A DNA stretch of 58,047 nucleotides, from IMG/VR virus record IMGVR_UViG_3300048582_000144, positions 1-58,047 of that record; one strand, written 5' to 3'. Position numbers and translations under genes: made by a program. The stretch's first letter is position 1. Every line of letters starts with the position of its first letter. This document shows positions 1-58,047 of this stretch, one piece after another. Origin of the DNA: a virus. Lineage: Duplodnaviria; Caudoviricetes. Under the pieces are notes generated by a model. That model was not told where the DNA came from, ran no database searches, and worked only from the letters and a program-made list of their open reading frames with translations.

Positions 1-91
1 CACAAACGATAGAATGGCTTTGGAAAGCCAGCCTCGTAACACCGGCTCTTGCTTGGATAGCCATTCCTCTCCTGGTAAATGTGTCATTTCT

Positions 92-180
92 AGCGAACGC
101 TCAAGTGGAGCTACCGCCGCGCAAGACTCCGAAAAACAAACAGGACGCTTCCGGCGGTTAGCTCTCACGACTTGTTCTCC
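92..180 (-). mobile_element. attC-like recombination site
   Basis: Minus strand: R'' GGAGAAC ... R' GTTCGCT. Arms GTG-GAGCTA-CCGCCG versus GTGAGAGCTAACCGCCG pair with two extra-helical bases and an unpaired R-L spacer. Confidence 0.88.
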
Positions 181-215
181 ATCTTTTGAACCACCAAACA
201 ACACCGAATACACCA

Positions 216-524
216 ATGAAATTCCGTAAGAAACCAGTAATCATCGAAGCGATTCAATTCACGCTCGAAACCATGAATCAGTGCTACAACTTTGTAACGT
301 GCAACCGCGCCGCAGATTGGGGGGACGATGACGGCGAAGGGAACGCTTCGCCGATCCTCAAGATTCAAACTCTCGAAGGAGTGATGACCGCTCAAATTGG
401 AGACTGGATCATCAAAGGAGTGAAGGGCGAGTGCTATCCGTGCAAGCCCGACATATTTGAGCTGACCTACGAGCCAGCAGATTCTTTGGAGAACAGAGAA
501 TTATCCCAACCGAAACCCGAATAA
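216..524 (+). CDS. conserved phage hypothetical protein (KKPV.IEA.Q / TLEG / GDWIIKGVKGE.YPCKPDIF type), cassette-borne
   Basis: Widespread phage motif set. Gene lies between GTTCTCC (174-180) and GGAGAAC (488-494); its stop codon is inside the attI-like site. Confidence 0.8.
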   Translation: MKFRKKPVIIEAIQFTLETMNQCYNFVTCNRAADWGDDDGEGNASPILKIQTLEGVMTAQIGDWIIKGVKGECYPCKPDIFELTYEPADSLENRELSQPKPE

Positions 525-530
525 TTATCC
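488..530 (-). mobile_element. attI-like site 1
   Basis: Minus strand GGATAAT-TCTCT-GTTCTCC (L box, 5-nt spacer, R box) plus a second GGATAAT 24 nt upstream; 492-530 matches 2787-2825 at 36/39 nt; no attC hairpin. Confidence 0.7.
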
Positions 531-535
531 AACCC

Positions 536-2056
536 ATGATCCACAACGACAACTGGGACGACCCAACCGAAGCGCCGGAACTCCAAGCGCCAGCCGCGCC
601 ATCGCCTCAATACCGCCGCGACATCCCCGCCGAGGCCGACGACGTGATGCGAGCCCTGCCGCACGCGCTAGGACCAGAAAAGAGCCTGCTTTCCTCAATG
701 CTCCAGGACCCGCAGGAGTTCATCGGCGTGGCCGCCGAAGAAAAGCTCACGCCCGCGCATTTCTACCTGCCCTCACACGCCACGCTCTACGGAGTTCTCG
801 TTGAACTGTTCGAGTCCGGGCAGGAGATCGAATTGGTGAGCATGATTCAAAAACTCATCGACCGCGGCCTACTCGACCGCATTGGAGGACCTGCCACGCT
901 GACCGACCTCTACACGTATTCACCCAGCCCCGGCTATTTCCGCCACCACCTCCAGCACGTCAAAGACAAGTTCGTCCTCCGGTCGATCATCCAGAGATCC
1001 AACGAGGCCATCGCGCAAGCCTACGACCAGCCCGACGAGGTGGCCGAACTCCTCGACCAGACAGAGGCCGCCATCCTCGCCATCCGCGAGACACAGGAAA
1101 CCCGCATTACAACTAGCCTGAAGGCCACTGTGGACGAGTGCCTCGATGACATTCGCCGGATCATCGAGGGTGACAAGGAAGCCAATGGTATCTCAACCGG
1201 ATTTGAAGTGCTGGACCATCTTGGGTGCTACCTGAAGCCAGCGGAGATGTTCGTGATCGCCGCCCGGCCGTCGATGGGGAAGACATCGCTCATGATGAAC
1301 ATCGTGGAACACCTCGCCATCGGAGAGTCCCGCCGGGGAATGGTTTTCAGCGTGGAGATGCGAAAGAAGCAGCTCGTGCAAAACCTTATCAACTCACGCG
1401 CCAAGTTCAATCTGGCCGCTGTCACGCGCGGACAGGTCGCCAACAAAGGCGACCTCCAGAGGATCCAGCGGGCGTCCATCGAAATCGCATCCGCTCACGC
1501 GAACCTGATCATCGACGACCGATCAGAACTCTCCATCGGCCAACTCCGAGCCGCCGCCCGCCGCGAGCACCGCAAGGCTCCGCTCCAATGGATCGCCATC
1601 GACTACCTCCAGCTCATGAAGAGCGGGTCCCGCCAATCCCGGGACAACAGAGAGCGCGAGGTTGCAGAAATCTCCGCCGGCATCAAATCCGTCTGCAAGG
1701 AACTCGGAATCCCGGCCATCGTCCTCGCCCAGCTCAACCGCGGACCTGAAGGACGGACAGGGAAGAACCTCGGGAAACCTCGCATGAGTGACCTCCGCGA
1801 GTCGGGAGCGCTTGAACAGGACGCCGACATGATCGGCCTGCTTTACCGAGAGGCATACTACGCCGCCGACGAGGAGGCAAAAGAAGCCGCCCAGGGTGTC
1901 GCACAGCTCGACCTAGCGAAGAACCGGAACGGAGCCACAGGCACCGCACCACTGACATTCATCGCGGAACTCATGCGCTTTGAGTCAGGGCACCCAGCCA
2001 AAGAACAACCCGACATGTTTGCACCCAAGACCGCCAAGAACCGATTAGACGACTGA
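536..2056 (+). CDS. dnaB: replicative DNA helicase
   Basis: LPH..PE N-terminal domain, Walker A AARPSMGKT, IDYLQLM, LAQLNR, SDLRESGALEQDAD, KNRNG. Confidence 0.97.
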   Translation: MIHNDNWDDPTEAPELQAPAAPSPQYRRDIPAEADDVMRALPHALGPEKSLLSSMLQDPQEFIGVAAEEKLTPAHFYLPSHATLYGVLVELFESGQEIELVSMIQKLIDRGLLDRIGGPATLTDLYTYSPSPGYFRHHLQHVKDKFVLRSIIQRSNEAIAQAYDQPDEVAELLDQTEAAILAIRETQETRITTSLKATVDECLDDIRRIIEGDKEANGISTGFEVLDHLGCYLKPAEMFVIAARPSMGKTSLMMNIVEHLAIGESRRGMVFSVEMRKKQLVQNLINSRAKFNLAAVTRGQVANKGDLQRIQRASIEIASAHANLIIDDRSELSIGQLRAAARREHRKAPLQWIAIDYLQLMKSGSRQSRDNREREVAEISAGIKSVCKELGIPAIVLAQLNRGPEGRTGKNLGKPRMSDLRESGALEQDADMIGLLYREAYYAADEEAKEAAQGVAQLDLAKNRNGATGTAPLTFIAELMRFESGHPAKEQPDMFAPKTAKNRLDD

Positions 2057-2060
2057 AACC

Positions 2061-2396
2061 ATGAAAACGAACCTTTGCAACAACCTCGCAGACCTCGCCG
2101 CCGTCCAGGCATCGCGCCGGCGCAACTGGACCAACGGCACGCCCGCCGACCCAGCGATGGAGGAGCGCCACCAAATTGAAATTGCGGACATCCGCGCAAA
2201 ACTTTCGGCCCACGAGAATCAGGTCTCGCAGGGAACCTCCGAACCCCCGCCCGCTCTCACGACACCATCGGGTGGTTGCGTGAGAGCGGCGGGTAAATTT
2301 CTCCGAAGGGCATTCCGGCGATTCTGGAACGCAGAGGTATCCCACGGAGACCGAGAGCGCCAGCCCGATACTCGCTCAACCCACAATCAACCCTAA
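2061..2396 (+). CDS. hypothetical protein ending inside an attC-like site
   Basis: Starts 4 nt after the dnaB stop; crosses AAC 2328-2330 in frame; stop is in the attC loop. Confidence 0.55.
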   Translation: MKTNLCNNLADLAAVQASRRRNWTNGTPADPAMEERHQIEIADIRAKLSAHENQVSQGTSEPPPALTTPSGGCVRAAGKFLRRAFRRFWNAEVSHGDRERQPDTRSTHNQP

Positions 2397-2444
2397 AACT
2401 CAACAGCAAGGCGGGTCTCCGTTGGGATGACCGTCTTGTTAGCC
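2324..2444 (-). mobile_element. attC-like recombination site
   Basis: R'' GGCTAAC ... R' GTTCCAG. Arms GGT-ATCCCA-CGGAGACC versus GGTCATCCCAACGGAGACC; extra-helical G and T on the + (bottom) strand. Confidence 0.9.
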
Positions 2445-2456
2445 TTCTTCTGAATT

Positions 2457-2819
2457 ATGAAAACGCACCGAATAGAAGAAATCCCAAGCGGATTCGATTA
2501 CTACACCACGTCCGAGCTTGATGAATACGACATCAAGAAAATTCCCAACAACGTGGAAGAACTTTGGTATTGGTATGCCTCTGCGCCATACGAAGGAACC
2601 GGACATGTGCTGATGCGGACGGATGACGGATTGTGGCACCATCACGATTGCGGACACTGCTCTTGCTACGGGCCGACCGAACGGATCAGCACAGAAGAAG
2701 GGCAACCGCTTGCCGATCTTTTGGCGCGATGCACTGGTGACTTGCTCAAAGAGTTGAAGCCGCTCACCGAGGCAATTTCTCTGGCTAACAGAGAATTATC
2801 CCGACCCGAACCCGAATAA
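2457..2819 (+). CDS. phage hypothetical protein (YEG.G ... HCSCYGP motif), cassette-borne
   Basis: Gene lies between GTTAGCC (2438-2444) and GGCTAAC (2783-2789); its stop codon is inside the attI-like site. Confidence 0.78.
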   Translation: MKTHRIEEIPSGFDYYTTSELDEYDIKKIPNNVEELWYWYASAPYEGTGHVLMRTDDGLWHHHDCGHCSCYGPTERISTEEGQPLADLLARCTGDLLKELKPLTEAISLANRELSRPEPE

Positions 2820-2825
2820 TTATCC
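2783..2825 (-). mobile_element. attI-like site 2
   Basis: Minus strand GGATAAT-TCTCT-GTTAGCC plus an upstream GGATAAT repeat; near-identical to site 1. Confidence 0.7.
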
Positions 2826-2833
2826 CGCCCCAC

Positions 2834-2866
2834 AGCCCCGCCCTGCACCCCAGGACGGGGCTTTTT
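2834..2866 (+). terminator. intrinsic terminator closing the replication/cassette operon
   Basis: AGCCCCG...CGGGGCT stem with inner CCTG/CAGG pairing, followed by a T run. Confidence 0.75.
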
Positions 2867-2878
2867 CGCGCCCACACG

Positions 2879-2918
2879 TTGCGCCCGTATATGAAGGCTC
2901 GACACCGCCTTATAAAAT
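2879..2918 (+). promoter_or_regulatory. putative late promoter (TTGCGCCCGT box) upstream of small terminase
   Basis: TTGCGCCCGTAT at 2879; TATAAAAT at 2911-2918. Confidence 0.65.
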
Positions 2919-2957
2919 CTTGCGAAGCCGAACAGGTGAGAAACCGTCCGTAATACC

Positions 2958-3473
2958 ATGAAATCCACATCGAAGCCAGCGACGACCAAGAAAGGGAAGA
3001 CTCCGCCGCCCAAGAAAGCCGCCACCAAACGGGCAAAGAGCGGGGCCGGAAAAGAGCGTCGATTGACCGTACAACACGAACGGTTTGCAGAGCTGGTGGT
3101 TGCGGGCGAAAGCGACACCCGAGCCTACATCAAGTCTGGATGCGGGAAGACAATGGCCAGCGCAGAAAAGAACGCTTGGCGAGTGAGGGAAATTGAGGGA
3201 GTTAAAAACAGGATTGCCGAACTCAGGAAGCCGCAGACCAAGAAAACCCTGATGTCCAAGGACATGAAGCGGGGGATTGCCATGGAGATCGCCAGCAATC
3301 CGGCGAAGTCGGACATGGCGAGAATTCGGGCGATGGAACTGGATGCCAAGCTCGCCGGACACTTCGAACCCGACCGGGTGGAAGTCGAGACCGGCCCCTA
3401 CACGCTGGAAAGCATCCGAGAGAGAGCGAAGACGGTGGCAAGCCTGATGTCCCTCGCCCACACCGTGCAATGA
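2958..3473 (+). CDS. terS: terminase small subunit
   Basis: LT.QHERFAELVV.G....AY HTH motif; overlaps the start of the large terminase. Confidence 0.85.
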   Translation: MKSTSKPATTKKGKTPPPKKAATKRAKSGAGKERRLTVQHERFAELVVAGESDTRAYIKSGCGKTMASAEKNAWRVREIEGVKNRIAELRKPQTKKTLMSKDMKRGIAMEIASNPAKSDMARIRAMELDAKLAGHFEPDRVEVETGPYTLESIRERAKTVASLMSLAHTVQ

Positions 3474-5284
3474 CGGCAGCCGAGACAGTCGCCCGGTATG
3501 CACGCGGGCTGCGAGAAGCCAGCGAAGACGAGATCATGGCTATGGCCCTGAACTCGCCGGCCGTTCACTTCTCCTGCTTCATGGAGATCCGCAACAAGGC
3601 CAACCAGCGGATACAGCCGACCCCGAACATCCTCCAGCTTCGCATGAGCGAGGCTTACGAGACGCTTCGAGACCTGGGCGTGAAGGTCCGCATCATCGTG
3701 GTAAAGCCCCGTCAGGTAGGTTGCAGCTCGTTCGCGTCCTACATCCTGTATCACCACGGGATGCGCGACCCTATTGAGGGAATCAGCATCTCCGACGTTA
3801 AAAAGCACTCGTCGGAGATCATGGACAAGCTGGAAGAGTATGCCGGGGCCGACCGCTACCCGTGGGGGCACCGGATGATCCAATCGTCCACTCACTCGCT
3901 CGAATGGAGCAACGGCACCAAATGGACGGTGGACTCAGCCGAGAACCCGGACGCCGGCGTCGGTGGCACCCGGCAAGGCGGGCACTTCTCGGAGGTTGCC
4001 AAGTGGCCGCAGACGCTCACCCGCAATGATGCGAAAACCATGTCCGCTGTTCTCCCGTCACTCTCCGGCGAGGGATCGGTGGTGTTCGCGGAATCCACGC
4101 CGGAAGGGGCGCAAGGCTGGCTGTATTCCACCTACCTCGAAGCCGTTACCCTCGAACAGTTCCTTGCCAACTGGAAAGCCGGGATACGTCCATCCGAACA
4201 GTGGGTCAAAGTTTTTGCAGCCTGGCACGAGTTCGCCGAGCACTCGAAGCCTGTCTCGGATTACGAGCGGAACCAGATTCTCGAAACGCTGGACGCGACC
4301 GAGAGCGAGGGCATGGCAAAGCACGGATGGACGGTTGAACAGTTGGCTTGGAGGAGGGAGACGATCAAAGCGGTTTGTAACGGCGACCCAAAGACGTTCG
4401 CCTTCTACTACCCCACCGATGACGTTTCGTGCTGGCTGCACTCAGGGACACCGCGTTTCGACCTCGCCAAGCTCGCCGACTGGAAACACCGAGCCGAGAC
4501 CATCCAGCCGGATCGAGGGTTCTTGGTCAAACAGGACACCGGGCACATCCTTTGGCAGCGCATGCGCGACGGAACCGGCGACATCGAAATGTGGGAGGAC
4601 CCGAAGGAAGGCATGGCCTACCTGATCGCCTGCGACCCGGCCACCGGGAAGAGCCAGACGAAAACCGCAGACCCGGACGCCACCAGCATCCTCGTTCTCC
4701 GCGGGAAATACTACGACCCGGACCTGCAACGGACGTTCCCGACGCGCGTTGTCGCCCGGGTGAAAGCCCCGTTCTTCGAGGACGACGACGTGGTCGGCAT
4801 GTATATCGACCGACTCAGCAGGTATTTCGGGCGCTGCATTTGCGCCCTCGAAGTCAATCAAGGGTGGGGAGTGCTCCGCGTGCTCAAGGACGCCAGCGTG
4901 CCGTTGTATAAGCGCATCGTGGAAAATTTGAAGACGAAGCAGACCGAGGAGCAATTCGGATTCAAGCTCGACGACAAGAACCAACGCCGGATGCTCATCG
5001 ACGGGCTCGCCGCCGCTCTCCGCACCGAAGAACTGGACATCCCATGCCCTCACGTCCTGCACCAGCTTATGAAATTCGTGAGGAAACCGAACGGGAGGGC
5101 CGAGGCTGCGCCGGGAGAGCATGACGACGATTGCATGAGTTTGGCTATGGGATGGGAATGTATCCCGATGGCCACCGTGTTTACCCGCCGGGTGGTCCGC
5201 GACGTTGATCCGCCGGACATGGCCAAGCCGGGGCGGAGGCAAAGCGGATGGCGAGTTGTGAACGCCGTGAAACGGAAGTGGTGA
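3470..5284 (+). CDS. terL: terminase large subunit
   Basis: VKPRQVGCS Walker A, HFSEVAKW Walker B, ESTPEG coupling motif, IACDPATG and HDDDCMSLAM nuclease motifs. Confidence 0.92.
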   Translation: MTAAETVARYARGLREASEDEIMAMALNSPAVHFSCFMEIRNKANQRIQPTPNILQLRMSEAYETLRDLGVKVRIIVVKPRQVGCSSFASYILYHHGMRDPIEGISISDVKKHSSEIMDKLEEYAGADRYPWGHRMIQSSTHSLEWSNGTKWTVDSAENPDAGVGGTRQGGHFSEVAKWPQTLTRNDAKTMSAVLPSLSGEGSVVFAESTPEGAQGWLYSTYLEAVTLEQFLANWKAGIRPSEQWVKVFAAWHEFAEHSKPVSDYERNQILETLDATESEGMAKHGWTVEQLAWRRETIKAVCNGDPKTFAFYYPTDDVSCWLHSGTPRFDLAKLADWKHRAETIQPDRGFLVKQDTGHILWQRMRDGTGDIEMWEDPKEGMAYLIACDPATGKSQTKTADPDATSILVLRGKYYDPDLQRTFPTRVVARVKAPFFEDDDVVGMYIDRLSRYFGRCICALEVNQGWGVLRVLKDASVPLYKRIVENLKTKQTEEQFGFKLDDKNQRRMLIDGLAAALRTEELDIPCPHVLHQLMKFVRKPNGRAEAAPGEHDDDCMSLAMGWECIPMATVFTRRVVRDVDPPDMAKPGRRQSGWRVVNAVKRKW

Positions 5285-5291
5285 TCCCTCA

Positions 5292-5329
5292 TTGCGCCCG
5301 TATTTCCCGCGTGATCCGTCGCGCAAGAT
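5292..5329 (+). promoter_or_regulatory. putative late promoter upstream of the giant protein gene
   Basis: TTGCGCCCGTATTTC at 5292; CAAGAT starts 32 nt after the box start. Confidence 0.65.
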
Positions 5330-5335
5330 GCGGGC

Positions 5336-8300
5336 ATGAGCAGCCGCTTTCGCACCCAGACCGGAGTCGAGGACTATCTTTCCAAATTCAAGGCATCCAC
5401 CGCCACCGCCGACCAACAGTCATCCGAGGCCACCGGAGAGCGGGCGCAAGCCGCGTTCGATGCGAGCGCCATGGACAAGGAGCGCCAGCAGCAGCAGGCC
5501 GCCGCCGATGCCCAAGCGAAAGCCGCCCAACGTCAGGCAGACGCGCAGCGCAGGGCCGCCCTCGCGCAAGAGGATGCCCAGCAGGACCTTCGATCCATCC
5601 AGATCGAGCAGCAGCGCCTCACCATCGAGCCGGATTACAAGGCAGCCAGCGATGCCCACGCCCGAGCAAAGGCAGCCCGCGACAAGTTTGCAGACGACCA
5701 GATCGAGCAAAGCGGGGATTTCTGGGTGAGGAAGGACGCCAAGACGGGCGGTATCACGCCGCTGTCAGCGCAGGAGGCGCAGGCCAGGAAGGACGCTCGC
5801 AGGGACGCCGAGAACGCTTTTGCCGAGGAAGAGAAGCGATTCCAGCCCAAGAATCAGGAATGGGAAGCGCTCCAAGCCGCCCGCCGGAAGGCCGAGTTCG
5901 ACCGGCTGAAGATCCAAGAGCGCAGACTGATGGAGAAGGCGGGACTCTCGCCGCAGCAGCAGGACCCGACCGCGGCAGTCACCCCCGAGAACCTGCCAGC
6001 CCCGACGAACGCCACGGAATCCCGCATGCGGTTCTACGCGGACCAGCAACAGGCACGGATGAACACCTACGCGGACCAGCAGGGACGCCCGCGCACCGTC
6101 TCGCCGCTGACCGCGAACCTCGTCAGGCTGGAGATGCAGAAGCGAGCCATCGAGGCCCGCGCCAAGCTCGGAGACATCGCACCCGAGGAAGCCGCAGCGA
6201 AGATCGAGGCGGCCACCACGAAGCAAGCCCAACTCACCGAGCAGGCGAAGGAGCAGGCTCGGACCAGTCTCACAGCGAAGCTCCAAGGGCAGGATCCGGC
6301 GGCCATCGCCGCGGCACCGCCAAAGCCCGCGCCCCGCGAAGCACTCTCCAAGGCGCTGCAAGAGGCGAAGCTGTTCAGTTCTGCCACCGCCGCGATGGGA
6401 CAAGCCACGGACAAAGGCATCCGGCGCAGGCCAGACGGCAACTGGGACCTACCGGCCATGACCCCGCAGCGTGACAACATCATTGAGGCAGCGGTGGGCG
6501 GGATTGTGCAGACCGTCGCCCAAAAGTCCGGTGCCCGTCTCGACTTCGCCGGCATGGGTGACGAGCAGCAGGCAATCCAAGCCGTGTTCCACAAGTTCCA
6601 GCAGGACAACAACCTCAGCGACGAAGAGGTGCAGGCGGCATGGGCCGACCTTGGTAACATCAATCGCAAGTTCGGCAAGGACGAGACCCACCGCGTGCTG
6701 TCCGATGGCTCGCTCCACATCAACGAGGCGAATACCGCATGGCTCGACCCCAACAAGGCCCGCGGCATCATCGCCCGCGCCAAGACCACGCCGGAGGCCA
6801 AGCGCCAGGCGGAAGCCAGACTGCCAGAAAGGCAGGAGACCATGGCCAAAGCCAAGGCCGAGGCCTACGACATGGCATCGGGGGCCAACGTGTTCGGCAA
6901 CGACGTTCCCGCGTTCTCTTCATTCGCCAAGAAGCAAGGCGGGGACCTGCCCGCGGCGGTCAAGGCCTACGAAGACAGGTATCTCAACAAGCGCGGGAAA
7001 GGCCAGATCAAGCTCGACGAGTGGGAAGCGGCATGGACCGCAGGCAAAATGAACGTCATCGAGACTGTTCTAGGCCTTGCCGGAATGGCCGGCATCGAGC
7101 CAGCCAGCCAGGGAGCCGCCGCGTTCTCCGAAGCATCCCAAGGCATCAAGACCGGCGCAGGAGCGGATGGCATCGACTCCGCTGTCATCGAGCAAATCCC
7201 AGCACTTGGAATGCAAGTAGGCCTTGCCCGTGGAGCCGGTGCCGTCGTTGGCGCGGCAACCAAGTCAGCAAAGGCAGCCCAAGCCGCAGGATCCGTCACC
7301 GCCGTTGTGACATCGGGAGCACAATCGGCCGGCATGACCTACGCCGACGAGCGGGCGAACGGAACATCTCACGAAGAGGCACAGGAGAAAGCCCGCAAAT
7401 CCGGCATCAACACCGCGGTCATCACCGGAATTTTCCAAGTGGCAGGCCTAGGAGGCGTCGAGAAGGTCGCCGCTGGCAAGGCCGTTGGTGAAGTGACAAT
7501 GCGCGACATCCTTGGATCCACCACGAAGGCAGAGCTTGCCACCAACACCCGGAGATTTGCCGCGAACGTGCTGAAGGCAACCGCGGGCGAGGCGACGGAA
7601 GAGGGCATCGACGAACTCACCCAAGCGTTCATCATCGCCGACCCCGACACCAACCTCGCCGACGCATGGGGCAATGCCATCGAGGCCGCCAAGATCGGTG
7701 GATTGATCGGTGGAGTCGTGGAGACCGGATCAAAGGCCGTTGGATCAGGCACCACCCCCGAGCAGCGCCACCAGCAGCAGCTCGCCAGCATCGCCCAGAG
7801 GATCCAGACCGATGCCGTCAACCCGGACCTTGTGGCCGATGCCATTGCCGAGATTGACCCGACCGAGCGCGTTCCCACCCCGGACGAACTCAAAGAAGCC
7901 CGCCAGCTTGTCGCCCCGGACCAGGACGCATTCCGCAACCACCAGAAGCAGGCCGAAGCATACAAGGCCGCCGTCGCCGCGAAGGATTGGAAAGGTGCCC
8001 GCGCCATCGACGAAGCGATGCAAGCCGCATTCCCCGACACAGAGACCAACACCGTGCGGGACACTGCCGATGCCGTGCTTCTCGTCAGGGAGCTTGGAGA
8101 ACAGGACGTTGTAACGAAGGACGCTTTTAACCAAGCCCAGGCCGCATTCAACGAGGCGATGGTTTCCGGCGACCGGGAGGCGAAGGCAATGGCCGGCCCG
8201 GAACTCGCAGCCGCTCGAAGCGCCAGGCAAGCACACCTTCAAACTCGCGCGGCCGTCAAGATCGCCAGCGGCATGGAGATCACCGCCCTGACCGATGCCG

Positions 8301-11300
8301 AAGCCCGTGCCATGGGATTCACCCGCGAAGCCGATGGTGGGCTCGCCCCGATGAAGGCCAAGGAGCTTGCCGACAATGGACTGACCGCCCCACTCATGCG
8401 CCCCGCCGCCGATGGCTCCGCGATCCTCACCGACGACGTGGTTGCCACCGTCCGCGCCACCAGCGAGCGCGCCGGCCGCCGCGTGAAGCTCAACGAGCAA
8501 GAAGCCGCGGACCTCGCCCAGAAACGATTTGATGCAGCCAATACCCCACCACCCGCCACCAATGAGCAAGACCAACAAGGACAAAGCCAAGCAGCACCAT
8601 CTCCCCAAGCTCCACAATCCACACCCACCAGTTCGGAATCACCGGGTGGAACTGTTCGAGATGGAACCGGACAGCCCGCCGCAGCATCTTCAGATGGAGC
8701 CGGAGTTGCACCGGAGGCGGCGGTTCAAGAGGTAGAAGACCCGTTCGAGCCGACAGCCGAGGACGAAGCGGCGTTGTTGGCGGAATTGGAAGCGGAGATG
8801 GCGGGAGAGGACGTTGATGTTAACGAAAGCCCGGTTTCTGCAACACAAGAGCCGGAAGCGTCAACGGATGCACCACAAGCGCCGACTCCAGAACCCACCC
8901 GAGCAACCCCGGAATCCATCCGATCCGCCAAGCAGGTTCAAGCCAACATCCAGGCCGCCGTTCCTCGCCTCAAAGGCAAGGTGACCACGCAGGACGGCAC
9001 CCGGCCATCCGGCGGAGTCTTCATTGGCCTCGACGGACGCATGACCATCTCCCCCCGAGACATCGCCGGCGAGATGCAGCGCAATGGGTGGGACGAGGCC
9101 ACAGCCACCCGCATCCTCACCGACCTTGCCGTCAGCCACGAGGTTGCACACATCGCCCAGGTGGATGCACTCCGCGCCCGATGGAAGGAAGAGAAGCCCC
9201 GCATGTCCTTCGAGACATACTTCCTGAAGTTCTACGGCGAGCAATACGCCGAGATGGGAGGAAAGGGAGGCCAGATCGACATCGAGGCTGCCAACATCTA
9301 CGACCCGACCGCAGGGAACCCGCAATGGCAGTCACTCAGCGCCGGCCAGAAGGGAGCGGAGATTTTCCGCATGTTCCTCGAAAACAAGCTCACCGGCACC
9401 ACCAGCGAGCTTTCCCGCGAGATCGAGCGGCAGGGAGTGACGAAGGGATTCATCCAGCTCATCAAGGACGCCATCGCCTACCTGAAAGGCGTGATCGACA
9501 CCCTCCCCGACCAAGCAAAAGCCCACCTCGAGGAACTCGAAGCGTTCTATCGCGAACTCACCCTTTCCCCCGCGTCTCAAAGTGACACAACACCGACGCC
9601 CGAAGAGGCCATCACACCAGACGCCGGGGAATCCCCTTCCAAGCCAGCCAAGAAGCAGATCGACAGCCCCGCCCGCCGCGAGGCGTTCCGCCTGCTTCGC
9701 TCCGGGGAGCTGATCGTCATCGACAAGATCATCGGCGGCAAGATACAGGCCCCGCCCACGGGCATGCTCAAGATCGCCAAAGCGGCCCTCGAAACCGGTA
9801 AGGCCACCCAGAAGCAGCGAGACATGCTGGATTTCTGGGACAACGCCGGATTCAACCAATACATCCCGAAATACGCATTCGGCACCGACTTCAACGGGAA
9901 GGTCGCGCAGGAGCTTCATGGCATGCTCTTCACCCAGGACAAGAGCAACACCGCCTTGGACGATTGGGCAGGACTGCTTGGCGACAAGCTGACCAACGAC
10001 GAAGCCATGCTGGAAGTCATGGGGGAACTCACCCGGATTTCCAAGGGCATCACCACCGAGACCGACGCCCGCAACCCGAACAAGGAGGAGGCAGCACCCG
10101 AGGAGATCGCCGCGGCAGAAGCCGAGGCCAAGGCAGGGAAGAAGGAAGGGACCACACAGGCGAAGCAGGATAAAGCATTCGACGCCGCCCAAGCCAACCC
10201 GAGCGATGCCGCCATTGGCATGGATGCGGCAGACTTCAGCCCTGACATGATCGGCGGGACCATCACCGTGGACGGCGAGCCGATGCTTGTTGCCGACGTT
10301 GAGACGGATTCGATGGGAATCACCACTGCGGTTGTCTTGCAGAACGGCAAGCGGTTCGGGCGGCAGGTTCTCGAAGACGGCGAGGTTGTGTTTGTGGAAG
10401 AGGACGCGCCGGAGGTGGAGGCGGAACCCGTTGACGATCAGGTGCGCGCCGAAGAATCAACGCCGGTTGATGAAACGCCAAGCCCGGTTGAGGAAACTGC
10501 TGCCGAGAAGTTCGATAGAGAGCTTCGCGCAGAACGCCGTGCCGAGCGACTGGAAATGATGCAGCGGCCCATTGCACAGCAGTCTCCGAAAGTCTGGTAT
10601 GACGAGGAAGCCGCCAAACGTGGGATCGGCCCCGACGAACTCACCGCTGACGAGATCCGAGTTTACAAGGGCATGTGGAACAGTGCCCGAAAGGCCGCTC
10701 TAGCCAAGAACGAGCCGGTTATCGACAACATGCAGGACGACGGGAAGCCGCCAAAGAAAGGCTACGTTCGGCGCGGCGACATCTGGTATCCGCCAACTCA
10801 GAAGCCCGCCTCTCCAGGAAAATCAGTCGAAAACCTGATTCAAGAATACCGGAAGATCCTTCCCGACTGGAGATCCAAAGAAGACACCGATGACGACATC
10901 AAGTTCGCCATGCGAACGATCAAGAGACTAGCAAAGCCAGATGTAAACCAGAAGGCAGCGACCGAGGCATTGAAGCTGATTCCAGAGTTCGGGACCGATG
11001 CCCCGCTCTACCACCTTGGGTTGAAGGACGTGCCCAAAACCAAAACGGAATGGATGCCCGACGTGAGCAAGCGGACAAGCCCGCTCGACAAGGAGGACTT
11101 CCTTCAGGAGATGAAGGACTTTCTCGCTCCTCCCAAGAAGCCCGACCTGCCCTCGCCAATTACCTACATGCAGCTCAACGCCAGATTCCGGGGCGTCGAT
11201 ATGCCCAAGGACATCACCGCGAGATACAACAAGGTTTACAACCGACTTGGCGCGAAGGGTATCCAGTGGCTCGCCAACACGATCCGCCGGGACGCAAAGT

Positions 11301-14300
11301 TGTCGATGGGGTCAGACAATTATTTCCCGATCATTGCTGATCTTGAGGCGAACGTAGATTTGGCGGAGCGATATCGCGAGGAATGGGACACCGAAGCCCC
11401 GACCTCCGCGATGGACCGCAAGAACACCGACGCGAAGGAACTCTTCGCCGACGACGGCGGATTCAAACTCGGACAGGAAACCACCACGGACGGCGCGAAG
11501 GTCGCAGCGGAGCGCAAGGCGAAGGAGGAAGCCAAGGCAGCGGCAGACGCGGCACAGCGGAGTCTGTTTGATGAAGGCCCCACCCTCACCCCGGAAGAGC
11601 AGGCGTTGAAGGATGCGCTGGAAGGACTATTCGCCTCCCGCTCCCGCGACACCGGGACCCCCGACCTGTTCGCCCCCGAGAACCTTGCACGCCCCTCCAT
11701 GAAGGAGGTGAAGACCCCGAGCAACAAGTCAGCACTCGGAGCCTACCGCGCACTCACAGCGAAGAAGCAGGCAGGCAAGACCCTCAAGCCCGAGGAAGAG
11801 CAAGACCTACTCGAAGCCGAAACCGCCCTTGGCCAGAAGATGGCATTCGACATGGCACCGGAGAATCTGAAGGGCAAGGATACGGACCTTCTGCAAGCGG
11901 CCATCGTGGAAGCGACTATGCCGCAGGCCGCGCGTTCGATGCGTGCGGTGCAGCAAAGCATGTTCATGGGAGAGGAAGGCAGGGGAGGGCAGCAGAGCTT
12001 GTTCTCGTCGGCCTCTCCTAATCCTGATTTCCAAAACCTCCGCCGATCTATCACGACCGAACTCACCAAAACCCCCAGCCAATACCAATATGAACCAACA
12101 CAAGAAACCAGACCCGACATCGCAGCGCTCCTTGAGAAAAGCGGCCTACAAAGAGTTGTCCCTACCAACCTTCGACTTGACACCGATCAACTCGAAGAGA
12201 TTTCAGGCGCTCAAGTTGTCTTCGTCAGGGAACAAAATCCAATCGGATTGGTCTCTGCAAATACCCTGAGCGTTCCAAGGGTTATCATCATCAACGCCGA
12301 CACCACCGCGGCGAGCGTAGGCTATTTGATCGCGCACGAAATGACGCACGTTGCGCAAAAAGTCAGCGCGGCACCAAGCGGCCCGATCATCAAAAGAATC
12401 ACCGAGCTTGCCAGCAAAGAAGAAATCACAGCGATGTTCAAAACATTGCTCTTCAAGGGTTACGACAACAACAAGACACTAATAACCGCAGAGATTCACG
12501 CTCATCTTGTCGCGGATGCGGTCGCCGGAACCAACACGCTCGGACTTCAAGAGTTGGCCAACAGAGAGCAGCTTACATCCGAGCTGGTGGCATACTTTGA
12601 TTCACTTCCAAGACTCAATCCAGACGCCCGCAAAGGACAGTTGTTCGCAGAAGCAGCGGAAAGCCCGCCGTCTGGAGAAACGCTCAGAAGCTCCGCATCC
12701 CCCGCCCCTGACTACTCCGCGCCCATCCCGCCGGCAGTCATCGCCAAAATGTGGGGATCGCTCACCGCCCTGGTGGAATCCGGCCAAGTCACCTCCCCCG
12801 AGACGCTGGCGGCCACGTTGAAGAAGTTCGGCCCCGGAGCGCCGAAGCTCTCGCAAGGATTGTGGAGCATCATTTCCGCAGTGAAGGGCGAGGCCCCGAC
12901 CGCTCCCGATTGGGCTGGCATCTACGGTGCGAGCGTGCAGACTCCCGGGGATGGACAGCAGGTTCAGACTGGTGAAGGCGCTGGCGACGTTGTTGCTGGA
13001 GGCGGCGAAAGCCGCGTGGCGGTGGGTGAGGCGGCGGAGGTGAATGCCGCGCAGTGGAAGATTCCAAATGACTACACCGGAATCTGGCGCGAAGCTGTTG
13101 ACGCTGGCCTGCCGCTGGCGCAGATCATCGAGCCGCCCGCTGGATGGAAATCCACGCCGCGCTCTGTCAACGTCTTCACCGACCACAAGACCAAGCAGAA
13201 GGTTGCGAGGTTCGAGCATTTCTTCATTCACCCTGACGGCCGCCACGGGATGATGATCGAGCAGGACATCAGCAACGGAGTTTCCAAGCCCATCGTGGCC
13301 AACGTGATGACCCGTGACAACTCCATGGGGGTAAAAGGATGGGACATCGCCAAGAACCAGTTCGACGGCACGGTTGAGCAGGTAGTGAAGGAGATTCAGC
13401 GGCGGAATGACTACATCAACATGAAGGAAGGCAAGGAAGGGTGGAAGCTGGAAACCCAGCCAGCTTCATCCGACGACACCGCCGAGACCTACGCCAAGAG
13501 CGTTCAACGCAACCTGAAGCACATGGGCACCAAGGGCGACGAATGGTCCGTCGTTCCGTTCACCGGCAGGGAGATCGAGAACCCCGAGGGAGGCCGCCCG
13601 ATGATCGAGCAGGATTATTTGAGCGTTCAGGGAGCTGGATGGAAGCAGGCCCCGACACTCTACCCCGGCACCAGTCAATCCCCGGCCTGCGGATGGTGCG
13701 GCAAGGCCCCGGTGAAGTATCTGTTCGGGATCAAGAACGACTCGAAGAAATGGTCGATGATGGTCGGATCCGAATGTATCACCCACTTTTCCGAGAAGTC
13801 TGGAGATGCCCAATCGCAGGAAGCCAAGGCATCATTCAACCGCGCAGCGTGGCAATCGCTGGATGACTCGTTGAAGGAGATTAAGAAAGAGCTTTCAACC
13901 AGCACGTCGGATTCGTATTACCGATACACCACCACATGGTCGAGCAAGGCCGCCTCCGACCTCTACGAGCAAGGCACGAAGCTCCGTGGCAAGTTGAGCC
14001 AGAAGGACAGCTCAGACGGCGCGTTCACGTCATGGCAGCGCAAGAACGGCCAGGCAGTGGAAGCGCTCGTCACCAAGATCCGTGACGAACTGCAAGCCGA
14101 CGATGCGAAGAAATACCGGGTGAGGAAGCGCGAAGGATTCATTCGCAATCTGGAATCAGAGATCACCAACGGGAAATCCTCCTACGGTCGCCGCTACCCG
14201 CTTTCGGAAGCCGACATCGAGCGGAACACCCGGCAGATCGAGGCATACAAGAAGGAGATTGCGGAGATCACCGCGCCGGTTGCGGTGGAGGCGGACCAAC

Positions 14301-17300
14301 CCCCCACCCCAGCAGCCAAGGAATCCTTGACCACTGAGACGCGAACCACCGAAGCCGTCGAGGCATCACTATCAGAATCCGAGAAGCAGCAAGCCGCCGT
14401 TGAGCTTGGACATAAATCATGGACACCGGAGGCCCGAAAGTCGTTCCTTAGCAGACTCGCGGACTGGATGGTTTCAGGTGTTGAGTCGTCGGCAAAGCTG
14501 GCGGCCATGTTCGCGAAGGTCGTGAAACGAGCAGCGCTTTCAGTAGTTGTTGCAGTGAGCATCACATCGACCACAGCGCCAACGGTTGAAGCAATCTCCG
14601 CATCCGCGATTACAAACCAGTCCCCTGCCGTTCCATTCGCCAAGGAAACGCAAGAGATTGGAAGCGTGATGCAGCCGACCGTTATTCCAAGGAAGGAAAC
14701 CACAGCACCATCAGCCACCTCGCAGACGCCATCAGCCAGCTTTGGCAGTCAAGAGACATCAGACAACGTGCGCGTCATGGCTGATTGGGTGATGGGCAAC
14801 AGAGACAACCGAGGCAAGCCGTTCACAATCGCGGACAAGACCGAAGGATCGATCTACTTCTTTGATGGCACCGGGACGCTAGTTGAAGCTGCCCCAGCCA
14901 TCTACGGATCAGCCAAAGGCGATGTTCTATCTGAACGCCAGTTACGCCAAGGGATCGCATCAACCCGCGCCAACAAAGCAGACCAAATCACACCAGCCGG
15001 AAGATTCGAGACAGCAACCAGCAAATCCAGAGCATATGGCGAGGTTGTTCCAGTGATGAGCAAGAAGGCGGGAAGCCGCATTGCGATTCACAAGGTGTTT
15101 CTTGGCCGTGAATCGACCGAAAAAAGACAGCGCCGACTTTCCACGCCAACAGGTGCAGACAACCGGATCAGCCTTGGCTGCATCAATGTCCCTGCATCGG
15201 TGGCAAAATCCGCCGCAGGCTTATTCCGCGAAGGCGGGATTGTTTATGTGCTACCGGAAACCAAAGCAGGGAAAGAGCTGTTCAGCGGCTTTGAAGCGCT
15301 CGACACAAAGCAAACCGACAAGGGCACCGCGCTCTTCTCCTCCGCGTCTCCTAGCCAATTTCCGGAAGTCGAAACAATCGCAAAAACCAGTCTCACCGAA
15401 CCACCAAACAAGTATGAATATGAAGCCTATGAACACCCAAGCCCGCAAGTCCGGCAATTCCTCCAAATCAATCGCCTCCAAGGGTATCGAAGAACACCTG
15501 ATTCTTCCGACACCCGAAGAATTGAAGAGATTACAGGCGCAACCATTATCTTCGTTCGAGGGACTCCCAAACTTACTCTCGGAAGGAATAGCACGACTCA
15601 CCCGAGGATTGTAGCGATCAACACCGAATATCCCATGGCATCCGTGGGATATGGCATCGTTCACGAGTTGGTTCATGTCGCGCAGAAGGACAGCAGCACC
15701 CAAGCACGCTCAATTCTGAGAGACATCCGAAGCCTTCTTTCCACTAAAGAGGTCGAGCGGATCAATGGATACCTGCACAACTATGGATACGGAAACTCTT
15801 CGCCAGAAGAGGTTGCCGCAGAGTTCCAAGCGTTCCTTGTGGCCGACGCGGTGATGGGGACCAACTACATCGGTATCGACAACCTCCAGAAAAGCCAGGA
15901 GATGAAGTACCTTTTGCGCGGGTTCTTTAGCGGGCTCCCGCGACTCTCACCAAACAACGGGATCATGGAGTTGTTCAGCTCAGGGAACGCCCTGTTCTCC
16001 AGCGCCAGCCGCAACGGCCAATCCCCCTACTCCGCTCCCATCCCGCCGGCAGTCATCGCCAAAATGTGGGGATCACTCACCGCCCTGGTGGAATCCGGCC
16101 AAGTGACATCACCCGAGAGTCTGGCCGCCACGCTGAAGAAGTTCGGACCCGGAGCGCCGAAGCTGTCCCAAGGATTGTGGAGCATCATTTCCGCAGTGAA
16201 GGGCGAGGCCCCGACCGCTCCCGATTGGGCTGGCATCTACGGTGCGAGCGTGCAGACTCCCGGGGATGGACAGCAGGTTCAGACTGGTGAAGGCGCTGGC
16301 GACGTTGTTGCTGGAGGCGGCGAAAGCCGCGTGGCGGTGGGTGAGGAAGCAGTCAAGGAATCCTTGACCACTGAGACGAAGGAAGAAGCACCGGAACCCG
16401 GCACGCCGGACTTCCGTCTCCTCCCCACCGAAGACAAGAAGGAGATTGTTCAGAAAAAGCGCAAGGCCGCATCCGCCGAAAAAGCGGGAATCAACGACTT
16501 CGGAGAAAAGATCGGCGGAGCACGCAAAGACATGTCGATCAAGACCGGAGAGAAAACCCGCCCGAAAAAGACCAACGACAAGCCCGGATGGTTCAACCGA
16601 TATGAAGTCAATGAGGTTGTCGCGGAAACGAAGGCGTCTTCGCCGCTTGAGCGATACTGGATGCAATCCGCCAGTGCCAAACAGGAAGAGTCAGCAGTCG
16701 GTCGATTCGTCATCAACGACAAGCGCAAGCTCGACTGGAGCGGAAAACCGGAGCGAGCCACCCGTCAGACATTCGCCACCCGAGAGGAAGCTGAAGCGGC
16801 AATCCCATTGTTGGAAGCCTCGCGCAATCACAAGCTCCGCCGCGAGACAGTGGAAGGGGCTGACCAATGGGGTATATGGCGAATCGTCTCAGACCGCAAG
16901 CGGGTGCAGGTAGTGAAACAGACATTCGCCACCGAGAATGAAGCCCGAGAGTTCTTAGCAAAGAACGCCGCCGACATCATCGAGACCAAGACATCATGGC
17001 GCGAAGAGTTGATCGTGAAGCCTGAAAAGCCGGTCCGCAAAGGGCCAGAACGCCGCAACCGTCCCGCCGACAAGAAGATGTTCGAGGATGCTTTCGGATT
17101 TCGAGGAGTGGAGTTCGGCAACTGGATGCGCCAAGCTGGCGACGGCAAAGAACGCCAAGAGGTGTTGAACCACGCCTACGACGGTTTGCTTGACCTCGTG
17201 GAAATCCTCAACATCCCACCCAAAGCAATCAGTCTCAACGGCGATCTTGGTTTGGCGTTCGGGGCACGCGGGCAAGGACTCAGCGGAGCCAAGGCGCACT

Positions 17301-20300
17301 ACGAGCCGGATTATGTAGTGATCAACCTCACGAAGATGAGCGGAGCGGGCAGCCTTGCTCATGAGTGGATCCACAGCTTGGATCACTACCTTGGACGGCA
17401 GGATGGGCGAGCAAGCAGTGAGTGGATCAAGGACGCGTCCGGCAGCCGCATCAAGAAACCTGGCGGCCCCGAGCAATCCATGGTTTCCCACGGGTTCAGC
17501 CGCAAGGAATCGAAGGTCCGCGAGGAAGTCCGCAATGCCTTCACCCGACTGATGGACACCATCATGAACAAGTCGGTGGAGTTTGTGGAAGACAGCAACG
17601 CCGCAGAGCGGTTCGTGGAACGTGCTCGCACCGAGCTTGAAAAGAAACTTGGATCGCTCCGCAAGGACTACACCCGCGATCCTGATCCACGTTGGGAGAA
17701 ACGCCGCAAGCCTGCCACCGAGGCGCAACTGGCGGTGTTTGATGCCATGGCCGACCGCTTCCTCAACGGAATGGACTTGGAAACTGATTGGCGTCCCGTC
17801 GATGGCAAAGCCCGCCTGAACTATCGGTGGACCAACGATGCCTTGGAAACGCTGAACGCTCTTCACAAGGCCATCACCAACCGAAGCGGATTCAACAAGG
17901 ACGGCGGCCAACTCGACCACCTCCGCCAAGACATGAAGCATTATGCGGTGCGGATCAAGATGCTGGAAAGCGCCCAATCGACCGACACAAAGACCCGCAA
18001 GGTGCCAACAGCTTTCTCAATGAATGCCAAGGCTATCGACCAAGGCAGCCTTTCGGATTACTGGAATTTACCCCATGAAATGTTGGCACGCGGATTCTCC
18101 GCTTATGTGGAAGATAAGATTGCAGCCACCGGAGGGTCATCGGACTTCCTTTCCTACGGATCGGACAACCGCCTGCCGAAATACCGAATATTCAATGTGA
18201 AGCCCTTTCCCGAAGGCACCGAGCGCGAGGCAATTAACAGTGCATTCGACAACCTGTTCAACATCCTCGACACGAAGGAAACCGACAAGGGCACCGCGCT
18301 CTTCTCCTCCGCCTCCCCCGCTCGCCGCTCCGACCCCATCCTTGACCGCATCAAGGCCATGGTCGCCGATCCCGACAAGAAGGCCGAAACCTACGTCCGG
18401 GCCGCCCGCTACGTCTCCGACGTTCGCAACCGCTTCGACACAGGACGCCTCAAGCGCGAGTTCTCCGCTCAAGGCATCGACTCCGCCCGCTACACCATGA
18501 TCCGCGACGTGGCGATTCTGGAAGCCATTGTGAAGGCCCTGCCGAAAGAGATGCGTGGGAAGTTTGTTGGCAAGTTCCGCAACGTAGCAGAGATGAAGAC
18601 CGAGAAGGGACGGGAGCGATACATGCTGGCCATGCTCCCGAAGGTTGAGAAGGCACTGGAAGCGCACCTCCAGACGCTCTACCGCCAGGACATCAGGAAG
18701 GTCATTGACAAGAGCAAGCCCAAGCCCAACGCCAGCCGCAACCTTCGAGGCAAGATCGGTGCTTCCGGCCATGCCATCGTCAAACAGGCCGTCAGCGCCA
18801 TGACCCTGAAGGTGGACACCGAGAAACAACTGGAGATCGCCACCGATGCCCTTGCCAACGTCATCACCGAGACCACCAGCGACGAGGTTCAGGACATCGC
18901 GGAAACCGCCCTCGACCGCATCCGCCGCGCCAAGGACACCGAGGCCAAGCTGAAGATCGCCAACGAAGCCCTCTGGGAACTGGAGTCCACCGAGGATGAT
19001 GCGAACATCGCCGCCATCGTCAACCAGGCAACCAACGCGATGCTTCTCGACACCAACGAAGCCCTCACTCTTGCCGCGGCTCACCGGGAGAAGATCGAGA
19101 TCGGCACCAAGCGAGTCGGTGACGATGATGTTCCACTCACCCTCGACGAGTGGGAGGAGTTGGAAGGCAAAGCAGTCGCCCTTGAATTGTTCTCCGACTA
19201 CGAGAACGCCAGCAGCGCCCGTTTGGCGAAGGCGCTGGAGTTCCTGAAGGGTGTTTACTCCGAGAGCCGGGAGCAATGGCTTAAGGTCCTGAAGGAGCGC
19301 AAGGCGCAAAAGGAAGACGACATCGAGACCCTTCGCAAAACCATCAAGGCCCCGGACTTCATCACCAATGAGATGCTGGCGGCCGCCAAGAAGAAGTCTG
19401 AAAAGATCGTCCACCGTTTCGGCACGGCAATGCTCGAATGGATTTCGTCCTACGAGCAAATCCTCGGACAACTCAAAGAGAACACCCAAGATCCGCAAGC
19501 CCTCGCGTGGGTTGACGAGCAGGTTGCCAAACTCCGTGATGCACGCGGAGAGTATGACGACAAGCTCGAAGGCGAACGCGTGGCATTGGAGGAGGCGATG
19601 GCCGACATCTTCGGCACCGGCACCGGATGGACGGACAAGTTCAAGCTCGACCCGATCCTTCACGGACTATCCACGCGCCGCGAAGACCACGGCGTCACCG
19701 TGCTGGAAGGCGTGAGCAAGGATACCATCCCGGTCCCGGTAAAGCTGGCGGAATCGCTGGTCCGCAAGGAAACCAGCACCTACACCCACAACGGCGTCAA
19801 ATACGAGATCGTTGCTCAGGATATGGTTGCGCTGGAAGAAGCGTGGGAGCGATTCCAAGAACTTCCCGACGAAGCCCAAGGACGCAAGCCGCTGATCTAC
19901 TTCACCCGCGTCAAGAGCGAGGGCAAGCGCAACACCATCGGAGCCTATTCCCAACTCGAAATGCTCAAGGAGTGGCTGGCCATGCGCCAAGCCGACCTGG
20001 CCAAGAAATACGAGTCTCGCGGGTGGGACGAAACCACCATGGAGCAACTGGAATCCGCCCTCACGCCGGAAGTGAAACGCCTTGGCTTGTGGCTCGTGGA
20101 TCGACTGGAAAGCCAGCGTTCCGAGTTGGACGCCAAACACCGGAGCGAATACGGAATTGGCCTTGACCTCGTGGACAACTACTTCCCCGCGCTCTTCGAG
20201 AACGCGCAGAGCCAGGACAGCAACCTTGGACCCGATGGAGTGGACACGAACGTCGCCGCCAAGACAGCATCCGCCTTGAAAGGCCGGGTGGCGCACAACG

Positions 20301-21889
20301 CCCGCCCGCGCCAGATGAACGCCCTGTCCGTGTTCTTGAGCAACCGGGCACAGGTTCACTACTTCATGACGCACGCCACACCATTGCGCGAGATGGTTTC
20401 CATGTTCCGTGCCACCAAATCGAACGAATCCCTGCGGGTGACGCTTGGCGAGAACTACACCCGCAACCTTGGCCGCGAGTTGAAGCTGATCGAAACCAAC
20501 GGCATGCTGAACGCCGATGGCGTGCTCGAAGCAGAGAAGTTCATGAGGAAGGTACAGAGTGGCTTTGCCCTTGGCGTCCTTGGCCTGAACATCGGCACGA
20601 TCATGATCAACACCACTGCCATGCTGAACACCCTGCTTGGAGTTCCGGCAAAGGAACTGCTTTCCGGGCTGTCACCGGAATACGTCGGGGACGTGAAGCG
20701 GTTCTTCGACTCTCCGGCCATCCAGCGCAGATTGAAGCACGGCACCAGCCACGAGATCCGCATTGCAGCACAGGGCGGCATCGGTTCGCGCCCGCTGGCC
20801 GCTGGAGGCCGCCGTGTGGCCCAGACTAGCATGCAAGGCATCAACTGGTGGGACACCTTCAGCAACTCCGTCCTCGGAGCGCTGGCCTACCGCGCAACGC
20901 TCGTGCAGGCCCGCAAGGCAGGCATGTCCGAAGCCGATGCCGTCGCGGCAGCCGAAAAGGAGATCGACCGGCTTTCTGCCACCGTCATGCAGCCGAACAA
21001 CATGCTTTCACGCTCACTCGGCGAGGTGAAGCTGTCACAGAACCCGATTGGCGGGTTGCTCTTCATGTTCGCCACAGAGCCGCGCAAGAACTTCGCCATC
21101 GGCATGTATGCGGCCCGCAAGCTCATCACCGGCAAGGGAGCCGTCAGCAAGGGCATGGCCGCGCAGCAGCTCATCGTCTTGGGATCGTTCTATTCCGCGT
21201 TCGCTTACCTGATCCGCAGCCTAGTCATGGCCGCATTCAAAGCCGGTGATGACGAGCCAGAAGACATGTGGGAGCGCATGATTGCAAGACTGACCGATGG
21301 CAAAGGATGGACCAACGCGATTCTCACCGAACACCTGAAAGGATTCCCCCTCATCGGCGAAGCGGCATCCAGGCTTATTGGTGGCGTGATCAACGAAGCG
21401 GAGTTCATCAAAGGCGAGCGCATCAAACAATTCGACACGTCCAACAACATCCTCAATCGGGGAGTGGCGGGAGTGTTCAAGGCATCGGAACTGGCAGACT
21501 CGGACCTTTCGCCGGAACAGAAGGTGAAGGTTGCCACCCAGGCGATTCAAGCCACCCTTGGCATGTTCCCCGAGACGGCGTTTCTCTCGCAGGCTGGCAA
21601 CGTCGCCCGCGATGGCCTTGGACTCCTCACCAGCAACGGCATGGAGTTCAGCACGGAGGAGAGAGTTCGCCGGATGAAGGCCCGGTTCTCGAAATACCGC
21701 AAGACCCTGCCCAAGCCCACCGACGCCAACGGCAAGATAGACAAGCTCGCCCAGATGCAGCGGGACATGGCCACCGTTGACTATCTCCGCCGGGAACGGG
21801 CGAAGCTCTCCCCCGAGCAGCGCAAGGCGTTCATGGCGGCGATTGACGGCAGCCTCAATGACAGCGTGAGGGTGTGGCTCATGGAGTGA
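5336..21889 (+). CDS. giant polyvalent protein (5517 aa), probably virion-internal/ejected; four HExxH motifs, L,D-transpeptidase-like domain, LPD5/LPD1-like domains
   Basis: Uninterrupted ORF. HExxH at nt 9137, 12335, 15662, 17360; TPAGRF..IAIH..RISLGCINV around 14750-15265; DFGEKIGGARKD, FRGVEFGNW and EMLARGFSAYVEDK around 16490-18270. Confidence 0.85.
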   Translation: MSSRFRTQTGVEDYLSKFKASTATADQQSSEATGERAQAAFDASAMDKERQQQQAAADAQAKAAQRQADAQRRAALAQEDAQQDLRSIQIEQQRLTIEPDYKAASDAHARAKAARDKFADDQIEQSGDFWVRKDAKTGGITPLSAQEAQARKDARRDAENAFAEEEKRFQPKNQEWEALQAARRKAEFDRLKIQERRLMEKAGLSPQQQDPTAAVTPENLPAPTNATESRMRFYADQQQARMNTYADQQGRPRTVSPLTANLVRLEMQKRAIEARAKLGDIAPEEAAAKIEAATTKQAQLTEQAKEQARTSLTAKLQGQDPAAIAAAPPKPAPREALSKALQEAKLFSSATAAMGQATDKGIRRRPDGNWDLPAMTPQRDNIIEAAVGGIVQTVAQKSGARLDFAGMGDEQQAIQAVFHKFQQDNNLSDEEVQAAWADLGNINRKFGKDETHRVLSDGSLHINEANTAWLDPNKARGIIARAKTTPEAKRQAEARLPERQETMAKAKAEAYDMASGANVFGNDVPAFSSFAKKQGGDLPAAVKAYEDRYLNKRGKGQIKLDEWEAAWTAGKMNVIETVLGLAGMAGIEPASQGAAAFSEASQGIKTGAGADGIDSAVIEQIPALGMQVGLARGAGAVVGAATKSAKAAQAAGSVTAVVTSGAQSAGMTYADERANGTSHEEAQEKARKSGINTAVITGIFQVAGLGGVEKVAAGKAVGEVTMRDILGSTTKAELATNTRRFAANVLKATAGEATEEGIDELTQAFIIADPDTNLADAWGNAIEAAKIGGLIGGVVETGSKAVGSGTTPEQRHQQQLASIAQRIQTDAVNPDLVADAIAEIDPTERVPTPDELKEARQLVAPDQDAFRNHQKQAEAYKAAVAAKDWKGARAIDEAMQAAFPDTETNTVRDTADAVLLVRELGEQDVVTKDAFNQAQAAFNEAMVSGDREAKAMAGPELAAARSARQAHLQTRAAVKIASGMEITALTDAEARAMGFTREADGGLAPMKAKELADNGLTAPLMRPAADGSAILTDDVVATVRATSERAGRRVKLNEQEAADLAQKRFDAANTPPPATNEQDQQGQSQAAPSPQAPQSTPTSSESPGGTVRDGTGQPAAASSDGAGVAPEAAVQEVEDPFEPTAEDEAALLAELEAEMAGEDVDVNESPVSATQEPEASTDAPQAPTPEPTRATPESIRSAKQVQANIQAAVPRLKGKVTTQDGTRPSGGVFIGLDGRMTISPRDIAGEMQRNGWDEATATRILTDLAVSHEVAHIAQVDALRARWKEEKPRMSFETYFLKFYGEQYAEMGGKGGQIDIEAANIYDPTAGNPQWQSLSAGQKGAEIFRMFLENKLTGTTSELSREIERQGVTKGFIQLIKDAIAYLKGVIDTLPDQAKAHLEELEAFYRELTLSPASQSDTTPTPEEAITPDAGESPSKPAKKQIDSPARREAFRLLRSGELIVIDKIIGGKIQAPPTGMLKIAKAALETGKATQKQRDMLDFWDNAGFNQYIPKYAFGTDFNGKVAQELHGMLFTQDKSNTALDDWAGLLGDKLTNDEAMLEVMGELTRISKGITTETDARNPNKEEAAPEEIAAAEAEAKAGKKEGTTQAKQDKAFDAAQANPSDAAIGMDAADFSPDMIGGTITVDGEPMLVADVETDSMGITTAVVLQNGKRFGRQVLEDGEVVFVEEDAPEVEAEPVDDQVRAEESTPVDETPSPVEETAAEKFDRELRAERRAERLEMMQRPIAQQSPKVWYDEEAAKRGIGPDELTADEIRVYKGMWNSARKAALAKNEPVIDNMQDDGKPPKKGYVRRGDIWYPPTQKPASPGKSVENLIQEYRKILPDWRSKEDTDDDIKFAMRTIKRLAKPDVNQKAATEALKLIPEFGTDAPLYHLGLKDVPKTKTEWMPDVSKRTSPLDKEDFLQEMKDFLAPPKKPDLPSPITYMQLNARFRGVDMPKDITARYNKVYNRLGAKGIQWLANTIRRDAKLSMGSDNYFPIIADLEANVDLAERYREEWDTEAPTSAMDRKNTDAKELFADDGGFKLGQETTTDGAKVAAERKAKEEAKAAADAAQRSLFDEGPTLTPEEQALKDALEGLFASRSRDTGTPDLFAPENLARPSMKEVKTPSNKSALGAYRALTAKKQAGKTLKPEEEQDLLEAETALGQKMAFDMAPENLKGKDTDLLQAAIVEATMPQAARSMRAVQQSMFMGEEGRGGQQSLFSSASPNPDFQNLRRSITTELTKTPSQYQYEPTQETRPDIAALLEKSGLQRVVPTNLRLDTDQLEEISGAQVVFVREQNPIGLVSANTLSVPRVIIINADTTAASVGYLIAHEMTHVAQKVSAAPSGPIIKRITELASKEEITAMFKTLLFKGYDNNKTLITAEIHAHLVADAVAGTNTLGLQELANREQLTSELVAYFDSLPRLNPDARKGQLFAEAAESPPSGETLRSSASPAPDYSAPIPPAVIAKMWGSLTALVESGQVTSPETLAATLKKFGPGAPKLSQGLWSIISAVKGEAPTAPDWAGIYGASVQTPGDGQQVQTGEGAGDVVAGGGESRVAVGEAAEVNAAQWKIPNDYTGIWREAVDAGLPLAQIIEPPAGWKSTPRSVNVFTDHKTKQKVARFEHFFIHPDGRHGMMIEQDISNGVSKPIVANVMTRDNSMGVKGWDIAKNQFDGTVEQVVKEIQRRNDYINMKEGKEGWKLETQPASSDDTAETYAKSVQRNLKHMGTKGDEWSVVPFTGREIENPEGGRPMIEQDYLSVQGAGWKQAPTLYPGTSQSPACGWCGKAPVKYLFGIKNDSKKWSMMVGSECITHFSEKSGDAQSQEAKASFNRAAWQSLDDSLKEIKKELSTSTSDSYYRYTTTWSSKAASDLYEQGTKLRGKLSQKDSSDGAFTSWQRKNGQAVEALVTKIRDELQADDAKKYRVRKREGFIRNLESEITNGKSSYGRRYPLSEADIERNTRQIEAYKKEIAEITAPVAVEADQPPTPAAKESLTTETRTTEAVEASLSESEKQQAAVELGHKSWTPEARKSFLSRLADWMVSGVESSAKLAAMFAKVVKRAALSVVVAVSITSTTAPTVEAISASAITNQSPAVPFAKETQEIGSVMQPTVIPRKETTAPSATSQTPSASFGSQETSDNVRVMADWVMGNRDNRGKPFTIADKTEGSIYFFDGTGTLVEAAPAIYGSAKGDVLSERQLRQGIASTRANKADQITPAGRFETATSKSRAYGEVVPVMSKKAGSRIAIHKVFLGRESTEKRQRRLSTPTGADNRISLGCINVPASVAKSAAGLFREGGIVYVLPETKAGKELFSGFEALDTKQTDKGTALFSSASPSQFPEVETIAKTSLTEPPNKYEYEAYEHPSPQVRQFLQINRLQGYRRTPDSSDTRRIEEITGATIIFVRGTPKLTLGRNSTTHPRIVAINTEYPMASVGYGIVHELVHVAQKDSSTQARSILRDIRSLLSTKEVERINGYLHNYGYGNSSPEEVAAEFQAFLVADAVMGTNYIGIDNLQKSQEMKYLLRGFFSGLPRLSPNNGIMELFSSGNALFSSASRNGQSPYSAPIPPAVIAKMWGSLTALVESGQVTSPESLAATLKKFGPGAPKLSQGLWSIISAVKGEAPTAPDWAGIYGASVQTPGDGQQVQTGEGAGDVVAGGGESRVAVGEEAVKESLTTETKEEAPEPGTPDFRLLPTEDKKEIVQKKRKAASAEKAGINDFGEKIGGARKDMSIKTGEKTRPKKTNDKPGWFNRYEVNEVVAETKASSPLERYWMQSASAKQEESAVGRFVINDKRKLDWSGKPERATRQTFATREEAEAAIPLLEASRNHKLRRETVEGADQWGIWRIVSDRKRVQVVKQTFATENEAREFLAKNAADIIETKTSWREELIVKPEKPVRKGPERRNRPADKKMFEDAFGFRGVEFGNWMRQAGDGKERQEVLNHAYDGLLDLVEILNIPPKAISLNGDLGLAFGARGQGLSGAKAHYEPDYVVINLTKMSGAGSLAHEWIHSLDHYLGRQDGRASSEWIKDASGSRIKKPGGPEQSMVSHGFSRKESKVREEVRNAFTRLMDTIMNKSVEFVEDSNAAERFVERARTELEKKLGSLRKDYTRDPDPRWEKRRKPATEAQLAVFDAMADRFLNGMDLETDWRPVDGKARLNYRWTNDALETLNALHKAITNRSGFNKDGGQLDHLRQDMKHYAVRIKMLESAQSTDTKTRKVPTAFSMNAKAIDQGSLSDYWNLPHEMLARGFSAYVEDKIAATGGSSDFLSYGSDNRLPKYRIFNVKPFPEGTEREAINSAFDNLFNILDTKETDKGTALFSSASPARRSDPILDRIKAMVADPDKKAETYVRAARYVSDVRNRFDTGRLKREFSAQGIDSARYTMIRDVAILEAIVKALPKEMRGKFVGKFRNVAEMKTEKGRERYMLAMLPKVEKALEAHLQTLYRQDIRKVIDKSKPKPNASRNLRGKIGASGHAIVKQAVSAMTLKVDTEKQLEIATDALANVITETTSDEVQDIAETALDRIRRAKDTEAKLKIANEALWELESTEDDANIAAIVNQATNAMLLDTNEALTLAAAHREKIEIGTKRVGDDDVPLTLDEWEELEGKAVALELFSDYENASSARLAKALEFLKGVYSESREQWLKVLKERKAQKEDDIETLRKTIKAPDFITNEMLAAAKKKSEKIVHRFGTAMLEWISSYEQILGQLKENTQDPQALAWVDEQVAKLRDARGEYDDKLEGERVALEEAMADIFGTGTGWTDKFKLDPILHGLSTRREDHGVTVLEGVSKDTIPVPVKLAESLVRKETSTYTHNGVKYEIVAQDMVALEEAWERFQELPDEAQGRKPLIYFTRVKSEGKRNTIGAYSQLEMLKEWLAMRQADLAKKYESRGWDETTMEQLESALTPEVKRLGLWLVDRLESQRSELDAKHRSEYGIGLDLVDNYFPALFENAQSQDSNLGPDGVDTNVAAKTASALKGRVAHNARPRQMNALSVFLSNRAQVHYFMTHATPLREMVSMFRATKSNESLRVTLGENYTRNLGRELKLIETNGMLNADGVLEAEKFMRKVQSGFALGVLGLNIGTIMINTTAMLNTLLGVPAKELLSGLSPEYVGDVKRFFDSPAIQRRLKHGTSHEIRIAAQGGIGSRPLAAGGRRVAQTSMQGINWWDTFSNSVLGALAYRATLVQARKAGMSEADAVAAAEKEIDRLSATVMQPNNMLSRSLGEVKLSQNPIGGLLFMFATEPRKNFAIGMYAARKLITGKGAVSKGMAAQQLIVLGSFYSAFAYLIRSLVMAAFKAGDDEPEDMWERMIARLTDGKGWTNAILTEHLKGFPLIGEAASRLIGGVINEAEFIKGERIKQFDTSNNILNRGVAGVFKASELADSDLSPEQKVKVATQAIQATLGMFPETAFLSQAGNVARDGLGLLTSNGMEFSTEERVRRMKARFSKYRKTLPKPTDANGKIDKLAQMQRDMATVDYLRRERAKLSPEQRKAFMAAIDGSLNDSVRVWLME
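12712..13031 (+). repeat. 320-bp intragenic direct repeat, copy 1
   Basis: Matches 16027-16346; one amino-acid difference (T/S); differences are confined to the 5' part. Confidence 0.95.
14317..14341 (+). repeat. 25-bp intragenic repeat (KESLTTET), copy 1; copy 2 at 16354-16378
   Basis: CAAGGAATCCTTGACCACTGAGACG is identical in both copies. Confidence 0.9.
15299..15345 (+). repeat. 47-bp intragenic repeat (LDTK.TDKGTALFSSA), copy 1; copy 2 at 18266-18312
   Basis: Two mismatches between the copies. Confidence 0.9.
16027..16346 (+). repeat. 320-bp intragenic direct repeat, copy 2
   Basis: Matches 12712-13031. Confidence 0.95.
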
Positions 21890-21972
21890 ATCGGCTTGCT
21901 TTCAAGGTCCTGAAGGCATATCCGTCCGGGCATGCACGCATCCGAAGTCGCCAAGTGGAAGGGACCGAAGCC

Positions 21973-22293
21973 ATGAACGCAACCCCAACGCTTCGCCGCC
22001 CGCCTTTCCTATTTCCCACAGCAGAGGAAATGAAGGAACAGTTCAAGGACATCCCAAGGATACCGGACATCGCCACCATGATCTTCGACAACGCCCGCGC
22101 TACCGCCAAGGAACTCGAAGGCAAGAACATCCCCGCCGCCGACCTCACCGACTCCCAGAAGTGCGCCCTGTTCACCCTTGCAGGCTTCATGAAATACGAG
22201 AACGGCCGCATGGTCAGCATCCGCCAGGTGGGGATCACAGACCGTGGAGACGGCGGGTATCTCTTGGCAATCGCACCGGAGGAAAGAGCATGA
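21973..22293 (+). CDS. hypothetical protein
   Basis: First of a run of small overlapping (ATGA-coupled) ORFs. Confidence 0.6.
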   Translation: MNATPTLRRPPFLFPTAEEMKEQFKDIPRIPDIATMIFDNARATAKELEGKNIPAADLTDSQKCALFTLAGFMKYENGRMVSIRQVGITDRGDGGYLLAIAPEERA

Positions 22294-22562
22294 ACAACAC
22301 CATCCAAAAGATCGCCCACAATAGCGACCTGCCAAACCCGCAAACAGGCCCCGTTCAATTCGGAGACAATTACCCCGGCATGTTCATCCGTGGAGATGAC
22401 TGCATGGGGATCCAAGCGGCTATCATCAGAAGCCGGGAGTTCATGAAAGGCAAATCCCGCCGAGAAATCGCCGAAAGCCCCGCGCTTCTTTATCTCAAAG
22501 CCCTGTGCGATGACCTTGAGGACATCGAGAAAGGCTTGATGTTTGTTAAGGAAAAATCATGA
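22290..22562 (+). CDS. hypothetical protein (TGPVQFGDNYPGMFIRGD motif)
   Basis: ATGA overlap with both neighbours. Confidence 0.65.
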   Translation: MNNTIQKIAHNSDLPNPQTGPVQFGDNYPGMFIRGDDCMGIQAAIIRSREFMKGKSRREIAESPALLYLKALCDDLEDIEKGLMFVKEKS

Positions 22563-22846
22563 CCCCCGAAGAATCCGCATACCTTGACACGCTTGTCACA
22601 AGGCTCGACGAGATCCTTGCGGAGCTTGGAGAACACTTCGACTGTATCCAGATAATCGGCACTTACATGGGCGACGACGGCAACACCAATCGGGTCACTC
22701 GTGGCATCGGCAACTGGTATGCAAGGCAGGGAGTGGCCCGCGAATTCCTCGAAATGGACGCCGCGCAGACCACGGCTTTCGAGATTGCGAAGGTGATGCC
22801 AAGGCCAGAGCCGCCGGATGATGGGGAGAGTTGGAAGGCGGAGTGA
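22559..22846 (+). CDS. hypothetical protein (GNWYARQG motif)
   Basis: ATGA overlap with the upstream ORF. Confidence 0.65.
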   Translation: MTPEESAYLDTLVTRLDEILAELGEHFDCIQIIGTYMGDDGNTNRVTRGIGNWYARQGVAREFLEMDAAQTTAFEIAKVMPRPEPPDDGESWKAE

Positions 22847-22847
22847 T

Positions 22848-23012
22848 ATGAAAACCAGGAACACAGAACAAGCCGACGCCAAAGGCAAACTCTCAAGAGG
22901 TGGTTACCACCGCTGGCTGAAACGCCACAAGGTCCGCATAGAGCGGCAGCGGGCCAAACAAGATCCGGAATGCTCTCCCTGTTACCGCAAGTTCTCCGGT
23001 TACGAGATGTGA
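22848..23012 (+). CDS. small basic hypothetical protein
   Basis: Starts 1 nt after the upstream stop. Confidence 0.5.
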   Translation: MKTRNTEQADAKGKLSRGGYHRWLKRHKVRIERQRAKQDPECSPCYRKFSGYEM

Positions 23013-23055
23013 TTTCCCCTTGCATCGCTGCGGGCGAAGCGGTAGGGAATCTCTC

Positions 23056-23130
23056 GCGCGGCAGAAACCATCCAGTCTCGGACTCATAACCCGGCGGACA
23101 GTGGCGTTTGGTGAGAAACCAATCCCGCGC
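23056..23130 (+). ncRNA. candidate small structured RNA (multi-stem)
   Basis: GCGCGG/CCGCGC closing stem, TTGGT-GAGAA-ACCAA hairpin, and a stem carrying a CTCATAA loop. Confidence 0.35.
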
Positions 23131-23137
23131 AACTTTC

Positions 23138-23213
23138 AGCCCGCCACCCCGGAGCGCACTTCTCAGCTTCGCTCACTTCGGAGAGCGTCGGCGTCCGGGG
23201 TGGCGGGCTTTTT
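23138..23213 (+). terminator. long hairpin terminator between convergent genes
   Basis: Perfect 16-bp stem AGCCCGCCACCCCGGA/TCCGGGGTGGCGGGCT followed by TTTT. Confidence 0.75.
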
Positions 23214-23217
23214 CGCT

Positions 23218-23448
23218 TCAAAACCCCAGCACACTCTTCCGCAGCCGGCGGTGAGACCTCCCAAACATCTCCGCCACATGGGTCCGCGGAATCCGCATCC
23301 TCACAATCAGATGCTTCCACACCGCCACCCGCGCCTGATGCGCCCGGTAATAATGGACGTGCGCAGTGATGAACACCGGGGGGATGCCAAACACCCGAGC
23401 CTTCCAGTAAACCACCTCACGCACCCGCTGGCGCGTCCTCTCTGACAT
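23218..23448 (-). CDS. small DNA-binding protein resembling the DnaA C-terminal (domain IV) HTH
   Basis: VFGIP..ITA.....AR..VW..L.......VAEMFGRSH pattern. Confidence 0.55.
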   Translation of the reverse strand: MSERTRQRVREVVYWKARVFGIPPVFITAHVHYYRAHQARVAVWKHLIVRMRIPRTHVAEMFGRSHRRLRKSVLGF

Positions 23449-23516
23449 CGGCTCTCTTTTGCGTCCCGGCATGCCCCCGCAAATACGGCATTTCGGCTTT
23501 CCTGACAATCATTGGA

Positions 23517-23554
23517 TTGCGCCCGTATTTCAGCCGCCGGAATGGCCCCATGCT
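23517..23554 (+). promoter_or_regulatory. putative late promoter upstream of portal
   Basis: TTGCGCCCGTATTTCAGCC at 23517; CATGCT at +32. Confidence 0.65.
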
Positions 23555-23561
23555 CCCCGCC

Positions 23562-25709
23562 ATGGTGACAGTCGAGGCCAAGCAGACCGATTTCAACGGG
23601 AACGATTCCGAGCAGAAGCAGAGGCTCGTGGATATGGCCCGCTGGCAGACCAGCCCGCTCGCCCGCACCATGGACGACACCGAGCGCCGTTGGCTCCTCA
23701 ATCACGTCTGCAACCGGTTCCGCGACATGCACCAAGCCATGAGTATATGGCGGCACAAGATGCGCGTCTGGGAGCGCCAGAGCGAAGGAGACTTCAACGA
23801 CCGGATCATGGCACCGGACGAAGTAAACCCATCCACCGTCAAGGACATCTTCACCGAGCAGAACGACACCCTCGGATTGGTCAACGGATTCTGCGATTTC
23901 CACTACGCCCAGGCCAAAGACGACCTGTTCGGAACCAAGCCATGGCTCGCCGTCACCCCCGAAGGAAAGGCCGACATCGACCTCGCCGACACCATTTCCA
24001 AGCACGCGCAGTGGAAGTTCAACCACGCCGACATTGAGGCCACCTTGCTGGATGCCCTCCGCGTCTCGACATGGGGCGGGACAGCGTTCGTCAAATCCGC
24101 ATGGGAGAACGACGTGGAAACCTTCGAGCGCATCATCAACGCCGCGCACGATGCCATGACCGGCGAGCCGATCCGCAACGATGCCGGCGACTTCATCACC
24201 ACCGCCGAAGAGATCGAAGCCATCATCGAGCAGGGCGCACAGATCGACCCGGAAGCCGTGGATTGGCGGGAAGTGGAAATCAAAGACACCCTGGCCGTTT
24301 ACCAGAACGTCACCAATTCGATGGTGGACTACCACGACATCGCATTCGACCCGCTCGCCCCGGCCCTCGACCTCCGCCACACCGACGTATTCGTGAAATT
24401 CCGCATGGGAATGCTGGACGCGATGGCCAAGTTCAACATCCCCGACGAAGAGCGCGGCAACCTGCACGGTGCCATCACCGGCATTTCCGAGAACGCCCGC
24501 CACCACCGCGACGAGGTGAGCAACGACCTGCACGACAACTACGAGGAGCAGACCAACCCGGTGATCACGCTGGTTGAGGGATTTGTCCGGGTGAAGCCGA
24601 AGATGAACGGCGCACTCTCCCGCATCCACGTTATTTTCTCCCCGGACCTCCACATCCTGTTCGCCGTGGACTACCTCGCGAACATCACCCCCGGAGCGAT
24701 GCTCCCGGTGTTCCCGATCCGCATCAACAAGACCCCCGGCCGCATTTTCGGCGTGGGCTACTTCGAGAAGTTTCAGGACTTCAACAACGCGGTGGATCGC
24801 CAATACAACACCACCACCTACCGAAACCGCTTCAGCCAGCACGTTTACACTGCCGTCAACCCTTCCGCGCTCAAGGACGGAGGCGAAGGATTCGACATCA
24901 ACACCCTCGACCCGAAAACCCCCTACGAACTGGCGGTGGACAAGACCATCGACGCCTTCCTCCAGTTCAAAACGATGCCGGACAACAACACCCGGAGCAT
25001 CGAACTCATGAACCAAATGCTCCAGATGGCGCAGATGATTTCAGGCATCACGTCCGCAGCGCAGGGAGAGTTGAAAGGAGTCCCGAACGCCACCACCGCC
25101 ACCGGCGTTCGAGACCTTCAAAGCCGCGGGGCAACCATCCTGAAATCCCCCATCGACGAGCAATCCACCGACATCCGCGTGATCGTGGAATATGACGTGC
25201 ATGTCCTCTACGCGAACCACGACCACGACGAAACCTTCACCTGGAACGAAGGCCGCAACGCCGAGCTTCTGACGATGAAGGCAAACGACGTGGCCGGGCT
25301 CCGCGCGAATGTCACCTTGACCATGAGCCAGAGCCAGAACGCCCGGAAGATCGAAAGCGGGTTGTCTGCGATCAAAATGCTTCAGACCTACATCAGTCTT
25401 CCCGAGATCGACAAGACCACCGCCAAGCCTCTTTTCGAGCAAACCCTTTCAGCCCTCGGATTCCACAACGCCACCGACATCCTCCGCGATGGAGTGGTTG
25501 ACGCCGCATCGCTCTTGGAAATCGCCCCGCCGGAGCTTCAGGCCGCCGTGCAGATGGCCATCGAGCAGAGCGCGATGATGCCGCCGGCTGGAGCAGCCCC
25601 CGAAGAAATGCTCGACCCCTCCATGCCATTCCCCGGCGAGGAGGAAGAGCTTCCTCCCGAAGCAGCAGAAGCACCCGTTGCGCCCGTGGATGAATTCTCT
25701 GCCGTCTGA
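23562..25709 (+). CDS. portal protein (P22/podovirus-like)
   Basis: About 715 aa; G.G..E.F.D.N...D and SGITSAAQG..TATATG patterns; acidic Pro-rich tail; position in the genome. Confidence 0.75.
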   Translation: MVTVEAKQTDFNGNDSEQKQRLVDMARWQTSPLARTMDDTERRWLLNHVCNRFRDMHQAMSIWRHKMRVWERQSEGDFNDRIMAPDEVNPSTVKDIFTEQNDTLGLVNGFCDFHYAQAKDDLFGTKPWLAVTPEGKADIDLADTISKHAQWKFNHADIEATLLDALRVSTWGGTAFVKSAWENDVETFERIINAAHDAMTGEPIRNDAGDFITTAEEIEAIIEQGAQIDPEAVDWREVEIKDTLAVYQNVTNSMVDYHDIAFDPLAPALDLRHTDVFVKFRMGMLDAMAKFNIPDEERGNLHGAITGISENARHHRDEVSNDLHDNYEEQTNPVITLVEGFVRVKPKMNGALSRIHVIFSPDLHILFAVDYLANITPGAMLPVFPIRINKTPGRIFGVGYFEKFQDFNNAVDRQYNTTTYRNRFSQHVYTAVNPSALKDGGEGFDINTLDPKTPYELAVDKTIDAFLQFKTMPDNNTRSIELMNQMLQMAQMISGITSAAQGELKGVPNATTATGVRDLQSRGATILKSPIDEQSTDIRVIVEYDVHVLYANHDHDETFTWNEGRNAELLTMKANDVAGLRANVTLTMSQSQNARKIESGLSAIKMLQTYISLPEIDKTTAKPLFEQTLSALGFHNATDILRDGVVDAASLLEIAPPELQAAVQMAIEQSAMMPPAGAAPEEMLDPSMPFPGEEEELPPEAAEAPVAPVDEFSAV

Positions 25710-25715
25710 AATCCT
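25678..25715 (+). promoter_or_regulatory. putative late promoter within the portal 3' end
   Basis: TTGCGCCCGTG at 25678; AATCCT at +32; next ATG at 25736. Confidence 0.45.
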
Positions 25716-25735
25716 CAACCAACCTCGAAACCGCC

Positions 25736-26692
25736 ATGAACCAGACCACTCCCATCCGCTCCCACACCGCCGCCGTCTGGCGGCAACTCAAGCCCGTGCT
25801 GGCCAAGAACGAACCGGGCCGCGAGTCGGACACGGGCAAGGTGAAGTATGGCAACGGCTTCAGCCCGTGGGCGGACCTTCCGTATGAGATGGAAAAGGAC
25901 GTGGCCGGAGCCGGACACACGATGCACCCGACGCCGGGAACGCCGGTTAATGGAGTAGCGGCGACAGCGATCATTAACCCGACCGGATCTGACAACAGTG
26001 TTCTCTACACCGCCAATGTTGCGGGAGCCGCTGGAAATGACATCACCGTCACCTACGCCACGCCTGCCGCTTCCGCCGAGACTGCCGTTGCCGTGTCAGA
26101 CAAGGCAATCACCGTCACCCCAGGCGACAGGGCACGCATGATAATCACAGCGGTTTCCGACGTGGAAGTGGACGGACAGGAACTCGCATACCAAGGCGAG
26201 GGGGCAAACGGAAAAGTTTGGGCAACCGATGGGATCACAGATCCCACAGGTGTTGCGCCATCTGGTGACGGAGTTCTTCTTTATACGGATTCTGCGTCTA
26301 GCTGTTCGCTCTTTCTTTATGAATCTTCCATCATCACAAAACAATGGGCAGACTTCACCCCAAGCGCTTGGCCAGATGGAGATGCACTTGTTGCTGGAAC
26401 GGGTGCCGTTGACGACGCATCCGTCAACGCTGGCATTTCATCCGCCGCGCAAGTGATCGCCGCAGTGAACGCCAATACTGATGCCGCCGCGCTCGTGCTT
26501 GCTGCCGCATCGGGCACCGTCACAGGAGCCGTCGCCGCTGTTACCGCTACCGCCCTCACAGGCGGCATCGACGCCACCGCCGCCCCGGCAGGCAAGGAAC
26601 TCTTCGACGAAGACTTCCGCTACCTCGCCATCACCAACATCACCACATCCTCAACCTCCGGCTGGATGAAATCCGCAATCGCCGCACTGTAA
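25736..26692 (+). CDS. virion structural protein (Ala/Thr/Gly-rich)
   Basis: AGAAGNDITV and TALTGG motifs; located in the structural module. Confidence 0.65.
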   Translation: MNQTTPIRSHTAAVWRQLKPVLAKNEPGRESDTGKVKYGNGFSPWADLPYEMEKDVAGAGHTMHPTPGTPVNGVAATAIINPTGSDNSVLYTANVAGAAGNDITVTYATPAASAETAVAVSDKAITVTPGDRARMIITAVSDVEVDGQELAYQGEGANGKVWATDGITDPTGVAPSGDGVLLYTDSASSCSLFLYESSIITKQWADFTPSAWPDGDALVAGTGAVDDASVNAGISSAAQVIAAVNANTDAAALVLAAASGTVTGAVAAVTATALTGGIDATAAPAGKELFDEDFRYLAITNITTSSTSGWMKSAIAAL

Positions 26693-27207
26693 TGCCCAAG
26701 CTCACCCTCGACCTCGGAGACACAAAGACCTTCCGCGTGCCGCTGCGGTTGGACGGCAGGCCATTCGATGCTTCCGGGTCGTGGGGGCTGACCTTCACCG
26801 TCAAAAGCGACCCGCTCACTGAGACCGACGCCGAGGCATTGTTCCAGAAGTCCCTCGGGGCAGGCATCACCCTCGACGGCACCGCCGTTGCTCTTGTCTC
26901 TATCATCCGCGCCGACACCTACCGGGAGGAAGATGAGCTCGAAGAAGGCAGCCCGGCCTTCCAAGCGGATCCCGGCACCTACTACTGGGACATCCATGCC
27001 ACCGGCACCGATGAGAACGAGGGGAGATTCCACAAAGTCGCCCAGGACGTTCTTGTCCTCACCCGCGATGTGACACGCGGAGCGGCTTCCAGCGTCACGA
27101 TCCACACCACCGAGCCGCCGTTCCTTGGAGTCGGCGACATCATCGACGGCGGCGAACCAGACACCGACTACGAAGACAACTTTGAAATCGACGGCGGAGA
27201 GCCGTAA
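26692..27207 (+). CDS. tail/baseplate adaptor-like protein
   Basis: GDTKTF, FTVK, YYWDI pattern resembling BppU-type N-terminal domains. Confidence 0.55.
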   Translation: MPKLTLDLGDTKTFRVPLRLDGRPFDASGSWGLTFTVKSDPLTETDAEALFQKSLGAGITLDGTAVALVSIIRADTYREEDELEEGSPAFQADPGTYYWDIHATGTDENEGRFHKVAQDVLVLTRDVTRGAASSVTIHTTEPPFLGVGDIIDGGEPDTDYEDNFEIDGGEP

Positions 27208-27213
27208 TCCACC

Positions 27214-28026
27214 ATGGCAAACAAGATCAAATCACGCAGAGGCACCGCAGCCGCATGGACATCCGCAAACCCGGTCTTGCTGGCCGGAGAGATCGGCATC
27301 GAGACCGACACCCGGAGGATGAAGGTTGGCGATGGAGCGACCGCATGGACAGCGCTGGATTACTTCCGCGATGACGGGGTTGATTGGGGAGACATCACGG
27401 AAATCCCCGCGCCTGTCACGGCGCTTTCCGGCACGAACACTGGAGACGAAACCACCGCCAGCATCCTCGAAAAGCTGGAAGGCGCGGCGGAAGATGCGAA
27501 CAAGATCGGCGCGGAGTATCTGCCGGATGCGCTGACTTGGGCAAGCGGAGATCCGAACATCCCTGAAATACTCACCATCACCGGGATCACTACTCCGGCT
27601 GATAGTGATCCTTTGACGCTAACTCGTGGTGAAGACATTTCAGGAGTTCCGTCATGGGAATTAGTGGGCGGTCTGGAATGGACAATGAGCTATGTTGAAG
27701 GGACATGGAGCTTAGCTGACGGAGACGCCGCTGTATATGCTGCTTCTAAAACGGATGCTGCCGGAACTCCGGTAGGTCTGACAGGCTGGACCATCAGCGC
27801 CGGAGCAGGCCAGCCAGTAATAACCGGAGACAATCCCGCTGGTGATTTCCTCGGCCAATGGTGCCGCGCAGCCACCGCCTGGTGGCAGTGGAACGGCACG
27901 GCATGGGTGCCGCGGTTTTCGGTGGATGGAGATTCCATCGCCTACAACGCCACGCTTTCTGCCTACCGCAAAATTGTTGTCTCCGGAGCCGATGGCTCTG
28001 AAATTATTACCATTTCCGCATTATGA
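27214..28026 (+). CDS. tail fibre protein with Mtd-like N-terminal domain
   Basis: RRGTAAAWTSANPVLLAGEIGIETDT..MKVGDG..AW..LDY. Confidence 0.8.
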   Translation: MANKIKSRRGTAAAWTSANPVLLAGEIGIETDTRRMKVGDGATAWTALDYFRDDGVDWGDITEIPAPVTALSGTNTGDETTASILEKLEGAAEDANKIGAEYLPDALTWASGDPNIPEILTITGITTPADSDPLTLTRGEDISGVPSWELVGGLEWTMSYVEGTWSLADGDAAVYAASKTDAAGTPVGLTGWTISAGAGQPVITGDNPAGDFLGQWCRAATAWWQWNGTAWVPRFSVDGDSIAYNATLSAYRKIVVSGADGSEIITISAL

Positions 28027-29786
28027 AATCCTATATTCTAACACTATTACTTATCGGCTGCCAGGCATTCGGGCAGACTGCCATCAAACCGCTCACGCAA
28101 GAGAACATCGAGGCGGCGATCACGGATCCGGCGGGATTTCGTGGCGGGCTTGGAATTTTGGAAGATGACAATGCGGCGATCAACGCTGCCATCGCCACTG
28201 ACCCGCAGGCCAGCCGGGATGCGTTAAATGTCCCCATGATTTCTGTTAAGGATTTCGGCGCGGTTGGGGACGGAGTGGCGGATGACACTGAAGAGTTTGA
28301 AGCGGCGGTTGCAGCGGCAAAAGTCGCAAAGTGGCCGCTTTTTGTCCCCGCAGGAAACTACCTGATCACTGATCCGATTGTGCTCGATTGGGAGGCAGCT
28401 TCGATCATAGGAGTCTCGGCAGGGATTGGCGGCAGTAACATCATAACTGCGTCCACCACGAATCCAATCATCAGCATCCCCGGCGATTACAATCATGTAA
28501 AAGTCCAGAACCTCCGAATCACAGGCCCTGGGCGTGCGACATCGACAGGTAGAGGGATTGACATCCGTGGGGATCTTGGAGGCGCGACGAACGTGGATTT
28601 CGGGCTAATCGCCGATTGTAGAATCATCGGATTTGACGTCGGAATCTACTGGCGAGGTGTGGCGAACTCTACCATTGATAGGACTGGCGTTGAAAATTGC
28701 CGACTTGCGGTCCATTCGCTAGGAAATAACAACTCAAACACGTTTCAGAATTGTGCTTTTGTGGCCGCAAACGGATCGTTGGATGCGGTGGGTGTGTGGC
28801 TTGAGGCTGGGCGCGGAACCGTGATTGAATCGTGTGATTTCGGCGGGCCGACAATGGCGCTTTGCGTGGAAGATAACGCGGTCGCCACGGCAATCAATGG
28901 CGGTCAATGGGAGGCTTACGGAACGGGACTGAAAACCACGTCAGACACATCCGTTCCGGTGGTTTCTGGCGTGATGATCGGATATTTCGGCACACCATCA
29001 GCCGACCGCTATTCGATGGATTTGCAAGTCGGCGCGACTGTCATCGGCGGGCTACAATCCATCGTCAGCACTACGTACGGTTCAGCGATCAAAATGCGCT
29101 CAACAATCACAAGAGGTTTGCGCGTTTTTGGAAGCGCTGGATCACTCAAAGCCGATTTCTTCGGTTCGAGTGGCACCGTTTATAATCACACGGCATGCGT
29201 TAGCGGATCGCTTGGACTTATGACCCAAGCCAACGGTGAGTCTGCTTCGGCCAACACTCTAGGCGTCGGATGGCTTCGGGAATCTCCAGGATCGAATCTG
29301 ATTTACAATTTTGGAGTGCGGGATGCTTCCAACAACTACGCATGGGCGAATTTGTTGGATTTTCACTTCCTAAAAGCTGCTGCATCGAATTCAAATCCCG
29401 CATTCATCGGCGTGGCAAATTCCTTCACTGCATCGCAGTCAATCAGCAATGCGATCGCGCCGAATCTCAAGTTTCACACAGGGACAGATACGCTCCAGCA
29501 AAGGTTTGCACTGGGAATTGCAACGGCTTCGGATCAATTTGTTGTCGGAGCGGTGGCAAATGATACATGTCTGGTGGCTAGGTCGGGAGGGAGCATGACT
29601 TTCTCGGTGGGTCCGACTTCAACAAATCAAGCTATCGTCGGACGATTTAAGGCATCTGGCCGATTCAACTTAACATCGTCCGCAGTTCCTAACTACGCGG
29701 ATGACACCGCAGCCGACGCGGCCCTTTCGAGTGGCGACCTTTACACGACCACTGCGGGCGGGCGAACAGTTTACCGCAAACCATAA
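28023..29786 (+). CDS. pectate-lyase-fold (beta-helix) tailspike/depolymerase with signal-peptide-like N-terminus
   Basis: SVKDFGAVGDGVADDT motif, P.GNYLI, beta-helix-like repeats. Confidence 0.8.
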   Translation: MKSYILTLLLIGCQAFGQTAIKPLTQENIEAAITDPAGFRGGLGILEDDNAAINAAIATDPQASRDALNVPMISVKDFGAVGDGVADDTEEFEAAVAAAKVAKWPLFVPAGNYLITDPIVLDWEAASIIGVSAGIGGSNIITASTTNPIISIPGDYNHVKVQNLRITGPGRATSTGRGIDIRGDLGGATNVDFGLIADCRIIGFDVGIYWRGVANSTIDRTGVENCRLAVHSLGNNNSNTFQNCAFVAANGSLDAVGVWLEAGRGTVIESCDFGGPTMALCVEDNAVATAINGGQWEAYGTGLKTTSDTSVPVVSGVMIGYFGTPSADRYSMDLQVGATVIGGLQSIVSTTYGSAIKMRSTITRGLRVFGSAGSLKADFFGSSGTVYNHTACVSGSLGLMTQANGESASANTLGVGWLRESPGSNLIYNFGVRDASNNYAWANLLDFHFLKAAASNSNPAFIGVANSFTASQSISNAIAPNLKFHTGTDTLQQRFALGIATASDQFVVGAVANDTCLVARSGGSMTFSVGPTSTNQAIVGRFKASGRFNLTSSAVPNYADDTAADAALSSGDLYTTTAGGRTVYRKP

Positions 29787-29791
29787 CACCC

Positions 29792-30292
29792 ATGCCTCTC
29801 CGATACATCACACAAAGCCAGACCTTCCAGCAGTCCGTGGAGCTTCTCGGACTTGGACTCGCCGCCGTCGTCGCATTCCTGAACAACCTACTCGACGAGC
29901 AGTCTTTTGATCGTCTGACCGGACGCCATGGCGCACTGTTCTTCATGGCGGTGGCACTGATCCTTTTTTGGAATCAAAACCGCGTGAACGCGAAACGCCA
30001 GGCGGAGCACCTGATCCAAGCAGAGAAGCGCGAGGACGAGCGCAGGAAAGCGGAAGAGGCGGCACGCAAAGAGGAAAACGCCGCAAGGGAGCTTCGCCAC
30101 AAGGAGGCGATGGCGGTGCAGGAAAAAGCTCTTGCTGGAGTCCATGCACTCGCCGCCGAGGGGATTAAGGCCCAACTGCGGGCATCGGGAGCCATGGAGC
30201 GCGTGGACGCGACGATGAAAGCGCAGACGAACGAGATTTGCGAGCGGTTAGAGAAGATTGAATTGAGCGTGAACAAGTGTCCGAAGATATGA
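29792..30292 (+). CDS. holin-like membrane protein
   Basis: Two hydrophobic segments followed by a coiled coil; upstream of the endolysin. Confidence 0.5.
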   Translation: MPLRYITQSQTFQQSVELLGLGLAAVVAFLNNLLDEQSFDRLTGRHGALFFMAVALILFWNQNRVNAKRQAEHLIQAEKREDERRKAEEAARKEENAARELRHKEAMAVQEKALAGVHALAAEGIKAQLRASGAMERVDATMKAQTNEICERLEKIELSVNKCPKI

Positions 30293-30669
30293 ATCCATTC
30301 CCCGAGGACATTGACTGCAAGGTGGCCGGAATGATCGACGGCCGGCGTCATATCCTCGTCTTGATGCCGTTCCGGTGTATCACTTCTCTCGGGGTAATTG
30401 TTGTGCCAGCAAACACCCTTTGCGACGGAGCATCCATCCCGCGCATCATGTGGCCAATCATAGGCCATCCACTTGACGAATACCTCGAAGATGCGGTTCT
30501 TCATGACTTCCTTTATTCTCCAACCAACACCGATTTTTCCCGCGCCGAGGCAGATTTGATTTTTCGCGAAACCATGTGGAATCGAGACATTTCACGCCCC
30601 AAACTCATCGCCATGTATGCCGCCGTCAGGGCTTTTGGATGGCGATCATTCCAAGGACAGCCGCAATGA
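30289..30669 (+). CDS. DUF1353-family protein
   Basis: DGASIPR, AVLHDFLY, ADLIFRE, AVRAFG. Confidence 0.85.
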   Translation: MNPFPEDIDCKVAGMIDGRRHILVLMPFRCITSLGVIVVPANTLCDGASIPRIMWPIIGHPLDEYLEDAVLHDFLYSPTNTDFSRAEADLIFRETMWNRDISRPKLIAMYAAVRAFGWRSFQGQPQ

Positions 30670-31148
30670 AAACCATCCCCTACAACATGCCTCGCCGCCC
30701 GAGATCCACTGGCGACCTACTCATCTCCCTCCTGCAAGCCATCATCGTCTTCTCGCTCATCGTCTGGGCTACCGCCGGAGCCGGACAATACCGCGTGTCG
30801 TGGGACGCGCACCCCGAACTATCAGTCATGCGCTTCAACGTCTATAAGCTCGACGGCGCTGCCAGGATCTTCCTCGGTTCATCCACCACCCCGGAGCTGC
30901 AAGTTGAGGCCGCGCCGGGAGACTCTATCATCGTCACCGCATGGAACGGGATGGAGTCTGAGCCATCCGCGCCGGTTGTCATTCCCGCCGCAGCCGTTCC
31001 CCCACAACCACCCACCGGGCTCCGCGTGGTGGAAATCCAGACCAGTTCCAACCTCGCCGACTGGAAACCCCTCGCCTACGTGCCGCTTCACGACGGCAGC
31101 CCGCAGCGGTTCGTCCGCGCCACCATCACCACCATCCCGCAGCCATGA
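30666..31148 (+). CDS. membrane-anchored fibronectin type III-like protein
   Basis: Hydrophobic segment, then VSWD..FNVY..VTAWNG.ESEPS. Confidence 0.55.
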   Translation: MKTIPYNMPRRPRSTGDLLISLLQAIIVFSLIVWATAGAGQYRVSWDAHPELSVMRFNVYKLDGAARIFLGSSTTPELQVEAAPGDSIIVTAWNGMESEPSAPVVIPAAAVPPQPPTGLRVVEIQTSSNLADWKPLAYVPLHDGSPQRFVRATITTIPQP

Positions 31149-31735
31149 GCAAAACCACCGACAACGAAGCATTCGCCCTTCACGCCCAGACCACCCTCAA
31201 AGCGCGTGGTCACTACCTCGGCGATATTGATGGATGGGCCGGTCCCATTACCCGCAAAGCCTTCGACGCTGCACTGCCGCCACCCGCGACAACCAAACCC
31301 CCGGCACCCACCGGGAACGCCGCACGACTCTACGCGCAGGCACTCAGAGACAAAGGGCTCAAGGAAACATCGGGCAGCGCATCCACTCCACGCATCCGCC
31401 GCGCCATCATGGAAGCCGCATCATGGCTCGACCCGGACGACAGCGTGACAGCATGGTGCGGTTGCATCATGGGCTTGTGGTGCTCCGAAGTCGGAATCAC
31501 TCCACCCGCTGAATACTTCCGGGCCGCTAACTGGCTCAACATCGGGAAGCCCGTGGACATCAGCAAGGCCAAGCAGGGTGACATCGTGGTGCTCTCACGC
31601 AGCGGAGGAAACCACGTCGCGCTCTACCACTCACACAGCGCCACCCACATCACGCTCCTCGGCGGGAACCAGAAAAATGCCGTGAATCTCTCGACCTATT
31701 CCCGCGATTCACTGCGGGGGATTAGGGCGGTGTGA
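31145..31735 (+). CDS. endolysin, TIGR02594/NlpC-P60-like, with a peptidoglycan-binding N-terminus
   Basis: G.YLGDIDG..GP.T, TAWCG, GDIVVL.R.GGNHVA, LLGGNQ. Confidence 0.85.
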   Translation: MSKTTDNEAFALHAQTTLKARGHYLGDIDGWAGPITRKAFDAALPPPATTKPPAPTGNAARLYAQALRDKGLKETSGSASTPRIRRAIMEAASWLDPDDSVTAWCGCIMGLWCSEVGITPPAEYFRAANWLNIGKPVDISKAKQGDIVVLSRSGGNHVALYHSHSATHITLLGGNQKNAVNLSTYSRDSLRGIRAV

Positions 31736-31758
31736 TACACGCCCAAAAACTTCCCACG

Positions 31759-31796
31759 TTGCGCCCGTATTTCAGCCCGAAAATGAGGCATAGTCT
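31759..31796 (+). promoter_or_regulatory. putative late promoter upstream of scaffold/capsid
   Basis: TTGCGCCCGTATTTCAGCC at 31759; TAGTCT at +32. Confidence 0.7.
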
Positions 31797-31804
31797 CACG
31801 GGCG

Positions 31805-32887
31805 ATGACAGCCCCGCAACAAGACCCAGGCGAACAGCCGGGTATCGAGCAAACAGCCACAGCCGCACCGGTGAGCGAACAGCCGCCAGCCGCAGCACAA
31901 GCCCCGCCATCGTTGGATGACATGTCCGCTGACGAGATCCTTGATCTCCTCACCAGCGAGACCCCGCCACAAAGCGAGCCGACACCATCGGAAGAATCCA
32001 CCCCGACCGCAGAGGAACCCGCGCCCCAAAGCACGGCCAATCCCGCAGACGAGGAACCGGACGACACCGATGACACCGACCCGCCCGCCGCCCAAACAGG
32101 AACCAAAGCACCCGGCAGATTGTCGGTGCGAGCCCTTCCCGCAGAGCAGCAGTTGGAAACCGCAGACGCACTTGCCATGGTGCGTGCTGGCGAAGCCGTT
32201 GACCTCCTGGATGCCCTCCAGAAGATGCGCGGCACCCGCCAAGCACCCGCCCCGGCAGATCCGTTCGACGGGCAACCGCAAGCCAAGCAGGAAGACACCG
32301 CTCCCACCCCGCAAGATGTCGCCGCCATCGACAAGGAAATCGCCGATCTACGCGCACAGCGGGACGACGCGAAAGCCCGCTACGAGGACGACGAAAAGGA
32401 TGCTCTTACCCTCAAGATCGAAGACGCGATCATTCGCCGCAACGATGCCAAGATGGAAGCCGCTTTCCGCGCACAGCAGGAGGCCGCCAGCAAGCAATCG
32501 TTCGAGGCGCAATATGACTCCGCCGTTTCCGAACTCGAAGCGAAGTTTCCTGATGTCCTGAATGAGGACGCGCCCTTCACCAAGATCCTCGGTGATCGAA
32601 TGGACGCAGCCCGCTCGCGCAAAGCGCCGGAGCTGAAAGATCCACGATACATCCTGAAGCTGGCTGAAGAAACAGCGGACTTGCTCGGAATCGCCAAGGC
32701 AGCACCGGCAACACCAACGACACCCGCCAAGCCATCCGTTTCCGCCCCACCTCCGGCACCACGCCGGGCCAATGGCGCAGCAGTGGCACCCGCGCACCCG
32801 GCGGCCAACCGGCCCACGCAAGATGAAGTGCTGGCACGAATCGACCAATCGTCCATGGCGGAACTCCTCGAAGCCCTTTCGACGTGA
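31805..32887 (+). CDS. capsid scaffolding protein
   Basis: Acidic, Pro-rich and coiled-coil; directly upstream of the capsid gene. Confidence 0.7.
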   Translation: MTAPQQDPGEQPGIEQTATAAPVSEQPPAAAQAPPSLDDMSADEILDLLTSETPPQSEPTPSEESTPTAEEPAPQSTANPADEEPDDTDDTDPPAAQTGTKAPGRLSVRALPAEQQLETADALAMVRAGEAVDLLDALQKMRGTRQAPAPADPFDGQPQAKQEDTAPTPQDVAAIDKEIADLRAQRDDAKARYEDDEKDALTLKIEDAIIRRNDAKMEAAFRAQQEAASKQSFEAQYDSAVSELEAKFPDVLNEDAPFTKILGDRMDAARSRKAPELKDPRYILKLAEETADLLGIAKAAPATPTTPAKPSVSAPPPAPRRANGAAVAPAHPAANRPTQDEVLARIDQSSMAELLEALST

Positions 32888-32931
32888 GGCCGCCGCAACC
32901 TTCAAAATCTATCCAATAGAAAACAATTCCA

Positions 32932-34536
32932 ATGCCCAACACGACCAATCCAAACAGCTCCAGCCTCACCGAGATTCTGGCGATGGCTCCCAACGCCCGC
33001 CAAGACCTCATCACAGCGTTCTTCCACAAGGCCGCCTGTCAGTATAGCCCGCTGATGAACTTCACCAGCACCTTCGATCCCAACGCCGAAGGCAAGGGAG
33101 TCACCAGTATCTTCGCCGAGAAGACCGACCTTCGCGCCGGGGGCAAGAGCCGCGTCCACTTCAACACCATCGGCATGCCTGCTGGTAACGGAGCCATCGG
33201 AGCGCAAACCCTCGTCGGGAAAGAATCCAAGGCAACCATCGGCACCTACGCCGCAACGGTTGACTGGGTTCGTGATGCAACCTCGCTCACCCAGGACGAA
33301 ATCGAGATGATCGAGGCCGGTCGCAACCTCAAAGGCGTGCTGCTTCAGATGCTCGCCAAGAAGATGACCCTGACCAAGGACAACCACATGTTCCAGCGTC
33401 TCAAGCTGTCTGCCGTGGCCGCCAATACCTACCGTGTCGGCAACCGCTCCAGCACCAACGGATTGACCCCTGACGACGTGCTGTCCACGTCGGTTTCCAA
33501 CATCTGCCGCAGCAAGCTCAACACCTTGGGCGCGACTCCGCTGATGAAGAACACCGCCAAGGCCGGCTGCCCGATCAACAAGTTCATGCTGTTCGCCTCG
33601 GACACCGCGTTCTTGCCTATCCGCAACAGTTCGCCGTTCACCACCGCCATCACCGCCGACGTTCGCGGTCGCGACAACGCCAACTTCACTGGCGAGATCC
33701 TCGACTGGCAGGGCAACCCGCACTACGAGTTCCCCATTACCGACATGGCATGGGACGGCTACAAGGGCGGCCCCTTGCTTGCCAAGGCTGTTGTCAGCGT
33801 TGCACAAACCCCGGCATCCAGTTCCGGCGCTCCCAAGCTGATCGTGAACGCGGACAACACCGACACCCGTTACTTCGAGTGGTTCGATGGTCATCCGTTC
33901 CAGTTCAGCCGCCAAGAAGCGCTGCCCAACCTTAGCGCCAACGAATACTACTTCTGGGCGTGCAACCCGGACGGAAGCCGCGTGTTCGGAGCCTACAACG
34001 GCCTCAACGCCGCGCTTGGCGGGAACCAAATCGCCATCACCAAGATCCTCTGCCCTGGTGGAGTTTCTGGAACCACGGTGGACCACGTGACCGTTGGTGA
34101 CCTGAACGTCGGCAGCACAGCGGCCTATGCTTCCGGCACCGCTGGCGTCTTCACTGTTGACGGTGACATTGCTTCAGGAAAACAGGGGGTTGATACCGCT
34201 GGACCTGACGGCACGTTCGTCCTGACCGACACCATCCAAGACGGCGCGGTGATCCTGCAAGCCAACAGCCAAGGCACGGTTTACAGCCGCTCCTTCATGT
34301 TCGGTTCGATGGCCGCCATGTTCGCCCACGGCCGCATCAAGATGGCCGAAATCGAACAGAACTTCGATTACGACTACGTGATGGGCAAAGGCTTCCAAAT
34401 GATCTTTGGAACCGGCGTCGCGCTCGACCCCAACGGGGTGCCCAACGGCTACATCCTCATCGAGCACGCAATCGACGTGGTGGGCTACCCCTGCCCGACC
34501 TCGTTTGCAACGACTGTGACGGCCTATCCAGCATAA
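32932..34536 (+). CDS. major capsid protein (DUF4043/N4 gp56-like)
   Basis: TDL..GG.SRVHF..G..TLVGKES pattern; strong codon bias; follows scaffold and precedes a terminator. Confidence 0.75.
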   Translation: MPNTTNPNSSSLTEILAMAPNARQDLITAFFHKAACQYSPLMNFTSTFDPNAEGKGVTSIFAEKTDLRAGGKSRVHFNTIGMPAGNGAIGAQTLVGKESKATIGTYAATVDWVRDATSLTQDEIEMIEAGRNLKGVLLQMLAKKMTLTKDNHMFQRLKLSAVAANTYRVGNRSSTNGLTPDDVLSTSVSNICRSKLNTLGATPLMKNTAKAGCPINKFMLFASDTAFLPIRNSSPFTTAITADVRGRDNANFTGEILDWQGNPHYEFPITDMAWDGYKGGPLLAKAVVSVAQTPASSSGAPKLIVNADNTDTRYFEWFDGHPFQFSRQEALPNLSANEYYFWACNPDGSRVFGAYNGLNAALGGNQIAITKILCPGGVSGTTVDHVTVGDLNVGSTAAYASGTAGVFTVDGDIASGKQGVDTAGPDGTFVLTDTIQDGAVILQANSQGTVYSRSFMFGSMAAMFAHGRIKMAEIEQNFDYDYVMGKGFQMIFGTGVALDPNGVPNGYILIEHAIDVVGYPCPTSFATTVTAYPA

Positions 34537-34555
34537 GCCTCTGTGTAGTGTGCTT

Positions 34556-34593
34556 GGGCGGGGCGGTGTGAGAAATCCGCCGTCCCGCCTTTT
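34556..34593 (+). terminator. terminator after the capsid gene
   Basis: GGGCGGGGCGG...CCGCCGTCCCGCC stem followed by TTTT. Confidence 0.7.
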
Positions 34594-34599
34594 CCTTTG

Positions 34600-34650
34600 A
34601 AACACCTGTCCCTCGCGAGGGGGACGGGTTTTCCGGGCGAAAGGCAACAC
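34600..34650 (+). repeat. about 50-bp structured leader element, copy 1
   Basis: ACCTGTCCCTC-GCGA-GGGGGACGGGT hairpin, T run, GGCGAAAG..AACAC; near copy at 48401-48451. Confidence 0.8.
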
Positions 34651-34657
34651 CTACACC

Positions 34658-35002
34658 ATGACTATCTGGAAAACAAACATCACAGACCCTAACCTGAAAA
34701 TCGTCACCATGGATTTTCGGGTGCAATCAGATTTCAACGAAGCTCCGTTCCTCGCCAAGACAAGACAGGTTATAGGCATCGGGTTTGAAACCAAAAGAGA
34801 CGGCGCACATCTCCGGGCAGCCGTCGAAATACGCTCGGAGCCATCGCCCGAAGAACTCCAAGAAGCAATCGGTTTGTTATTCAAAGCATACACTTCGCCC
34901 GAAAGCGATGACGTGAAAGTGGTTCGCGGACATGTCGAACTTACCCCAAACGTGATGCAGACCACCGCCCTGATTGAGCGCACCAAAACAGAAGCCAAGT
35001 AA
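34658..35002 (+). CDS. hypothetical protein (moron-like insertion)
   Basis: ORF directly after the repeated leader element. Confidence 0.6.
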   Translation: MTIWKTNITDPNLKIVTMDFRVQSDFNEAPFLAKTRQVIGIGFETKRDGAHLRAAVEIRSEPSPEELQEAIGLLFKAYTSPESDDVKVVRGHVELTPNVMQTTALIERTKTEAK

Positions 35003-35004
35003 CC

Positions 35005-35568
35005 ATGAATATCCCGCAACTCGTCTCCAAGTCGTCCCTCCAAGCCATCGACACCAGCAAGGACACCCACGCCGTGCGTGTCGTCCTGCACGATGCCAAC
35101 AACCCCGGAGCCTATCGCCTCGCCTGCCACTCGCGCACCTACCTGTTCGAGAAGAACAGCAGCATCGGCAAACACTCCCTCGACATCCCGGTTTCCGTGT
35201 GGATGCACGGCACCGCAGGCGGGCGATTCCAGACCGCAGCTTCAATCTCCGATGACTTCCGCACGGCATCGGGCGCGTCGCTTTCGTTTCAGGTGATCCC
35301 GCTCCGTGAGGCCGCCGCCACCGAAGGCCCCGGCGAAGTGGTTGCGCTGCTTCGCAAACTTCTCAGCGGCATAGGAGCCCCCGCCCCCGTGCAACACACG
35401 TTCGCCATGCTTGAGGCAGGCGTGTCTTTCCAGCAGATCAGGAAGTTCGTCGAAGACGTGCTTGAGGCAATCGACGACGAGGAACCCGAAGAAACCCCCG
35501 CGCAAGCCAAGGCCCGCAAGATGCGCGAGGCCAAGGCCGCGAAGAAAGCACAACTCGCCACCGCGTGA
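35005..35568 (+). CDS. hypothetical protein
   Basis: ORF with phage-like codon usage in the structural module. Confidence 0.65.
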   Translation: MNIPQLVSKSSLQAIDTSKDTHAVRVVLHDANNPGAYRLACHSRTYLFEKNSSIGKHSLDIPVSVWMHGTAGGRFQTAASISDDFRTASGASLSFQVIPLREAAATEGPGEVVALLRKLLSGIGAPAPVQHTFAMLEAGVSFQQIRKFVEDVLEAIDDEEPEETPAQAKARKMREAKAAKKAQLATA

Positions 35569-35600
35569 ACCAATCCCAGCACAAACCAGAAACCAAACAG

Positions 35601-35840
35601 ATGAATCCCGAACAAAGAGCCCGCCTGCTTGCCGAAACTCAGGAAACCGCCGCCCGCTTGAACAAGCTCAATGCCTTCATGGCCACCGACGCATTTCCAA
35701 AGCTCCCACGCGAGGACAAGGACCTGCTTTACTCCCAACAGCGGGTGATGAGCGAATACGTCCAAATCCTCGGCAAGCGGCTTGAGCGGGCAGGCCAGCA
35801 GTTCGAGCACGCCAAACCACAAGATCCCCCTGCCCAATGA
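35601..35840 (+). CDS. crAss001_48-like small helical protein
   Basis: RL.KL.AF....F..L...DKDLL..Q...M.EY..IL..R pattern. Confidence 0.7.
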   Translation: MNPEQRARLLAETQETAARLNKLNAFMATDAFPKLPREDKDLLYSQQRVMSEYVQILGKRLERAGQQFEHAKPQDPPAQ

Positions 35841-35987
35841 TCCGAAAACGCCCCAAGTTCCAACGCGTCATCCGCTGGCCGATCAACTTCTGGCGAGTGT
35901 TCCGCATCCCCGGAGTGCTGAGTATCAAGCAACGCGCGTTCATCGCCTTCAACATGGCAAACGCCATCGCAAAACACTGACCCCACC

Positions 35988-36917
35988 ATGGACACCATCT
36001 ACGCCTGTTCCAAGATCCTCCTGACCCACTTCCCGCACGAGGAAAGGCAGATCCCCGACGACCCAGAGTTTCCCGACCGGAACGAAAGCGTGGTGGCGGC
36101 CATGAATGCCGCTCTCGAAGAGTGCTACGGCCAAGGCTCGCCGTGGATGCGCCAGGACGACCGGGGCGACCTCCTCCGCGCCCCGGCTACCGTCACCATC
36201 TCTGTCACCGAGGGTTCCCGCACCGGTGAGATCACCACCGGCTGGCAGGACTGGATGGCGGGATGCTCCATCGTCATCGACGGGCACGACATCGACAACC
36301 AAATCCGCGACGACAACGCCGACTGCACCCTCAAGTATCCCTACGGCGGCACCACCGGCAGCAAGACCGCCACCGTCTATCACGACTGCATCACCGTCAC
36401 TTCCGACGTTCTCACCATCCTTGAGCCCGTCCGAGTTGATGGCCGGCGGATACACCCGCTCGCCAACGGCCAATCAGTTCGCTCCCCCTACCACGTCCGC
36501 GACTACGGCATGCACCACCAGATTTACGCAGAGCCCAACATCGAGGCCCTGCGACTCTCCGCCCTCGCCGGGTTCGTCCGCGCATTCTCAGTCGAGACCT
36601 ACGCGCCAGATGAAGCGATGAACACCGTCCTTCGCATTCGCCTTCACGGCACCGTCAATGCCTCCGCCACCTTCGCCTACGCCGCGAAACTCAAAGCCCC
36701 GCGCATAACCTCCGCCAGCTCGCTCGAAGCCCCGCCCGTCCCTCACGATTTCGTTGCCAGCATTTTCCTTCCGGTCGCCAGGCAGAAGCTCACGGCCAGC
36801 CCCTTCTTCCGCGACCAGGCAGGCAGGGAGGAAATATCCGCCGCCTACGCCGAGGCGAAGAAGACGCTGGAGGCGATCAACCCGAAGACCCCTCGAACCT
36901 TCCGCTTCCAACCCTGA
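35988..36917 (+). CDS. head-tail adaptor-like virion protein
   Basis: Size, position after the capsid gene, N.ALEE and P.VP.DF motifs. Confidence 0.5.
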   Translation: MDTIYACSKILLTHFPHEERQIPDDPEFPDRNESVVAAMNAALEECYGQGSPWMRQDDRGDLLRAPATVTISVTEGSRTGEITTGWQDWMAGCSIVIDGHDIDNQIRDDNADCTLKYPYGGTTGSKTATVYHDCITVTSDVLTILEPVRVDGRRIHPLANGQSVRSPYHVRDYGMHHQIYAEPNIEALRLSALAGFVRAFSVETYAPDEAMNTVLRIRLHGTVNASATFAYAAKLKAPRITSASSLEAPPVPHDFVASIFLPVARQKLTASPFFRDQAGREEISAAYAEAKKTLEAINPKTPRTFRFQP

Positions 36918-36920
36918 TCC

Positions 36921-39566
36921 ATGTCAGCAGACCGCGCCAGCTACTCCAACAAGACCACCAAGCAGCGGCTTCAACTGCCGTTGAATGGAACCCTGTTCAC
37001 CACCACGCGGAAAGTCTCGCCTGAGAAAGAGACACCAGAGGTTGGTGGAACCATGGAGTCAGAGCTTGGCAGCAAGTATGCCACCAGCCGCATCATTGCA
37101 GTTGATGCGGCACCCGACCAACACGACACGCTGGTCATCCAGCACGTCATCATCCCAAACGAGACGATTCAACTCCTCTCGAACTGGGAGGAAACGCAAG
37201 TCACCATCGGTGGCAAACAATTCCCGGCAGTCATCCGCACGGTGATCATGCTGGCCAGCGATTACAGCAGCACCACGCCCGCCGTGAACTCCGCAATGCC
37301 CATCGGCAGCGACAACCGATTCCAAGGCGCGGGATACATCCTCTATGACCGCGAGTGCGTGAAGACCGGGCTGCCGCTCGAACCGGTGTTCCGAGTGGAC
37401 CGCCGCACCTACGTCATCCCCACCACCACCACCGGCCAAACCTTCGCCCCGGACGGTGCCACCATTGACGAGACCGGCGAGATCGTCGCCGAGGGCACTG
37501 CCGCCACCACCGGCCTGAACGTCGCGCAATCGTCGGTCGATCCCCAAGGTAACGGCAACGCCCTCAAAGTCACCACCACCCCCCGCAGGCGCAAGGCAGA
37601 CGGCACCACCGAAGTTGGCTGGCCAAAGAAACAGCGGAAATCCAAGGGTGTTGAAAACCTCACCCCTCAGAAGTTTCTCCGCCAGATCACCACCGCCGTC
37701 ACCACCACGCAGAAGGAGCTTGCGGCCGACAAGGTTGACGACATCCCGGATCCAGCCAATCCCGTCAGCCCACAAACCCAGATCGTTCACGAGAAGGAAA
37801 ACGACCACCGATACAGCGAGGCCATCACCACCGAAGTCATTGCCGAAGGAGCGGAGCCCTTGGCTGGTGAGGAATACGGCGGCATCGTGACGCTATCGAC
37901 AGCCGAGACGCTGGTTGCGGAGGGAACAGCAGCAGACACCGGACTGGATGTGGTTTCCTCCACCGTCGATCCAACCGGCGACGGCAAGGCAGTCAAAACC
38001 ACGAAGCGGGCCAAGACCCCAGGATGGCCGGACCCAGTGGACACAGAGGTTTCCAAAGAAGGCGCGGACCAACCGCCGGCACGCTACCGGAAAAACCTCA
38101 CGCGAAAGAAAGTCTCGCGCAAAATCGCCCCGGGAGACATTCCCGAAGACCCCGCTCTCACAGGGAACCAAGTCGGACGGTCCTTCAAGAAAGAGACCCC
38201 CGACCGCGCGGAAGAAACGATTACCACCGAGACATTCACCCTGAACACCGCGTTCGTGGATGAAGCCATCGAGCAACGCCCGTTCGTCAGCATCCGGTCA
38301 AGAATGACACCGGGCACCGCCCCGCAGTTACCCGTCTCCGGCAACGGTTCATCGCGCCTCGTCTATGAAGGCCCGACGACCAACATCTACGAGAACACCG
38401 AAGAGATCGCCACCGCGAGACCGGGACCCGCCGGAGCCGAAAAAGAAGTTCGCCCGTTTGTGGCGATCACCACGAACCTCCGATACTCAACCTCCAACAG
38501 CATCGGCACGCCGACAGGATCCGCGGATGTGGTGTTCAACGATGGCAGCACCATCGTTTACAGAGTCGCCGAAAAGAGTTCCACCGTTCGCACCGGACCC
38601 GCGGGAGTCGAAAAGGATGTGAAGCCCTATGGCACCTTCACCACGAACAAATCCTACTCGGCCAACAACGTCATCAGCACGCCCACCGGTTCCTCCAACG
38701 TGGTGTACAACGACGGCGAGACGCTGGCCTACGAACTGGGCGAAATCACCTTCAGCCCCACTTACCGGGAGATTGGCGTCGAGATCGAGAAGCAAGTCGG
38801 ATTCACCCGCACCACCCGTTCCAGATACTCCGGTTCGCCCACAGTGGCCACCAACCTTGGCTCGTCCTCAATCAGCTTCACCGATGGAGTCCAGACGGTT
38901 TACAAAGTCGATGAAATCGAACTCACCCCATCCGGCAGATCATTCGACGGCGGGAAAACATCCAATCGCCTGTATGTCAAATCCACCATCACCAGCTACC
39001 AATCCACGTCGGTTGGCAGCGGCGAGAACTACGATTCCGACGTGGTGGCCACCGATGGAAACGCGGTCATCTATCGGGTCAACTCCACCACCATCACCGC
39101 AAAGGCTCCGCTGGTTTATGAGACAGTGGTTCGCAGTTCCATCCCCTCACGCTTGATCAGCATCGACCTGATCCCGATTGCCAGGCGCGACGGGAAAAGT
39201 GAGATTGCCGTTTTCACCAACATTGAGGAGGGATACACCGGACAGTTCCCGGCAAGAGTCACCGAGTTCTACACCGAAGACCCATCCGCCATCACAGGAT
39301 TCGCCCCGCTCACGATGAAGCCCACGGCGATCAACTACAAAGGCATCCTGTTCAACCTCGGCATCAGCGACACCCTGCATGGTGCCATCGTCCTGCAAGA
39401 GTCCATCGGCAACAGTGACCCGGACTATGAAGCCCAAACCCTCACCCGCGTAATCCCCGCCACAGAGCCCACCGAAGTCCCGTCAGGCTGGCAGCCATTC
39501 GCTATCGACGTGACACCGTTCGAGGCTGGATTCCTCATCAAAAAAGTTGAAGTCAGATACCGATGA
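36921..39566 (+). CDS. Thr-rich virion/tail protein with internal repeats
   Basis: Repeated VAEGTAA.TGL.V..S.VDP.G.G.A.K and GS..VV.NDG units. Confidence 0.65.
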   Translation: MSADRASYSNKTTKQRLQLPLNGTLFTTTRKVSPEKETPEVGGTMESELGSKYATSRIIAVDAAPDQHDTLVIQHVIIPNETIQLLSNWEETQVTIGGKQFPAVIRTVIMLASDYSSTTPAVNSAMPIGSDNRFQGAGYILYDRECVKTGLPLEPVFRVDRRTYVIPTTTTGQTFAPDGATIDETGEIVAEGTAATTGLNVAQSSVDPQGNGNALKVTTTPRRRKADGTTEVGWPKKQRKSKGVENLTPQKFLRQITTAVTTTQKELAADKVDDIPDPANPVSPQTQIVHEKENDHRYSEAITTEVIAEGAEPLAGEEYGGIVTLSTAETLVAEGTAADTGLDVVSSTVDPTGDGKAVKTTKRAKTPGWPDPVDTEVSKEGADQPPARYRKNLTRKKVSRKIAPGDIPEDPALTGNQVGRSFKKETPDRAEETITTETFTLNTAFVDEAIEQRPFVSIRSRMTPGTAPQLPVSGNGSSRLVYEGPTTNIYENTEEIATARPGPAGAEKEVRPFVAITTNLRYSTSNSIGTPTGSADVVFNDGSTIVYRVAEKSSTVRTGPAGVEKDVKPYGTFTTNKSYSANNVISTPTGSSNVVYNDGETLAYELGEITFSPTYREIGVEIEKQVGFTRTTRSRYSGSPTVATNLGSSSISFTDGVQTVYKVDEIELTPSGRSFDGGKTSNRLYVKSTITSYQSTSVGSGENYDSDVVATDGNAVIYRVNSTTITAKAPLVYETVVRSSIPSRLISIDLIPIARRDGKSEIAVFTNIEEGYTGQFPARVTEFYTEDPSAITGFAPLTMKPTAINYKGILFNLGISDTLHGAIVLQESIGNSDPDYEAQTLTRVIPATEPTEVPSGWQPFAIDVTPFEAGFLIKKVEVRYR

Positions 39567-40465
39567 ACATTGATTTCAGAATGGGCAGCGATGCCACCGC
39601 AGACGGCCGGCAGTTCAACCGGACGAAGGTGGACATCGAAGTGAAGCGCCAAGTGGGGGATTCCAGCGGAAACGATCCGTTCATCCCGCGGTTGGTCAGC
39701 GATGAATCATTCAAGATCACATGGGGGTATGTGGTTGAAACCATCCCTGGATCCGCCGATCCGGTCAGACTCGCCACGCCTCCGAACATCGCAGAAGAGC
39801 ACGAAATCGCGGTTGGCCAACAGATCACCATTCGTGTGGACGTGGGCAAGGATGGGAAGATGATCACCACCGACCCGGTGACGCTGGAGATAGGCGACGA
39901 GGATGCAGAGTCGGTTCACTACTACCCGATCAGCGGCGACGATGCCACCGGGCGCGTAGGTTACTTTCGATACAAGATCGCCGTCCTGAAGGCGGGAGAG
40001 TCCGGGGCAAAGGACTACTTCGAGTTCTTCCTTGCCGGATCACACATTCACCTCGGCCAGAGCTTGCCGTTGTTGGAGAACACCACGACATCGGGCGGCA
40101 GAGTCCTCAAGGGGTTCGATCCCGACACCGGGAGATACATCTTCCGCCAAGTGCTTGCTGATCCGGCAGGCCAGCTTACGTCCCAAGAAAATGAGGACGA
40201 CGTGGCCATCCGCGGCAACTCCAAGAACCTGATCATCACCTACACCATCGGGGAAGACAGCCCCGTGACCGTGGCAGAGTTTGAGGATGGGCTGGAGACC
40301 ACCGGCACCGACGCGGAAACCGTGCCGACGATCAACATCCCAATTCCGCTTGCGGCTACGACGGGATACACTGGAGTCATTGAGATTTATGAAGAATGTG
40401 GCAGCGTGCTAAATGTGCTTACATTCACAAATGGGCTCCTAACGGATTACGAAGAAGTAATTTGA
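39563..40465 (+). CDS. virion structural protein
   Basis: ATGA overlap; acidic and beta-rich; C-terminal LTFTNGLLT. Confidence 0.6.
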   Translation: MNIDFRMGSDATADGRQFNRTKVDIEVKRQVGDSSGNDPFIPRLVSDESFKITWGYVVETIPGSADPVRLATPPNIAEEHEIAVGQQITIRVDVGKDGKMITTDPVTLEIGDEDAESVHYYPISGDDATGRVGYFRYKIAVLKAGESGAKDYFEFFLAGSHIHLGQSLPLLENTTTSGGRVLKGFDPDTGRYIFRQVLADPAGQLTSQENEDDVAIRGNSKNLIITYTIGEDSPVTVAEFEDGLETTGTDAETVPTINIPIPLAATTGYTGVIEIYEECGSVLNVLTFTNGLLTDYEEVI

Positions 40466-41022
40466 TGACATTCGTGTGGTTCACATGCCCGGAGCACTAC
40501 CCGGAATTTCTCCGTTCCATGGAGCGCGTCCGCTCATTTCATCCTACCGCGCTAACCGTTGCAGTCATTCGCCCAGACGACCCAACCCCGCCTGGCGACA
40601 ATCTGATAATCCACCGCCGTGAGTTCAATAGAGGTAGCCACCTTTCGCGGACGCCTGCCACAACCGGAGTGATCCAATCTCTTGGGGAGATCGCCAAGTT
40701 TGCGACCGGACCGATTGTCAAAATCGACTCCGACATGATCCTGCAAAGACCATTCCCTGACGGAGCAGGCGGGGTTTGCTTTCGCAGGCCACGCGGAACA
40801 ATGGTCGGAATTTACTCGCTGCCAATCGCGACCGCCGCAAAACTCCCGGAATTGGTGGCACCAGGGCAAACCACCGGGCTCCACCCAGAGGCGACTGTCA
40901 TTTGCCGTTTCGCTGCCCGCCTTGGCCTTCCAGTGATCGACATTCCAAACTACCTGCCTGCATTCGTGGAGTGCATCCCCTACGGCCAAAGGGCCAGCCG
41001 AGGCAAAGAATTGCGCCCGTAG
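40465..41022 (+). CDS. hypothetical protein with a glycosyltransferase-like DxD motif
   Basis: VKIDSDMIL; TGATG translational coupling. Confidence 0.45.
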   Translation: MTFVWFTCPEHYPEFLRSMERVRSFHPTALTVAVIRPDDPTPPGDNLIIHRREFNRGSHLSRTPATTGVIQSLGEIAKFATGPIVKIDSDMILQRPFPDGAGGVCFRRPRGTMVGIYSLPIATAAKLPELVAPGQTTGLHPEATVICRFAARLGLPVIDIPNYLPAFVECIPYGQRASRGKELRP

Positions 41023-41048
41023 ATCGCCCGCCTGAAATCATCCAACAT
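41011..41048 (+). promoter_or_regulatory. putative late promoter
   Basis: TTGCGCCCGTAG at 41011; CAACAT at +32. Confidence 0.55.
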
Positions 41049-41073
41049 CCCCACAACCTGAATCCCCAACACC

Positions 41074-41445
41074 ATGTACACATCATACGACACTCCCGGC
41101 GAATTCTTCAACCTCGCCCCCACCACCGGGGCCATCTCCCTGGTATCCGCAACCCTGTCCATCGGCCTCGCCGACCACGCCACGCCGGCCAACCAGTTCC
41201 TCACCAACATCACCGCCGCCCAAGCCGACCTCACCACCGGCTCCACCGCCCAAGTCATCTTCGGGATCTTCGATGCCATTTACCAGCGGTTCAACGACAT
41301 CAAGCTCCTCGATTCCGCCAACGTCCCCACCAAGTTCAACATCATCCGTACCGGCTACACCGACGAGACCACCGGTGAGCTGGTGTACAACTACTCCACC
41401 ACGATCCGCGTCAATCCGTCCGGTTTCGTCGCCGTGAATTCCTAA
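41074..41445 (+). CDS. probable virion protein
   Basis: Strong C-ending codon bias; downstream of a late-promoter motif. Confidence 0.65.
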   Translation: MYTSYDTPGEFFNLAPTTGAISLVSATLSIGLADHATPANQFLTNITAAQADLTTGSTAQVIFGIFDAIYQRFNDIKLLDSANVPTKFNIIRTGYTDETTGELVYNYSTTIRVNPSGFVAVNS

Positions 41446-41470
41446 TCCCCATCCCCACCACCCAACCGCC

Positions 41471-42823
41471 ATGGCCAGAGAAAAAGACTACGAGAACCGC
41501 GGCGAGAAGTCCGCGCCCGCACCACAACGCCGCAGGATCACCAGCAGGTTCAGAATGAACACGGGTATCACTGGCGCGGAAAGGGATATGGGGGGAACGG
41601 TTGTCGGTGGGTATTATGCGGACGGCACAGCCTTTGGAACGAAAGAGCGCCAGTTTCAAAGCGGCTCGGCCCCTGCAGCTGCCGCGCCAACCACCGCCCC
41701 AGGCGACACCGCGCCCGCTACCGGCAATGTCCTCAACGCCCGCCAGAACCTCTTCAAGAGGATGCAGGAAGCCAAGACGGACAAAGAACTTGCCGACATG
41801 CGGCAGGAAGCCGCCAGCCTTGGCGTGACGGACACCGGTTGGCAGCGGGCGACATCGAAGCTGCCCGAGCGGCCAGCCGCCAGCGCCGCGGCACCACCGC
41901 CCGCCGCGGCACCACCCCCGGCAGCCGCTCAAGGCGGCGACCAATCAGCGGCCGCCATGGGAACACCCGAACAGCAGGCCATGGTCCGGCAAATGATGAA
42001 CGAAGGATCAAACATGGCCACCGCAAGCACCGGGAACGACGTTTCCAATCAAGCCGCCGTCGCCATGGAAGGACGATCCCGCTTCGCCCGCCGCGGTGGA
42101 GCTTCCCCGGCAGCCATCGCAGGCCGCGCCACCACCGGAGCCAGCCCTTCCGCTCCCGCGCCGATGCAGCAGGCAGCGGCCACCAGCGCAGCCTCTTCCG
42201 CGCAATCATCGGTAGGATCTCGCTTCCGCCGCGACAAATACGGCCAGGTCCCGCTCAACATGCGCAACACATCGTTGACTGCCGCCGAAACAGCATCAGG
42301 CATGAAAACCACCGCAGCCGGAGCCGTTGCACCAACCGGAATGGAGTTGATCGGCAACCGTGGTGGCAAGCCGCTCTACGGCCCACCGACAGCAACGCCC
42401 GCACCGCTCCCCCCCGTAGCTCCAGCACCCACACCGGCCCCCGCTCCAACCTCCCGCTTCCGCATCCCGCAAGGCCCCGCCAGCCAGCCGCAGCCAGTGG
42501 GTCCGACAACCCGCTCAGATGGATACCAAGCCCCGTCACAGCGCCAGGACTTCGACCGCGAAGCAGCATCCGCCCAAGCCCGCAAGACAGGCACCCTCGG
42601 AAGCATGTTCCGCAGGCAAGGACAGCCAGAGATGGCGAAGGCGTTCCCGAACCGCACCACCAACAGGGAAGCGGCAGGAATCCCGATGCCATCCACTCCC
42701 GAAACTCCCGCAGCCTACCGGGCAGGAGAAGCCACCGCCGCAAAGCAGTTCTTCAAGCAGCCCGCTGCACCCGCTCCGGACCCAATGAAGAAACGGAGCC
42801 GGTTCGCCATAGCCCGCCGGTGA
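41471..42823 (+). CDS. low-complexity Ala/Pro/Gln-rich protein, candidate internal/ejection protein
   Basis: Disorder-prone composition; repeated SRF(R/A) motif. Confidence 0.6.
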   Translation: MAREKDYENRGEKSAPAPQRRRITSRFRMNTGITGAERDMGGTVVGGYYADGTAFGTKERQFQSGSAPAAAAPTTAPGDTAPATGNVLNARQNLFKRMQEAKTDKELADMRQEAASLGVTDTGWQRATSKLPERPAASAAAPPPAAAPPPAAAQGGDQSAAAMGTPEQQAMVRQMMNEGSNMATASTGNDVSNQAAVAMEGRSRFARRGGASPAAIAGRATTGASPSAPAPMQQAAATSAASSAQSSVGSRFRRDKYGQVPLNMRNTSLTAAETASGMKTTAAGAVAPTGMELIGNRGGKPLYGPPTATPAPLPPVAPAPTPAPAPTSRFRIPQGPASQPQPVGPTTRSDGYQAPSQRQDFDREAASAQARKTGTLGSMFRRQGQPEMAKAFPNRTTNREAAGIPMPSTPETPAAYRAGEATAAKQFFKQPAAPAPDPMKKRSRFAIARR

Positions 42824-42875
42824 ATACGTTTTCTCTTGCTAAGAGTGCAGGAGAGTGCATATGAGTGAAGCCGTC

Positions 42876-43202
42876 ATGAAAACGATCATCACCGCCGCAT
42901 TGGGTTTTCTGGTTATCTCCGCGCCGCTCGCCACCGCTCAAACTGCCGCGCAAGCAAGAGCGAAGGCCAATGAGCGCGGATTCATCCAACGGGCAATCCA
43001 GATCAAGCAGCAGCAGGAAGCGCAACGCCGCGCCTACCTCAACAGCCCCGAATACCTCCGCAAGCAGATCGCCGAACTCCAGCGCCAGCAGAACAACGAC
43101 CGCTTCGACGCCAAGCGCGAGCGCAACTGGCAGGAGACACAGCGCGAAGTCGAAGCCGCCAACCAGCGCAGCCGCGCGAGAATGGCAGCCGAACGCCGCT
43201 GA
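42876..43202 (+). CDS. secreted helical protein
   Basis: Signal peptide MKTIITAALGFLVISAPLATA; convergent with the integrase. Confidence 0.65.
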   Translation: MKTIITAALGFLVISAPLATAQTAAQARAKANERGFIQRAIQIKQQQEAQRRAYLNSPEYLRKQIAELQRQQNNDRFDAKRERNWQETQREVEAANQRSRARMAAERR

Positions 43203-44249
43203 TCACTGGAAGAACTCTTTCCCATCCGCAGGAAGCACCGCCCGCCGGTAATGCCGGAACAGAGTCGTGCTGCCTGCCGTGTGGCCCATCACAGCCTTTG
43301 TGGCATCCTCGCCCTTCCATGCCAGATAGTGACTGGCGAACGTGTGCCGCATCACGTCCTGCATGTGACCAATTCCCGCGGTCTTGCGGATCCGCTGCCA
43401 CCGTTTTTTCCACCCCGCCGGAGCCACCGGCCCAGACTTCGGGTGCCCTTCGATCCCCCGCCGCAATGCCGGCGTGATTGGAATGTGGCGATCCGCACCG
43501 GTCTTGCTCGCCCCCTGCGAGACGTAAATCTCCGCCCGCCCCACATCCGCCCAATCCAGCCGCGAAATCTCCCCATTCTCGGAGTCGGGCCGGATTCCGG
43601 CATAGAGCAGCAGAGCAACTGCCCGGCGCTCCTCAGCGCTCTCGCAGGCGGCAAAGGACGCCTCGCATTGGTCTTTGGTCAAAATGTGGATCACCGCGCC
43701 TTTCTGGTGCCTCTCGCGGAAGCCAAGCACCGCCTGGACGCGAGAAGCCCGCATTTCGATCGTGCTTCGAGCCAAAGGCCCGTTGGAGCGCAACGCCTCC
43801 TCAATTCGTTCGCGGTCAATCGTGCCGCATGGCAGCGGCATCAGGGACGGCACCCACCGCGCCAACCGCTCCATGTCCAAAGAATACCGAGCGCTCCAAT
43901 GGGATTCACCCCAAAGCAGGGCGCGGGCGTACCGGGCGCGGAATGTCTCCTTGGAATCCTCCGTGGCGATTCTGGCGACCGCCAACCGGGCAGCCTCCAC
44001 CAGCGATATCCCGGACCCTTCAAGGATGCGGGAAGCCTCCGCCGCCTGGTGAGCGAGCGCCACCGGGATCATGCTCGACCGCAGACCGGTTCCATGCTGC
44101 CGCCGCATCGAGGATGCGAATTTCTCCGCCGCTGTCTTGCCGGGGAAATACTTCCGCTGGCGGCGACCCGCGGCATTCATGGCAGCAGGGATGGAAACCA
44201 TCCATCCTTTCGGGGTTTCCACCACGTTGAATTTTGGAGATCGGGCCAT
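43203..44249 (-). CDS. int: tyrosine recombinase (phage integrase)
   Basis: AGIRP (R), SKTG (K), DVMRHTFAS, MGH, HY; attP-like site directly upstream. Confidence 0.92.
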   Translation of the reverse strand: MARSPKFNVVETPKGWMVSIPAAMNAAGRRQRKYFPGKTAAEKFASSMRRQHGTGLRSSMIPVALAHQAAEASRILEGSGISLVEAARLAVARIATEDSKETFRARYARALLWGESHWSARYSLDMERLARWVPSLMPLPCGTIDRERIEEALRSNGPLARSTIEMRASRVQAVLGFRERHQKGAVIHILTKDQCEASFAACESAEERRAVALLLYAGIRPDSENGEISRLDWADVGRAEIYVSQGASKTGADRHIPITPALRRGIEGHPKSGPVAPAGWKKRWQRIRKTAGIGHMQDVMRHTFASHYLAWKGEDATKAVMGHTAGSTTLFRHYRRAVLPADGKEFFQ

Positions 44250-44253
44250 GATA

Positions 44254-44273
44254 TTGTCGCCACTTGTCGCCCT
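44254..44273 (+). repeat. tandem arm-type integrase binding sites
   Basis: TTGTCGCCAC TTGTCGCCCT; related TCGCCAC and CCGCCAC around 44428-44445 on the other side of the core. Confidence 0.55.
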
Positions 44274-44330
44274 TTGGCGGATTACTGACGTGCATTCAGC
44301 TTCACCCAGATGCACGCAAATGCAAGAAAA

Positions 44331-44377
44331 GAGCCGCTGGTCGGATTCGAACCGACGTTTATCCTTCTCATTACGAA
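44331..44377 (-). mobile_element. attP core: 3' half of a tRNA-Thr(CGT)
   Basis: Minus strand TTCGTAA-TGAGA-AGGATAAAC-GTCGG-TTCGAAT-CCGAC-CAGCGGC-TC; no 5' half of the tRNA is present. Confidence 0.8.
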
Positions 44378-44495
44378 CGGGCAAAAGCGCATTGAATATG
44401 AACGGGTTATATCATCATGTCTGGGAATCGCCACCATGCCGCCACTTGCGAAATGATTTTGACGAACCCCATTATTTTGGACGATCATTGGGGAT

Positions 44496-44747
44496 ATGCC
44501 CCGCTGGCGGAAACCTAGTCTGGAAACCAGTCTGAAAGCCAGTCTCGCTTTATCGGTGATGCTCGTCATTGGATTGCTCAACATTGAAGCCTGCACCCGC
44601 AAGAAATCCAAGCCCCGAACTGGCCATGGATATTCATCCGGTCGTGGCGGTCGGTGTAGTCCAGTCGGAGAATGCAAAGCGTGCACAGATTGCAGCAGAT
44701 GCCAGCATTGCTCGAAATACGGAGGGTCGTGCAGCGTTTGCAGATAA
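44496..44747 (+). CDS. small Cys-rich exported/membrane protein (start uncertain)
   Basis: Hydrophobic segment followed by CKACTDCSRCQHCSKYGGSCSVC. Confidence 0.55.
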   Translation: MPRWRKPSLETSLKASLALSVMLVIGLLNIEACTRKKSKPRTGHGYSSGRGGRCSPVGECKACTDCSRCQHCSKYGGSCSVCR

Positions 44748-44751
44748 AGCC

Positions 44752-45237
44752 CTATTTTGATCCCTTGGCATAGAACGTCCGCAGGAAGTCCAAGACCTCG
44801 ACCGCGATCTTGGAATAGTGTGGGTCGGTGCCCTCTTCCCATTTCATCACGATCCGGGTGACTTCGGCCCCGATCTTCGGGAGCCGTTTGGTCTCGACCC
44901 AAAGAGGACCCGGGTCAGTCGATACTTGAATCTCAAGCAGGGCCTCAACGATCTTTGGAAACGATGGATGCTCGGACATCTTGCGGGTTAGCTCTACGGC
45001 CATAGGCGAAACCTGAACGCTCTTATCCACGAACTGAGCAAGCCGGATACCGAGAAACGATTCGATCTTTTCAACCTGGTCATCGGAAAGGTTTTGCAGC
45101 TTTCGATTCATCAGTTTTGAGACCCAAGCCTTGCCCAAACCCATAAAATCGGCGAGTTGAGACTGATTTATTTTTGGCTTCGTTGGATCACGGAACCTCT
45201 TCTTTATCAAAGCAATAGTGGCGGGAGTGACTTTCAT
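44752..45237 (-). CDS. XRE-family HTH repressor (CI-like)
   Basis: INQSQLADFMGLGKAWVSKLMN; divergent from the early operon. Confidence 0.85.
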   Translation of the reverse strand: MKVTPATIALIKKRFRDPTKPKINQSQLADFMGLGKAWVSKLMNRKLQNLSDDQVEKIESFLGIRLAQFVDKSVQVSPMAVELTRKMSEHPSFPKIVEALLEIQVSTDPGPLWVETKRLPKIGAEVTRIVMKWEEGTDPHYSKIAVEVLDFLRTFYAKGSK

Positions 45238-45259
45238 AGGGTTGCTCAAATAACAGAAA

Positions 45260-45321
45260 GTTTCCAGCATGGCAACTTTTTTCTTGTCAACCTGTTGGTT
45301 GACTGTTTCCTTGTTGGAAAC
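45260..45321. promoter_or_regulatory. lysis/lysogeny switch with operator-like palindromes
   Basis: GTTTCC-N5-GGCAAC (45260-45276), GTCAACC-N4-GGTTGAC (45286-45303, containing TTGACA/TTGACT on opposite strands), GTTTCC-N5-GGAAAC (45305-45321). Confidence 0.65.
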
Positions 45322-45322
45322 C

Positions 45323-45550
45323 ATGAGCGACACCGCAACGCCAAACAAAACAGTAGTGGAGGTTTCCTCCGACACCCATTCCCGCCTCCGAGAAGGAGCC
45401 ACCAGCACCAAGAACAGCCTAAAGCGCTTCACCGATCTCTTGCTCAGCTACGCACTGGGCAAATTCGAGGCAGGTGTGATCGAGCTTCGGGAGCCGACCA
45501 TTGAGGAAACGGAGCCCAAGGAAACCCAACCTGTGGAGGCCGGATCATGA
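45323..45550 (+). CDS. small DNA-binding protein in the Cro position, ribbon-helix-helix-like
   Basis: First gene divergent from the repressor; KTVVEVSSDTH..L pattern. Confidence 0.5.
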   Translation: MSDTATPNKTVVEVSSDTHSRLREGATSTKNSLKRFTDLLLSYALGKFEAGVIELREPTIEETEPKETQPVEAGS

Positions 45551-45750
45551 AACTCGACCCCGCCACGACCACGCTGGAAACCACGGAGAGAGTCCGCGCG
45601 GAGCTTCACCACGCGTTCCTTGAATCCTGCGTCGTCGTCAGCCGCGTCTATCACGGACTGATGACACCGGGTGAGGCCGCCACGAGACTGAAGGAGATCC
45701 TCGCACCGTTGCAGATCGAGGAGAAACCCAAGACGGAGGGCGAGGCATGA
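45547..45750 (+). CDS. hypothetical protein
   Basis: ATGA overlaps on both sides. Confidence 0.6.
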   Translation: MKLDPATTTLETTERVRAELHHAFLESCVVVSRVYHGLMTPGEAATRLKEILAPLQIEEKPKTEGEA

Positions 45751-45983
45751 ACTCCAAGCTGCTCACCGCCGACGAACTCGCCGAGCTGGTAGGCACATCC
45801 CGCCGCACGGTCATGTCATGGCTGGGTGACGGCATCATCCCCGCCGCCGTCCGCGAGGGCAACGTCCTGCGGTTCGATGAAGCCACCGTCCGCAAGGCCC
45901 TTGCCAAGCGAGCCGCCACGCGGACGAAAGCATCCCGCCCAATCGCCGACGCCCCACCCGCCGGCATGATCCCCACCATATAA
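45747..45983 (+). CDS. xis: excisionase-like HTH protein
   Basis: LLTADELAELVGTSRRTV..W...G.IPA.....LRFD. Confidence 0.8.
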   Translation: MNSKLLTADELAELVGTSRRTVMSWLGDGIIPAAVREGNVLRFDEATVRKALAKRAATRTKASRPIADAPPAGMIPTI

Positions 45984-46088
45984 CCCCCTTTGCTCGCGGC
46001 AGGCGTGTGACGCCGCCATCCACAGTCCAGGTTCACCAGTTAACAAAAATCGGGCCGCGAGTATCCACTTTCACCACCACACACACAG

Positions 46089-46391
46089 ATGACATTCGAC
46101 ACATTCGCCGCCGACCGCCTGATTCACGCTCTCCGTGAAGCCAGACGCTTGAGAATCACCAGCATCAGCCATGTTCTCGTGCTGACTCTTCTCTCCGAAA
46201 AGGACGACGGGGCGCTGCCGTCCCAACTCGCCAAGGAGCTGCAATGCACTGCGGCCGGAATCACCGGAGTGGTGGAACAGCTTTGCCAGCTCGAACTCGT
46301 GGAGCGAGTCGAAGGCAAAGAGGACCGCCGCAACAAGCGAGTCATGATCACGGTCAAGGGACTCCAAGCCATCGCCCGCATGCTGCCATGA
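46089..46391 (+). CDS. MarR-family transcriptional regulator
   Basis: SQLAKEL...AGITGVVEQL...LVER....EDRRNKRV.IT.KG. Confidence 0.88.
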   Translation: MTFDTFAADRLIHALREARRLRITSISHVLVLTLLSEKDDGALPSQLAKELQCTAAGITGVVEQLCQLELVERVEGKEDRRNKRVMITVKGLQAIARMLP

Positions 46392-46594
46392 CAGCCACCC
46401 CGCCAAAAACCCTCAACCTCCAAATCGTCACCGAGCAGTTTGCCGCGGCAGTCGCCACAATGGAACTGGCATGGACCAACCTTAAAGCCGACCGCGAGAA
46501 CAGAAGATTGCTTGTCCGCTACATCCGCGCCCTTCGCCGCTGCGAACGCCTCCGCCAGACACTCGACCATCTCCTCAAAACCGGAAACCTATAA
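46388..46594 (+). CDS. hypothetical protein
   Basis: ATGA overlap. Confidence 0.55.
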   Translation: MTATPPKTLNLQIVTEQFAAAVATMELAWTNLKADRENRRLLVRYIRALRRCERLRQTLDHLLKTGNL

Positions 46595-46599
46595 CTCAG

Positions 46600-46899
46600 A
46601 TGAAAAGATCCGAAAAACTATCCCTAAAATCCCGCCGACACTATCGTCGCTCCATGCTCTCGCTTGTGCTGTCAGTCGCAGGCGCGTCATGGGCATCCAC
46701 GGCTTTTCTGAGCGACAGCGAATCCCCGGGGGGGTGGTTCGTAGTTGCCGCCGTGGGTGCCCTTATGGCCTCCATATTAGCATTCATTGTCTTTATCTGG
46801 CTACTGATGGAGGCCATCCGCTTGGGCTACGTCGCCCGATCCGAAGTCGCTGCCGAAAACAACTGGAAGCGTGAAAGCGAGGAACTCCCGAGCCTCTAA
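46600..46899 (+). CDS. membrane protein
   Basis: Two hydrophobic segments. Confidence 0.6.
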   Translation: MKRSEKLSLKSRRHYRRSMLSLVLSVAGASWASTAFLSDSESPGGWFVVAAVGALMASILAFIVFIWLLMEAIRLGYVARSEVAAENNWKRESEELPSL

Positions 46900-46910
46900 C
46901 CAACCAATGG

Positions 46911-47318
46911 ATGCCGCAAGACAATGACCATTGCCTTACACCTGAAGAACTGCCGCTGGGCTTTGACCTCATCATCGAAACCGGCGGCAACCTCGCCGAG
47001 GCACGGCGACTCACCATCACCATCCGCAAAGCCCGCCCCGCCTACATCGTCCGACTCGGACCCAACCGCTTCTCAGTCTGGGCATCCAGCCCCGAAGAGT
47101 GGCCACCACCACACCGCCCACAACCCTCTCCCATGAACATCACCACTACCGACACACCGTTACCCGCTCCAATCGCAAAGCAACTTTCCGACCTGGAGGC
47201 GCGGCATAAAGCCCACCAAGCGATGTTGAATCGCCACCACGAGGACAAGCACGACCGCCGCGAGGAGCACCGCGCGAGGAAGTTCCGCCGGTCGGTCCCT
47301 CCGATCCTGCTTCTGTAA
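46911..47318 (+). CDS. hypothetical protein (start uncertain)
   Basis: ORF in the early operon. Confidence 0.45.
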   Translation: MPQDNDHCLTPEELPLGFDLIIETGGNLAEARRLTITIRKARPAYIVRLGPNRFSVWASSPEEWPPPHRPQPSPMNITTTDTPLPAPIAKQLSDLEARHKAHQAMLNRHHEDKHDRREEHRARKFRRSVPPILLL

Positions 47319-47414
47319 CTACTACCCCGCCAATGCTCCCCGTCTGGCCGGCGCGGGAATCGAGTAAGGCAAGTCGATCCGGCCACCCTCTCCCAAAACA
47401 CAGCACACACAGAC

Positions 47415-48296
47415 ATGAGCACCAACACCATCGAAGCCGAAGTCGTCACCGACGACTCGCCCCTGATCCTCGCCGGCACTGGCTACAGCCTCGCCATCGC
47501 GCCGTCCTATCAGAAAAAGAAGGACGAGCTTTTGAAGCACGCCGGGATGATCGTCACCATCAAGGATCCGGCCAGCGATACCGCCGCCGACATCCAAATC
47601 AAAGCACTCGCCGCCATGCGGATCGAAGTCGAGAAATCCCGCGAAGCCAAAAAGCGCCCTGCGTTGGATTTCGGGAAACTGGTGGACACAACCGCCAAAG
47701 AATTTGTCTCCGCGATCACTGCCGAGGAAGACCGCGTGAAAAAGCTTCGCGGCGATTATGCGGCCGCCGTCCTCGCCGAGCGCAACCGCATCCTCCGTGA
47801 GGCCGAGGCCAAGCGCCAGGCAGAGGAGAAAGCGAAGCGTGAGGCAGAAGCCGCCGCAGCCAAAGCAGAAGCGGAACGCCTCGCCGCCGAAGCTGCCGCC
47901 GAGGAAGCACGACGGAAGGCCGAGGAGGACGCCTTCAATGCAGTCTCCCCCGAAGAGGAAGCCGCCGCCGCCAAAGCTGCCGAGGAGGCCAAGGCGAAAT
48001 CCGCGGCACTGGCAGCCGCCGAAGCCGCCCGCATCGCAGCGGAGAAAGCGGAGTCCGATCGAAAGGCAGCGGAGGTTGTCGTTCCTGAGTTTGTGCCGGA
48101 AGCTCCGAAGGGAGTGAAGATGGTTCCCGAGTATGAAGTCCTCGACCTCGACAAGTTATACCGTCACGACGCTGGACTCGTCACCCTAACCGAGCGCCGG
48201 AAGGAGATTCTTGCCGCCATCGCCGCCGGGATGAACGGAGACACGCCACCGGAGATTCCCGGCCTGCGGGTGTTCATGAAGCCCCAGGTGAGATAA
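47415..48296 (+). CDS. coiled-coil phage protein of the recombination module
   Basis: Ala/Glu/Lys coiled coil; C-terminal YEVLD...EIPGLRVF. Confidence 0.7.
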   Translation: MSTNTIEAEVVTDDSPLILAGTGYSLAIAPSYQKKKDELLKHAGMIVTIKDPASDTAADIQIKALAAMRIEVEKSREAKKRPALDFGKLVDTTAKEFVSAITAEEDRVKKLRGDYAAAVLAERNRILREAEAKRQAEEKAKREAEAAAAKAEAERLAAEAAAEEARRKAEEDAFNAVSPEEEAAAAKAAEEAKAKSAALAAAEAARIAAEKAESDRKAAEVVVPEFVPEAPKGVKMVPEYEVLDLDKLYRHDAGLVTLTERRKEILAAIAAGMNGDTPPEIPGLRVFMKPQVR

Positions 48297-48299
48297 CAC

Positions 48300-48390
48300 T
48301 TTGGTCGGAAGACCCGGCAGGGAACGTCCCGGGAGAGGTATTCAAGAACCTTTAGTGTAACGCCAGCTTGAGAATTGCACGCCGACCAAA
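48300..48390 (+). ncRNA. candidate four-way-junction RNA
   Basis: TTTGGTCGG/CCGACCAAA, CCCGG/CCGGG, AGAGGT/ACCTTT, GTGTAA/TTGCAC. Confidence 0.4.
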
Positions 48391-48400
48391 CCCACAAAAG

Positions 48401-48451
48401 AAACACCTGTCCCTCGCAAGGGGGGCGGGTTTTGGAGGCGAAAGCCAACAC
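48401..48451 (+). repeat. about 50-bp structured leader element, copy 2
   Basis: ACCTGTCCCTC-GCAA-GGGGGGCGGGT hairpin, T run, GGC-GAAA-GCC, AACAC. Confidence 0.8.
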
Positions 48452-48459
48452 GCACAGAA

Positions 48460-48762
48460 ATGAAAATCATCGGACATACAAATCACGGGTACCTTTGCGA
48501 AGTCTCAAAGGATGAAATGAAACTTTCCACCGGGAAAGATGAGCCATGGAGTCATGACAGCCACGCGCACCCAGTCGGCAACATCGTTAACTGCATCAAT
48601 GTTTCAAAGCATGCCAAGAACATGAAATACACTATCGAGCAGCGAAAGAAGGCCGCCGAACAGCTCCGAGCCGTCGCCACTATCATCGAGCAAGTTCCTG
48701 AAACGTTCACAGCACCGGAAGAAATTGAAGCACTTAACGGCGCGGAACCTCATTCGGCGTAA
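48460..48762 (+). CDS. hypothetical protein (moron-like)
   Basis: ORF directly after the repeated leader; more AT-rich than its neighbours. Confidence 0.6.
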   Translation: MKIIGHTNHGYLCEVSKDEMKLSTGKDEPWSHDSHAHPVGNIVNCINVSKHAKNMKYTIEQRKKAAEQLRAVATIIEQVPETFTAPEEIEALNGAEPHSA

Positions 48763-48772
48763 CACAAGACCA

Positions 48773-48949
48773 ATGAACGACTACGAGATCGTCGCCACCT
48801 ACTCCGACCAGACCCTCGCGGGAGTCATCCGCGACCTGAGCACGGGCAAGGCATGGTGGCCCGATAAATCCCGGCTCCAAGCCGCCATCCACGAACAGAA
48901 CCTCCGCAAACTCCACGAGCACCAACAAGACACACAATCCGAACAATGA
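48773..48949 (+). CDS. hypothetical protein
   Basis: Overlaps the recT start. Confidence 0.5.
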   Translation: MNDYEIVATYSDQTLAGVIRDLSTGKAWWPDKSRLQAAIHEQNLRKLHEHQQDTQSEQ

Positions 48950-50247
48950 GCACAGAACTATCCACACAGCCGATGACCATCATCGACTCCCCCGCCGTCG
49001 CCAACCTGATGAATCCGCAGCGGTTCAATCAGATGATGATGATCGCCCAAACCATGGCTTCCGCCTCACTCATCCCCGAACATCTCCTTGGCCGCAAGAA
49101 GGGCGGCACGATGGAATGGTTCACCGCCGATGAAGTCCGAGCCAACTGCTTCCTCGTCGTCAACCAAGCATTCCGCTGGGAAATGGATCCGTTCGCTGTC
49201 GCGGCGGAAACCTACGTCGTCGGCGGCAAGCTGGGATTTCAAGGAAAGCTGGTGAAGGCAGCCGTCATGTCGCTGGCCGGCGTCGAACTCCGCCAGGCGT
49301 TCAACTCCAAACAAGGGCCGGACCTCGCCATCGTCGTTTACTCGACCCCGAACAACCGCGATGTCACCGAGTCCGAGCGGATCAAGATCGCCGCCTATGC
49401 CGAGACGGAAGACCGCGTTGCCATGAGTGAACTGGAGTTCTCCGGAATCAAGGCTGTCCGAGTCTCGGTTGCCCAAGCGAAAACCGACAATTCCATGTGG
49501 ACCAAGGATCCCGAGCAGAAGCTGGGTTACACCGGAGCAACAAAATGGGCACGCCGCCACAAGCCACAAATCATCCTTGGCGTACAGACCGACGATGACC
49601 TCGATTCGATGGACATGCGCGAGGCCCGCGGCCACGTTGTCGAACCCACCACTACGAAGGTCATTACTGGCAGCGACAGCACGCCACAGCCCGCCGCAGC
49701 AAAGCCCGCACCCGCAAAGGCACCGAAGGGAGCCAAGGCCGCACCAAAGGCGCAGGAAGCCGAGCCAGAAGCTGATATGCCAGAGCGGATGGACATGGTG
49801 AACGACCTCCGCGATGCCTACCAAGCCGCTGGGGTAAAAACCGGGCCGGAGGCGGAAGCCGTAATGCGCGAACACGGGCTTCTCCCAGTAGGAGTCGGGG
49901 TCGGTGGACTCAAAGACGTAAAACAGCTTTTTGCAATATGGGTGAGACGCGAAGAATTGTTTCCACCGATGGCCCCCCAAGCCATCCACGCCTTTTACAA
50001 AAGCCACACCGTTCGGAGATCCCCCGATGACTCCGAAAAGAAATGGACATGTTGGCAGCTCCAATACGAGGAGGCCGGCGGCGACGGCACAGTCAAGGAT
50101 GCGGTCACGTTCTCCAGCACGTTCGGGAAGATCCTCGACGGGCTCGAAGGTGAGGAAGCGATTCTCCTGACAGTGAAGAGCGGAGAGAAGGGCGATAGCA
50201 TCCAAACGCTGGCTCTCGCGCCAGCAGAGGGGAGGGCCGAAGCATGA
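48946..50247 (+). CDS. recT: RecT-family single-strand annealing protein
   Basis: ANCFLVVNQAFRW.MDPFAVA..TYVV.GKLGFQGKLV; W..DPEQKL.Y....WARRH.P.IILGV.T.DD. Confidence 0.85.
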   Translation: MSTELSTQPMTIIDSPAVANLMNPQRFNQMMMIAQTMASASLIPEHLLGRKKGGTMEWFTADEVRANCFLVVNQAFRWEMDPFAVAAETYVVGGKLGFQGKLVKAAVMSLAGVELRQAFNSKQGPDLAIVVYSTPNNRDVTESERIKIAAYAETEDRVAMSELEFSGIKAVRVSVAQAKTDNSMWTKDPEQKLGYTGATKWARRHKPQIILGVQTDDDLDSMDMREARGHVVEPTTTKVITGSDSTPQPAAAKPAPAKAPKGAKAAPKAQEAEPEADMPERMDMVNDLRDAYQAAGVKTGPEAEAVMREHGLLPVGVGVGGLKDVKQLFAIWVRREELFPPMAPQAIHAFYKSHTVRRSPDDSEKKWTCWQLQYEEAGGDGTVKDAVTFSSTFGKILDGLEGEEAILLTVKSGEKGDSIQTLALAPAEGRAEA

Positions 50248-50498
50248 ACACGATCAACAACGGCGGTCCTGCTTTCCCTACAGTCAACAGCCAAGGCGGA
50301 TTCATGGGAGCGGGCATGTCCCTCCGCGCTTGGCTTACAGGGATGGCCTTGCAGGGGATTCTTTCCAATAAGGAAACCGTTCCAATCATGTCCAGCCTTT
50401 TTGATCAAGGCGAGGAACCCGACCAAGAAATAGCGAGGCTCTCACTTAAATTCGCTGATGCAGTGCTCGCCAATCTCGAATGGAAGGAGGAAGCATGA
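50244..50498 (+). CDS. conserved small phage protein (GGPAFP...GMSLR)
   Basis: Common phage motif. Confidence 0.75.
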   Translation: MNTINNGGPAFPTVNSQGGFMGAGMSLRAWLTGMALQGILSNKETVPIMSSLFDQGEEPDQEIARLSLKFADAVLANLEWKEEA

Positions 50499-51004
50499 AC
50501 ACGCTGCACCTCTGGATGGGAATCGCCATCGGCACCATCACCGCGCTTCTGATCATCCTTGCTATCATTCACTTTGCTGGAAATGCGAACGCAGAGAAAG
50601 CGAAGGTCGCAGGAGACCGCAACTTTGCCGAACTCCAACGCCGGAACAACATCGGTGATTCGCAGGTGAACGCCTTGTGGGAAATTGCTACCCACCTCGC
50701 CAAACAGAACAACCTCATTGCCCCAAGCGAAGACTGGGACGATCTGGACGATGACGACGAGGACCGCGTGGACAAGCTCGCCGAGATGAAGCGCAAGAAG
50801 GAGTCATGGCAGGCGGAAACAATCCGGCTGGAGAATGAGTTGATCCGGGTGAGTGAAGAGCGGAACGCGCTCACCGTCGCGGCGGAGTCATTCATCGAGG
50901 GATACGAAAAACTCTCACCGCAGGCGACGGCGGCCCAAATCTTCCGGCCTACCTTGCGCCTCACGAAAGCGGCAATCTCAATCACAGCAAGGAGGGCCGA
51001 GTGA
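50495..51004 (+). CDS. membrane-anchored hypothetical protein
   Basis: N-terminal hydrophobic helix followed by a coiled coil. Confidence 0.6.
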   Translation: MNTLHLWMGIAIGTITALLIILAIIHFAGNANAEKAKVAGDRNFAELQRRNNIGDSQVNALWEIATHLAKQNNLIAPSEDWDDLDDDDEDRVDKLAEMKRKKESWQAETIRLENELIRVSEERNALTVAAESFIEGYEKLSPQATAAQIFRPTLRLTKAAISITARRAE

Positions 51005-51624
51005 GCTACACCGTCCACACCATGCCCCAACGCTCGCCTGAGTGGCTGGCTATCCGTCGCGGAAAGATCACGGGATCATCGGTCGGCAAGTTCGTTTACA
51101 ATACAGACAAGAAGTCTCTCGACGCTCGCGTAAACCTGATAGATACCATCATTGGCGAGGAAGCCGATGGCGACGACTGCGAGCCCGGCTATGAGACGTA
51201 TTGGATGAAGCGAGGCACCCGATTGGAACCGCAAGCCCTTGCCGCTTACGAGGCATACACGGGAAACGAGATCGAGCAGGTGGGATTTGTCAGCCACAAC
51301 ACGCTGCCGCTTGGAGTCTCGCCCGACGCGCTGGTCAGCGGTCGCGCTTTCGGGCTCGAAATGAAGTGCCCCGGAGGCAAAGTGGCCTACAAGCGCATCC
51401 GTGAGAAAGTCTGCCCAGAAGAATACCTGCCGCAGATATGGCTCTCGATGATCGTGATGGATGTTCCCGAATGGCACTTCTGGTCATGGCATCCCAAGAT
51501 TCCAGCGTTTCACACCATCGTTCGGCGGTCGGACATCCCTGCCGGATTTGAACCAGGAGTGATTGCGCTTTGCAACGAACTCACCCGGCAGAAAGCAGAG
51601 ATCGAAGCCATGATGGCAGACTAA
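51001..51624 (+). CDS. YqaJ/lambda-exonuclease family protein
   Basis: QRSPEW...RRGKITGS, RG..LEP.A...YE, SPDAL, LEMKCP, Y.PQ. Confidence 0.92.
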   Translation: MSYTVHTMPQRSPEWLAIRRGKITGSSVGKFVYNTDKKSLDARVNLIDTIIGEEADGDDCEPGYETYWMKRGTRLEPQALAAYEAYTGNEIEQVGFVSHNTLPLGVSPDALVSGRAFGLEMKCPGGKVAYKRIREKVCPEEYLPQIWLSMIVMDVPEWHFWSWHPKIPAFHTIVRRSDIPAGFEPGVIALCNELTRQKAEIEAMMAD

Positions 51625-51637
51625 CGGAAAGCAACCA

Positions 51638-52258
51638 ATGACCACCCCATCACCAATCATCGTCTGCGGACTCCCTCGATGCGGATCCAGCCTCACCCTG
51701 CAAATGCTCGACGCCGCTGGCATCCGATGCGACGGCGAACACCCGACATTCGAGAGCGACCAGAAGCGCGTCCTCAAGCCCCGCACCGCAGAATACATCC
51801 GCGAGTGGCAGGACGGAGCCGTAAAGGTCCTCGAACCCCACGTCATGACCCTGCCGGAGGGATTCCACTATCGTTTCCTGTTCCTCACTCGGAGTCGCCG
51901 CCAGCAAGCGCTCTCGCAGTTGAAATTCATGCGACTGATTGGAGTGCTCACTGGACACGTCGATGACTACCAGATTGCCGAATACGAGCGGCGGTTGAGG
52001 GAAGACGAAGCGAAGTCACTGCAAGCCATCACCGGCCACATCGGGAGCGTGCTCAAGATCCGCTTCGAGGACCTGATTGCGCGGACGGAATCCGCCGTGG
52101 ACCGCATCGTATGGTTCCTGCAACTCACACCGGAGCAGAAGGAACAGATGATCGCCAAGGTTCGCCCGCGGTCGGTGTCGGTCTATCCCGGGATGCTGGA
52201 ACTGGAGCTGATTCAAGAGCGGGAAGCGGCGAGGGAGAAAGGAGGAGCGGAGTCATGA
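51638..52258 (+). CDS. sulfotransferase-family (P-loop) protein
   Basis: IIVCGLPRCGSSL..QML, FLTR......SQ, IRFEDL. Confidence 0.75.
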   Translation: MTTPSPIIVCGLPRCGSSLTLQMLDAAGIRCDGEHPTFESDQKRVLKPRTAEYIREWQDGAVKVLEPHVMTLPEGFHYRFLFLTRSRRQQALSQLKFMRLIGVLTGHVDDYQIAEYERRLREDEAKSLQAITGHIGSVLKIRFEDLIARTESAVDRIVWFLQLTPEQKEQMIAKVRPRSVSVYPGMLELELIQEREAAREKGGAES

Positions 52259-52668
52259 GCGCCGACGAACTCAAACGACTTGGAGAAACCCTTTCCGCCA
52301 TCGCTGAAGGAGCAGAGTGGGAATGCCAATGGGAGGAAAAAGGATGGGCACACCCCAACGGGCGCGATGTCGAATACTGCATTGCCAACCGTATCCCCAT
52401 CCGCATCAAGCAACTCTCACATTTTGAAGAGAACTGCCACATGCTCGGAGTCGATCTTGCCGACGAGAAGGCTTACCACGAAACCGTCAACAAGGTGCTG
52501 AATGCAATTTACGCCATCATCACCAACCCACATGCCGACCTTGGCGACATGATCTACAAGGTTCGCGAAGGAGCAGATGGCGACTGGAACGCGCCGGAAG
52601 TGACATCGTGGAGCGAGGCTGTCGTCACGCTCACCACCACATTCGCGGAATATCGCAAACTCTCCTAA
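52255..52668 (+). CDS. hypothetical protein
   Basis: ATGA overlap. Confidence 0.6.
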   Translation: MSADELKRLGETLSAIAEGAEWECQWEEKGWAHPNGRDVEYCIANRIPIRIKQLSHFEENCHMLGVDLADEKAYHETVNKVLNAIYAIITNPHADLGDMIYKVREGADGDWNAPEVTSWSEAVVTLTTTFAEYRKLS

Positions 52669-52678
52669 CCCCACCACC

Positions 52679-52888
52679 ATGAGCACAACCCCAGGCCACC
52701 GAGCCAGAAAAGCCGAACTCCGCAGAGCGGAGCCATATAACACCTACCAGAACGCCAGCCCTCACAGGCAGTCGAGCCACGCAAACAGCGTGACCATCGC
52801 CAGCCTGAAAGCCGACCGACTGGCTTGGAAGAATTTCCGCCGCGCCAAGCACGGGCTGCCACCGAAGGCCACCTATGCGGAAATCTAA
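52679..52888 (+). CDS. small basic hypothetical protein
   Basis: ORF in the operon. Confidence 0.5.
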   Translation: MSTTPGHRARKAELRRAEPYNTYQNASPHRQSSHANSVTIASLKADRLAWKNFRRAKHGLPPKATYAEI

Positions 52889-52923
52889 CCGTCTCCCCAA
52901 CCCCAAACCAACAATAGAGCACC

Positions 52924-53457
52924 ATGCAATTAAACAGCATCGCCATCGACAACAAATCCGTCATCATGCGAGTGACGGCCAACAAAGACACCGACGACAC
53001 CAACGACTTGGTTGAATCGAAAATCACCGCCAAGGAGGAGCCGCTTCCATCCCTCACCAAAGCATGGGCAGCGCTGCCAGCCGTGTTCTGCGAGATCATG
53101 GAGCTTCCGCCGGAATACACCGAAGGTCTGACCATCACCCGTCTTGCCATTCGCCGCACCAAGCAGGGCACCCGCAGCGTGATTCTTCACGCCACGAAGC
53201 AACTGGAATGCAGGTCGGAGTTTCTTCATGAAATCTCCGCCCCGTGCGTGCAGGTGGACAAGGCCGCGGACGGCGAGTCGGGAGCCGTGCAGATCGAAAA
53301 GAAGATGTGCACCGCCATCACCAAGGTCATCCATGAAAGCGAAAGGTATCTGGCCGGCGAACGCAGCCAGACGCTTCTCGACTTCGATCAGGCGAAGGCC
53401 GGACTCCAAGCCCTTGCCGACAAAGGCCAAGACCTCCTGTCTGGCGTCGGCAACTGA
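52924..53457 (+). CDS. hypothetical phage protein (YLAGERSQ motif)
   Basis: ORF in the operon with phage-like codon usage. Confidence 0.65.
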   Translation: MQLNSIAIDNKSVIMRVTANKDTDDTNDLVESKITAKEEPLPSLTKAWAALPAVFCEIMELPPEYTEGLTITRLAIRRTKQGTRSVILHATKQLECRSEFLHEISAPCVQVDKAADGESGAVQIEKKMCTAITKVIHESERYLAGERSQTLLDFDQAKAGLQALADKGQDLLSGVGN

Positions 53458-53479
53458 AGCACCCACCTGCACCCACCAC

Positions 53480-53857
53480 ATGCCAACCATCCACTACCTC
53501 CGAACCGGCCGCAAACTGCGAGCCACCGGGACCGTCCTCGACCGAGGCGAAAACGGAATGCTCAAGGTGAAGCCGTCCCGCGATTCGTGGGGTAGTGTGT
53601 GGTTGACTGCGGAGGAGGTTGCAGCAGGCAAAGGAAAGTCCCCGCAGGCCCCGCGCAAGGCGGCAGACGCCAAGCCCAAGCGCGAGAAGAAGCCGAAGCC
53701 CGCACCGGTGCCGCGGTGGAAGGAACTGGTCGTGTTTGCGCGCATCTGTGTGACCACTTGGCCGGATAGCGAATATCAGAACGTTCCGACAAAAATACTG
53801 CGCGAATTGGCCGATGAACTCGAAGCCGCGCAAACCATTTTCCAATCGAAGCCATGA
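53480..53857 (+). CDS. hypothetical protein
   Basis: Overlaps the start of the next gene. Confidence 0.55.
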   Translation: MPTIHYLRTGRKLRATGTVLDRGENGMLKVKPSRDSWGSVWLTAEEVAAGKGKSPQAPRKAADAKPKREKKPKPAPVPRWKELVVFARICVTTWPDSEYQNVPTKILRELADELEAAQTIFQSKP

Positions 53858-54207
53858 GCACCCGCCAAAAAGTGAACGACAAGTGGACCGTCTATGATCC
53901 GCCGTGGGTTGAGACCGTTCCCAACGAACCATTCCGCTACCGTGTGGAATCAAAATCGTTGTCGGACATTTTCCACTTCGTCGATCTCACCGCCCGCAAC
54001 GGTCACGGTCGTTGTTCCTGCGTATTTTTCCAAATGGTCGCCGAACCAAACTTCCGTCGGCATGGCAACTGGATTCCATACGCCCCTGGTCGCGAGGGAG
54101 TCAGTGAGTGCAAGCATATCCGCGCGGCCTTCGACCATTACCACCTCTACGTCACCTGCCCGATGCTCGCGTCATTCGCAGACGGGATTCCTAATACTTT
54201 ACATTGA
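53854..54207 (+). CDS. SWIM-type zinc finger protein
   Basis: CSC...CKH motif. Confidence 0.7.
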   Translation: MSTRQKVNDKWTVYDPPWVETVPNEPFRYRVESKSLSDIFHFVDLTARNGHGRCSCVFFQMVAEPNFRRHGNWIPYAPGREGVSECKHIRAAFDHYHLYVTCPMLASFADGIPNTLH

Positions 54208-54833
54208 AACCACTTTTGCCGCCCGCCATGGTCCCCACATCACTCAAAGGAAAGGAATTCGAAACGCTGATTCTCGAAGCTGCAAGGCGCGAGGAAGCCA
54301 GTGGAGGATTGACTCTCTCTCGCTACGGCGTGCAAGGCGTCATCTTCGGGGGTAAGACTATTCTCGTCCCCTCACTTCCAGACTTTGATGGATGCTTGGC
54401 CGGCGGGCGGCAAATCATCATCGAGGCAAAGTGCATGCAGGGTGCTTCGTTCCCCCTCAATGACGACAAGTTCAAGAACCGACAGTATGCCCACATGGCA
54501 AAGCGTGCTGAGTTCGGCGCACTATGCTTCCTTCTAATCCACTTCGCGGAACGCCGTCTAATGTCCAAGAACGATCCGGGCATGACAATTGCCGTTCCCG
54601 TGAGTGCCCGCCATCCGTTCTGGATGCTATACGAACAAGGCGAACGCAAAAGCCTCCCGCGCGACGAAGCGCAATCCATTGGGCAAATCGTCCCTTGGAC
54701 CATCCCCAGAGGCTGCCGCAAAGCGCTCCCTGACCTTCTCTCGTTCCTGTGGCCGGAAGCCCGCAGTATCCAACTCGAAACAGCAAAACCAAGCTCTCCC
54801 CAGCCCGGCGAACTCCCCTTGGACAACGACTAA
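54204..54833 (+). CDS. recU: RecU-like Holliday junction resolvase
   Basis: GKEFE, PDFDG....G..IIIEAK, NRQY; stop codon lies inside the first attC. Confidence 0.78.
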   Translation: MKPLLPPAMVPTSLKGKEFETLILEAARREEASGGLTLSRYGVQGVIFGGKTILVPSLPDFDGCLAGGRQIIIEAKCMQGASFPLNDDKFKNRQYAHMAKRAEFGALCFLLIHFAERRLMSKNDPGMTIAVPVSARHPFWMLYEQGERKSLPRDEAQSIGQIVPWTIPRGCRKALPDLLSFLWPEARSIQLETAKPSSPQPGELPLDND

Positions 54834-54910
54834 GCCCATGCACGCCGACCCAAACATATCGAATCCAAGCAGCAACGCCCCCGGCGTTGCATGCGGCGAC
54901 CTTGTTCTGG
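54821..54910 (-). mobile_element. attC-like site (distal end of the array)
   Basis: R'' CCAGAAC ... R' GTTGTCC. Arms GCC-CATGCA-CGCCG versus GCCGCATGCAACGCCG. Confidence 0.85.
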
Positions 54911-55122
54911 ATTGCGATTTCTGCGGTAAGCCTGCCGAGTCCGTGGTAACTCATCAAGGCACAGGTAAAATATGGAGAGCCTGCACCGAGTGCATCGACA
55001 TCCGGCGCATGAGGCGGCGGTCTACGCCCTACAACGTAGAAATTATCCAGAACGATCAAGGCCATGCGATCCGGACCGGGAGCGCCGCGCCGCCAACACC
55101 CAGAACTAACGAATCACCCTGA
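54838..55122 (+). CDS. small zinc-finger-like protein (CDFC...CTEC), cassette-borne
   Basis: Starts inside one attC and stops inside the next; core ends GTTCTGG/CCAGAAC. Confidence 0.6.
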   Translation: MHADPNISNPSSNAPGVACGDLVLDCDFCGKPAESVVTHQGTGKIWRACTECIDIRRMRRRSTPYNVEIIQNDQGHAIRTGSAAPPTPRTNESP

Positions 55123-55171
55123 AAATCCAACAAGGGAGCGGGTCCGGGTCGCATGCGCTGCCTTGTTATGC
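55047..55171 (-). mobile_element. attC-like site
   Basis: R'' GCATAAC ... R' GTTCTGG. Arms GC-CATGCGATCCGGACC versus GCGCATGCGACCCGGACC. Confidence 0.87.
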
Positions 55172-55203
55172 TCTTCGAGAATCTCCGAAAACTATACGAC
55201 AAT

Positions 55204-55401
55204 ATGAAAAAATCAACACTCTACGCATTAATCCAAGGGGCCTCAATAGGTGTGGTTGTTCTCACGCTCGGGTATAATCCGCTGCAATGGGAGTGGTGGG
55301 CATTAATTATCTCGCTGAACGTAGCTTTGGTTTGCAGTTCTCTGCATAACGCCGATGTGGATACGCGGCGCGCAGATGCCCGAACTCAACAAGGCGGCTA
55401 G
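55204..55401 (+). CDS. small two-helix membrane protein, cassette-borne
   Basis: Core ends GTTATGC/GCATAAC; AT-rich. Confidence 0.6.
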   Translation: MKKSTLYALIQGASIGVVVLTLGYNPLQWEWWALIISLNVALVCSSLHNADVDTRRADARTQQGG

Positions 55402-55430
55402 TCGCCGTCGCCAGCATGCACTTGTTAGCG
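55344..55430 (-). mobile_element. attC-like site, chimeric
   Basis: 55347-55410 is identical to 57028-57091, but the last part of the arm differs and pairs poorly; R'' CGCTAAC. Confidence 0.8.
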
Positions 55431-55474
55431 GGCCGAATTACCGAACAACTCAACCAACACGAAAGACCAAAACT

Positions 55475-55702
55475 ATGGGACAAGCCAAACAGCGCGGAAC
55501 CTTCGAGGAACGCCGCCAGCAATCAATCGACCGCGCCGAAGCGGAGAGGCTGGAACGCCAACGCAAGGAAGCGGAATGGTGGAACTCTCTCACCGACGAG
55601 CAAAAGGAAAACGTGCGCCAGAACCGCGCGCGCCGCGCCCGAAACATGCAGGCAATGGCCGCGTGGATGGGTCTTGGCTACTCACTCGGCGGGAGGTTCT
55701 AA
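55475..55702 (+). CDS. small phage protein (MGQAK.RGTFEER motif), cassette-borne
   Basis: Core ends GTTAGCG/CGCTAAC. Confidence 0.7.
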   Translation: MGQAKQRGTFEERRQQSIDRAEAERLERQRKEAEWWNSLTDEQKENVRQNRARRARNMQAMAAWMGLGYSLGGRF

Positions 55703-55706
55703 GTCC

Positions 55707-55821
55707 CGCTAACGCTCAAACTGAGCCATGCGGTTGCTTGGCGCGATCAGTGCCCGCACGCAGTGCGGAAATAGCACTGATCGTGACAAGCAATCGCATT
55801 GGCTCCAGTGCTTTGTTAGGC
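55707..55821 (-). mobile_element. attC site (long, well paired)
   Basis: R'' GCCTAAC, R' GTTAGCG. CTG-AGCCA-TGCGGTTGCTTGGCGCGATCAGTGC versus CTGGAGCCAATGCGATTGCTTGTCACGATCAGTGC. Confidence 0.93.
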
Positions 55822-56178
55822 TCATTTTTCATTTAGCTCGTTGTTATGGCGTTCGATTTCTTTAAGGTATCCGCTTTCAGGACGATGCCTCTGCCTCAAT
55901 CGATTCATAATCTCTTCTCTATCGTCCTTTGATCGGGGTCGTTCTGGAAAAAAGTAGAAAATTGACCGGTAATACAGCTCGCTGGTGATACTCTCACGCG
56001 GTTTGTGGTCATGCGTGCTCTCGTATCCAATAATGTAGAGCGTGGAGTGTAATCCGGCGGGATATAAAATGGGACCACGCCTTGCGCCGACTGCGTTCGC
56101 GCCGGCAAAAATCGGAGCGGCAAGATACGCGAACCCCACGGCGGCGCACGTCAGGATGATTACGGCTCTGCGTTTCAT
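55822..56178 (-). CDS. exported/membrane hypothetical protein, canonical-orientation cassette
   Basis: GTTAGGC-AGAAGA-ATG start; stop abuts R''; hydrophobic N-terminus. Confidence 0.75.
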   Translation of the reverse strand: MKRRAVIILTCAAVGFAYLAAPIFAGANAVGARRGPILYPAGLHSTLYIIGYESTHDHKPRESITSELYYRSIFYFFPERPRSKDDREEIMNRLRQRHRPESGYLKEIERHNNELNEK

Positions 56179-56184
56179 TCTTCT

Positions 56185-56311
56185 GCCTAACGTCAAAGGC
56201 CTGGCACCCCTGATCGGGAGCGAGCCTTCGACTGTGGTGTAAGGTTTATCATGCCAGTGGTCAATCGAACTCAAAGCGTATCAGGGGTTGTCCAGCGCCG
56301 GCTTGTTGGGC
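56185..56311 (-). mobile_element. attC site
   Basis: R'' GCCCAAC, R' GTTAGGC. GGC-CTGG-CA-CCCCTGAT versus GGCGCTGGACAACCCCTGAT. Confidence 0.9.
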
Positions 56312-56315
56312 TGTC

Positions 56316-56675
56316 TTATTGAGTCGGTCCATCGGCCACGAGTAAAGATGATCCTGCCTGTAGAACCAAGGCGGAATGGAACCAGATGAGAATCAATCCA
56401 AGACCGATTCCGCTAATCAATGTCCACCGCTTCGAGAACGATCCCGTATCATCGCGTTCACTCCAGATGGTGTATACTACCCATGCGAGTGGAATCAGAA
56501 TGAGGGTAAAACCCCAATTCCGGACGAATAGCATTAGAAGTGGAATATCGGCGAACTCATCAGGATATCCTCTGACTTTGAGTGTGACACCGAGCATGAG
56601 GGAACCTGTCATAATGATGCCCGCATGTAGGGCTCCAATAATCCTCTGCAATCGATACTCATCACGAAAGATCAT
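56316..56675 (-). CDS. three-helix membrane protein, canonical-orientation cassette
   Basis: Core ends GTTGGGC/GCCCAAC; stop 4 nt from R''. Confidence 0.78.
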   Translation of the reverse strand: MIFRDEYRLQRIIGALHAGIIMTGSLMLGVTLKVRGYPDEFADIPLLMLFVRNWGFTLILIPLAWVVYTIWSERDDTGSFSKRWTLISGIGLGLILIWFHSALVLQAGSSLLVADGPTQ

Positions 56676-56697
56676 CGAGTTAGCTTTCTATTATTTT

Positions 56698-56755
56698 GCC
56701 CAACATCCGCCGATCAGACACGCCGTAGGCGTTGTCTGTATCGCGCTGGTTAGCA
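56698..56755 (-). mobile_element. minimal 58-bp attC site
   Basis: Minus strand TGCTAAC-CAGCG-CGATACAGACAACGCC-TAC-GGCGTGTCTGATCG-GCGGAT-GTTGGGC. Confidence 0.93.
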
Positions 56756-56766
56756 CTCTTCTAAAA

Positions 56767-57030
56767 ATGAACTACTCCACAATAATCGAACGCATCTCTC
56801 CCGACTCACTCAGCCGGGTAGAATACCGTTACTGGCAGCGCGCCGAAATGCGCATGGAACTGGACTGGATAGTCCACCAGACGCGCCCTACAAAACGGCA
56901 CGGCTGGCGTCTTGAAAAACGCTGGTCGCGCCTGCAATCGCGAAACAACAACATGGCCAGAGAGGAGCCACCGCAGGACGTAAAAGACGAACTGCGCAAG
57001 AAAATCAACGATGCGCTCTCTTTCTGCTAA
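56767..57030 (+). CDS. hypothetical protein (RPTKRHGW motif), cassette-borne
   Basis: Core ends GTTAGCA/TGCTAAC; stop TAA lies within the core. Confidence 0.7.
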   Translation: MNYSTIIERISPDSLSRVEYRYWQRAEMRMELDWIVHQTRPTKRHGWRLEKRWSRLQSRNNNMAREEPPQDVKDELRKKINDALSFC

Positions 57031-57111
57031 CGCCGATGTGGATACGCGGCGCGCAGATGCCCGAACTCAACAAGGCGGCTAGTCGCCGTCGTATCCCACG
57101 ACTTGTTCCCC
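57025..57111 (-). mobile_element. attC site
   Basis: R'' GGGGAAC, R' GTTAGCA. GTGG-ATACG-CGGCG versus GTGGGATACGACGGCG. Confidence 0.9.
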
Positions 57112-57140
57112 GTTGCCCGAATCACCGAAAGACTAACATC

Positions 57141-57953
57141 ATGGAAAACTCTAAAATCGAATGGACTCACCACACCTTCAATCCGTGGAACGGATGCACG
57201 AAGGTATCGCCCGGCTGTCTGCACTGCTACGCCGAAACGCTCATGGATACCCGATATGGTCGGGTGAAGTGGGGAAAAGGACAGCCACGCTCTCGCACGG
57301 CTGCTGAAAACTGGCGCAAGCCGAAGCAATGGAACAAAGCCGCCGACGGTGCCGCCGAGCGTCCACGGGTGTTCTGCGCGTCACTGGCTGACTGGCTCGA
57401 CGACGAGGTGCCGATTGAGTGGCTGGCGGATCTGCTGGAACTCATCGCGGCAACTCCGAATCTTGACTGGCTGCTACTCACCAAACGCCCCGAAAACTGG
57501 TATCGCCGCGTGAGCCTCGTAGATGGCGAAATGGCGGAAAGCTGGATCGACTGCATCGACATGCCCGAGCGTGGAACTATCCCCGAAAACGTATGGATCG
57601 GAACAAGCGCGGAAGATCAAACGCGATGGGATGAGCGGATGCCGCTACTCATGGAAATTCCCGCCCGCGTCCGCTTCGTGAGTGCGGAGCCGCTGGTCGG
57701 CAGAATCCACATGGGCGAGCTTCGCCCCGACTGGCTGATCGTCGGCGGTGAGAGTGGACCAGGCGCAAGGCCCATGGAACGCGAGTGGGTGGAAATCCTC
57801 TGCGACCAATGCGACGACCGAACCGCCTTCCACTTCAAGCAGTGGGGAGGCGTGGACAAGAAAGCCACTGGCCGCGTGCTGAATGGCCGGACATGGGACG
57901 AATTACCATCTTCGGGGAACGCCGAGTCCATCCACCCCGAATCGAAGCCTTAA
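57141..57953 (+). CDS. phage Gp37/Gp68 (DUF5131) radical-SAM-like protein, cassette-borne
   Basis: SKIEWT..TFNPW.GCTKVSPGC.HCYA, LLTKRP, SAEPL, GGESG..ARPM, FKQWGG; core ends GTTCCCC/GGGGAAC. Confidence 0.92.
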   Translation: MENSKIEWTHHTFNPWNGCTKVSPGCLHCYAETLMDTRYGRVKWGKGQPRSRTAAENWRKPKQWNKAADGAAERPRVFCASLADWLDDEVPIEWLADLLELIAATPNLDWLLLTKRPENWYRRVSLVDGEMAESWIDCIDMPERGTIPENVWIGTSAEDQTRWDERMPLLMEIPARVRFVSAEPLVGRIHMGELRPDWLIVGGESGPGARPMEREWVEILCDQCDDRTAFHFKQWGGVDKKATGRVLNGRTWDELPSSGNAESIHPESKP

Positions 57954-58040
57954 AATCATGAACCAGAATCAAACTGAATCGAAGCCGCCAAGCGTTGAAG
58001 AACCCCGTAATGAGGGGTTGGATGGGACGCCTTGTTCGGC
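57914..58040 (-). mobile_element. attC site
   Basis: R'' GCCGAAC, R' GTTCCCC. GTCC-ATCCA-CCCC versus GTCCCATCCAACCCC; the loop holds one stop and one start codon. Confidence 0.88.
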
Positions 58041-58047
58041 ATTCTCT
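57958..58047 (+). CDS. 5' fragment of the next cassette gene, starting inside the attC loop
   Basis: ATG 4 nt after the upstream stop; open to the window end (MNQNQTESKPPSVEEPRNEGLDGTPCSAFS). Confidence 0.45.
   Translation, partial: MNQNQTESKPPSVEEPRNEGLDGTPCSAFS

Follow-up and report, generated by a model that had tools for sequence, protein, structure and literature searches.

An attC array with reversed gene polarity in a tailed-phage genome and a reading-frame regularity at the crossover sites of phage arrays

In bacterial integrons, cassettes have the order gene-attC, and their genes lie on the top strand and are driven from the Pc promoter. Reverse-oriented toxin-antitoxin cassettes, which carry their own promoters, are a minority in chromosomal integrons. 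In inverted-integrase integrons of the Treponema type, intI and the cassette genes are co-oriented, the intI strand carries the attC top strand, and the array is found downstream, as in the bacterial locus L094. Arrays of attC sites are also known from temperate and virulent phages, some of them with IntI and with DNA methyltransferases among the cargo, and IntI1 recombines such sites in assays (Qi et al. 2023, PMC9892861). That study reports 17 phage CALINs with at least two sites each; the part of it available to us mentions neither the strand of the genes nor a frame regularity, whereas the array described here has 10 sites and its polarity is systematic. A literature search found no description of this reversed cassette polarity.

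The window, 58,047 nucleotides long, is the whole of the tailed-phage record IMGVR_UViG_3300048582_000144, a near-complete genome (CheckV completeness, 96%). Its 10 attC sites are split over its two ends, which are contiguous by synteny. The array flanks dnaB on both sides and lies in the early replication/recombination region, between a RecU-like gene and the terminase genes (TerS, 2958-3473; TerL, 3470-5284). No match to PF00589 or TIGR02249 was found in six frames of the window, and therefore, it has no integrase; it likewise has no attI and no Pc, and a promoter scan gave background level only. A GC-rich, terminator-like hairpin followed by a T run (2834..2867, +; seen in the sequence and in the fold of 2781-2870) closes the early region ahead of the terminase genes.

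The sites are imperfect palindromes running from AAC to GTT, and like the sites of bacterial integrons (class 1 and sedentary chromosomal), they have R and L boxes, an unpaired spacer, extrahelical bases, and a variable loop. In all 10, the plus strand, which is the phage coding strand, carries the bulged bases of the attC bottom strand; these occupy positions 16/17 and 23/24 of the 3' arm, counted from the end, and the one at 23/24 is T. This placement equals the bottom-strand bulge positions given in the accessible part of Nivina 2016, and therefore, the polarity was correctly called opposite to normal in the initial annotation. A strict structural template accepts six of the 10 sites, each time with the plus strand and never with the minus strand as the bottom strand. 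The template is rule-based and was composed after the sites of the window had been seen; on 20 shuffled windows, it gave 3 matches in total. The other four are relaxed-template or fold-only calls.

Of the strict sites, a (92..180, +; R' AGCGAAC, R'' GTTCTCC) has 14/14 Watson-Crick pairs, bulged T16 and T23 in a constrained fold, and a frame-0 stop at 159-161. Site c (2324..2444, +; CTGGAAC...GTTAGCC) also folds, with bulged G16 and T23. Site e (54821..54910, +; GGACAAC...GTTCTGG) has 14/14 pairs but was missed by the unconstrained fold because of a competing hairpin. Site h (55707..55821, +; CGCTAAC...GTTAGGC) folds into the strongest hairpin among the sites of the window (−42 kcal/mol), k (57025..57111, +; TGCTAAC...GTTCCCC) again has 14/14 pairs, and l (57914..58040, +; GGGGAAC...GTTCGGC) completes the strict set. 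Both a fold and a relaxed-template match were obtained for f (55047..55171, +; CCAGAAC...GTTATGC), a deviant site with a 4-nt bulge in the 3' arm, for i (56185..56311, +; GCCTAAC...GTTGGGC), which has three bulges, at 16, 21, and 24, and for the hybrid site g (55344..55430, +). The minimal site j (56698..56755, +; 58 nt; GCCCAAC...GTTAGCA) folds with bulged T17 and T24 and is outside the limits of the strict detector.

Seven of the nine cassette ORFs lie on the plus strand and two on the minus strand (56178 to 55822 and 56675 to 56316). This ratio had been proposed before and is borne out by the bottom-strand features of the sites and by codon and family evidence: for all plus-strand ORFs of the window, the own frame has the best codon score, and the DUF5131, phrog_419, RecU-like, and DnaB matches are all on the plus strand. 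At the left end, the cassette-like gene at 216..524 (+; 102 aa) belongs to the phrog_419 family (E 8.9e-33, residues 1-92) and has its highest codon score in its own frame. It is followed by the DnaB-like replicative helicase (536..2056, +; PF03796, E 2.5e-78), an ORF of 111 aa (2061..2396, +), in which AAC 2328 is read as Asn and the stop lies within site c, and an ORF of 120 aa (2457..2819, +) with the best-frame codon score and a weak match to phrog_8792 (E 5.5e-6). At the right end, the RecU-like Holliday-junction resolvase (54204..54833, +; PF03838, E 1.6e-7; phrog_843, E 6.5e-14) takes its final two codons, N and D, and its stop from site e. The next two ORFs both start inside one attC, take the AAC of the following attC as Asn, and stop within the latter: the zinc-ribbon-like one of 94 aa (54838..55122, +) runs from the loop of e through AAC 55051 into f, and the one of 82 aa (55153..55401, +) from the 3' arm of f through AAC 55348 into g. 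Then follow an ORF of 75 aa (55475..55702, +; frame by codon score), whose stop lies 4 nt ahead of the R' box of h, and the two genes of canonical polarity. The one at 55822..56178 (−; 118 aa) has a signal-peptide-like N terminus and a stop directly against the R'' box of h; homologues of the same length are 80% and 75% identical to it, and its codon score is best in the sense frame. The one at 56316..56675 (−; 119 aa) also scores best in the sense frame and has no family match. The ORF of 87 aa at 56767..57030 (+) is self-contained, because the R' box of k provides its TAA stop (CTAA/C, the slash marking the crossover). The DUF5131 (Gp37/Gp68) protein of 270 aa (57141..57953, +; PF07505, E 4.2e-79, residues 3-256) has, in a C-terminal alignment of 18 homologues, a conserved end in DELP, after which SSGN/AESIHPESKP and the stop are encoded by site l; the last ORF (57958..58047, +) has its start in the loop of l and is cut off by the end of the contig. 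Thus, both starts that had been placed inside attC sites, 54838 and 57958, are there, and 55153 is a further one. DnaB and RecU were considered as cassettes and rejected, since they are syntenic backbone genes in relatives without attC sites; DnaB follows RecU in the relatives L118, L120, and L121.

The initial annotation also described seven ORFs that cross the crossover with AAC in frame and take their stop from the neighboring site. Indeed, all seven peptides are found on the plus strand (AAC at 492, 2328, 2787, 54825, 55051, 55348, and 57918), but only five of the crossings are at true attC sites, where AA/C is read as Asn and the stop lies within the next attC. The other two, at 492 and 2787, lie in a direct repeat, D10 (477..535 and 2772..2830, both +), whose copies are 83% identical over 59 nt and encode the tails LEN-RELSQPKPE and LAN-RELSRPEPE, each followed by the stop. 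The repeat contains the final 15 aa of the gene at 216..524 and the end of the ORF at 2457..2819, and it is only in these last 15 aa that the two proteins are alike. The copies had been called attI-like. This label is not supported: the loose R-spacer-L motif is common, D10 is not similar to any locus of the comparison set, and the repeat extends 16 nt to the left of AAC. Neither copy has an attC fold.

The same architecture occurs beside IntI-like genes in many phage contigs. In 44 phage loci, the gene strand is the bottom strand of 105 strict sites and the other strand that of 2; 38 of these loci have an IntI-like gene in regular geometry (84 sites have their bottom strand on the intI strand, 2 on the other), and 6 have none (21 versus 0). 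Among the 105 sites, 103 have T as the second bulged base, and 76 have C as the first, where G is called usual. Codon usage favors the bottom strand in 48/49 segments of the IntI-bearing loci and in 15/15 of the others, and at E ≤ 1e-5, 52 bottom-strand ORFs of phage arrays match 45 PHROG families, whereas 49 opposite-strand ORFs match none. Where the array stands beside an IntI-like gene, the attI-proximal geometry is regular and every inter-site segment has a bottom-strand gene. The IntI-like protein of one of these loci, L005, has TIGR02249 as its best NCBIfam match (E 7.9e-63, positions 2-313 of 315), with 212.7 bits, which is under the curated cut-off of 265. A phrog_2 terminase match was found in 1 of 5 IntI-bearing viral records tested, and two of the records tested have CheckV completeness of 91% and 96%. 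In 80 bacterial IntI loci used to validate the detector, the intI sense strand carries the bottom strand of the sites, which lie upstream of intI, and one inverted-integrase array, that of L094, was also found. Canonical arrays are top-strand coding by codon usage in 26/28 segments, and among 32 of their top-strand ORFs, 3 Pfam families are matched, compared to 0 among 27 bottom-strand ORFs. The IntI-bearing phage loci thus share the geometry of array, attI side, and intI with bacterial integrons, but their cassettes are mostly attC-gene units on the bottom strand that read toward the intI position. They resemble the Treponema type in that intI and genes are co-oriented; unlike it, they have the array upstream of intI, whose strand carries the bottom strand of the sites. 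As in reverse-oriented toxin-antitoxin cassettes, the genes are antisense to the array, but here, reversal is the rule (7/9 in the window; 48/49 and 15/15 segments).

Is the reading frame at the crossover also regular? In the window alone, the five frame-0 ORFs of seven are not significant, because codon usage predicts 55 to 72% (within the genes of the window, 55% of AAC and 72% of AACG occurrences fall in frame 0). In the phage loci, upstream ORFs of at least 70 codons read through in frames 0:1:2 at 53:0:0, and 17 more stop in the box; against a null of 72%, 53/53 has a binomial p of 2.7e-8. Common descent of sites within one array may make the pooled counts less than fully independent. On the GTT side of the same sites, the frames are flat (23:25:18), and in canonical bacterial arrays, the read-through frames are 7:2:2 (Fisher p = 5e-4). 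A frame-0 stop lies inside 99/105 phage sites but only 35/59 canonical bacterial ones (p = 6e-8). In the window, 9 of the 10 attC sites contain such a stop, with h (55707-55821) the sole exception, exactly as first noted. Furthermore, among phage sites that no frame-0 ORF crosses, the stop is present in 47/52 (versus 35/59; Fisher p = 2e-4), which a shared frame convention predicts and which supports it.

In sum, a phage attC array with reversed gene polarity is confirmed, and the initial interpretation as a whole is partly supported. We consider it probable (about 0.72) that the window holds a phage-genome CALIN whose bottom strand is the coding strand, with reversed attC-gene cassettes and a frame convention at AA/C. 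It would be an integrase-less integron array of 10 structurally canonical attC sites. The coding strand of the phage is at the same time the recombinogenic bottom strand of the sites, and most cassettes are therefore reversed relative to bacterial ones. In this model, a cassette would run from the C after one AA/C crossover to the AA of the next; attC would be the 5' leader of its gene, often holding the start codon, and the 3' end of the gene would abut the next crossover. Genes may end in either of two ways, on a TAA that the R' box supplies, as one plus-strand ORF of the window does, or with AA/C as Asn and a stop held in that frame by nearly every attC of the class. Transcription presumably comes from the phage operon, as the genes are co-oriented and neither intI nor Pc is present. 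The frame convention would keep cassettes translationally compatible with any neighbor, and possibly it also lets ribosomes arriving from upstream unfold the attC hairpin of the mRNA. The sites are presumably active, and recombination would need IntI in trans, from the host or a co-infecting phage. That phage genes were converted into cassettes is speculation.

Even with the reversed polarity taken as real, the frame regularity might be a by-product rather than an adaptation: compact genomes would favor overlap with the R' box, codon bias would set the frame of AAC(G), and the stops would be the genes' own. The codon usage of the window genes fits this, five of seven is unremarkable, and frame 0 is the commonest in canonical arrays too (7/11 read-throughs). 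However, the pooled 53/53 exceeds the 72% expectation, the GTT side of the same sites has no frame bias, and stops in uncrossed sites are more frequent than in canonical ones; we therefore find a by-product doubtful. Somewhat less likely still, the phage genes are not cassettes, and attC elements of a host integron were inserted singly at AAC/GTT (attG-type) gene ends and lost their cargo, so that bare attC sites now separate ordinary genes of the phage. Loot et al. (preprint 10.1101/2022.09.11.507474) document that IntI inserts cassettes at GWT sites, which could explain attC at the ends of backbone genes: RecU ends in QPTLFP in L118, in QPTLFEN/A in L122, and in LPLDN/D in the window, so that attC is present or absent exactly at the stop, and in L118 and L120, RecU and DnaB are not separated by an attC. 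Two canonical-polarity cassettes within the array also fit. Yet attG insertions, as far as the preprint text at hand describes them, bring canonical cassettes without orientation bias, whereas 105/107 strict sites in the phage loci are co-oriented and carry bottom-strand genes. Moreover, 66 of 94 possible ORF starts in the phage loci lie inside attC, some cassettes, at 226-363 nt, are too small for cargo to have been lost from them, and the geometry of the IntI-adjacent arrays, with a gene in each inter-site segment, argues against single insertions.

It is very improbable that the phage acquired the array as a piece of its host's chromosomal integron by illegitimate recombination, as in Vibrio phages, a kind of capture reported in the part of PMC9892861 that we cite. 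The window indeed has no integrase, but the genes on the bottom strand are typical of phages and run in the direction of the phage operon, the backbone genes RecU and DnaB directly adjoin the sites, and the same polarity recurs in unrelated phages, unlike in the bacterial arrays examined. That the hairpins serve the phage in regulation, for instance as terminators or processing sites, and are not integron sites is hardly credible. They are intergenic, and some appear in a terminator-like scan (12 sites versus 5.4 expected); however, the AAC/GTT boxes, the 3-bp L box, the two single-base bulges set 6 bp apart, the T that every strict site of the window has at 23/24, and the identical architecture in the 38 IntI-bearing loci speak for integron sites, and no Rfam family matched.

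Direct signs of cassette movement within the reversed array are few. Tail swapping through shuffling, as put forward in the initial annotation, is not supported; tails could be compared across homologues for one pair only, that of RecU. The other sign is the repeat D6: starting at the TAAC of both sites, the first 64 nt of g are 100% identical to 57028-57091 of k, and the right arm, which differs, is derived from another site. Partial similarity between g and k is also seen immediately upstream of this identity.

The arrays of this phage consist mostly of compact units in which a site of canonical attC anatomy precedes the gene; the bottom strand of the site is the coding strand and real genes lie on it. 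These genes end on the TAA of the crossover box or, past an in-frame Asn, inside the next site, and the same design stands beside IntI-like genes in many phage contigs. The rule for integrons is that the cassette gene lies on the top strand of attC and is read from Pc. Ten imperfect palindromes of the form AAC...GTT were found in the window, at 92-180 (site a), 2324-2444 (c), 54821-54910 (e), 55047-55171 (f), 55344-55430 (g), 55707-55821 (h), 56185-56311 (i), 56698-56755 (j), 57025-57111 (k), and 57914-58040 (l). AAC and GTT are conserved in all ten, and the RYYY portion of the RYYYAAC...GTTRRRY boxes is loose (e.g., CTGGAAC and GGGGAAC). A scan with gapped arms had been too strict (three matches), and a structural template was used in its place, which we built from published attC anatomy: AAC, a spacer of 4 to 7 nt, a 3-bp L box, a 6-bp stem, and a further stem of at least 5 bp in the 5' arm, and the same elements in the 3' arm with one extra base on either side of the 6-bp stem, a spacer of 4 to 6 nt, and GTT. 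Strict matches, with at most one bad pair in 14, were obtained for six window sites, all six with the extra bases on the + strand, and for none on the - strand; 20 Markov shuffles of the window gave three matches in total, both strands counted. A relaxed template accommodates sites f, g, and i, and the 58-nt site j was recognized by folding.

In constrained folds, eight of the ten sites have two bulges of one base each on the + strand, at 16/17 and 23/24 nt counted from its 3' end, the distal one being T; in site f, there is a 4-nt bulge instead. According to the available text of Nivina et al. (2016), the L'' arm of the bottom strand carries the extrahelical bases (positions 16 and 23/24, 6 bp apart, with a conserved T as the distal base), and the crossover separates A from C in the AAC of R'. 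Given this match, the + strand is the bottom strand and the crossover is the left AA/C of each site (the slash marks the crossover). Hence, the initial annotation was right in calling the polarity reversed. Site g is a hybrid that is identical to site k over the first 64 nt from TAAC, has a different right arm, and is probably defective. The start of this identity at TAAC is a hint, although an indirect one, of recombination at AA/C. Left of it (55340-55350 versus 57021-57031), the main difference between the ORF ends is a single additional A (TGCATAAC versus TGCTAAC), with which g is read through in frame as His-Asn, whereas k has the TAA stop in its box. The exact 30-nt pattern of site k had no match in viral contigs.

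With units delimited between successive AA/C points, the gene is on the bottom strand in seven: 54838-55122 (between e and f), 55153-55401 (f and g), 55475-55702 (g and h), 56767-57030 (j and k), the DUF5131 gene (k and l), 216-524 (after a), and 2457-2819 (after c). Only two units, 56178->55822 (between h and i) and 56675->56316 (i and j), both on the - strand, have the canonical arrangement of a promoterless gene on the top strand followed by its attC. Under a codon model trained on the long genes of the phage, the best-scoring frame of every ORF is its own. The 118-aa - strand ORF at 56178->55822 has 118-aa homologues at 80% and 75% identity; its bacterial context amounted to one match of 37% identity, in one of 401 Verrucomicrobiota genomes sampled and without an adjoining attC.

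The same coding strand recurs in other phage arrays. Among 19 viral contigs with a DUF5131 homologue, five loci, which represent four records (L005 and L006 are one element), have at least two strict sites; the gene strand is the bottom strand in all five, and these contigs otherwise share nothing with the window. In L005, an IntI-like gene lies directly right of the array on the same strand, and the best NCBIfam match of its protein is TIGR02249 (E = 7.9e-63; 212.7 bits, below the cut-off of 265; positions 2-313 of 315). A profile of its homologues led to 37 further viral loci with full-length IntI-like genes. For L005, the relatives of the IntI hint at a host among Opitutaceae-like Verrucomicrobiota, which need not hold for the window phage. 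In the 38 IntI-bearing phage loci, the intI strand serves as bottom strand at 84 unique strict sites and the other strand does so at 2, and the six phage loci without IntI in the available stretch, the window included, give 21 versus 0 in the same bottom-strand sense; one shuffle of all 667 kb gave two matches. T occupies the distal bulge of 103 of 105 phage strict sites and of 50 of 59 bacterial ones. The proximal extrahelical base is C in 76/105 phage and 24/59 bacterial sites, against the usual G in the literature available. By codon usage, 15/15 segments and 48/49 (L144 and L145, one element, counted twice) have their genes on the bottom strand. Furthermore, the longest bottom-strand ORFs from 52 inter-site segments matched 45 PHROG families at E <= 1e-5 and the 49 longest opposite-strand ORFs none, in a scan confined to genes other than the window ORFs and the DUF5131 gene. 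Homology therefore settles that the bottom strand is the coding strand in phage arrays. The matches include DNA methyltransferases, Mom-like proteins, PAPS reductase, HNH nucleases, and once the integrase itself. Two IntI-bearing viral records are 91% and 96% complete according to CheckV, and one of five matched the terminase family phrog_2.

To see whether the polarity call can be trusted, we applied the template to 80 bacterial loci that encode relatives of an IntI-like protein, oriented with intI on the + strand. Arrays lie almost only upstream of intI with the bottom strand on +, the regular geometry, and a 13-site array on the opposite strand downstream of intI (L094) is of the known inverted-integrase type. 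Of 28 inter-site segments in arrays such as L064, L081, L117, and L094, 26 have their genes on the top strand to judge from codon usage, and Pfam recognized three families among 32 top-strand ORFs and none among 27 bottom-strand ORFs. The detector thus reproduces the textbook polarity where it is due. Phage-type coding polarity with IntI-linked arrays was also seen on bacterial MAG contigs labeled Burkholderiales, Polyangiaceae, Solibacter, and Didemnitutus (L059, L062, L079, and part of L038). The site spacing of L059 is that of the viral locus L134, and the two are probably the same element; some of these contigs may be binned phage or prophage DNA. A tblastn search with the array ORFs of the window and L005 found no cassette in common with the bacterial IntI loci.

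The initial annotation had further proposed that all cassettes share one frame, in which the crossover AAC reads as Asn (frame 0). The seven peptides it quoted all exist (in-frame AAC at 492, 2328, 2787, 54825, 55051, 55348, and 57918), and AAC is in frame for five + strand ORFs at real attC sites, namely, RecU at e and the ORFs at f, g, l, and c; another + strand ORF terminates on the TAA of the box of k, and one stops 4 nt short of h. A frame-0 stop lies inside nine of the ten sites, with h as the exception, and starts at 54838, 55153, and 57958 fall within sites. However, frame 0 already accounts for 392 of 718 AAC triplets (55%) and 142 of 198 AACG (72%) in the phage's own genes, and so five of seven ORFs in frame 0 are no evidence by themselves. 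The rule stands at the level of the class. We determined the frame of the longest upstream ORF of at least 70 codons at 105 unique strict sites from 35 phage loci: AAC was read through in frame 0 at 53 sites and in frame 1 or 2 at none, a stop was inside the box at 17 (16 TAA/C and 1 TGA/AC), and 35 had no such ORF. The frame-0 excess has a binomial p of 2.7e-8 against a generous null of 72%, and a limit of 50 codons gave read-through frames of 57:1:2. As a control, the other end of these sites was examined: GTT is read in frames 23:25:18 by ORFs whose start precedes the GTT box. In canonical bacterial arrays, a second control, only 17 of 59 ORFs on the coding strand reach the box, with read-through of 7:2:2 (Fisher p = 5e-4 versus 53:0 in phages).

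Stops follow the same pattern. Frame 0 has a stop within 99 of 105 phage sites (the median length of the tails is 13 codons), compared to 35 of 59 canonical bacterial sites of similar length (p = 6e-8); frames 1 and 2 have stops within 38/68 and 52/99 phage sites. Phage sites that no frame-0 ORF crosses keep the stop in 47 of 52 cases (p = 2e-4 versus 35/59). These frame and stop counts, with the main caveat that sites within an array are not independent, are the prediction of the shared-frame idea. The frame of the GTT box, flat over all loci at 23:25:18, contrasts with a stretch of L005 (8135-10712), where a run of at least six ORFs begins within or close to attC loops and shares a single frame across the R'' arm, with N-terminal peptides that are alike (...SVATGSR, ...LATGSAP, ...VIAGSP, ...LAHGSAP, ...LASGSAV, and ...VASSSAP).

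How genes meet sites can be read from protein ends. DUF5131 proteins share the end ...LDGRTWDELP, followed in homologues by 0 to 20 unrelated residues; the tail of the window protein, SSGN/AESIHPESKP and stop, is encoded by site l, and that of the L003 protein, EN/AKVADPKDSVH and stop, by a short attC whose bulges are at 18 and 23. In L002 (about 6910-6960), the DUF5131 tail PEN-AEVTGAKDSVQ and stop is homologous to the attC-encoded tail of L003, and the right arm and GTT box are gone; what remains is the left half of a decayed attC, still in use as coding sequence. RecU ends in ...QPTLFP without attC in L118, in ...QPTLFEN/A with attC at the stop in L122, and in ...LPLDN/D in the window, and therefore the site sits exactly at the end of a functional protein and supplies its last residues and stop. 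An all-against-all comparison of 74 crossing ORFs gave one informative homologous pair, RecU.

The claim that DnaB and RecU are themselves cassettes did not hold. In the metagenomic relatives L118, L120, and L121, the gene order is RecU, 1 to 1.5 kb, DnaB; in L118 and L120, other genes without attC lie between the two, and L121 has six sites after DnaB. By this layout, RecU and DnaB are backbone genes flanked by arrays, which occupy accessory-gene hot spots. From this order it also follows that the phage genome is continuous across the two ends of the window and that the features at both belong to one region. Insertion of the attG type may account for the position of sites right beside backbone genes. 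According to the available text of the preprint (Loot et al., 10.1101/2022.09.11.507474), it is unbiased in orientation, and hence it is not a sufficient explanation for the common orientation of 105 of 107 sites.

The record is linear, 58,047 bp long, and 96% complete (CheckV), with nearly all long ORFs on the + strand. It encodes DnaB (536-2056), the small and large terminase subunits (2958-5284), a 5,517-aa ORF (5336-21889), portal, tail-fibre-like, and head-like proteins, RecT (48946-50247), a RecU-like resolvase (54204-54833), and the DUF5131 (Gp37/Gp68) protein (57141-57953). A six-frame search of this 96% complete record with PF00589 and TIGR02249 gave no tyrosine recombinase at E <= 1 and thus none of the intI that defines a complete integron. 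The accessible IntegronFinder definition of a CALIN is at least two attC sites on the same strand, less than 4 kb apart, without an integron integrase nearby. Eight sites at 54821-58040 and two at 92-2444 share one strand, and the record has no integrase match; the window is therefore filed as a phage CALIN, a known kind, that carries a new cassette design. Indeed, attC sites, CALINs (17 of them), and complete integrons in phages have been described (Qi et al. 2023, PMC9892861, in the part available), and the two integron layouts recognized in the sources at hand are defined only by intI relative to attC. The literature searched, to which subscription journals and supplements did not belong, so that a prior description is possible, held no account of bottom-strand-coding arrays or of a reading-frame rule at the crossover.

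We propose, with a probability of roughly 0.5, that phages have their own version of the integron, in which attC serves as 5' leader, the gene is encoded on the recombinogenic strand and points towards intI, and a universal frame convention at the crossover (a TAA end or Asn, with a frame-0 stop in ~94% of attC sites) makes any cassette translationally compatible with any neighbor. The units would move by IntI recombination at AA/C and be transcribed with the phage operon, and selection would keep the convention, as any neighbor then terminates any gene. The window phage would be an integrase-less member of this system, with IntI supplied in trans. The start codon lies within the hairpin for 66 of 94 possible starts, and it is therefore imaginable that a ribosome completing the upstream tail passes along the 5' arm of attC and thereby opens the hairpin in which the next start is hidden. 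If such a large class of opposite polarity exists, site polarity and gene polarity can be uncoupled. Phages would then have a separate cassette pool for accessory, likely anti-restriction genes (methyltransferases, Mom-like proteins, HNH nucleases, and DUF5131), and a concrete, testable reading-frame convention would let modules shuffle without loss of translation. A gene's own attC would be the upstream one, which would change how cassettes are delimited in phage annotation. Sites that abut backbone genes in some relatives and not in others would also bear on the origin of cassettes.

The initial annotation had labeled the sites at 492 and 2787 attI-like. Both AACs lie in D10, a 59-nt direct repeat (477-535 and 2772-2830; 83% identity over 59 nt) that does not fold as attC and lends two otherwise unrelated proteins the last 15 residues that they share. 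Its similarity begins 16 nt left of AAC, and D10 is therefore not bounded by the crossover there. It has an R-box, a 5-nt spacer, and a partial inverted L-like box, but this loose motif is common in all loci; in the form AAC-N4-6-RTTNTCC, it is also present at the attI position of L005, yet common everywhere. In blastn-short searches, neither D10 nor the ten attC sites matched any fetched locus. A motif this widespread cannot serve as evidence for the attI label. The 8-mer AATTATCC occurs five times on + (499, 523, 2794, 2818, and 55041) and never on -. All five copies belong to the array region, where each D10 repeat has two and the fifth shortly precedes the R' box of site f. One D10 copy is immediately upstream of dnaB, and the TTATCC(C/A)A units resemble DnaA boxes. 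A promoter scan of the window remained at background (one site versus 2.2 expected).

Other searches were of little yield. Rfam, which has no attC family, and tRNA scans gave no match in the window; DnaB relatives among viral contigs were limited to a single Mu-like contig without an array; and window words sampled in sequencing runs reached shares of only 0.05-0.06, with no RNA run among those listed. PHROG scans assigned no family to the small window ORFs or to the first 1,221 aa of the 5,517-aa ORF. The latter has internal repeats (12712-13011 and 16027-16326) with 96% identity across 300 nt. Finally, a 57-nt direct repeat (34599-34655 and 48400-48456; 86% identity) consists of a GC-rich hairpin followed by a T-rich stretch and looks like a repeated terminator or regulatory element placed at two module boundaries.

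Follow-up and report, generated by a model that had tools for sequence, protein, structure and literature searches.

Two attI-like sites flanking dnaB in a Caudoviricetes phage are likely orphan integron docking sites for gene cassettes

Clusters of integron cassettes without an integrase are already known in phages, and the route by which such cassettes enter has been left open. The Caudoviricetes record IMGVR_UViG_3300048582_000144, of which the whole stretch of 58,047 nucleotides was analysed (the window), raises this question at a defined locus, where two near-identical 39-mers flank dnaB, each beginning at the end of a cassette (Table 1). We thus asked whether these 39-mers are docking sites of the attI type. 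We consider it likely that they are orphan copies of an integron attI site, serving as docking sites for cassettes joined by the integron integrase, IntI.

The two 39-mers are identical at 36 of 39 positions and differ at three, and none of 100 shuffles gave two matches. The repeat around them extends to 477-535 and 2772-2830 (59 nt, 83%; repeat family D8). The motif AATTATCC, which reads GGATAAT on the minus strand, occurs five times in the window against 0.55 expected, and four of the five copies make up the paired boxes of the sites (499/523 in site 1, 2794/2818 in site 2). Read on the minus strand, both sites show GGATAAT, then TCTCT, then GTT, the proximal box lying 5 nt from GTT and the second one 24 nt away from the first. 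These boxes are putative IntI sites; the binding of IntI to them, at both sites, is inferred, without binding data. Neither site is a hairpin, as 64-nt folds of both strands had energies between −2.5 and −5.9 kcal/mol, with z scores for the two sites and both strands of −0.73, 0.06, −2.31 and −1.59, which do not address the recombination form itself. The sole stem near the sites is a mini-stem of 7-8 bp (TTCTYTG/CAGAGAA) that straddles the junction and lies outside both boxes. The identity of the copies, the GGATAAT-5 nt-GTT order, the second box and the absence of a hairpin had all been claimed in the original prediction, made before any database search, and all of them held. Site 1 ends 5 nt upstream of the dnaB ATG. 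By eye, a terminator-like hairpin can be seen at about 2837-2866, after site 2, which is absent from the scan listing.

Table 1. Coordinates of the two sites, their cassettes and neighbouring genes in the window (slash, putative crossover).
Feature	Position	Strand	Remarks
Site 1, likely attI-like docking site	492-530	−	boxes AATTATCC at 499-506 and 523-530
Site 1, putative crossover	between 493 and 494		AA/C on +, G/TT on −
Site 2, likely attI-like docking site	2787-2825	−	boxes at 2794-2801 and 2818-2825
Site 2, putative crossover	between 2788 and 2789		
attC of first site-1 cassette	92-180	−	AGCGAAC ... GTTCTCC on +
First site-1 cassette	98-493	−	attC + ORF 216-524 (+ strand)
attC of lone site-2 cassette	2324-2444	−	R boxes CTGGAAC and GTTAGCC on +
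Site-2 cassette	2330-2788	−	attC + ORF 2457-2819 (+ strand, phrog_8792)
dnaB (DnaB_C, DnaB N-terminal domain)	536-2056	+	backbone gene between the two sites
ORF3	2061-2396	+	backbone gene; homologue in L030 (2926-3165)
RecU-like Holliday junction resolvase	54228-54833	+	backbone gene, distal array end
Right-end cassette array	54821-58040	−	same polarity as site-1 array
Right-end attCs, first four	54821-54910, 55047-55171, 55344-55430, 55707-55821		
Right-end attCs, last four	56185-56311, 56698-56755, 57025-57111, 57914-58040		
Right-end array cargo	57141-57953; 55822-56178, 56316-56675	+; −	DUF5131 (+); minus-strand ORFs

Both sites start at an exact cassette junction. At site 1, the junction 7-mer GGAGAAC (488-494) is the exact reverse complement of the GTTCTCC (174-180) at the end of the attC of its first cassette, and at site 2 the junction 7-mer GGCTAAC (2783-2789) is that of the GTTAGCC (2438-2444) at the end of the attC of its lone cassette; these core 7-mers fit GTTRRRY only partially. 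Furthermore, five close homologues of the product of ORF 2457-2819 (55-88% identical) retain the stretch ...AISLAN, and complete divergence sets in directly after the N that the AAC encodes. In addition, P0003 and P0004, two proteins whose bodies are unrelated, have N-AEVSHGDRERQPDT..THNQP at their C-terminus; the attC at 2324-2444 encodes this tail, which begins directly after an N. The site-2 cassette is thus mobile in other contexts. Because of these three lines, namely the R-box complements, the divergence of the homologues and the attC peptide on unrelated proteins, the prediction that the 39-mers begin at the cassette-end AAC held, and the junctions and protein breakpoints likewise upheld the claimed limits, 2330-2788, of the single cassette at site 2. 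The reading frames also cross these junctions. ORF 2457-2819 has no stop codon of its own and extends 10 codons into site 2 (NRELSRPEPE, then stop), the last 10 residues of ORF 216-524 (NRELSQPKPE) come from the junction codon and site 1, its match to phrog_419 covering residues 1-92 of 102, and in ORF3 the coding sequence for the last 22 residues (N + AEVSHG...) starts at the AAC junction and continues into the inserted attC.

The same junction rule holds throughout the window. At nine out of nine junctions, the GTTnnnn closing an attC and the nnnnAAC with which the following element begins are exact reverse complements, and for the last two attCs the partner is the very 7-mer that abuts a 39-mer. 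As a control, CTTGTT sites had a partner 60-1000 nt downstream in 7 of 12 cases on the plus strand versus 1 of 31 on the minus strand. Ten attC hairpins of 58-127 nt, with no integrase in the window, meet the criteria for an attC cluster without integrase, or CALIN, namely at least two neighbouring attCs as imperfect hairpins with RYYYAAC ... GTTRRRY ends and extrahelical bases, without a score from the standard attC model. To assign the polarity, we used aadA1 of plasmid R100 for calibration, in which, on the coding (top) strand, two extra bases lie on the 5′ arm of attC, GTT[C]AAGCCG[A]CGCCG. Seven of the ten window attCs carry at least two extra bases on the plus-strand 3′ arm (T and G in the attC at 2324-2444), the first 3 bp after the 5-nt spacer, while one (57025) has the opposite polarity and two are unclear. 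The position of these bases on the plus-strand 3′ arm makes the plus strand the reactive bottom strand, and therefore attI belongs at the right-hand end; with the minus strand as the integron "top" strand, the 39-mers then occupy the attI position. The attCs at the left ends, which open with GGACAAC at 54821 and CTGGAAC at 2324, lack an upstream GTT partner and contain the only such partnerless R boxes, as expected for distal array ends. The RecU-like gene stops 6 nt past the in-frame AAC of the outermost attC (54821); RecU and ORF3 have no homology to each other, and no tRNA genes were found. An exact 64-nt repeat (D5) is common to two attCs with differing 3′ halves. The polarity with attI on the right held on the basis of the extrahelical bases as compared with aadA1 and of an array end beside intI in a relative, described below. 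The claim that site 1 heads an array running off the window start also held, with the attC at 92-180 lying at the left edge and with 54821-58040 occupied by an array whose polarity is identical.

An equivalent array end adjoins an integron integrase gene in a related phage, L030/L029, whose TerL is 54% identical to that of the window phage. In the L030 array, five of six chain junctions are exact and five of six attCs have the same polarity as those in the window, and in a MAFFT alignment of its six attCs the consensus structure was poor (10 pairs, −0.39 kcal/mol). This array ends in AAC followed by AGTTAAATTC... (in its fuller form, AGAGAAC followed by AGTTAAATTCTACGG...TATATCCAAC...), and the ATG of an integron integrase gene (323 aa) follows 49 nt further on; this integrase scored 287.3 bits with TIGR02249 (cut-off 265) and also matched PF00589 and PF13495. 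The likeness between the window sites and the L030 attI is modest, consisting of AACAG..AATT and the second TATCC box. Another relative, L024, has two copies of AAC followed by AGCTGAATTAGACC... at cassette ends; they contain two identical 24-mers, AACAGCTGAATTAGACCGAACCCC, one per cassette end, with different cassettes. When the five sites were aligned, AACAG and AATT were invariant, among 15 invariant columns of 76, and the second box was not evident in the L024 sites. Gene order varies among the relatives: in L030, intI adjoins the homologues of 53228 and 53854, and in L023 replication genes come after RecU. A search for relatives with DnaB gave only L003, from which the motif is absent, and searches with TerL alone, or in viral contigs with P0002, a protein encoded on a 54-kb contig of a close relative, gave none.

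In the window phage itself, no tyrosine recombinase was found in the 58-kb record, either with the PF00589 profile or with the L030 IntI as the query. The record is estimated to be 96% complete, and an integrase in the missing piece cannot be excluded. Neither 39-mer adjoins an intI gene, and the attI criterion of an adjacent divergent intI is therefore unmet here and met in L030/L029. Since the record contains no integrase, the sites would be orphan attI copies that need IntI in trans. Viral, genome and metagenome searches for the 39-mer elsewhere returned only unrelated chance matches. The exact 17-mer matched five stretches in viral contigs, all five unrelated, and a pattern with 20 specified bases gave one viral match, a coding tandem repeat in a low-GC phage, as well as four genome and eight metagenome matches, all unrelated, those from metagenomes being low-GC. 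The check proposed with the prediction, a 39-mer beside intI in a host genome, thus had no positive outcome. The equivalent array end of L030 adjoins intI. The predicted junction of an empty site 2 was not found either, as an NRELS-like tail ends none of 59 RecU homologues and the single close homologue of ORF3 has a different C-terminus. The attI-like reading is nevertheless well supported, having held in each part that could be tested, in the absence of binding data.

Several features are those of attI, for example attI1 of the class 1 integrons (R100). The sites lie at the proximal array end and do not fold as hairpins, which agrees with double-stranded sites; the crossover falls at G/TT and the TTnnnn of the first cassette pairs with the R″ box of its own attC; and an inverted box lies a few bases from the crossover with a further repeat upstream, the L030 site being also beside a divergent intI. 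Unlike attI1, the window sites are present as two copies 2.3 kb apart with replication genes between them and no intI nearby or in the record, their two boxes point the same way (in attI1, DR1 and DR2 follow the R box in orientation), and they are located within ORF 3′ ends, to which they supply the stop codon. No sequence likeness of the 39-mers to attI1 was seen. In phages, 17 CALINs have been found in 10,705 NCBI phage genomes (Qi et al. 2023, PMC9892861); the same study showed that phage attCs recombine with attI1, and considered that arrays might enter by off-target recombination, homologous or illegitimate, at GTTRRRY-like motifs. The window resembles these CALINs in having an attC-bounded cassette array in a phage without an integrase, but differs from them in that its array ends are defined sites that recur and that correspond to an attI located next to intI in a related phage. 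The main text of PMC9892861 describes no docking site at phage array ends and does not use the words "opposite orientation", "reverse orientation" or "Verrucomicrobi", supplementary boundary tables excepted. A further comparison is with attG sites (Loot et al., bioRxiv 10.1101/2022.09.11.507474), for which some hot spots are as efficient as attI, the minimal site is 18 bp, and IntI1 hot spots have a CRGM motif at positions 6-9. Like attG, the window sites would be double-stranded targets outside integrons, cut once at GWT, and attG cassettes are expressible from nearby promoters. Unlike attG sites, which are unrelated genomic sequences, the two window sites are near-identical and resemble the attI of a relative.

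The prediction that the phage carries at least two independent capture sites rests on capture in this genome, which is inferred, as opposed to the import of attI-plus-cassette blocks. According to the latter reading, the attI-derived sites and their first cassettes came from intI-bearing kin by homologous or illegitimate recombination, as part of phage mosaicism, and are passive scars that never captured a cassette here. In its favour, the record has no intI, the gene order differs among relatives (L030 and L023), and the D5 repeat indicates non-IntI recombination inside the array. However, the sites, almost the same in sequence, lie next to different cassettes that each bring an exact R-box complement of their own, which fits two separate IntI events better than two imports, and L024 likewise has two identical sites with different cassettes. 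We therefore regard such relics as unlikely. Even less probable is that the sites are secondary hot spots of the attG type, in which case the 39-mer would natively serve as something else, for instance a gene end or a regulatory box, and would be a good non-canonical target for a host IntI only by chance. The lack of an adjacent intI, the overlap with ORF 3′ ends and the reported insertion by IntI1-3 at many genomic GWT sites (bioRxiv 10.1101/2022.09.11.507474) would agree with this. Against it, the equivalent end in L030 is directly beside intI and has AACAG..AATT and the second TATCC box in common with the window sites, and CRGM is absent from positions 6-9, where GAAT and CAAG stand in the right halves presumed to be original, with GTT present. 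The CRGM motif is possibly specific to IntI1 and may not apply to another IntI.

The remaining alternative, that the 39-mer is not a recombination site and either encodes a conserved C-terminal peptide (NRELSxPxPE) or serves, on the flanks of dnaB, as an operator or DnaA-box-like element, can be set aside almost entirely. Both copies are in the same frame as the ORF ends, and one sigma-70-like match on the minus strand uses the distal GATAAT of site 1; the sigma-70 scan found one match against 1.0 expected. The DnaA box begins with six bases that TTATCC resembles. The peptide version was rejected because homologues of ORF 2457-2819 lack the tail, and the phrog_419 match stops short of it in ORF 216-524. 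Moreover, conservation continues beyond the stop codon, the codon changes between the copies are two synonymous and four non-synonymous, and the exact junction logic would be left unexplained. The DnaA-box or operator version has no support except the TTATCC resemblance.

In the orphan attI reading that we prefer, IntI would have joined the folded attC of circular cassettes to the double-stranded 39-mers, cutting between A and C of the AAC on the plus strand, which corresponds to G/TT on the minus "top" strand. Site 2 would have taken in one cassette (2330-2788), and site 1 would head an array of one cassette or more, the number probably reaching nine or above should the right-end array be the same one. 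Both sites would overlap the 3′ ends of backbone genes, so that the ORF of the last cassette reads through the junction and gets its stop codon from the site. That insertions have occurred in this lineage, and that IntI acts in trans, are inferences. As the phage has no intI, present-day capture or excision would need IntI in trans, with a co-infecting relative (L030, for example) or the host, likely a Verrucomicrobium, as the possible source. This provides a concrete mechanism, attC × attI capture with IntI possibly lent in trans, at a site that suits the standard recombination assay. If this is confirmed, phages would be using the device for gene capture with which bacteria take up anti-phage defence cassettes.

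A bolder reading, which we put forward as a single joint claim and as no more than a possibility, is that a phage clade, probably infecting Verrucomicrobia, runs its own integrons, and that attI was here copied and uncoupled from intI, so that the dnaB-ORF3 block lies between two attI sites, as if by attI × attI recombination. Cassette capture would then depend on IntI lent by co-infecting kin or the host, and the array would swap accessory or anti-restriction genes (C-5 methylase, ASCH, DUF5131 and a Lar-like protein). The cargo would be built backwards, with attC first and the ORF towards attI, so that phage transcription traverses the array. Apart from this reading, the window shows that the sites supply stop codons to incoming genes and that the cargo is inverted relative to classical cassettes. 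The cargo is mostly on the bottom strand (ORF 216-524, ORF 2457-2819 and DUF5131), the only top-strand cargo in the window being 55822-56178 and 56316-56675, and inverted cargo is likewise present in L030, such as the C-5 methylase at 4525-5454.

The surroundings of the two 39-mers proved to be a real integron-type cassette array. The window holds ten imperfect attC hairpins, 58-127 nt long and bounded by nnnnAAC ... GTTnnnn, and at all nine junctions (9/9) the GTTnnnn closing a hairpin matched, as an exact reverse complement, the nnnnAAC opening the next element, the signature of cassettes circularising via the R''/R' stem. As a control for this chain rule, CTTGTT sites were scanned on both strands for such a partner 60-1000 nt downstream, which was present in 7/12 cases on the + strand versus 1/31 on the minus strand. 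The element following the last two hairpins was not a hairpin, but GGAGAAC (488) or GGCTAAC (2783) joined to a 39-mer. The four variable junction bases differ between the sites at three positions, and each set fits its own partner; the two junctions are thus distinct, not copies of a single one.

Features of the window and of the related phage contig L030
Feature	Position	Strand	Remark
attC hairpins	54821, 55047, 55344, 55707, 56185, 56698, 57025, 57914, 92, 2324
Site 1 (39-mer)	492-530
Site 2 (39-mer)	2787-2825
Site-2 cassette	2330-2788
ORF 216-524	216-524	+	cargo of first site-1 cassette
ORF 2457-2819	2457-2819	+	cargo of site-2 cassette
RecU-like resolvase gene	54228-54833	+	distal array end
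ORF3	2061-2396	+	backbone gene beside site 2
DnaB helicase gene	536-2056
Terminase-like gene	3470-5284		22-26% identity to phage large terminases
5517-aa ORF	5336-21889		further internal repeats
300-nt direct repeat	12712-13011 / 16027-16326		96% identical; within 5517-aa ORF
Exact 64-nt direct repeat	55347-55410 / 57028-57091		5' arm and loop of attCs 55344-55430 and 57025-57111
TTCTYT stretches (examples)	473-487, 2776-2782, 55338-55343, 56179-56184
Small ORF	55822-56178	-
Fifth AATTATCC	55041-55048		region 55029-55053
GTTGCGCCCGTA copies	2878, 5291, 23516, 25677, 31758, 41010	+
GTTGCGCCCGTA copy	15532	-
ORF by switch-like region	about 44752-45432	-	region 44750-45560
GTTTCC/GGAAAC motifs	45260-45320
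L030 cassette array	3440-6825
L030 two-ORF cassette	5570-6049	-	90 and 65 aa
L030 large terminase	9962-12646		894 aa

The polarity of the array was read against the aadA1 cassette of plasmid R100, whose coding (top) strand carries the two extra bases in the attC 5' arm, GTT[C]AAGCCG[A]CGCCG. At least two extra bases lie on the + strand 3' arm in 7/10 window attCs; the first is 3 bp past the 5-nt spacer in these seven, and the second 5-6 bp further in, in five of them. The attC at 57025 is opposite, and those at 55047 and 55344 are not clear-cut. By this calibration the reactive bottom strand is +, the array reads from right to left, and each hairpin is cut at AA|C at its 5' end. The R boxes at the left ends (GGACAAC at 54821, CTGGAAC at 2324) have no upstream partner, which fits distal ends; the right ends, the place expected of attI, are the 39-mers.

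The original observation, that two near-identical, non-hairpin 39-mers begin at the AAC of a cassette end, was confirmed. The sites differ at 3/39 bases, their likeness extends to 59 nt at 83%, and each holds two AATTATCC boxes spaced 24 nt apart, an octamer occurring five times in the window versus 0.55 expected. Neither site gave a significant fold on either strand, the sole stem being one of 7-8 bp that spans the junction. Each site forms the last 33 nt of a + strand ORF, encoding NRELSQPKPE* (ORF 216-524) or NRELSRPEPE* (ORF 2457-2819), and the identity runs 6 nt beyond the stop codon. The 39-mer was not found elsewhere in the viral contigs, genomes and metagenomes searched.

The predicted extent of the site-2 cassette was also right, and evidence from beyond the window confirmed both limits. 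A search gave ten homologues of ORF 2457-2819, the closest five of which, at 55-88% identity, retain ...AISLAN, or a slight variant of it, and then diverge completely (A*, SVLNEP..., NQKLTV..., SQSCGA..., NIKLTD...). An ORF3 query returned two proteins with unrelated bodies sharing the C-terminus N-AEVSHGDRERQPDT(R/H)(Q/S)THNQP, the peptide that ORF3 gains by reading into attC 2324-2444. The breakpoints and the shared tail therefore place this unit in other settings too, its two limits falling exactly at AAC codons. At site 1, phrog_419 matches only residues 1-92 of the 102-residue ORF 216-524, and DNA similarity to homologues in other phages stops near 481.

TerL alignment retrieved L029 and L030, overlapping records of one phage type with a TerL 54% identical to that of the window. 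The L030 array shows exact chain junctions in 5/6 cases and window-like polarity in 5/6 attCs; its right end reads AGAGAAC|AGTTAAATTCTACGGACAAAAGTCGGTATATCCAACATCCCCCAAATCC and leads directly to an ATG at 6875. The 323-aa protein starting there (TIGR02249, 287.3 bits, cut-off 265; PF00589; PF13495) is an integron integrase. By attC polarity the layout is that of a classical integron, with a divergent intI, then attI, then cassettes, and as such it offers a positive control for assigning attI to the right-hand end of the array. In L024, a related contig with a RecU 68% identical, two identical 24-mers AACAGCTGAATTAGACCGAACCCC were found, one preceded by the exact partner of the upstream GTTCACC and the other by a 6/7 partner (G.T) of GTTGGGT; the latter junction is less certain because an exact ACCCAAC lies 45 nt beyond it. 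AACAG and AATT are common to all five aligned sites, and the L030 site carries a further TATCC box, spaced roughly like the second box of the window. In all three lineages the last cassette ORF reads through the AAC and stops in the site (AGT TAA; AGC TGA; AGA GAA ... TAA after 10 codons). Next to RecU in L023 (RecU 78%), neither the motif nor an array was found.

The phage-known cargo (phrog_419 and DUF5131; C-5 methylase and ASCH in relatives) is encoded on the bottom strand, in the opposite orientation to aadA1-type cassettes and co-directional with phage transcription and, in L030, with intI. In the window, classical orientation is confined to two small minus-strand ORFs. One L030 cassette carries two small ORFs in classical orientation with an AT-rich stretch upstream; neither matched Pfam, and the pair could be self-expressed, for example as a toxin-antitoxin.

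In the proposed mechanism, IntI would cut two substrates at AA|C, the bottom strand of the attC on a circular cassette, in folded form, and the 39-mer as double-stranded DNA, and the cassette would land between the last codons of the backbone gene and the site. The integrase would have to be supplied in trans; the window yielded no tyrosine recombinase, and no sequence similar to the L030 IntI. Read from the sequence with the cassettes removed, RecU (...LPLDN) and ORF3 (...RRFWN) would fuse in frame to the RELS... tail, and their closest homologues end within a few residues of the predicted fusion point; the empty site itself was not found among these homologues. The attI-like reading is supported, without binding data or an empty site: the 39-mers are likely to be an integron attI that has been orphaned and duplicated in this phage, with IntI binding to the boxes inferred. 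Qi et al. 2023 (PMC9892861) reported 17 CALINs (attC clusters lacking an integrase) among 10,705 NCBI phage genomes and phage attCs functional with IntI1, leaving the entry route open, and Loot et al. (bioRxiv 10.1101/2022.09.11.507474) described attG secondary sites. No paper on orphan or duplicated phage attI sites or inverted cargo was found in the literature searched, which excluded supplementary tables that may hold relevant array boundaries; neither 'phage integrons' nor 'inverted cassettes' appeared as a phrase in the 15 papers that one search listed.

Several further features were observed in the array. The attCs sharing the 64-nt repeat differ in their 3' arms, and the copy at 55344 as a whole folds poorly; the repeat resembles gene conversion or homologous exchange within the array, because a crossover made by IntI at AA|C would exchange attCs in their entirety. 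Pyrimidine-rich TTCTYT lies left of most R boxes in the window and relatives; on the minus strand it reads as purine-rich AGAGAA just past TTnnnn, directly upstream of the ATG of ORF 55822-56178, and may provide classical cassettes with a ribosome-binding stretch. The fifth AATTATCC is preceded by AAC + 6 nt and shares bases with CCAGAAC, the R box of the attC at 55047. The cassette that starts at this point therefore opens, read on the minus strand, with the docking-site-like TTCTGGATAATTTCTACGTTG, and the region is possibly a third, degenerate site inside a cassette.

The window is an entire IMG/VR virus record of 58,047 bp, linear and estimated to be 96% complete, with nearly all its genes on the + strand. 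RecU homologues bear names including Luteolibacter, and dnaB has DNA similarity to Akkermansia phages, which together suggest a host in Verrucomicrobia. The window terminase has 604 aa, and the longer L030 enzyme has an extra block in its C-terminal part that resembles an intein or homing insertion. The GTTGCGCCCGTA motif has seven copies at ≤1 mismatch versus 0.24 expected. Several of the six + strand copies stand 50-60 nt before an ORF start (terS, 25736, 31805, 41074), and the motif may serve the phage as a promoter or regulatory element. The minus-strand ORF at about 44752 faces a divergent intergenic stretch in which GTTTCC/GGAAAC motifs recur, an arrangement that resembles a repressor-operator switch, though the record lacks an integrase.

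Follow-up and report, generated by a model that had tools for sequence, protein, structure and literature searches.

Does a bacteriophage genome carry gene cassettes of the integron type within one of its own operons and, if so, in which direction are they built? The question is raised by the window, a 58,047-nt stretch of DNA that forms an IMG/VR record and is 96% complete according to CheckV. Nearly all of a temperate phage genome is present in it, including terS, terL, portal and tail genes, genes for RecT, an exonuclease and a RecU-like resolvase, an integrase and a repressor-like gene. About ten small accessory genes sit in cassettes, with a hairpin site ahead of each gene (Table 1). Clusters of attC sites without an integron integrase are known as CALINs. 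Array 1, which extends from the RecU-like gene to DnaB and is interrupted by the contig ends, has at least nine attC sites if these ends are joined, as we assume, and it falls within the CALIN definition of at least two attC sites with no intI nearby. Array 2, which lies in the interval from an unnamed gene to the terminator that precedes terS, consists of one cassette with one attC only, versus the two or more of a CALIN, and is internal to the contig with phage genes on both sides. The original prediction had placed a cassette array within a phage operon; this was borne out, the operon being that for replication and recombination.

Table 1. Coordinates of the cassette arrays and associated features. 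All ten hairpins are listed on the + strand, which corresponds to the attC bottom strand. Scores are in bits; R1 is the covariance model described in the text.
Feature	Coordinates	Strand	Remarks
attC-like hairpin H0	92..180	+	owned by the cassette adjoining attI of array 1
attC-like hairpin Hb	2324..2444	+	sole hairpin of array 2
attC-like hairpin H1	54821..54910	+	array 1 distal end; 70.1 bits (R1); AAC overlaps final codons of RecU-like gene
attC-like hairpin H2	55047..55171	+	99.6 bits (R1)
attC-like hairpin H3	55344..55430	+	chimeric; 48.6 bits (R1)
attC-like hairpin H4	55707..55821	+	-42.1 kcal/mol; R1 match
attC-like hairpin H5	56185..56311	+	R1 match
attC-like hairpin H6	56698..56755	+	short, 58 nt; 30.8 bits (R1)
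attC-like hairpin H7	57025..57111	+	R1 match
attC-like hairpin H8	57914..58040	+	R1 match; ORF starts in loop at 57958 and runs off contig end
cassette gene 1: 94-aa Zn-ribbon protein, weak Lar-like match	54838..55122	+	starts within H1
cassette gene 2: small membrane-like protein	55204..55401	+	alternative start 55153 inside H2; no match in family search
cassette gene 3: 75-aa charged protein	55475..55702	+	no significant family match
cassette gene 4: 118 aa, hydrophobic N-terminus	55822..56178	-	attC top strand (canonical direction); no match in family search
cassette gene 5: 119-aa membrane-like protein	56316..56675	-	attC top strand; no match in family search
cassette gene 6: 87 aa	56767..57030	+	TAA stop within TGCTAAC core
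cassette gene 7: DUF5131 / phrog_2045 (Gp37/Gp68-type phage protein)	57141..57953	+	265.9 bits
cassette gene adjoining attI 1: phrog_419 family	216..524	+	through AAC into attI, tail NRELSQPKPE
array 2 cassette gene: 120 aa	2457..2819	+	through AAC into attI, tail NRELSRPEPE
attI-like site, array 1	492..535	+	AA/C triplet 492-494, then motif; DnaB start codon at 536
attI-like site, array 2	2787..2830	+	intrinsic terminator then at 2834-2867
phage's own tyrosine integrase, not IntI	43203..44384	-	PF00589 31.2 bits

The predicted observation, ten hairpins with attC geometry (eight in the array and two more at 92-180 and 2324-2444) together with a cassette footprint, was confirmed. All ten start with NNNNAAC and end with GTTNNNN, with AAC in one box and GTT in the inverse-repeat box as in attC sites, and neither triplet varied among the related hairpins (34 of 34). 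Spacers of 5-7 nt and lengths of 58-127 nt agree with the attC values of ∼5-6 nt unpaired per arm and 57-141 bp. In the 34 related hairpins, 92.7% of stem cells were paired (shuffles, 66.7%; slid controls, 28-51%), and there were 131 double-sided changes versus 41.9 in shuffles, with 0 of 500 shuffles reaching 131. RNAalifold found 16 pairs in nine window hairpins, 12 of them with compensatory changes. The extra-helical bases are always on the same arm, as had been claimed, and this is the 3′ arm on the + strand. Counted along the - strand, they fall at 16/17 and 22/23. The inner base occurs at positions 21-23 of the - strand in 9 of the 10 hairpins and is always A (T on the + strand), and a single outer base occurs at 14-17 (- strand) in 7 of the 10; H2 has a 4-base gap covering position 16, and no outer base was called in H7. 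Excerpts of PMC5027507 place attC extra-helical bases on the arm facing the AAC of the recombinogenic strand, with position 16 for the first and 23/24 for the last, 6 bp of stem separating the two and a conserved T as the inner base. The window hairpins follow these rules, and a class 1 dfrA attC used as a control (MH445380) has extra-helical bases at 16 and 23. AAC/GTT boxes, an unpaired spacer, extra-helical bases at 16 and 23 and a variable loop are features shared with integrons and CALINs.

We built a covariance model, R1, from nine of the window hairpins, which match it by construction, and excluded H3 from training. H3 is chimeric: it begins with 64 nt identical to 57028-57091 in H7, and its outer 3′ arm is unpaired. 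R1 recovered it when held out (score in Table 1). When both strands of the 58-kb window were scanned with R1, nothing besides the ten hairpins had an E-value below 0.99. Matches to real attC sites were weak (11-24 bits): the dfrA attC of MH445380 scored 23.6 bits (E 4.8e-4) on its bottom strand, and the Vibrio phage integron MK672802 gave 7 matches at E ≤ 10 (11-20 bits), all 7 within the array and on the bottom strand. Judging from sequence and folding, we conclude that the hairpins are very probably integron-type attC sites that bound cassettes.

A crossover footprint was found at the cassette ends. All nine pairs of complementary 7-mers named in the original prediction were found there, an outcome with a chance probability of ∼2e-22 for four free positions, and the two ends of each present-day hairpin do mismatch, with only 0-3 of the 4 free positions in agreement. 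Core complementarity in 9 of 9 cases is between cassette ends and not within one hairpin, as expected of attC sites, and such a cassette-specific footprint is a further likeness to integrons. In ten other loci, 17 of 23 junctions complied with this core rule; three of the six that break it agree in 6 of 7 letters, and at least two of the six span long gaps, possibly with an overlooked hairpin. The matching cores are thus most readily understood as the footprint of a one-sided site-specific crossover. This part of the earlier claim of an IntI-type G/TT crossover holds, but the crossover itself appears to be at AA/C, to the left of the hairpin.

Four lines of evidence, which we regard as independent, indicate that the + strand is the bottom, recombinogenic strand of the attC sites. 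On this strand the extra-helical bases are on the arm opposite AAC; R1, a model of the + strand, matches the dfrA attC of MH445380 on the bottom strand; the MK672802 matches are bottom-strand in 7 of 7 cases; and in related contigs intI lies to the right of a conserved end motif, on the same strand. With the + strand as bottom strand, the hairpin would belong to the gene after it and not to the gene preceding it, so that a cassette would comprise a hairpin and its downstream gene, and the crossover would be at AA/C on the left side of every hairpin. The original prediction had the reverse polarity, with the + strand as top strand, each gene followed by its own hairpin and a G/TT crossover to the right of the hairpin. 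That arrangement is suggested by the preponderance of + strand genes with a hairpin behind them, the order of classical cassettes, and by one stop codon within a TAAC core (57025-57031), and the complementary-core rule by itself is compatible with either polarity. However, it is contradicted by the side of the extra-helical bases, by R1 matching bottom strands only (1 of 1 in MH445380, 7 of 7 in MK672802), by the end motif and intI being on the right, and by ORFs that start in hairpin loops, which a G/TT crossover would sever from their bodies. An ATG opening an ORF that reaches at least 30 codons beyond the GTT core is present in 25 of 36 hairpins. We consider the reverse polarity very improbable; what stands of the original interpretation is the presence of attC cassettes in a phage replication and recombination operon, together with the crossover footprint.

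The original prediction identified the hairpins correctly but overlooked a conserved site at which both complete array ends close, an exact 20-nt motif at 492-511 and 2787-2806. It is contained in a 59-nt repeat (477-535 and 2772-2830) whose copies are 83% identical. The same motif occurs at the 3′ end of an ORF in 3 viral and 5 metagenome contigs, with a hairpin upstream in 7 of these 8; the remaining contig, L014, has 200 nt of upstream sequence without a hairpin and IntI downstream. Ten motif instances read AACAGAGAATTATCCC without variation, and their flanks are unrelated. We read the motif as a putative attI because in other contigs (L014, L017 and L006) it precedes an IntI homologue by 32-47 nt. 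Two bacterial MAG contigs that lack hairpins also contain the motif; ∼2 matches are expected by chance. The conserved right half of attI was not found at the distal array ends. As in integrons, the arrays finish at a conserved site, which in relatives has an IntI homologue next to it, and intI points away from the attC top strand; unlike in integrons, the attI-like site of the phage coincides with the 3′ terminus of an ORF within an operon and is present in two copies in the one genome. The same design was observed in unrelated uncultured phages and viral contigs.

The phage arrays differ from integrons in lacking intI. No ORF in the window matched TIGR02249, and the unassembled ∼4%, which lies inside array 1, could hold intI. 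A complete integron has intI beside attI, whereas here DnaB adjoins one attI-like site and the terminator and terS adjoin the other. The protein encoded in L014 and L017 scored 223 bits with TIGR02249 versus 108-115 for XerC/D and is 42% identical to IntI1 in an alignment that spans the IntI-specific extra domain. G005, an 84-kb viral contig with six hairpins and a variant of attI, encodes a 323-aa homologue (212 bits; 35% identical to IntI1). Both scores are below the curated TIGR02249 cut-off of 265, and in L014/L017 and G005 intI is next to attI. Among the matches listed for this IntI family, one member is attributed by NCBI to an uncultured Caudovirales phage; contigs at the long end of the list reach 13-62 kb. 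Since the phage has no IntI of its own, we infer that an IntI would act in trans, of the kind that adjoins the same attI motif in other contigs and with the host, a prophage or a co-infecting phage as its possible source.

Seven of the nine complete cassette genes are on the attC bottom strand, which is the direction of the phage operon and opposite to that of classical integron cassettes. In this they differ from integrons, as they do in having a hairpin that precedes the gene and often holds its start codon and in being read toward attI. Complete integrons have genes along the attC top strand and a Pc promoter near attI; because the cassette genes here are read toward attI (in relatives toward intI), they are beyond the reach of a classical Pc promoter. 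A search for a promoter reading into the array from attI 1 gave one match, from 552 to 524 on the - strand, which was no better than those in shuffles. Expression would be by read-through from phage promoters. Most cassette ORFs cross the AAC junction in a single fixed frame, another departure from integrons, and stop a few codons on, before the next start. We read this as an arrangement that may keep translation coupled in any cassette order.

The hairpins could instead be regulatory or structural repeats, such as terminators or RNA leaders, with the genes shuffled by homologous recombination. In T4-type phages, the promoter stem-loops known as PeSLs are hairpin-bearing repeats of this type, and shuffling takes place by homologous recombination between near-identical copies. 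PeSL cassettes also have hairpin repeats flanking small accessory genes in a plastic phage region. The hairpins lie between genes of a single operon, many span a stop codon together with the start of the following gene, RecT, the exonuclease and the RecU-like resolvase are encoded beside the array, and H3 and H7 have 64 identical nucleotides in common. Yet homologous exchange yields no cassette-specific complementary 7-mers (present at 9 of 9 junctions in the window and 17 of 23 in other loci). Unlike PeSLs, the hairpins vary in sequence with only structure kept, and they bear the integron crossover footprint; they are not followed by a T-run, match real attC sites and in relatives adjoin IntI homologues. 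We give this explanation hardly any weight. Equally hard to credit is movement of the cassettes by the tyrosine integrase of the phage, even though no other recombinase was found in the genome. It was rejected as an IntI, as it has no TIGR02249 match and does not resemble the IntI homologue that neighbors the shared attI motif; it is next to the repressor-like gene, like an ordinary lysogeny integrase, and ∼10 kb away from either array.

A further possibility is that the arrays are passive cargo, dead fragments of a bacterial chromosomal integron that arrived by illegitimate recombination or misassembly and have no role in phage biology. Consistent with this, the phage lacks IntI, H3 is a non-pairing chimera and the two - strand genes (55822-56178 and 56316-56675) have no phage family match, and excerpts of PMC9892861 describe the complete integrons published in phages as captured host fragments (Vibrio, class 1 or Shewanella units). 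However, there are two separate arrays, each with its own attI copy and one of them between phage genes; phage families (phrog_419 and DUF5131) are present among the cassette genes; 7 of 9 genes follow the phage operon; unrelated viral contigs have the same design; the matching IntI family has at least one member attributed to a phage; and the G+C content of the array (0.55) is near that of the phage (0.53-0.64). Passive cargo is therefore unlikely, and we favor attC cassettes integrated into the phage operon. Our searches found no close relatives in which to look for cassettes gained, lost or reordered at the cores, and none of the public sequencing runs searched contained the array.

The original prediction stated that integrons and attC clusters are rarely described from phages, but both had already been published in bacteriophage genomes by Qi, Rajabal, Ghaly, Tetu and Gillings in 2023 (PMC9892861). 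Excerpts of that paper report 17 CALINs, each with at least 2 predicted attC sites, among 10,705 isolate genomes; the TJE1 CALIN (Figure 2A) has three attC sites, and IntI1 recombined 5 of 6 phage attC sites tested. Those CALINs resemble the present arrays as attC clusters in a phage genome without IntI, whereas the same excerpts mention neither arrays that bear attI but lack intI, nor genes of reversed polarity, nor an IntI family linked to phages. In partial text of another report, attG denotes cassette insertion outside att sites (bioRxiv 10.1101/2022.09.11.507474), which would explain cassettes in a genome without an integron platform. In contrast to attG, both complete array ends here share a 20-nt motif linked to IntI elsewhere, which points to a dedicated attI rather than a casual secondary site. 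Thus, phage CALINs are already known, and we did not find the reversed, phage-borne cassette design in the published literature.

We conclude that the window is probably a temperate phage with two integron-type arrays in its replication and recombination operon, reversed in polarity, closed by attI-like ends and presumably served by an IntI in trans. If the arrays are currently active, an integron integrase would cut at AA/C to the left of each hairpin, and new cassettes would enter at the attI-like site that closes each complete array end.

All ten hairpins of the original prediction, eight within 54821-58040 and one each at 92-180 and 2324-2444, were recovered at the predicted positions, each starting with NNNNAAC and ending with GTTNNNN. 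The nine complementary core pairs that had been described at the cassette ends were all present (9 of 9; chance expectation ∼2e-22), and the two ends of each individual hairpin proved mismatched, as had been claimed, agreeing at just 0-3 of the four free positions. The consensus fold of nine hairpins (RNAalifold) contained 16 pairs, and 12 of these showed compensatory changes. A crude scan for AAC...GTT folds was unspecific, and a covariance model built from nine window hairpins (R1), with the tenth held out, was used in its place. When both strands of the window were searched with R1, nothing else fell below E = 0.99 except the held-out hairpin at 55344-55430 (48.6 bits), which is a chimera with 64 bases identical to 57028-57091 and an unpaired outer 3′ arm. 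Both contig ends lie inside array 1, and the cores differ across them (GTTCGGC at 58034-58040 and AGCGAAC at 92-98). Cassettes are probably missing at these ends (window positions 1 and 58047), where repeated or variable attC sequence may have interrupted the assembly.

By the rules set out in Nivina et al. 2016 (PMC5027507), an attC site is 57-141 bp long and has spacers of 5-6 nt; on the recombinogenic bottom strand, its extra-helical bases lie across from the AAC, beginning at position 16 and ending with a conserved T at 23/24, and a 6-bp stem separates these two positions. We tested the hairpins by the defining features of attC, aligning both arms of every hairpin and using the self-built R1, with two real attC sites from the class 1 integrons of the phage P1 record MH445380 as controls. 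The extra bases of the dfrA attC in that record fall at 16 and 23 of the top strand. On the minus strand, the inner extra base of 9 of 10 window hairpins fell at 21-23 and was in every case A (T on the plus strand); 7 of 10 also carried just one outer extra base, at 14-17. With R1, the bottom strand of the dfrA attC was matched at 23.6 bits (E 4.8e-4). For MK672802, a phage with a Vibrio-type integron, all seven matches at E <= 10 fell within the cassette array and were to the bottom strand, and none lay in its 27 kb of phage genes; these scores were low (11-20 bits), with strand and placement consistent. In a set of 34 hairpins drawn from eleven other loci as well as the window, pairing was seen in 92.7% of stem cells, compared with 66.7% in shuffles and 28-51% with a slid partner, and 131 double-sided changes were counted against 41.9 in shuffles, a level reached by 0 of 500 shuffles; the alignment was fitted to the model, so these pairing figures are somewhat favoured. 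We consider it likely that the window holds genuine integron-type cassette arrays in a phage.

The plus strand of the window is the attC bottom strand, and consequently the cut lies at AA|C on each hairpin's left side, a cassette consisting of a hairpin and the gene that follows it. This polarity replaces the G/TT crossover proposed originally, on the evidence of the side of the extra bases, the strand of the control matches, the position of intI in relatives and the ATGs within hairpins; the complementary-core rule alone fits both polarities. The layout in relatives is classical, with intI pointing away from the attC top strand. An ATG within 25 of 36 hairpins opens an ORF extending at least 30 codons beyond the GTT core, and the same feature was seen in 5 of 10 window hairpins, where the ORFs of H3 and H7, the third and seventh hairpins of the 54821-58040 group, look spurious because the DUF5131 match begins at 57141.

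Seven of the nine complete cassette genes are co-directional with the phage operon, and thus on the attC bottom strand. Besides the two phage-family genes (see table), one further cassette gene weakly matched a Lar-like Zn ribbon; for the six that remain of the nine complete cassette genes, no family was matched significantly. Homologues of the DUF5131 gene occurred in 19 viral loci, four of which had R1 hairpins on the same strand (locus L027 duplicates L026). Of 43 junctions preceded by a long open frame, 35 read the AAC as a codon and have a stop 2-23 codons on; the stop lies inside the core in six of the remaining eight. Given a base rate of 0.56 for in-frame AAC in the phage's genes, p = 4e-4 for junctions that were pooled across loci and are not fully independent. 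We infer that the cassettes would be expressed by read-through transcription and coupled translation.

Both window arrays end on the right at one attI-like sequence directly 3′ of AAC (attI 1 at 492-535, attI 2 at 2787-2830), the two copies lying within a 59-nt repeat (477-535 and 2772-2830) that is 83% identical. An exact 20-nt motif from this site was present in 3 IMG/VR contigs and 8 metagenome stretches, and R1 hairpins precede it on the same strand at loci L006, L007, L008, L011, L013, L015 and L017. The core rule held at 17 of 23 junctions (L006, L007, L008, L011, L013, L015, L017, L024, L026 and L029); of the six misses, three differ at just one of the 7 letters, and in at least two the junction crosses a long gap where a hairpin may have been overlooked. 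Because AACAGAGAATTATCCC is unvarying over ten instances amid unrelated flanks, the constraint appears to act on the DNA and not on a short encoded peptide. The possibility of a host integron was pursued with the motif in a one-genome-per-species set, which yielded two MAG contigs (Acidobacteriota and Zixiibacteriota) without hairpins that we take as chance matches; the metagenome matches L016 and L018 are the same sequences as these two contigs, and a further match, L012, is without array context. At L026 (8714-8800) and L042 (2400-2560), which represent a viral contig with a full IntI, the array end motif is different but similar, AAC being followed by AGTGATTCTCC, suggesting that attI sequences may co-vary with IntI subtypes.

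A conserved T/C-rich run of the TCTCTG or TTCTG kind stands just ahead of the 7-mer core in many cassettes (477-494, 2772-2789 and most cassette 3′ ends), also at 56179-56184, which is not part of the local gene's coding sequence. At the attI junctions, this run and the AGAGAA of the end motif make up an inverted repeat, and the run may belong to the site bound by the integrase. A sigma-70-like match in attI 1 (TTGTCG, 17 nt, GATAAT; 552 to 524 on the minus strand) is directed into the array and occupies the place of Pc in classical integrons; matches of this kind are no commoner here than in shuffles.

Two relatives, L014 and L017, have the start of a gene ∼47 nt rightward of the motif and on its strand. 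Its product matches PF13495 and PF00589, scores 223 bits on TIGR02249 (cut-off 265) compared with 108-115 for XerC/D, and is 42% identical to IntI1 over 270 residues in an alignment that spans the IntI-specific extra domain. The Mu-like phage contig L006, which also encodes a MuB/TniB-like ATPase and gave a weak match to GemA below threshold, carries an IntI homologue truncated to 176 aa at the same place beside the attI motif. At positions 8585-11744 of L006, four cassettes are followed by the attI motif and this truncated homologue; one of these cassettes codes for a C-5 cytosine DNA methylase of 492 aa, whose start falls within the cassette's own hairpin. The 84-kb viral contig G005 (CheckV 88%) has six hairpins and a variant of the end motif, with a 323-aa IntI homologue (212 bits; 35% identical to IntI1) 62 nt beyond that motif, and a second contig, L044, has a hairpin-end motif-IntI unit like it.

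At E <= 1e-20, the L014 protein had 1124 homologues in metagenomes; identity was 56% or more for the best 120, most of which carried no name or the label XerD, with one named uncultured Caudovirales phage and one Verrucomicrobiota MAG among those 120 listed. The longest contigs listed among the homologues were 13-62 kb. Within viral contigs, the single L014 query returned weak generic recombinases only, without hairpins, and a two-sequence IntI alignment returned seven loci, six of which were taken into the R1 scan (the seventh, L045, is on the same viral contig as L026). R1 gave no matches in L047-L050 (30-33% identity), whose sites may be too divergent for a model built on the window.

The window record (58,047 bases, an IMG/VR virus classed as linear) has a CheckV completeness of 96%, and profile searches named tail proteins in addition to the genes tabulated; we read it as a temperate tailed phage.

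Principal genes of the window and the basis of their assignment
Feature	Coordinates	Basis	Remarks
phrog_419 cassette gene	216-524	phage family	
DnaB	536-2056	profile search	
terS	2958-3473	profile search	
terL	3470-5284	profile search	
Portal protein	23517-25709	profile search	
Tyrosine integrase	43203-44384		minus strand; adjoins repressor-like gene; PF00589 31.2 bits, above cut-off
RecT-like protein	48946-50247	profile search	
Exonuclease	51001-51624	profile search	
RecU-like Holliday-junction resolvase	54204-54833	profile search	
DUF5131/phrog_2045 cassette gene	57141-57953	phage family	

No IntI was found in the window; the tyrosine integrase that it does encode is not related to the L014 protein. 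The DnaB gene begins 42 nt past attI 1, and attI 2 is followed by a strong terminator hairpin (−24.6 kcal/mol, z −3.2) and then terS. An intI in the missing part is unlikely, because the unassembled part lies in array 1, far from the usual place of intI. The arrays may be active at present, presumably with an IntI supplied in trans.

A query with DnaB returned a single relative (L001, 67%), which has no other gene in common with the window phage and lacks hairpins and the motif, and a query with terL returned none. The DUF5131 gene was the sole blastn match to isolate phages, and the word share was <=0.07 in every one of the 17 sequencing runs listed for the window. Elsewhere in the genome, a single ORF of 5517 aa (5336-21889, plus strand) takes up 28% of the sequence; its sole Pfam match, in the latter half, is one LPD1 (large polyvalent protein-associated domain 1), and it contains a 300-nt repeat (12712-13011 and 16027-16326, 96% identical). 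A 57-nt direct repeat (34599-34655 and 48400-48456, 86% identical) encloses a G+C-rich palindrome and may be a repeated terminator or regulatory site. The phage recombination module includes a sulfotransferase-family gene (PF13469, PF00685) at 51638-52258 on the plus strand.

Integrons are regarded as bacterial gene-capture platforms, and the published phage cases are captured host fragments or short attC clusters. In the available text of Qi et al. 2023 (PMC9892861), 10,705 phage genomes yielded 3 complete integrons, one In0 and 17 CALINs (attC clusters without IntI), and IntI1 recombined 5 of 6 phage attCs. Phage attC clusters are thus not new. Our literature search on phage and viral integrons found this paper alone to be directly relevant; in the literature and passages covered, we found no description of reversed cassettes, of intI-less arrays that keep an attI, or of a phage-linked IntI family.

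Whether this phage belongs to a large undescribed phage-borne integron lineage is, in our judgement, evenly balanced. Such a lineage would have its own IntI clade, labelled XerD in databases, and reversed cassettes in which the attC hairpin lies ahead of the gene and encodes part of its start. All genes would exit the cassette in one reading frame via the AAC triplet, attI would lie at the 3′ end of an ORF within a phage operon, and the cassettes would be plug-in units of that translationally coupled operon. Members without intI, like the window phage, would swap cassettes via IntI supplied in trans.

If phages do run an integron lineage of their own, with its own integrase clade, a docking site within phage operons and cassettes reversed for expression by phage transcription, this would constitute a defined, enzyme-driven route to the mosaic accessory regions of phage genomes. 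It would also let cassettes move directly between phages and the integrons of bacteria. How promoterless cassettes can be expressed in any order is a question raised by their reversed polarity and fixed junction frame.
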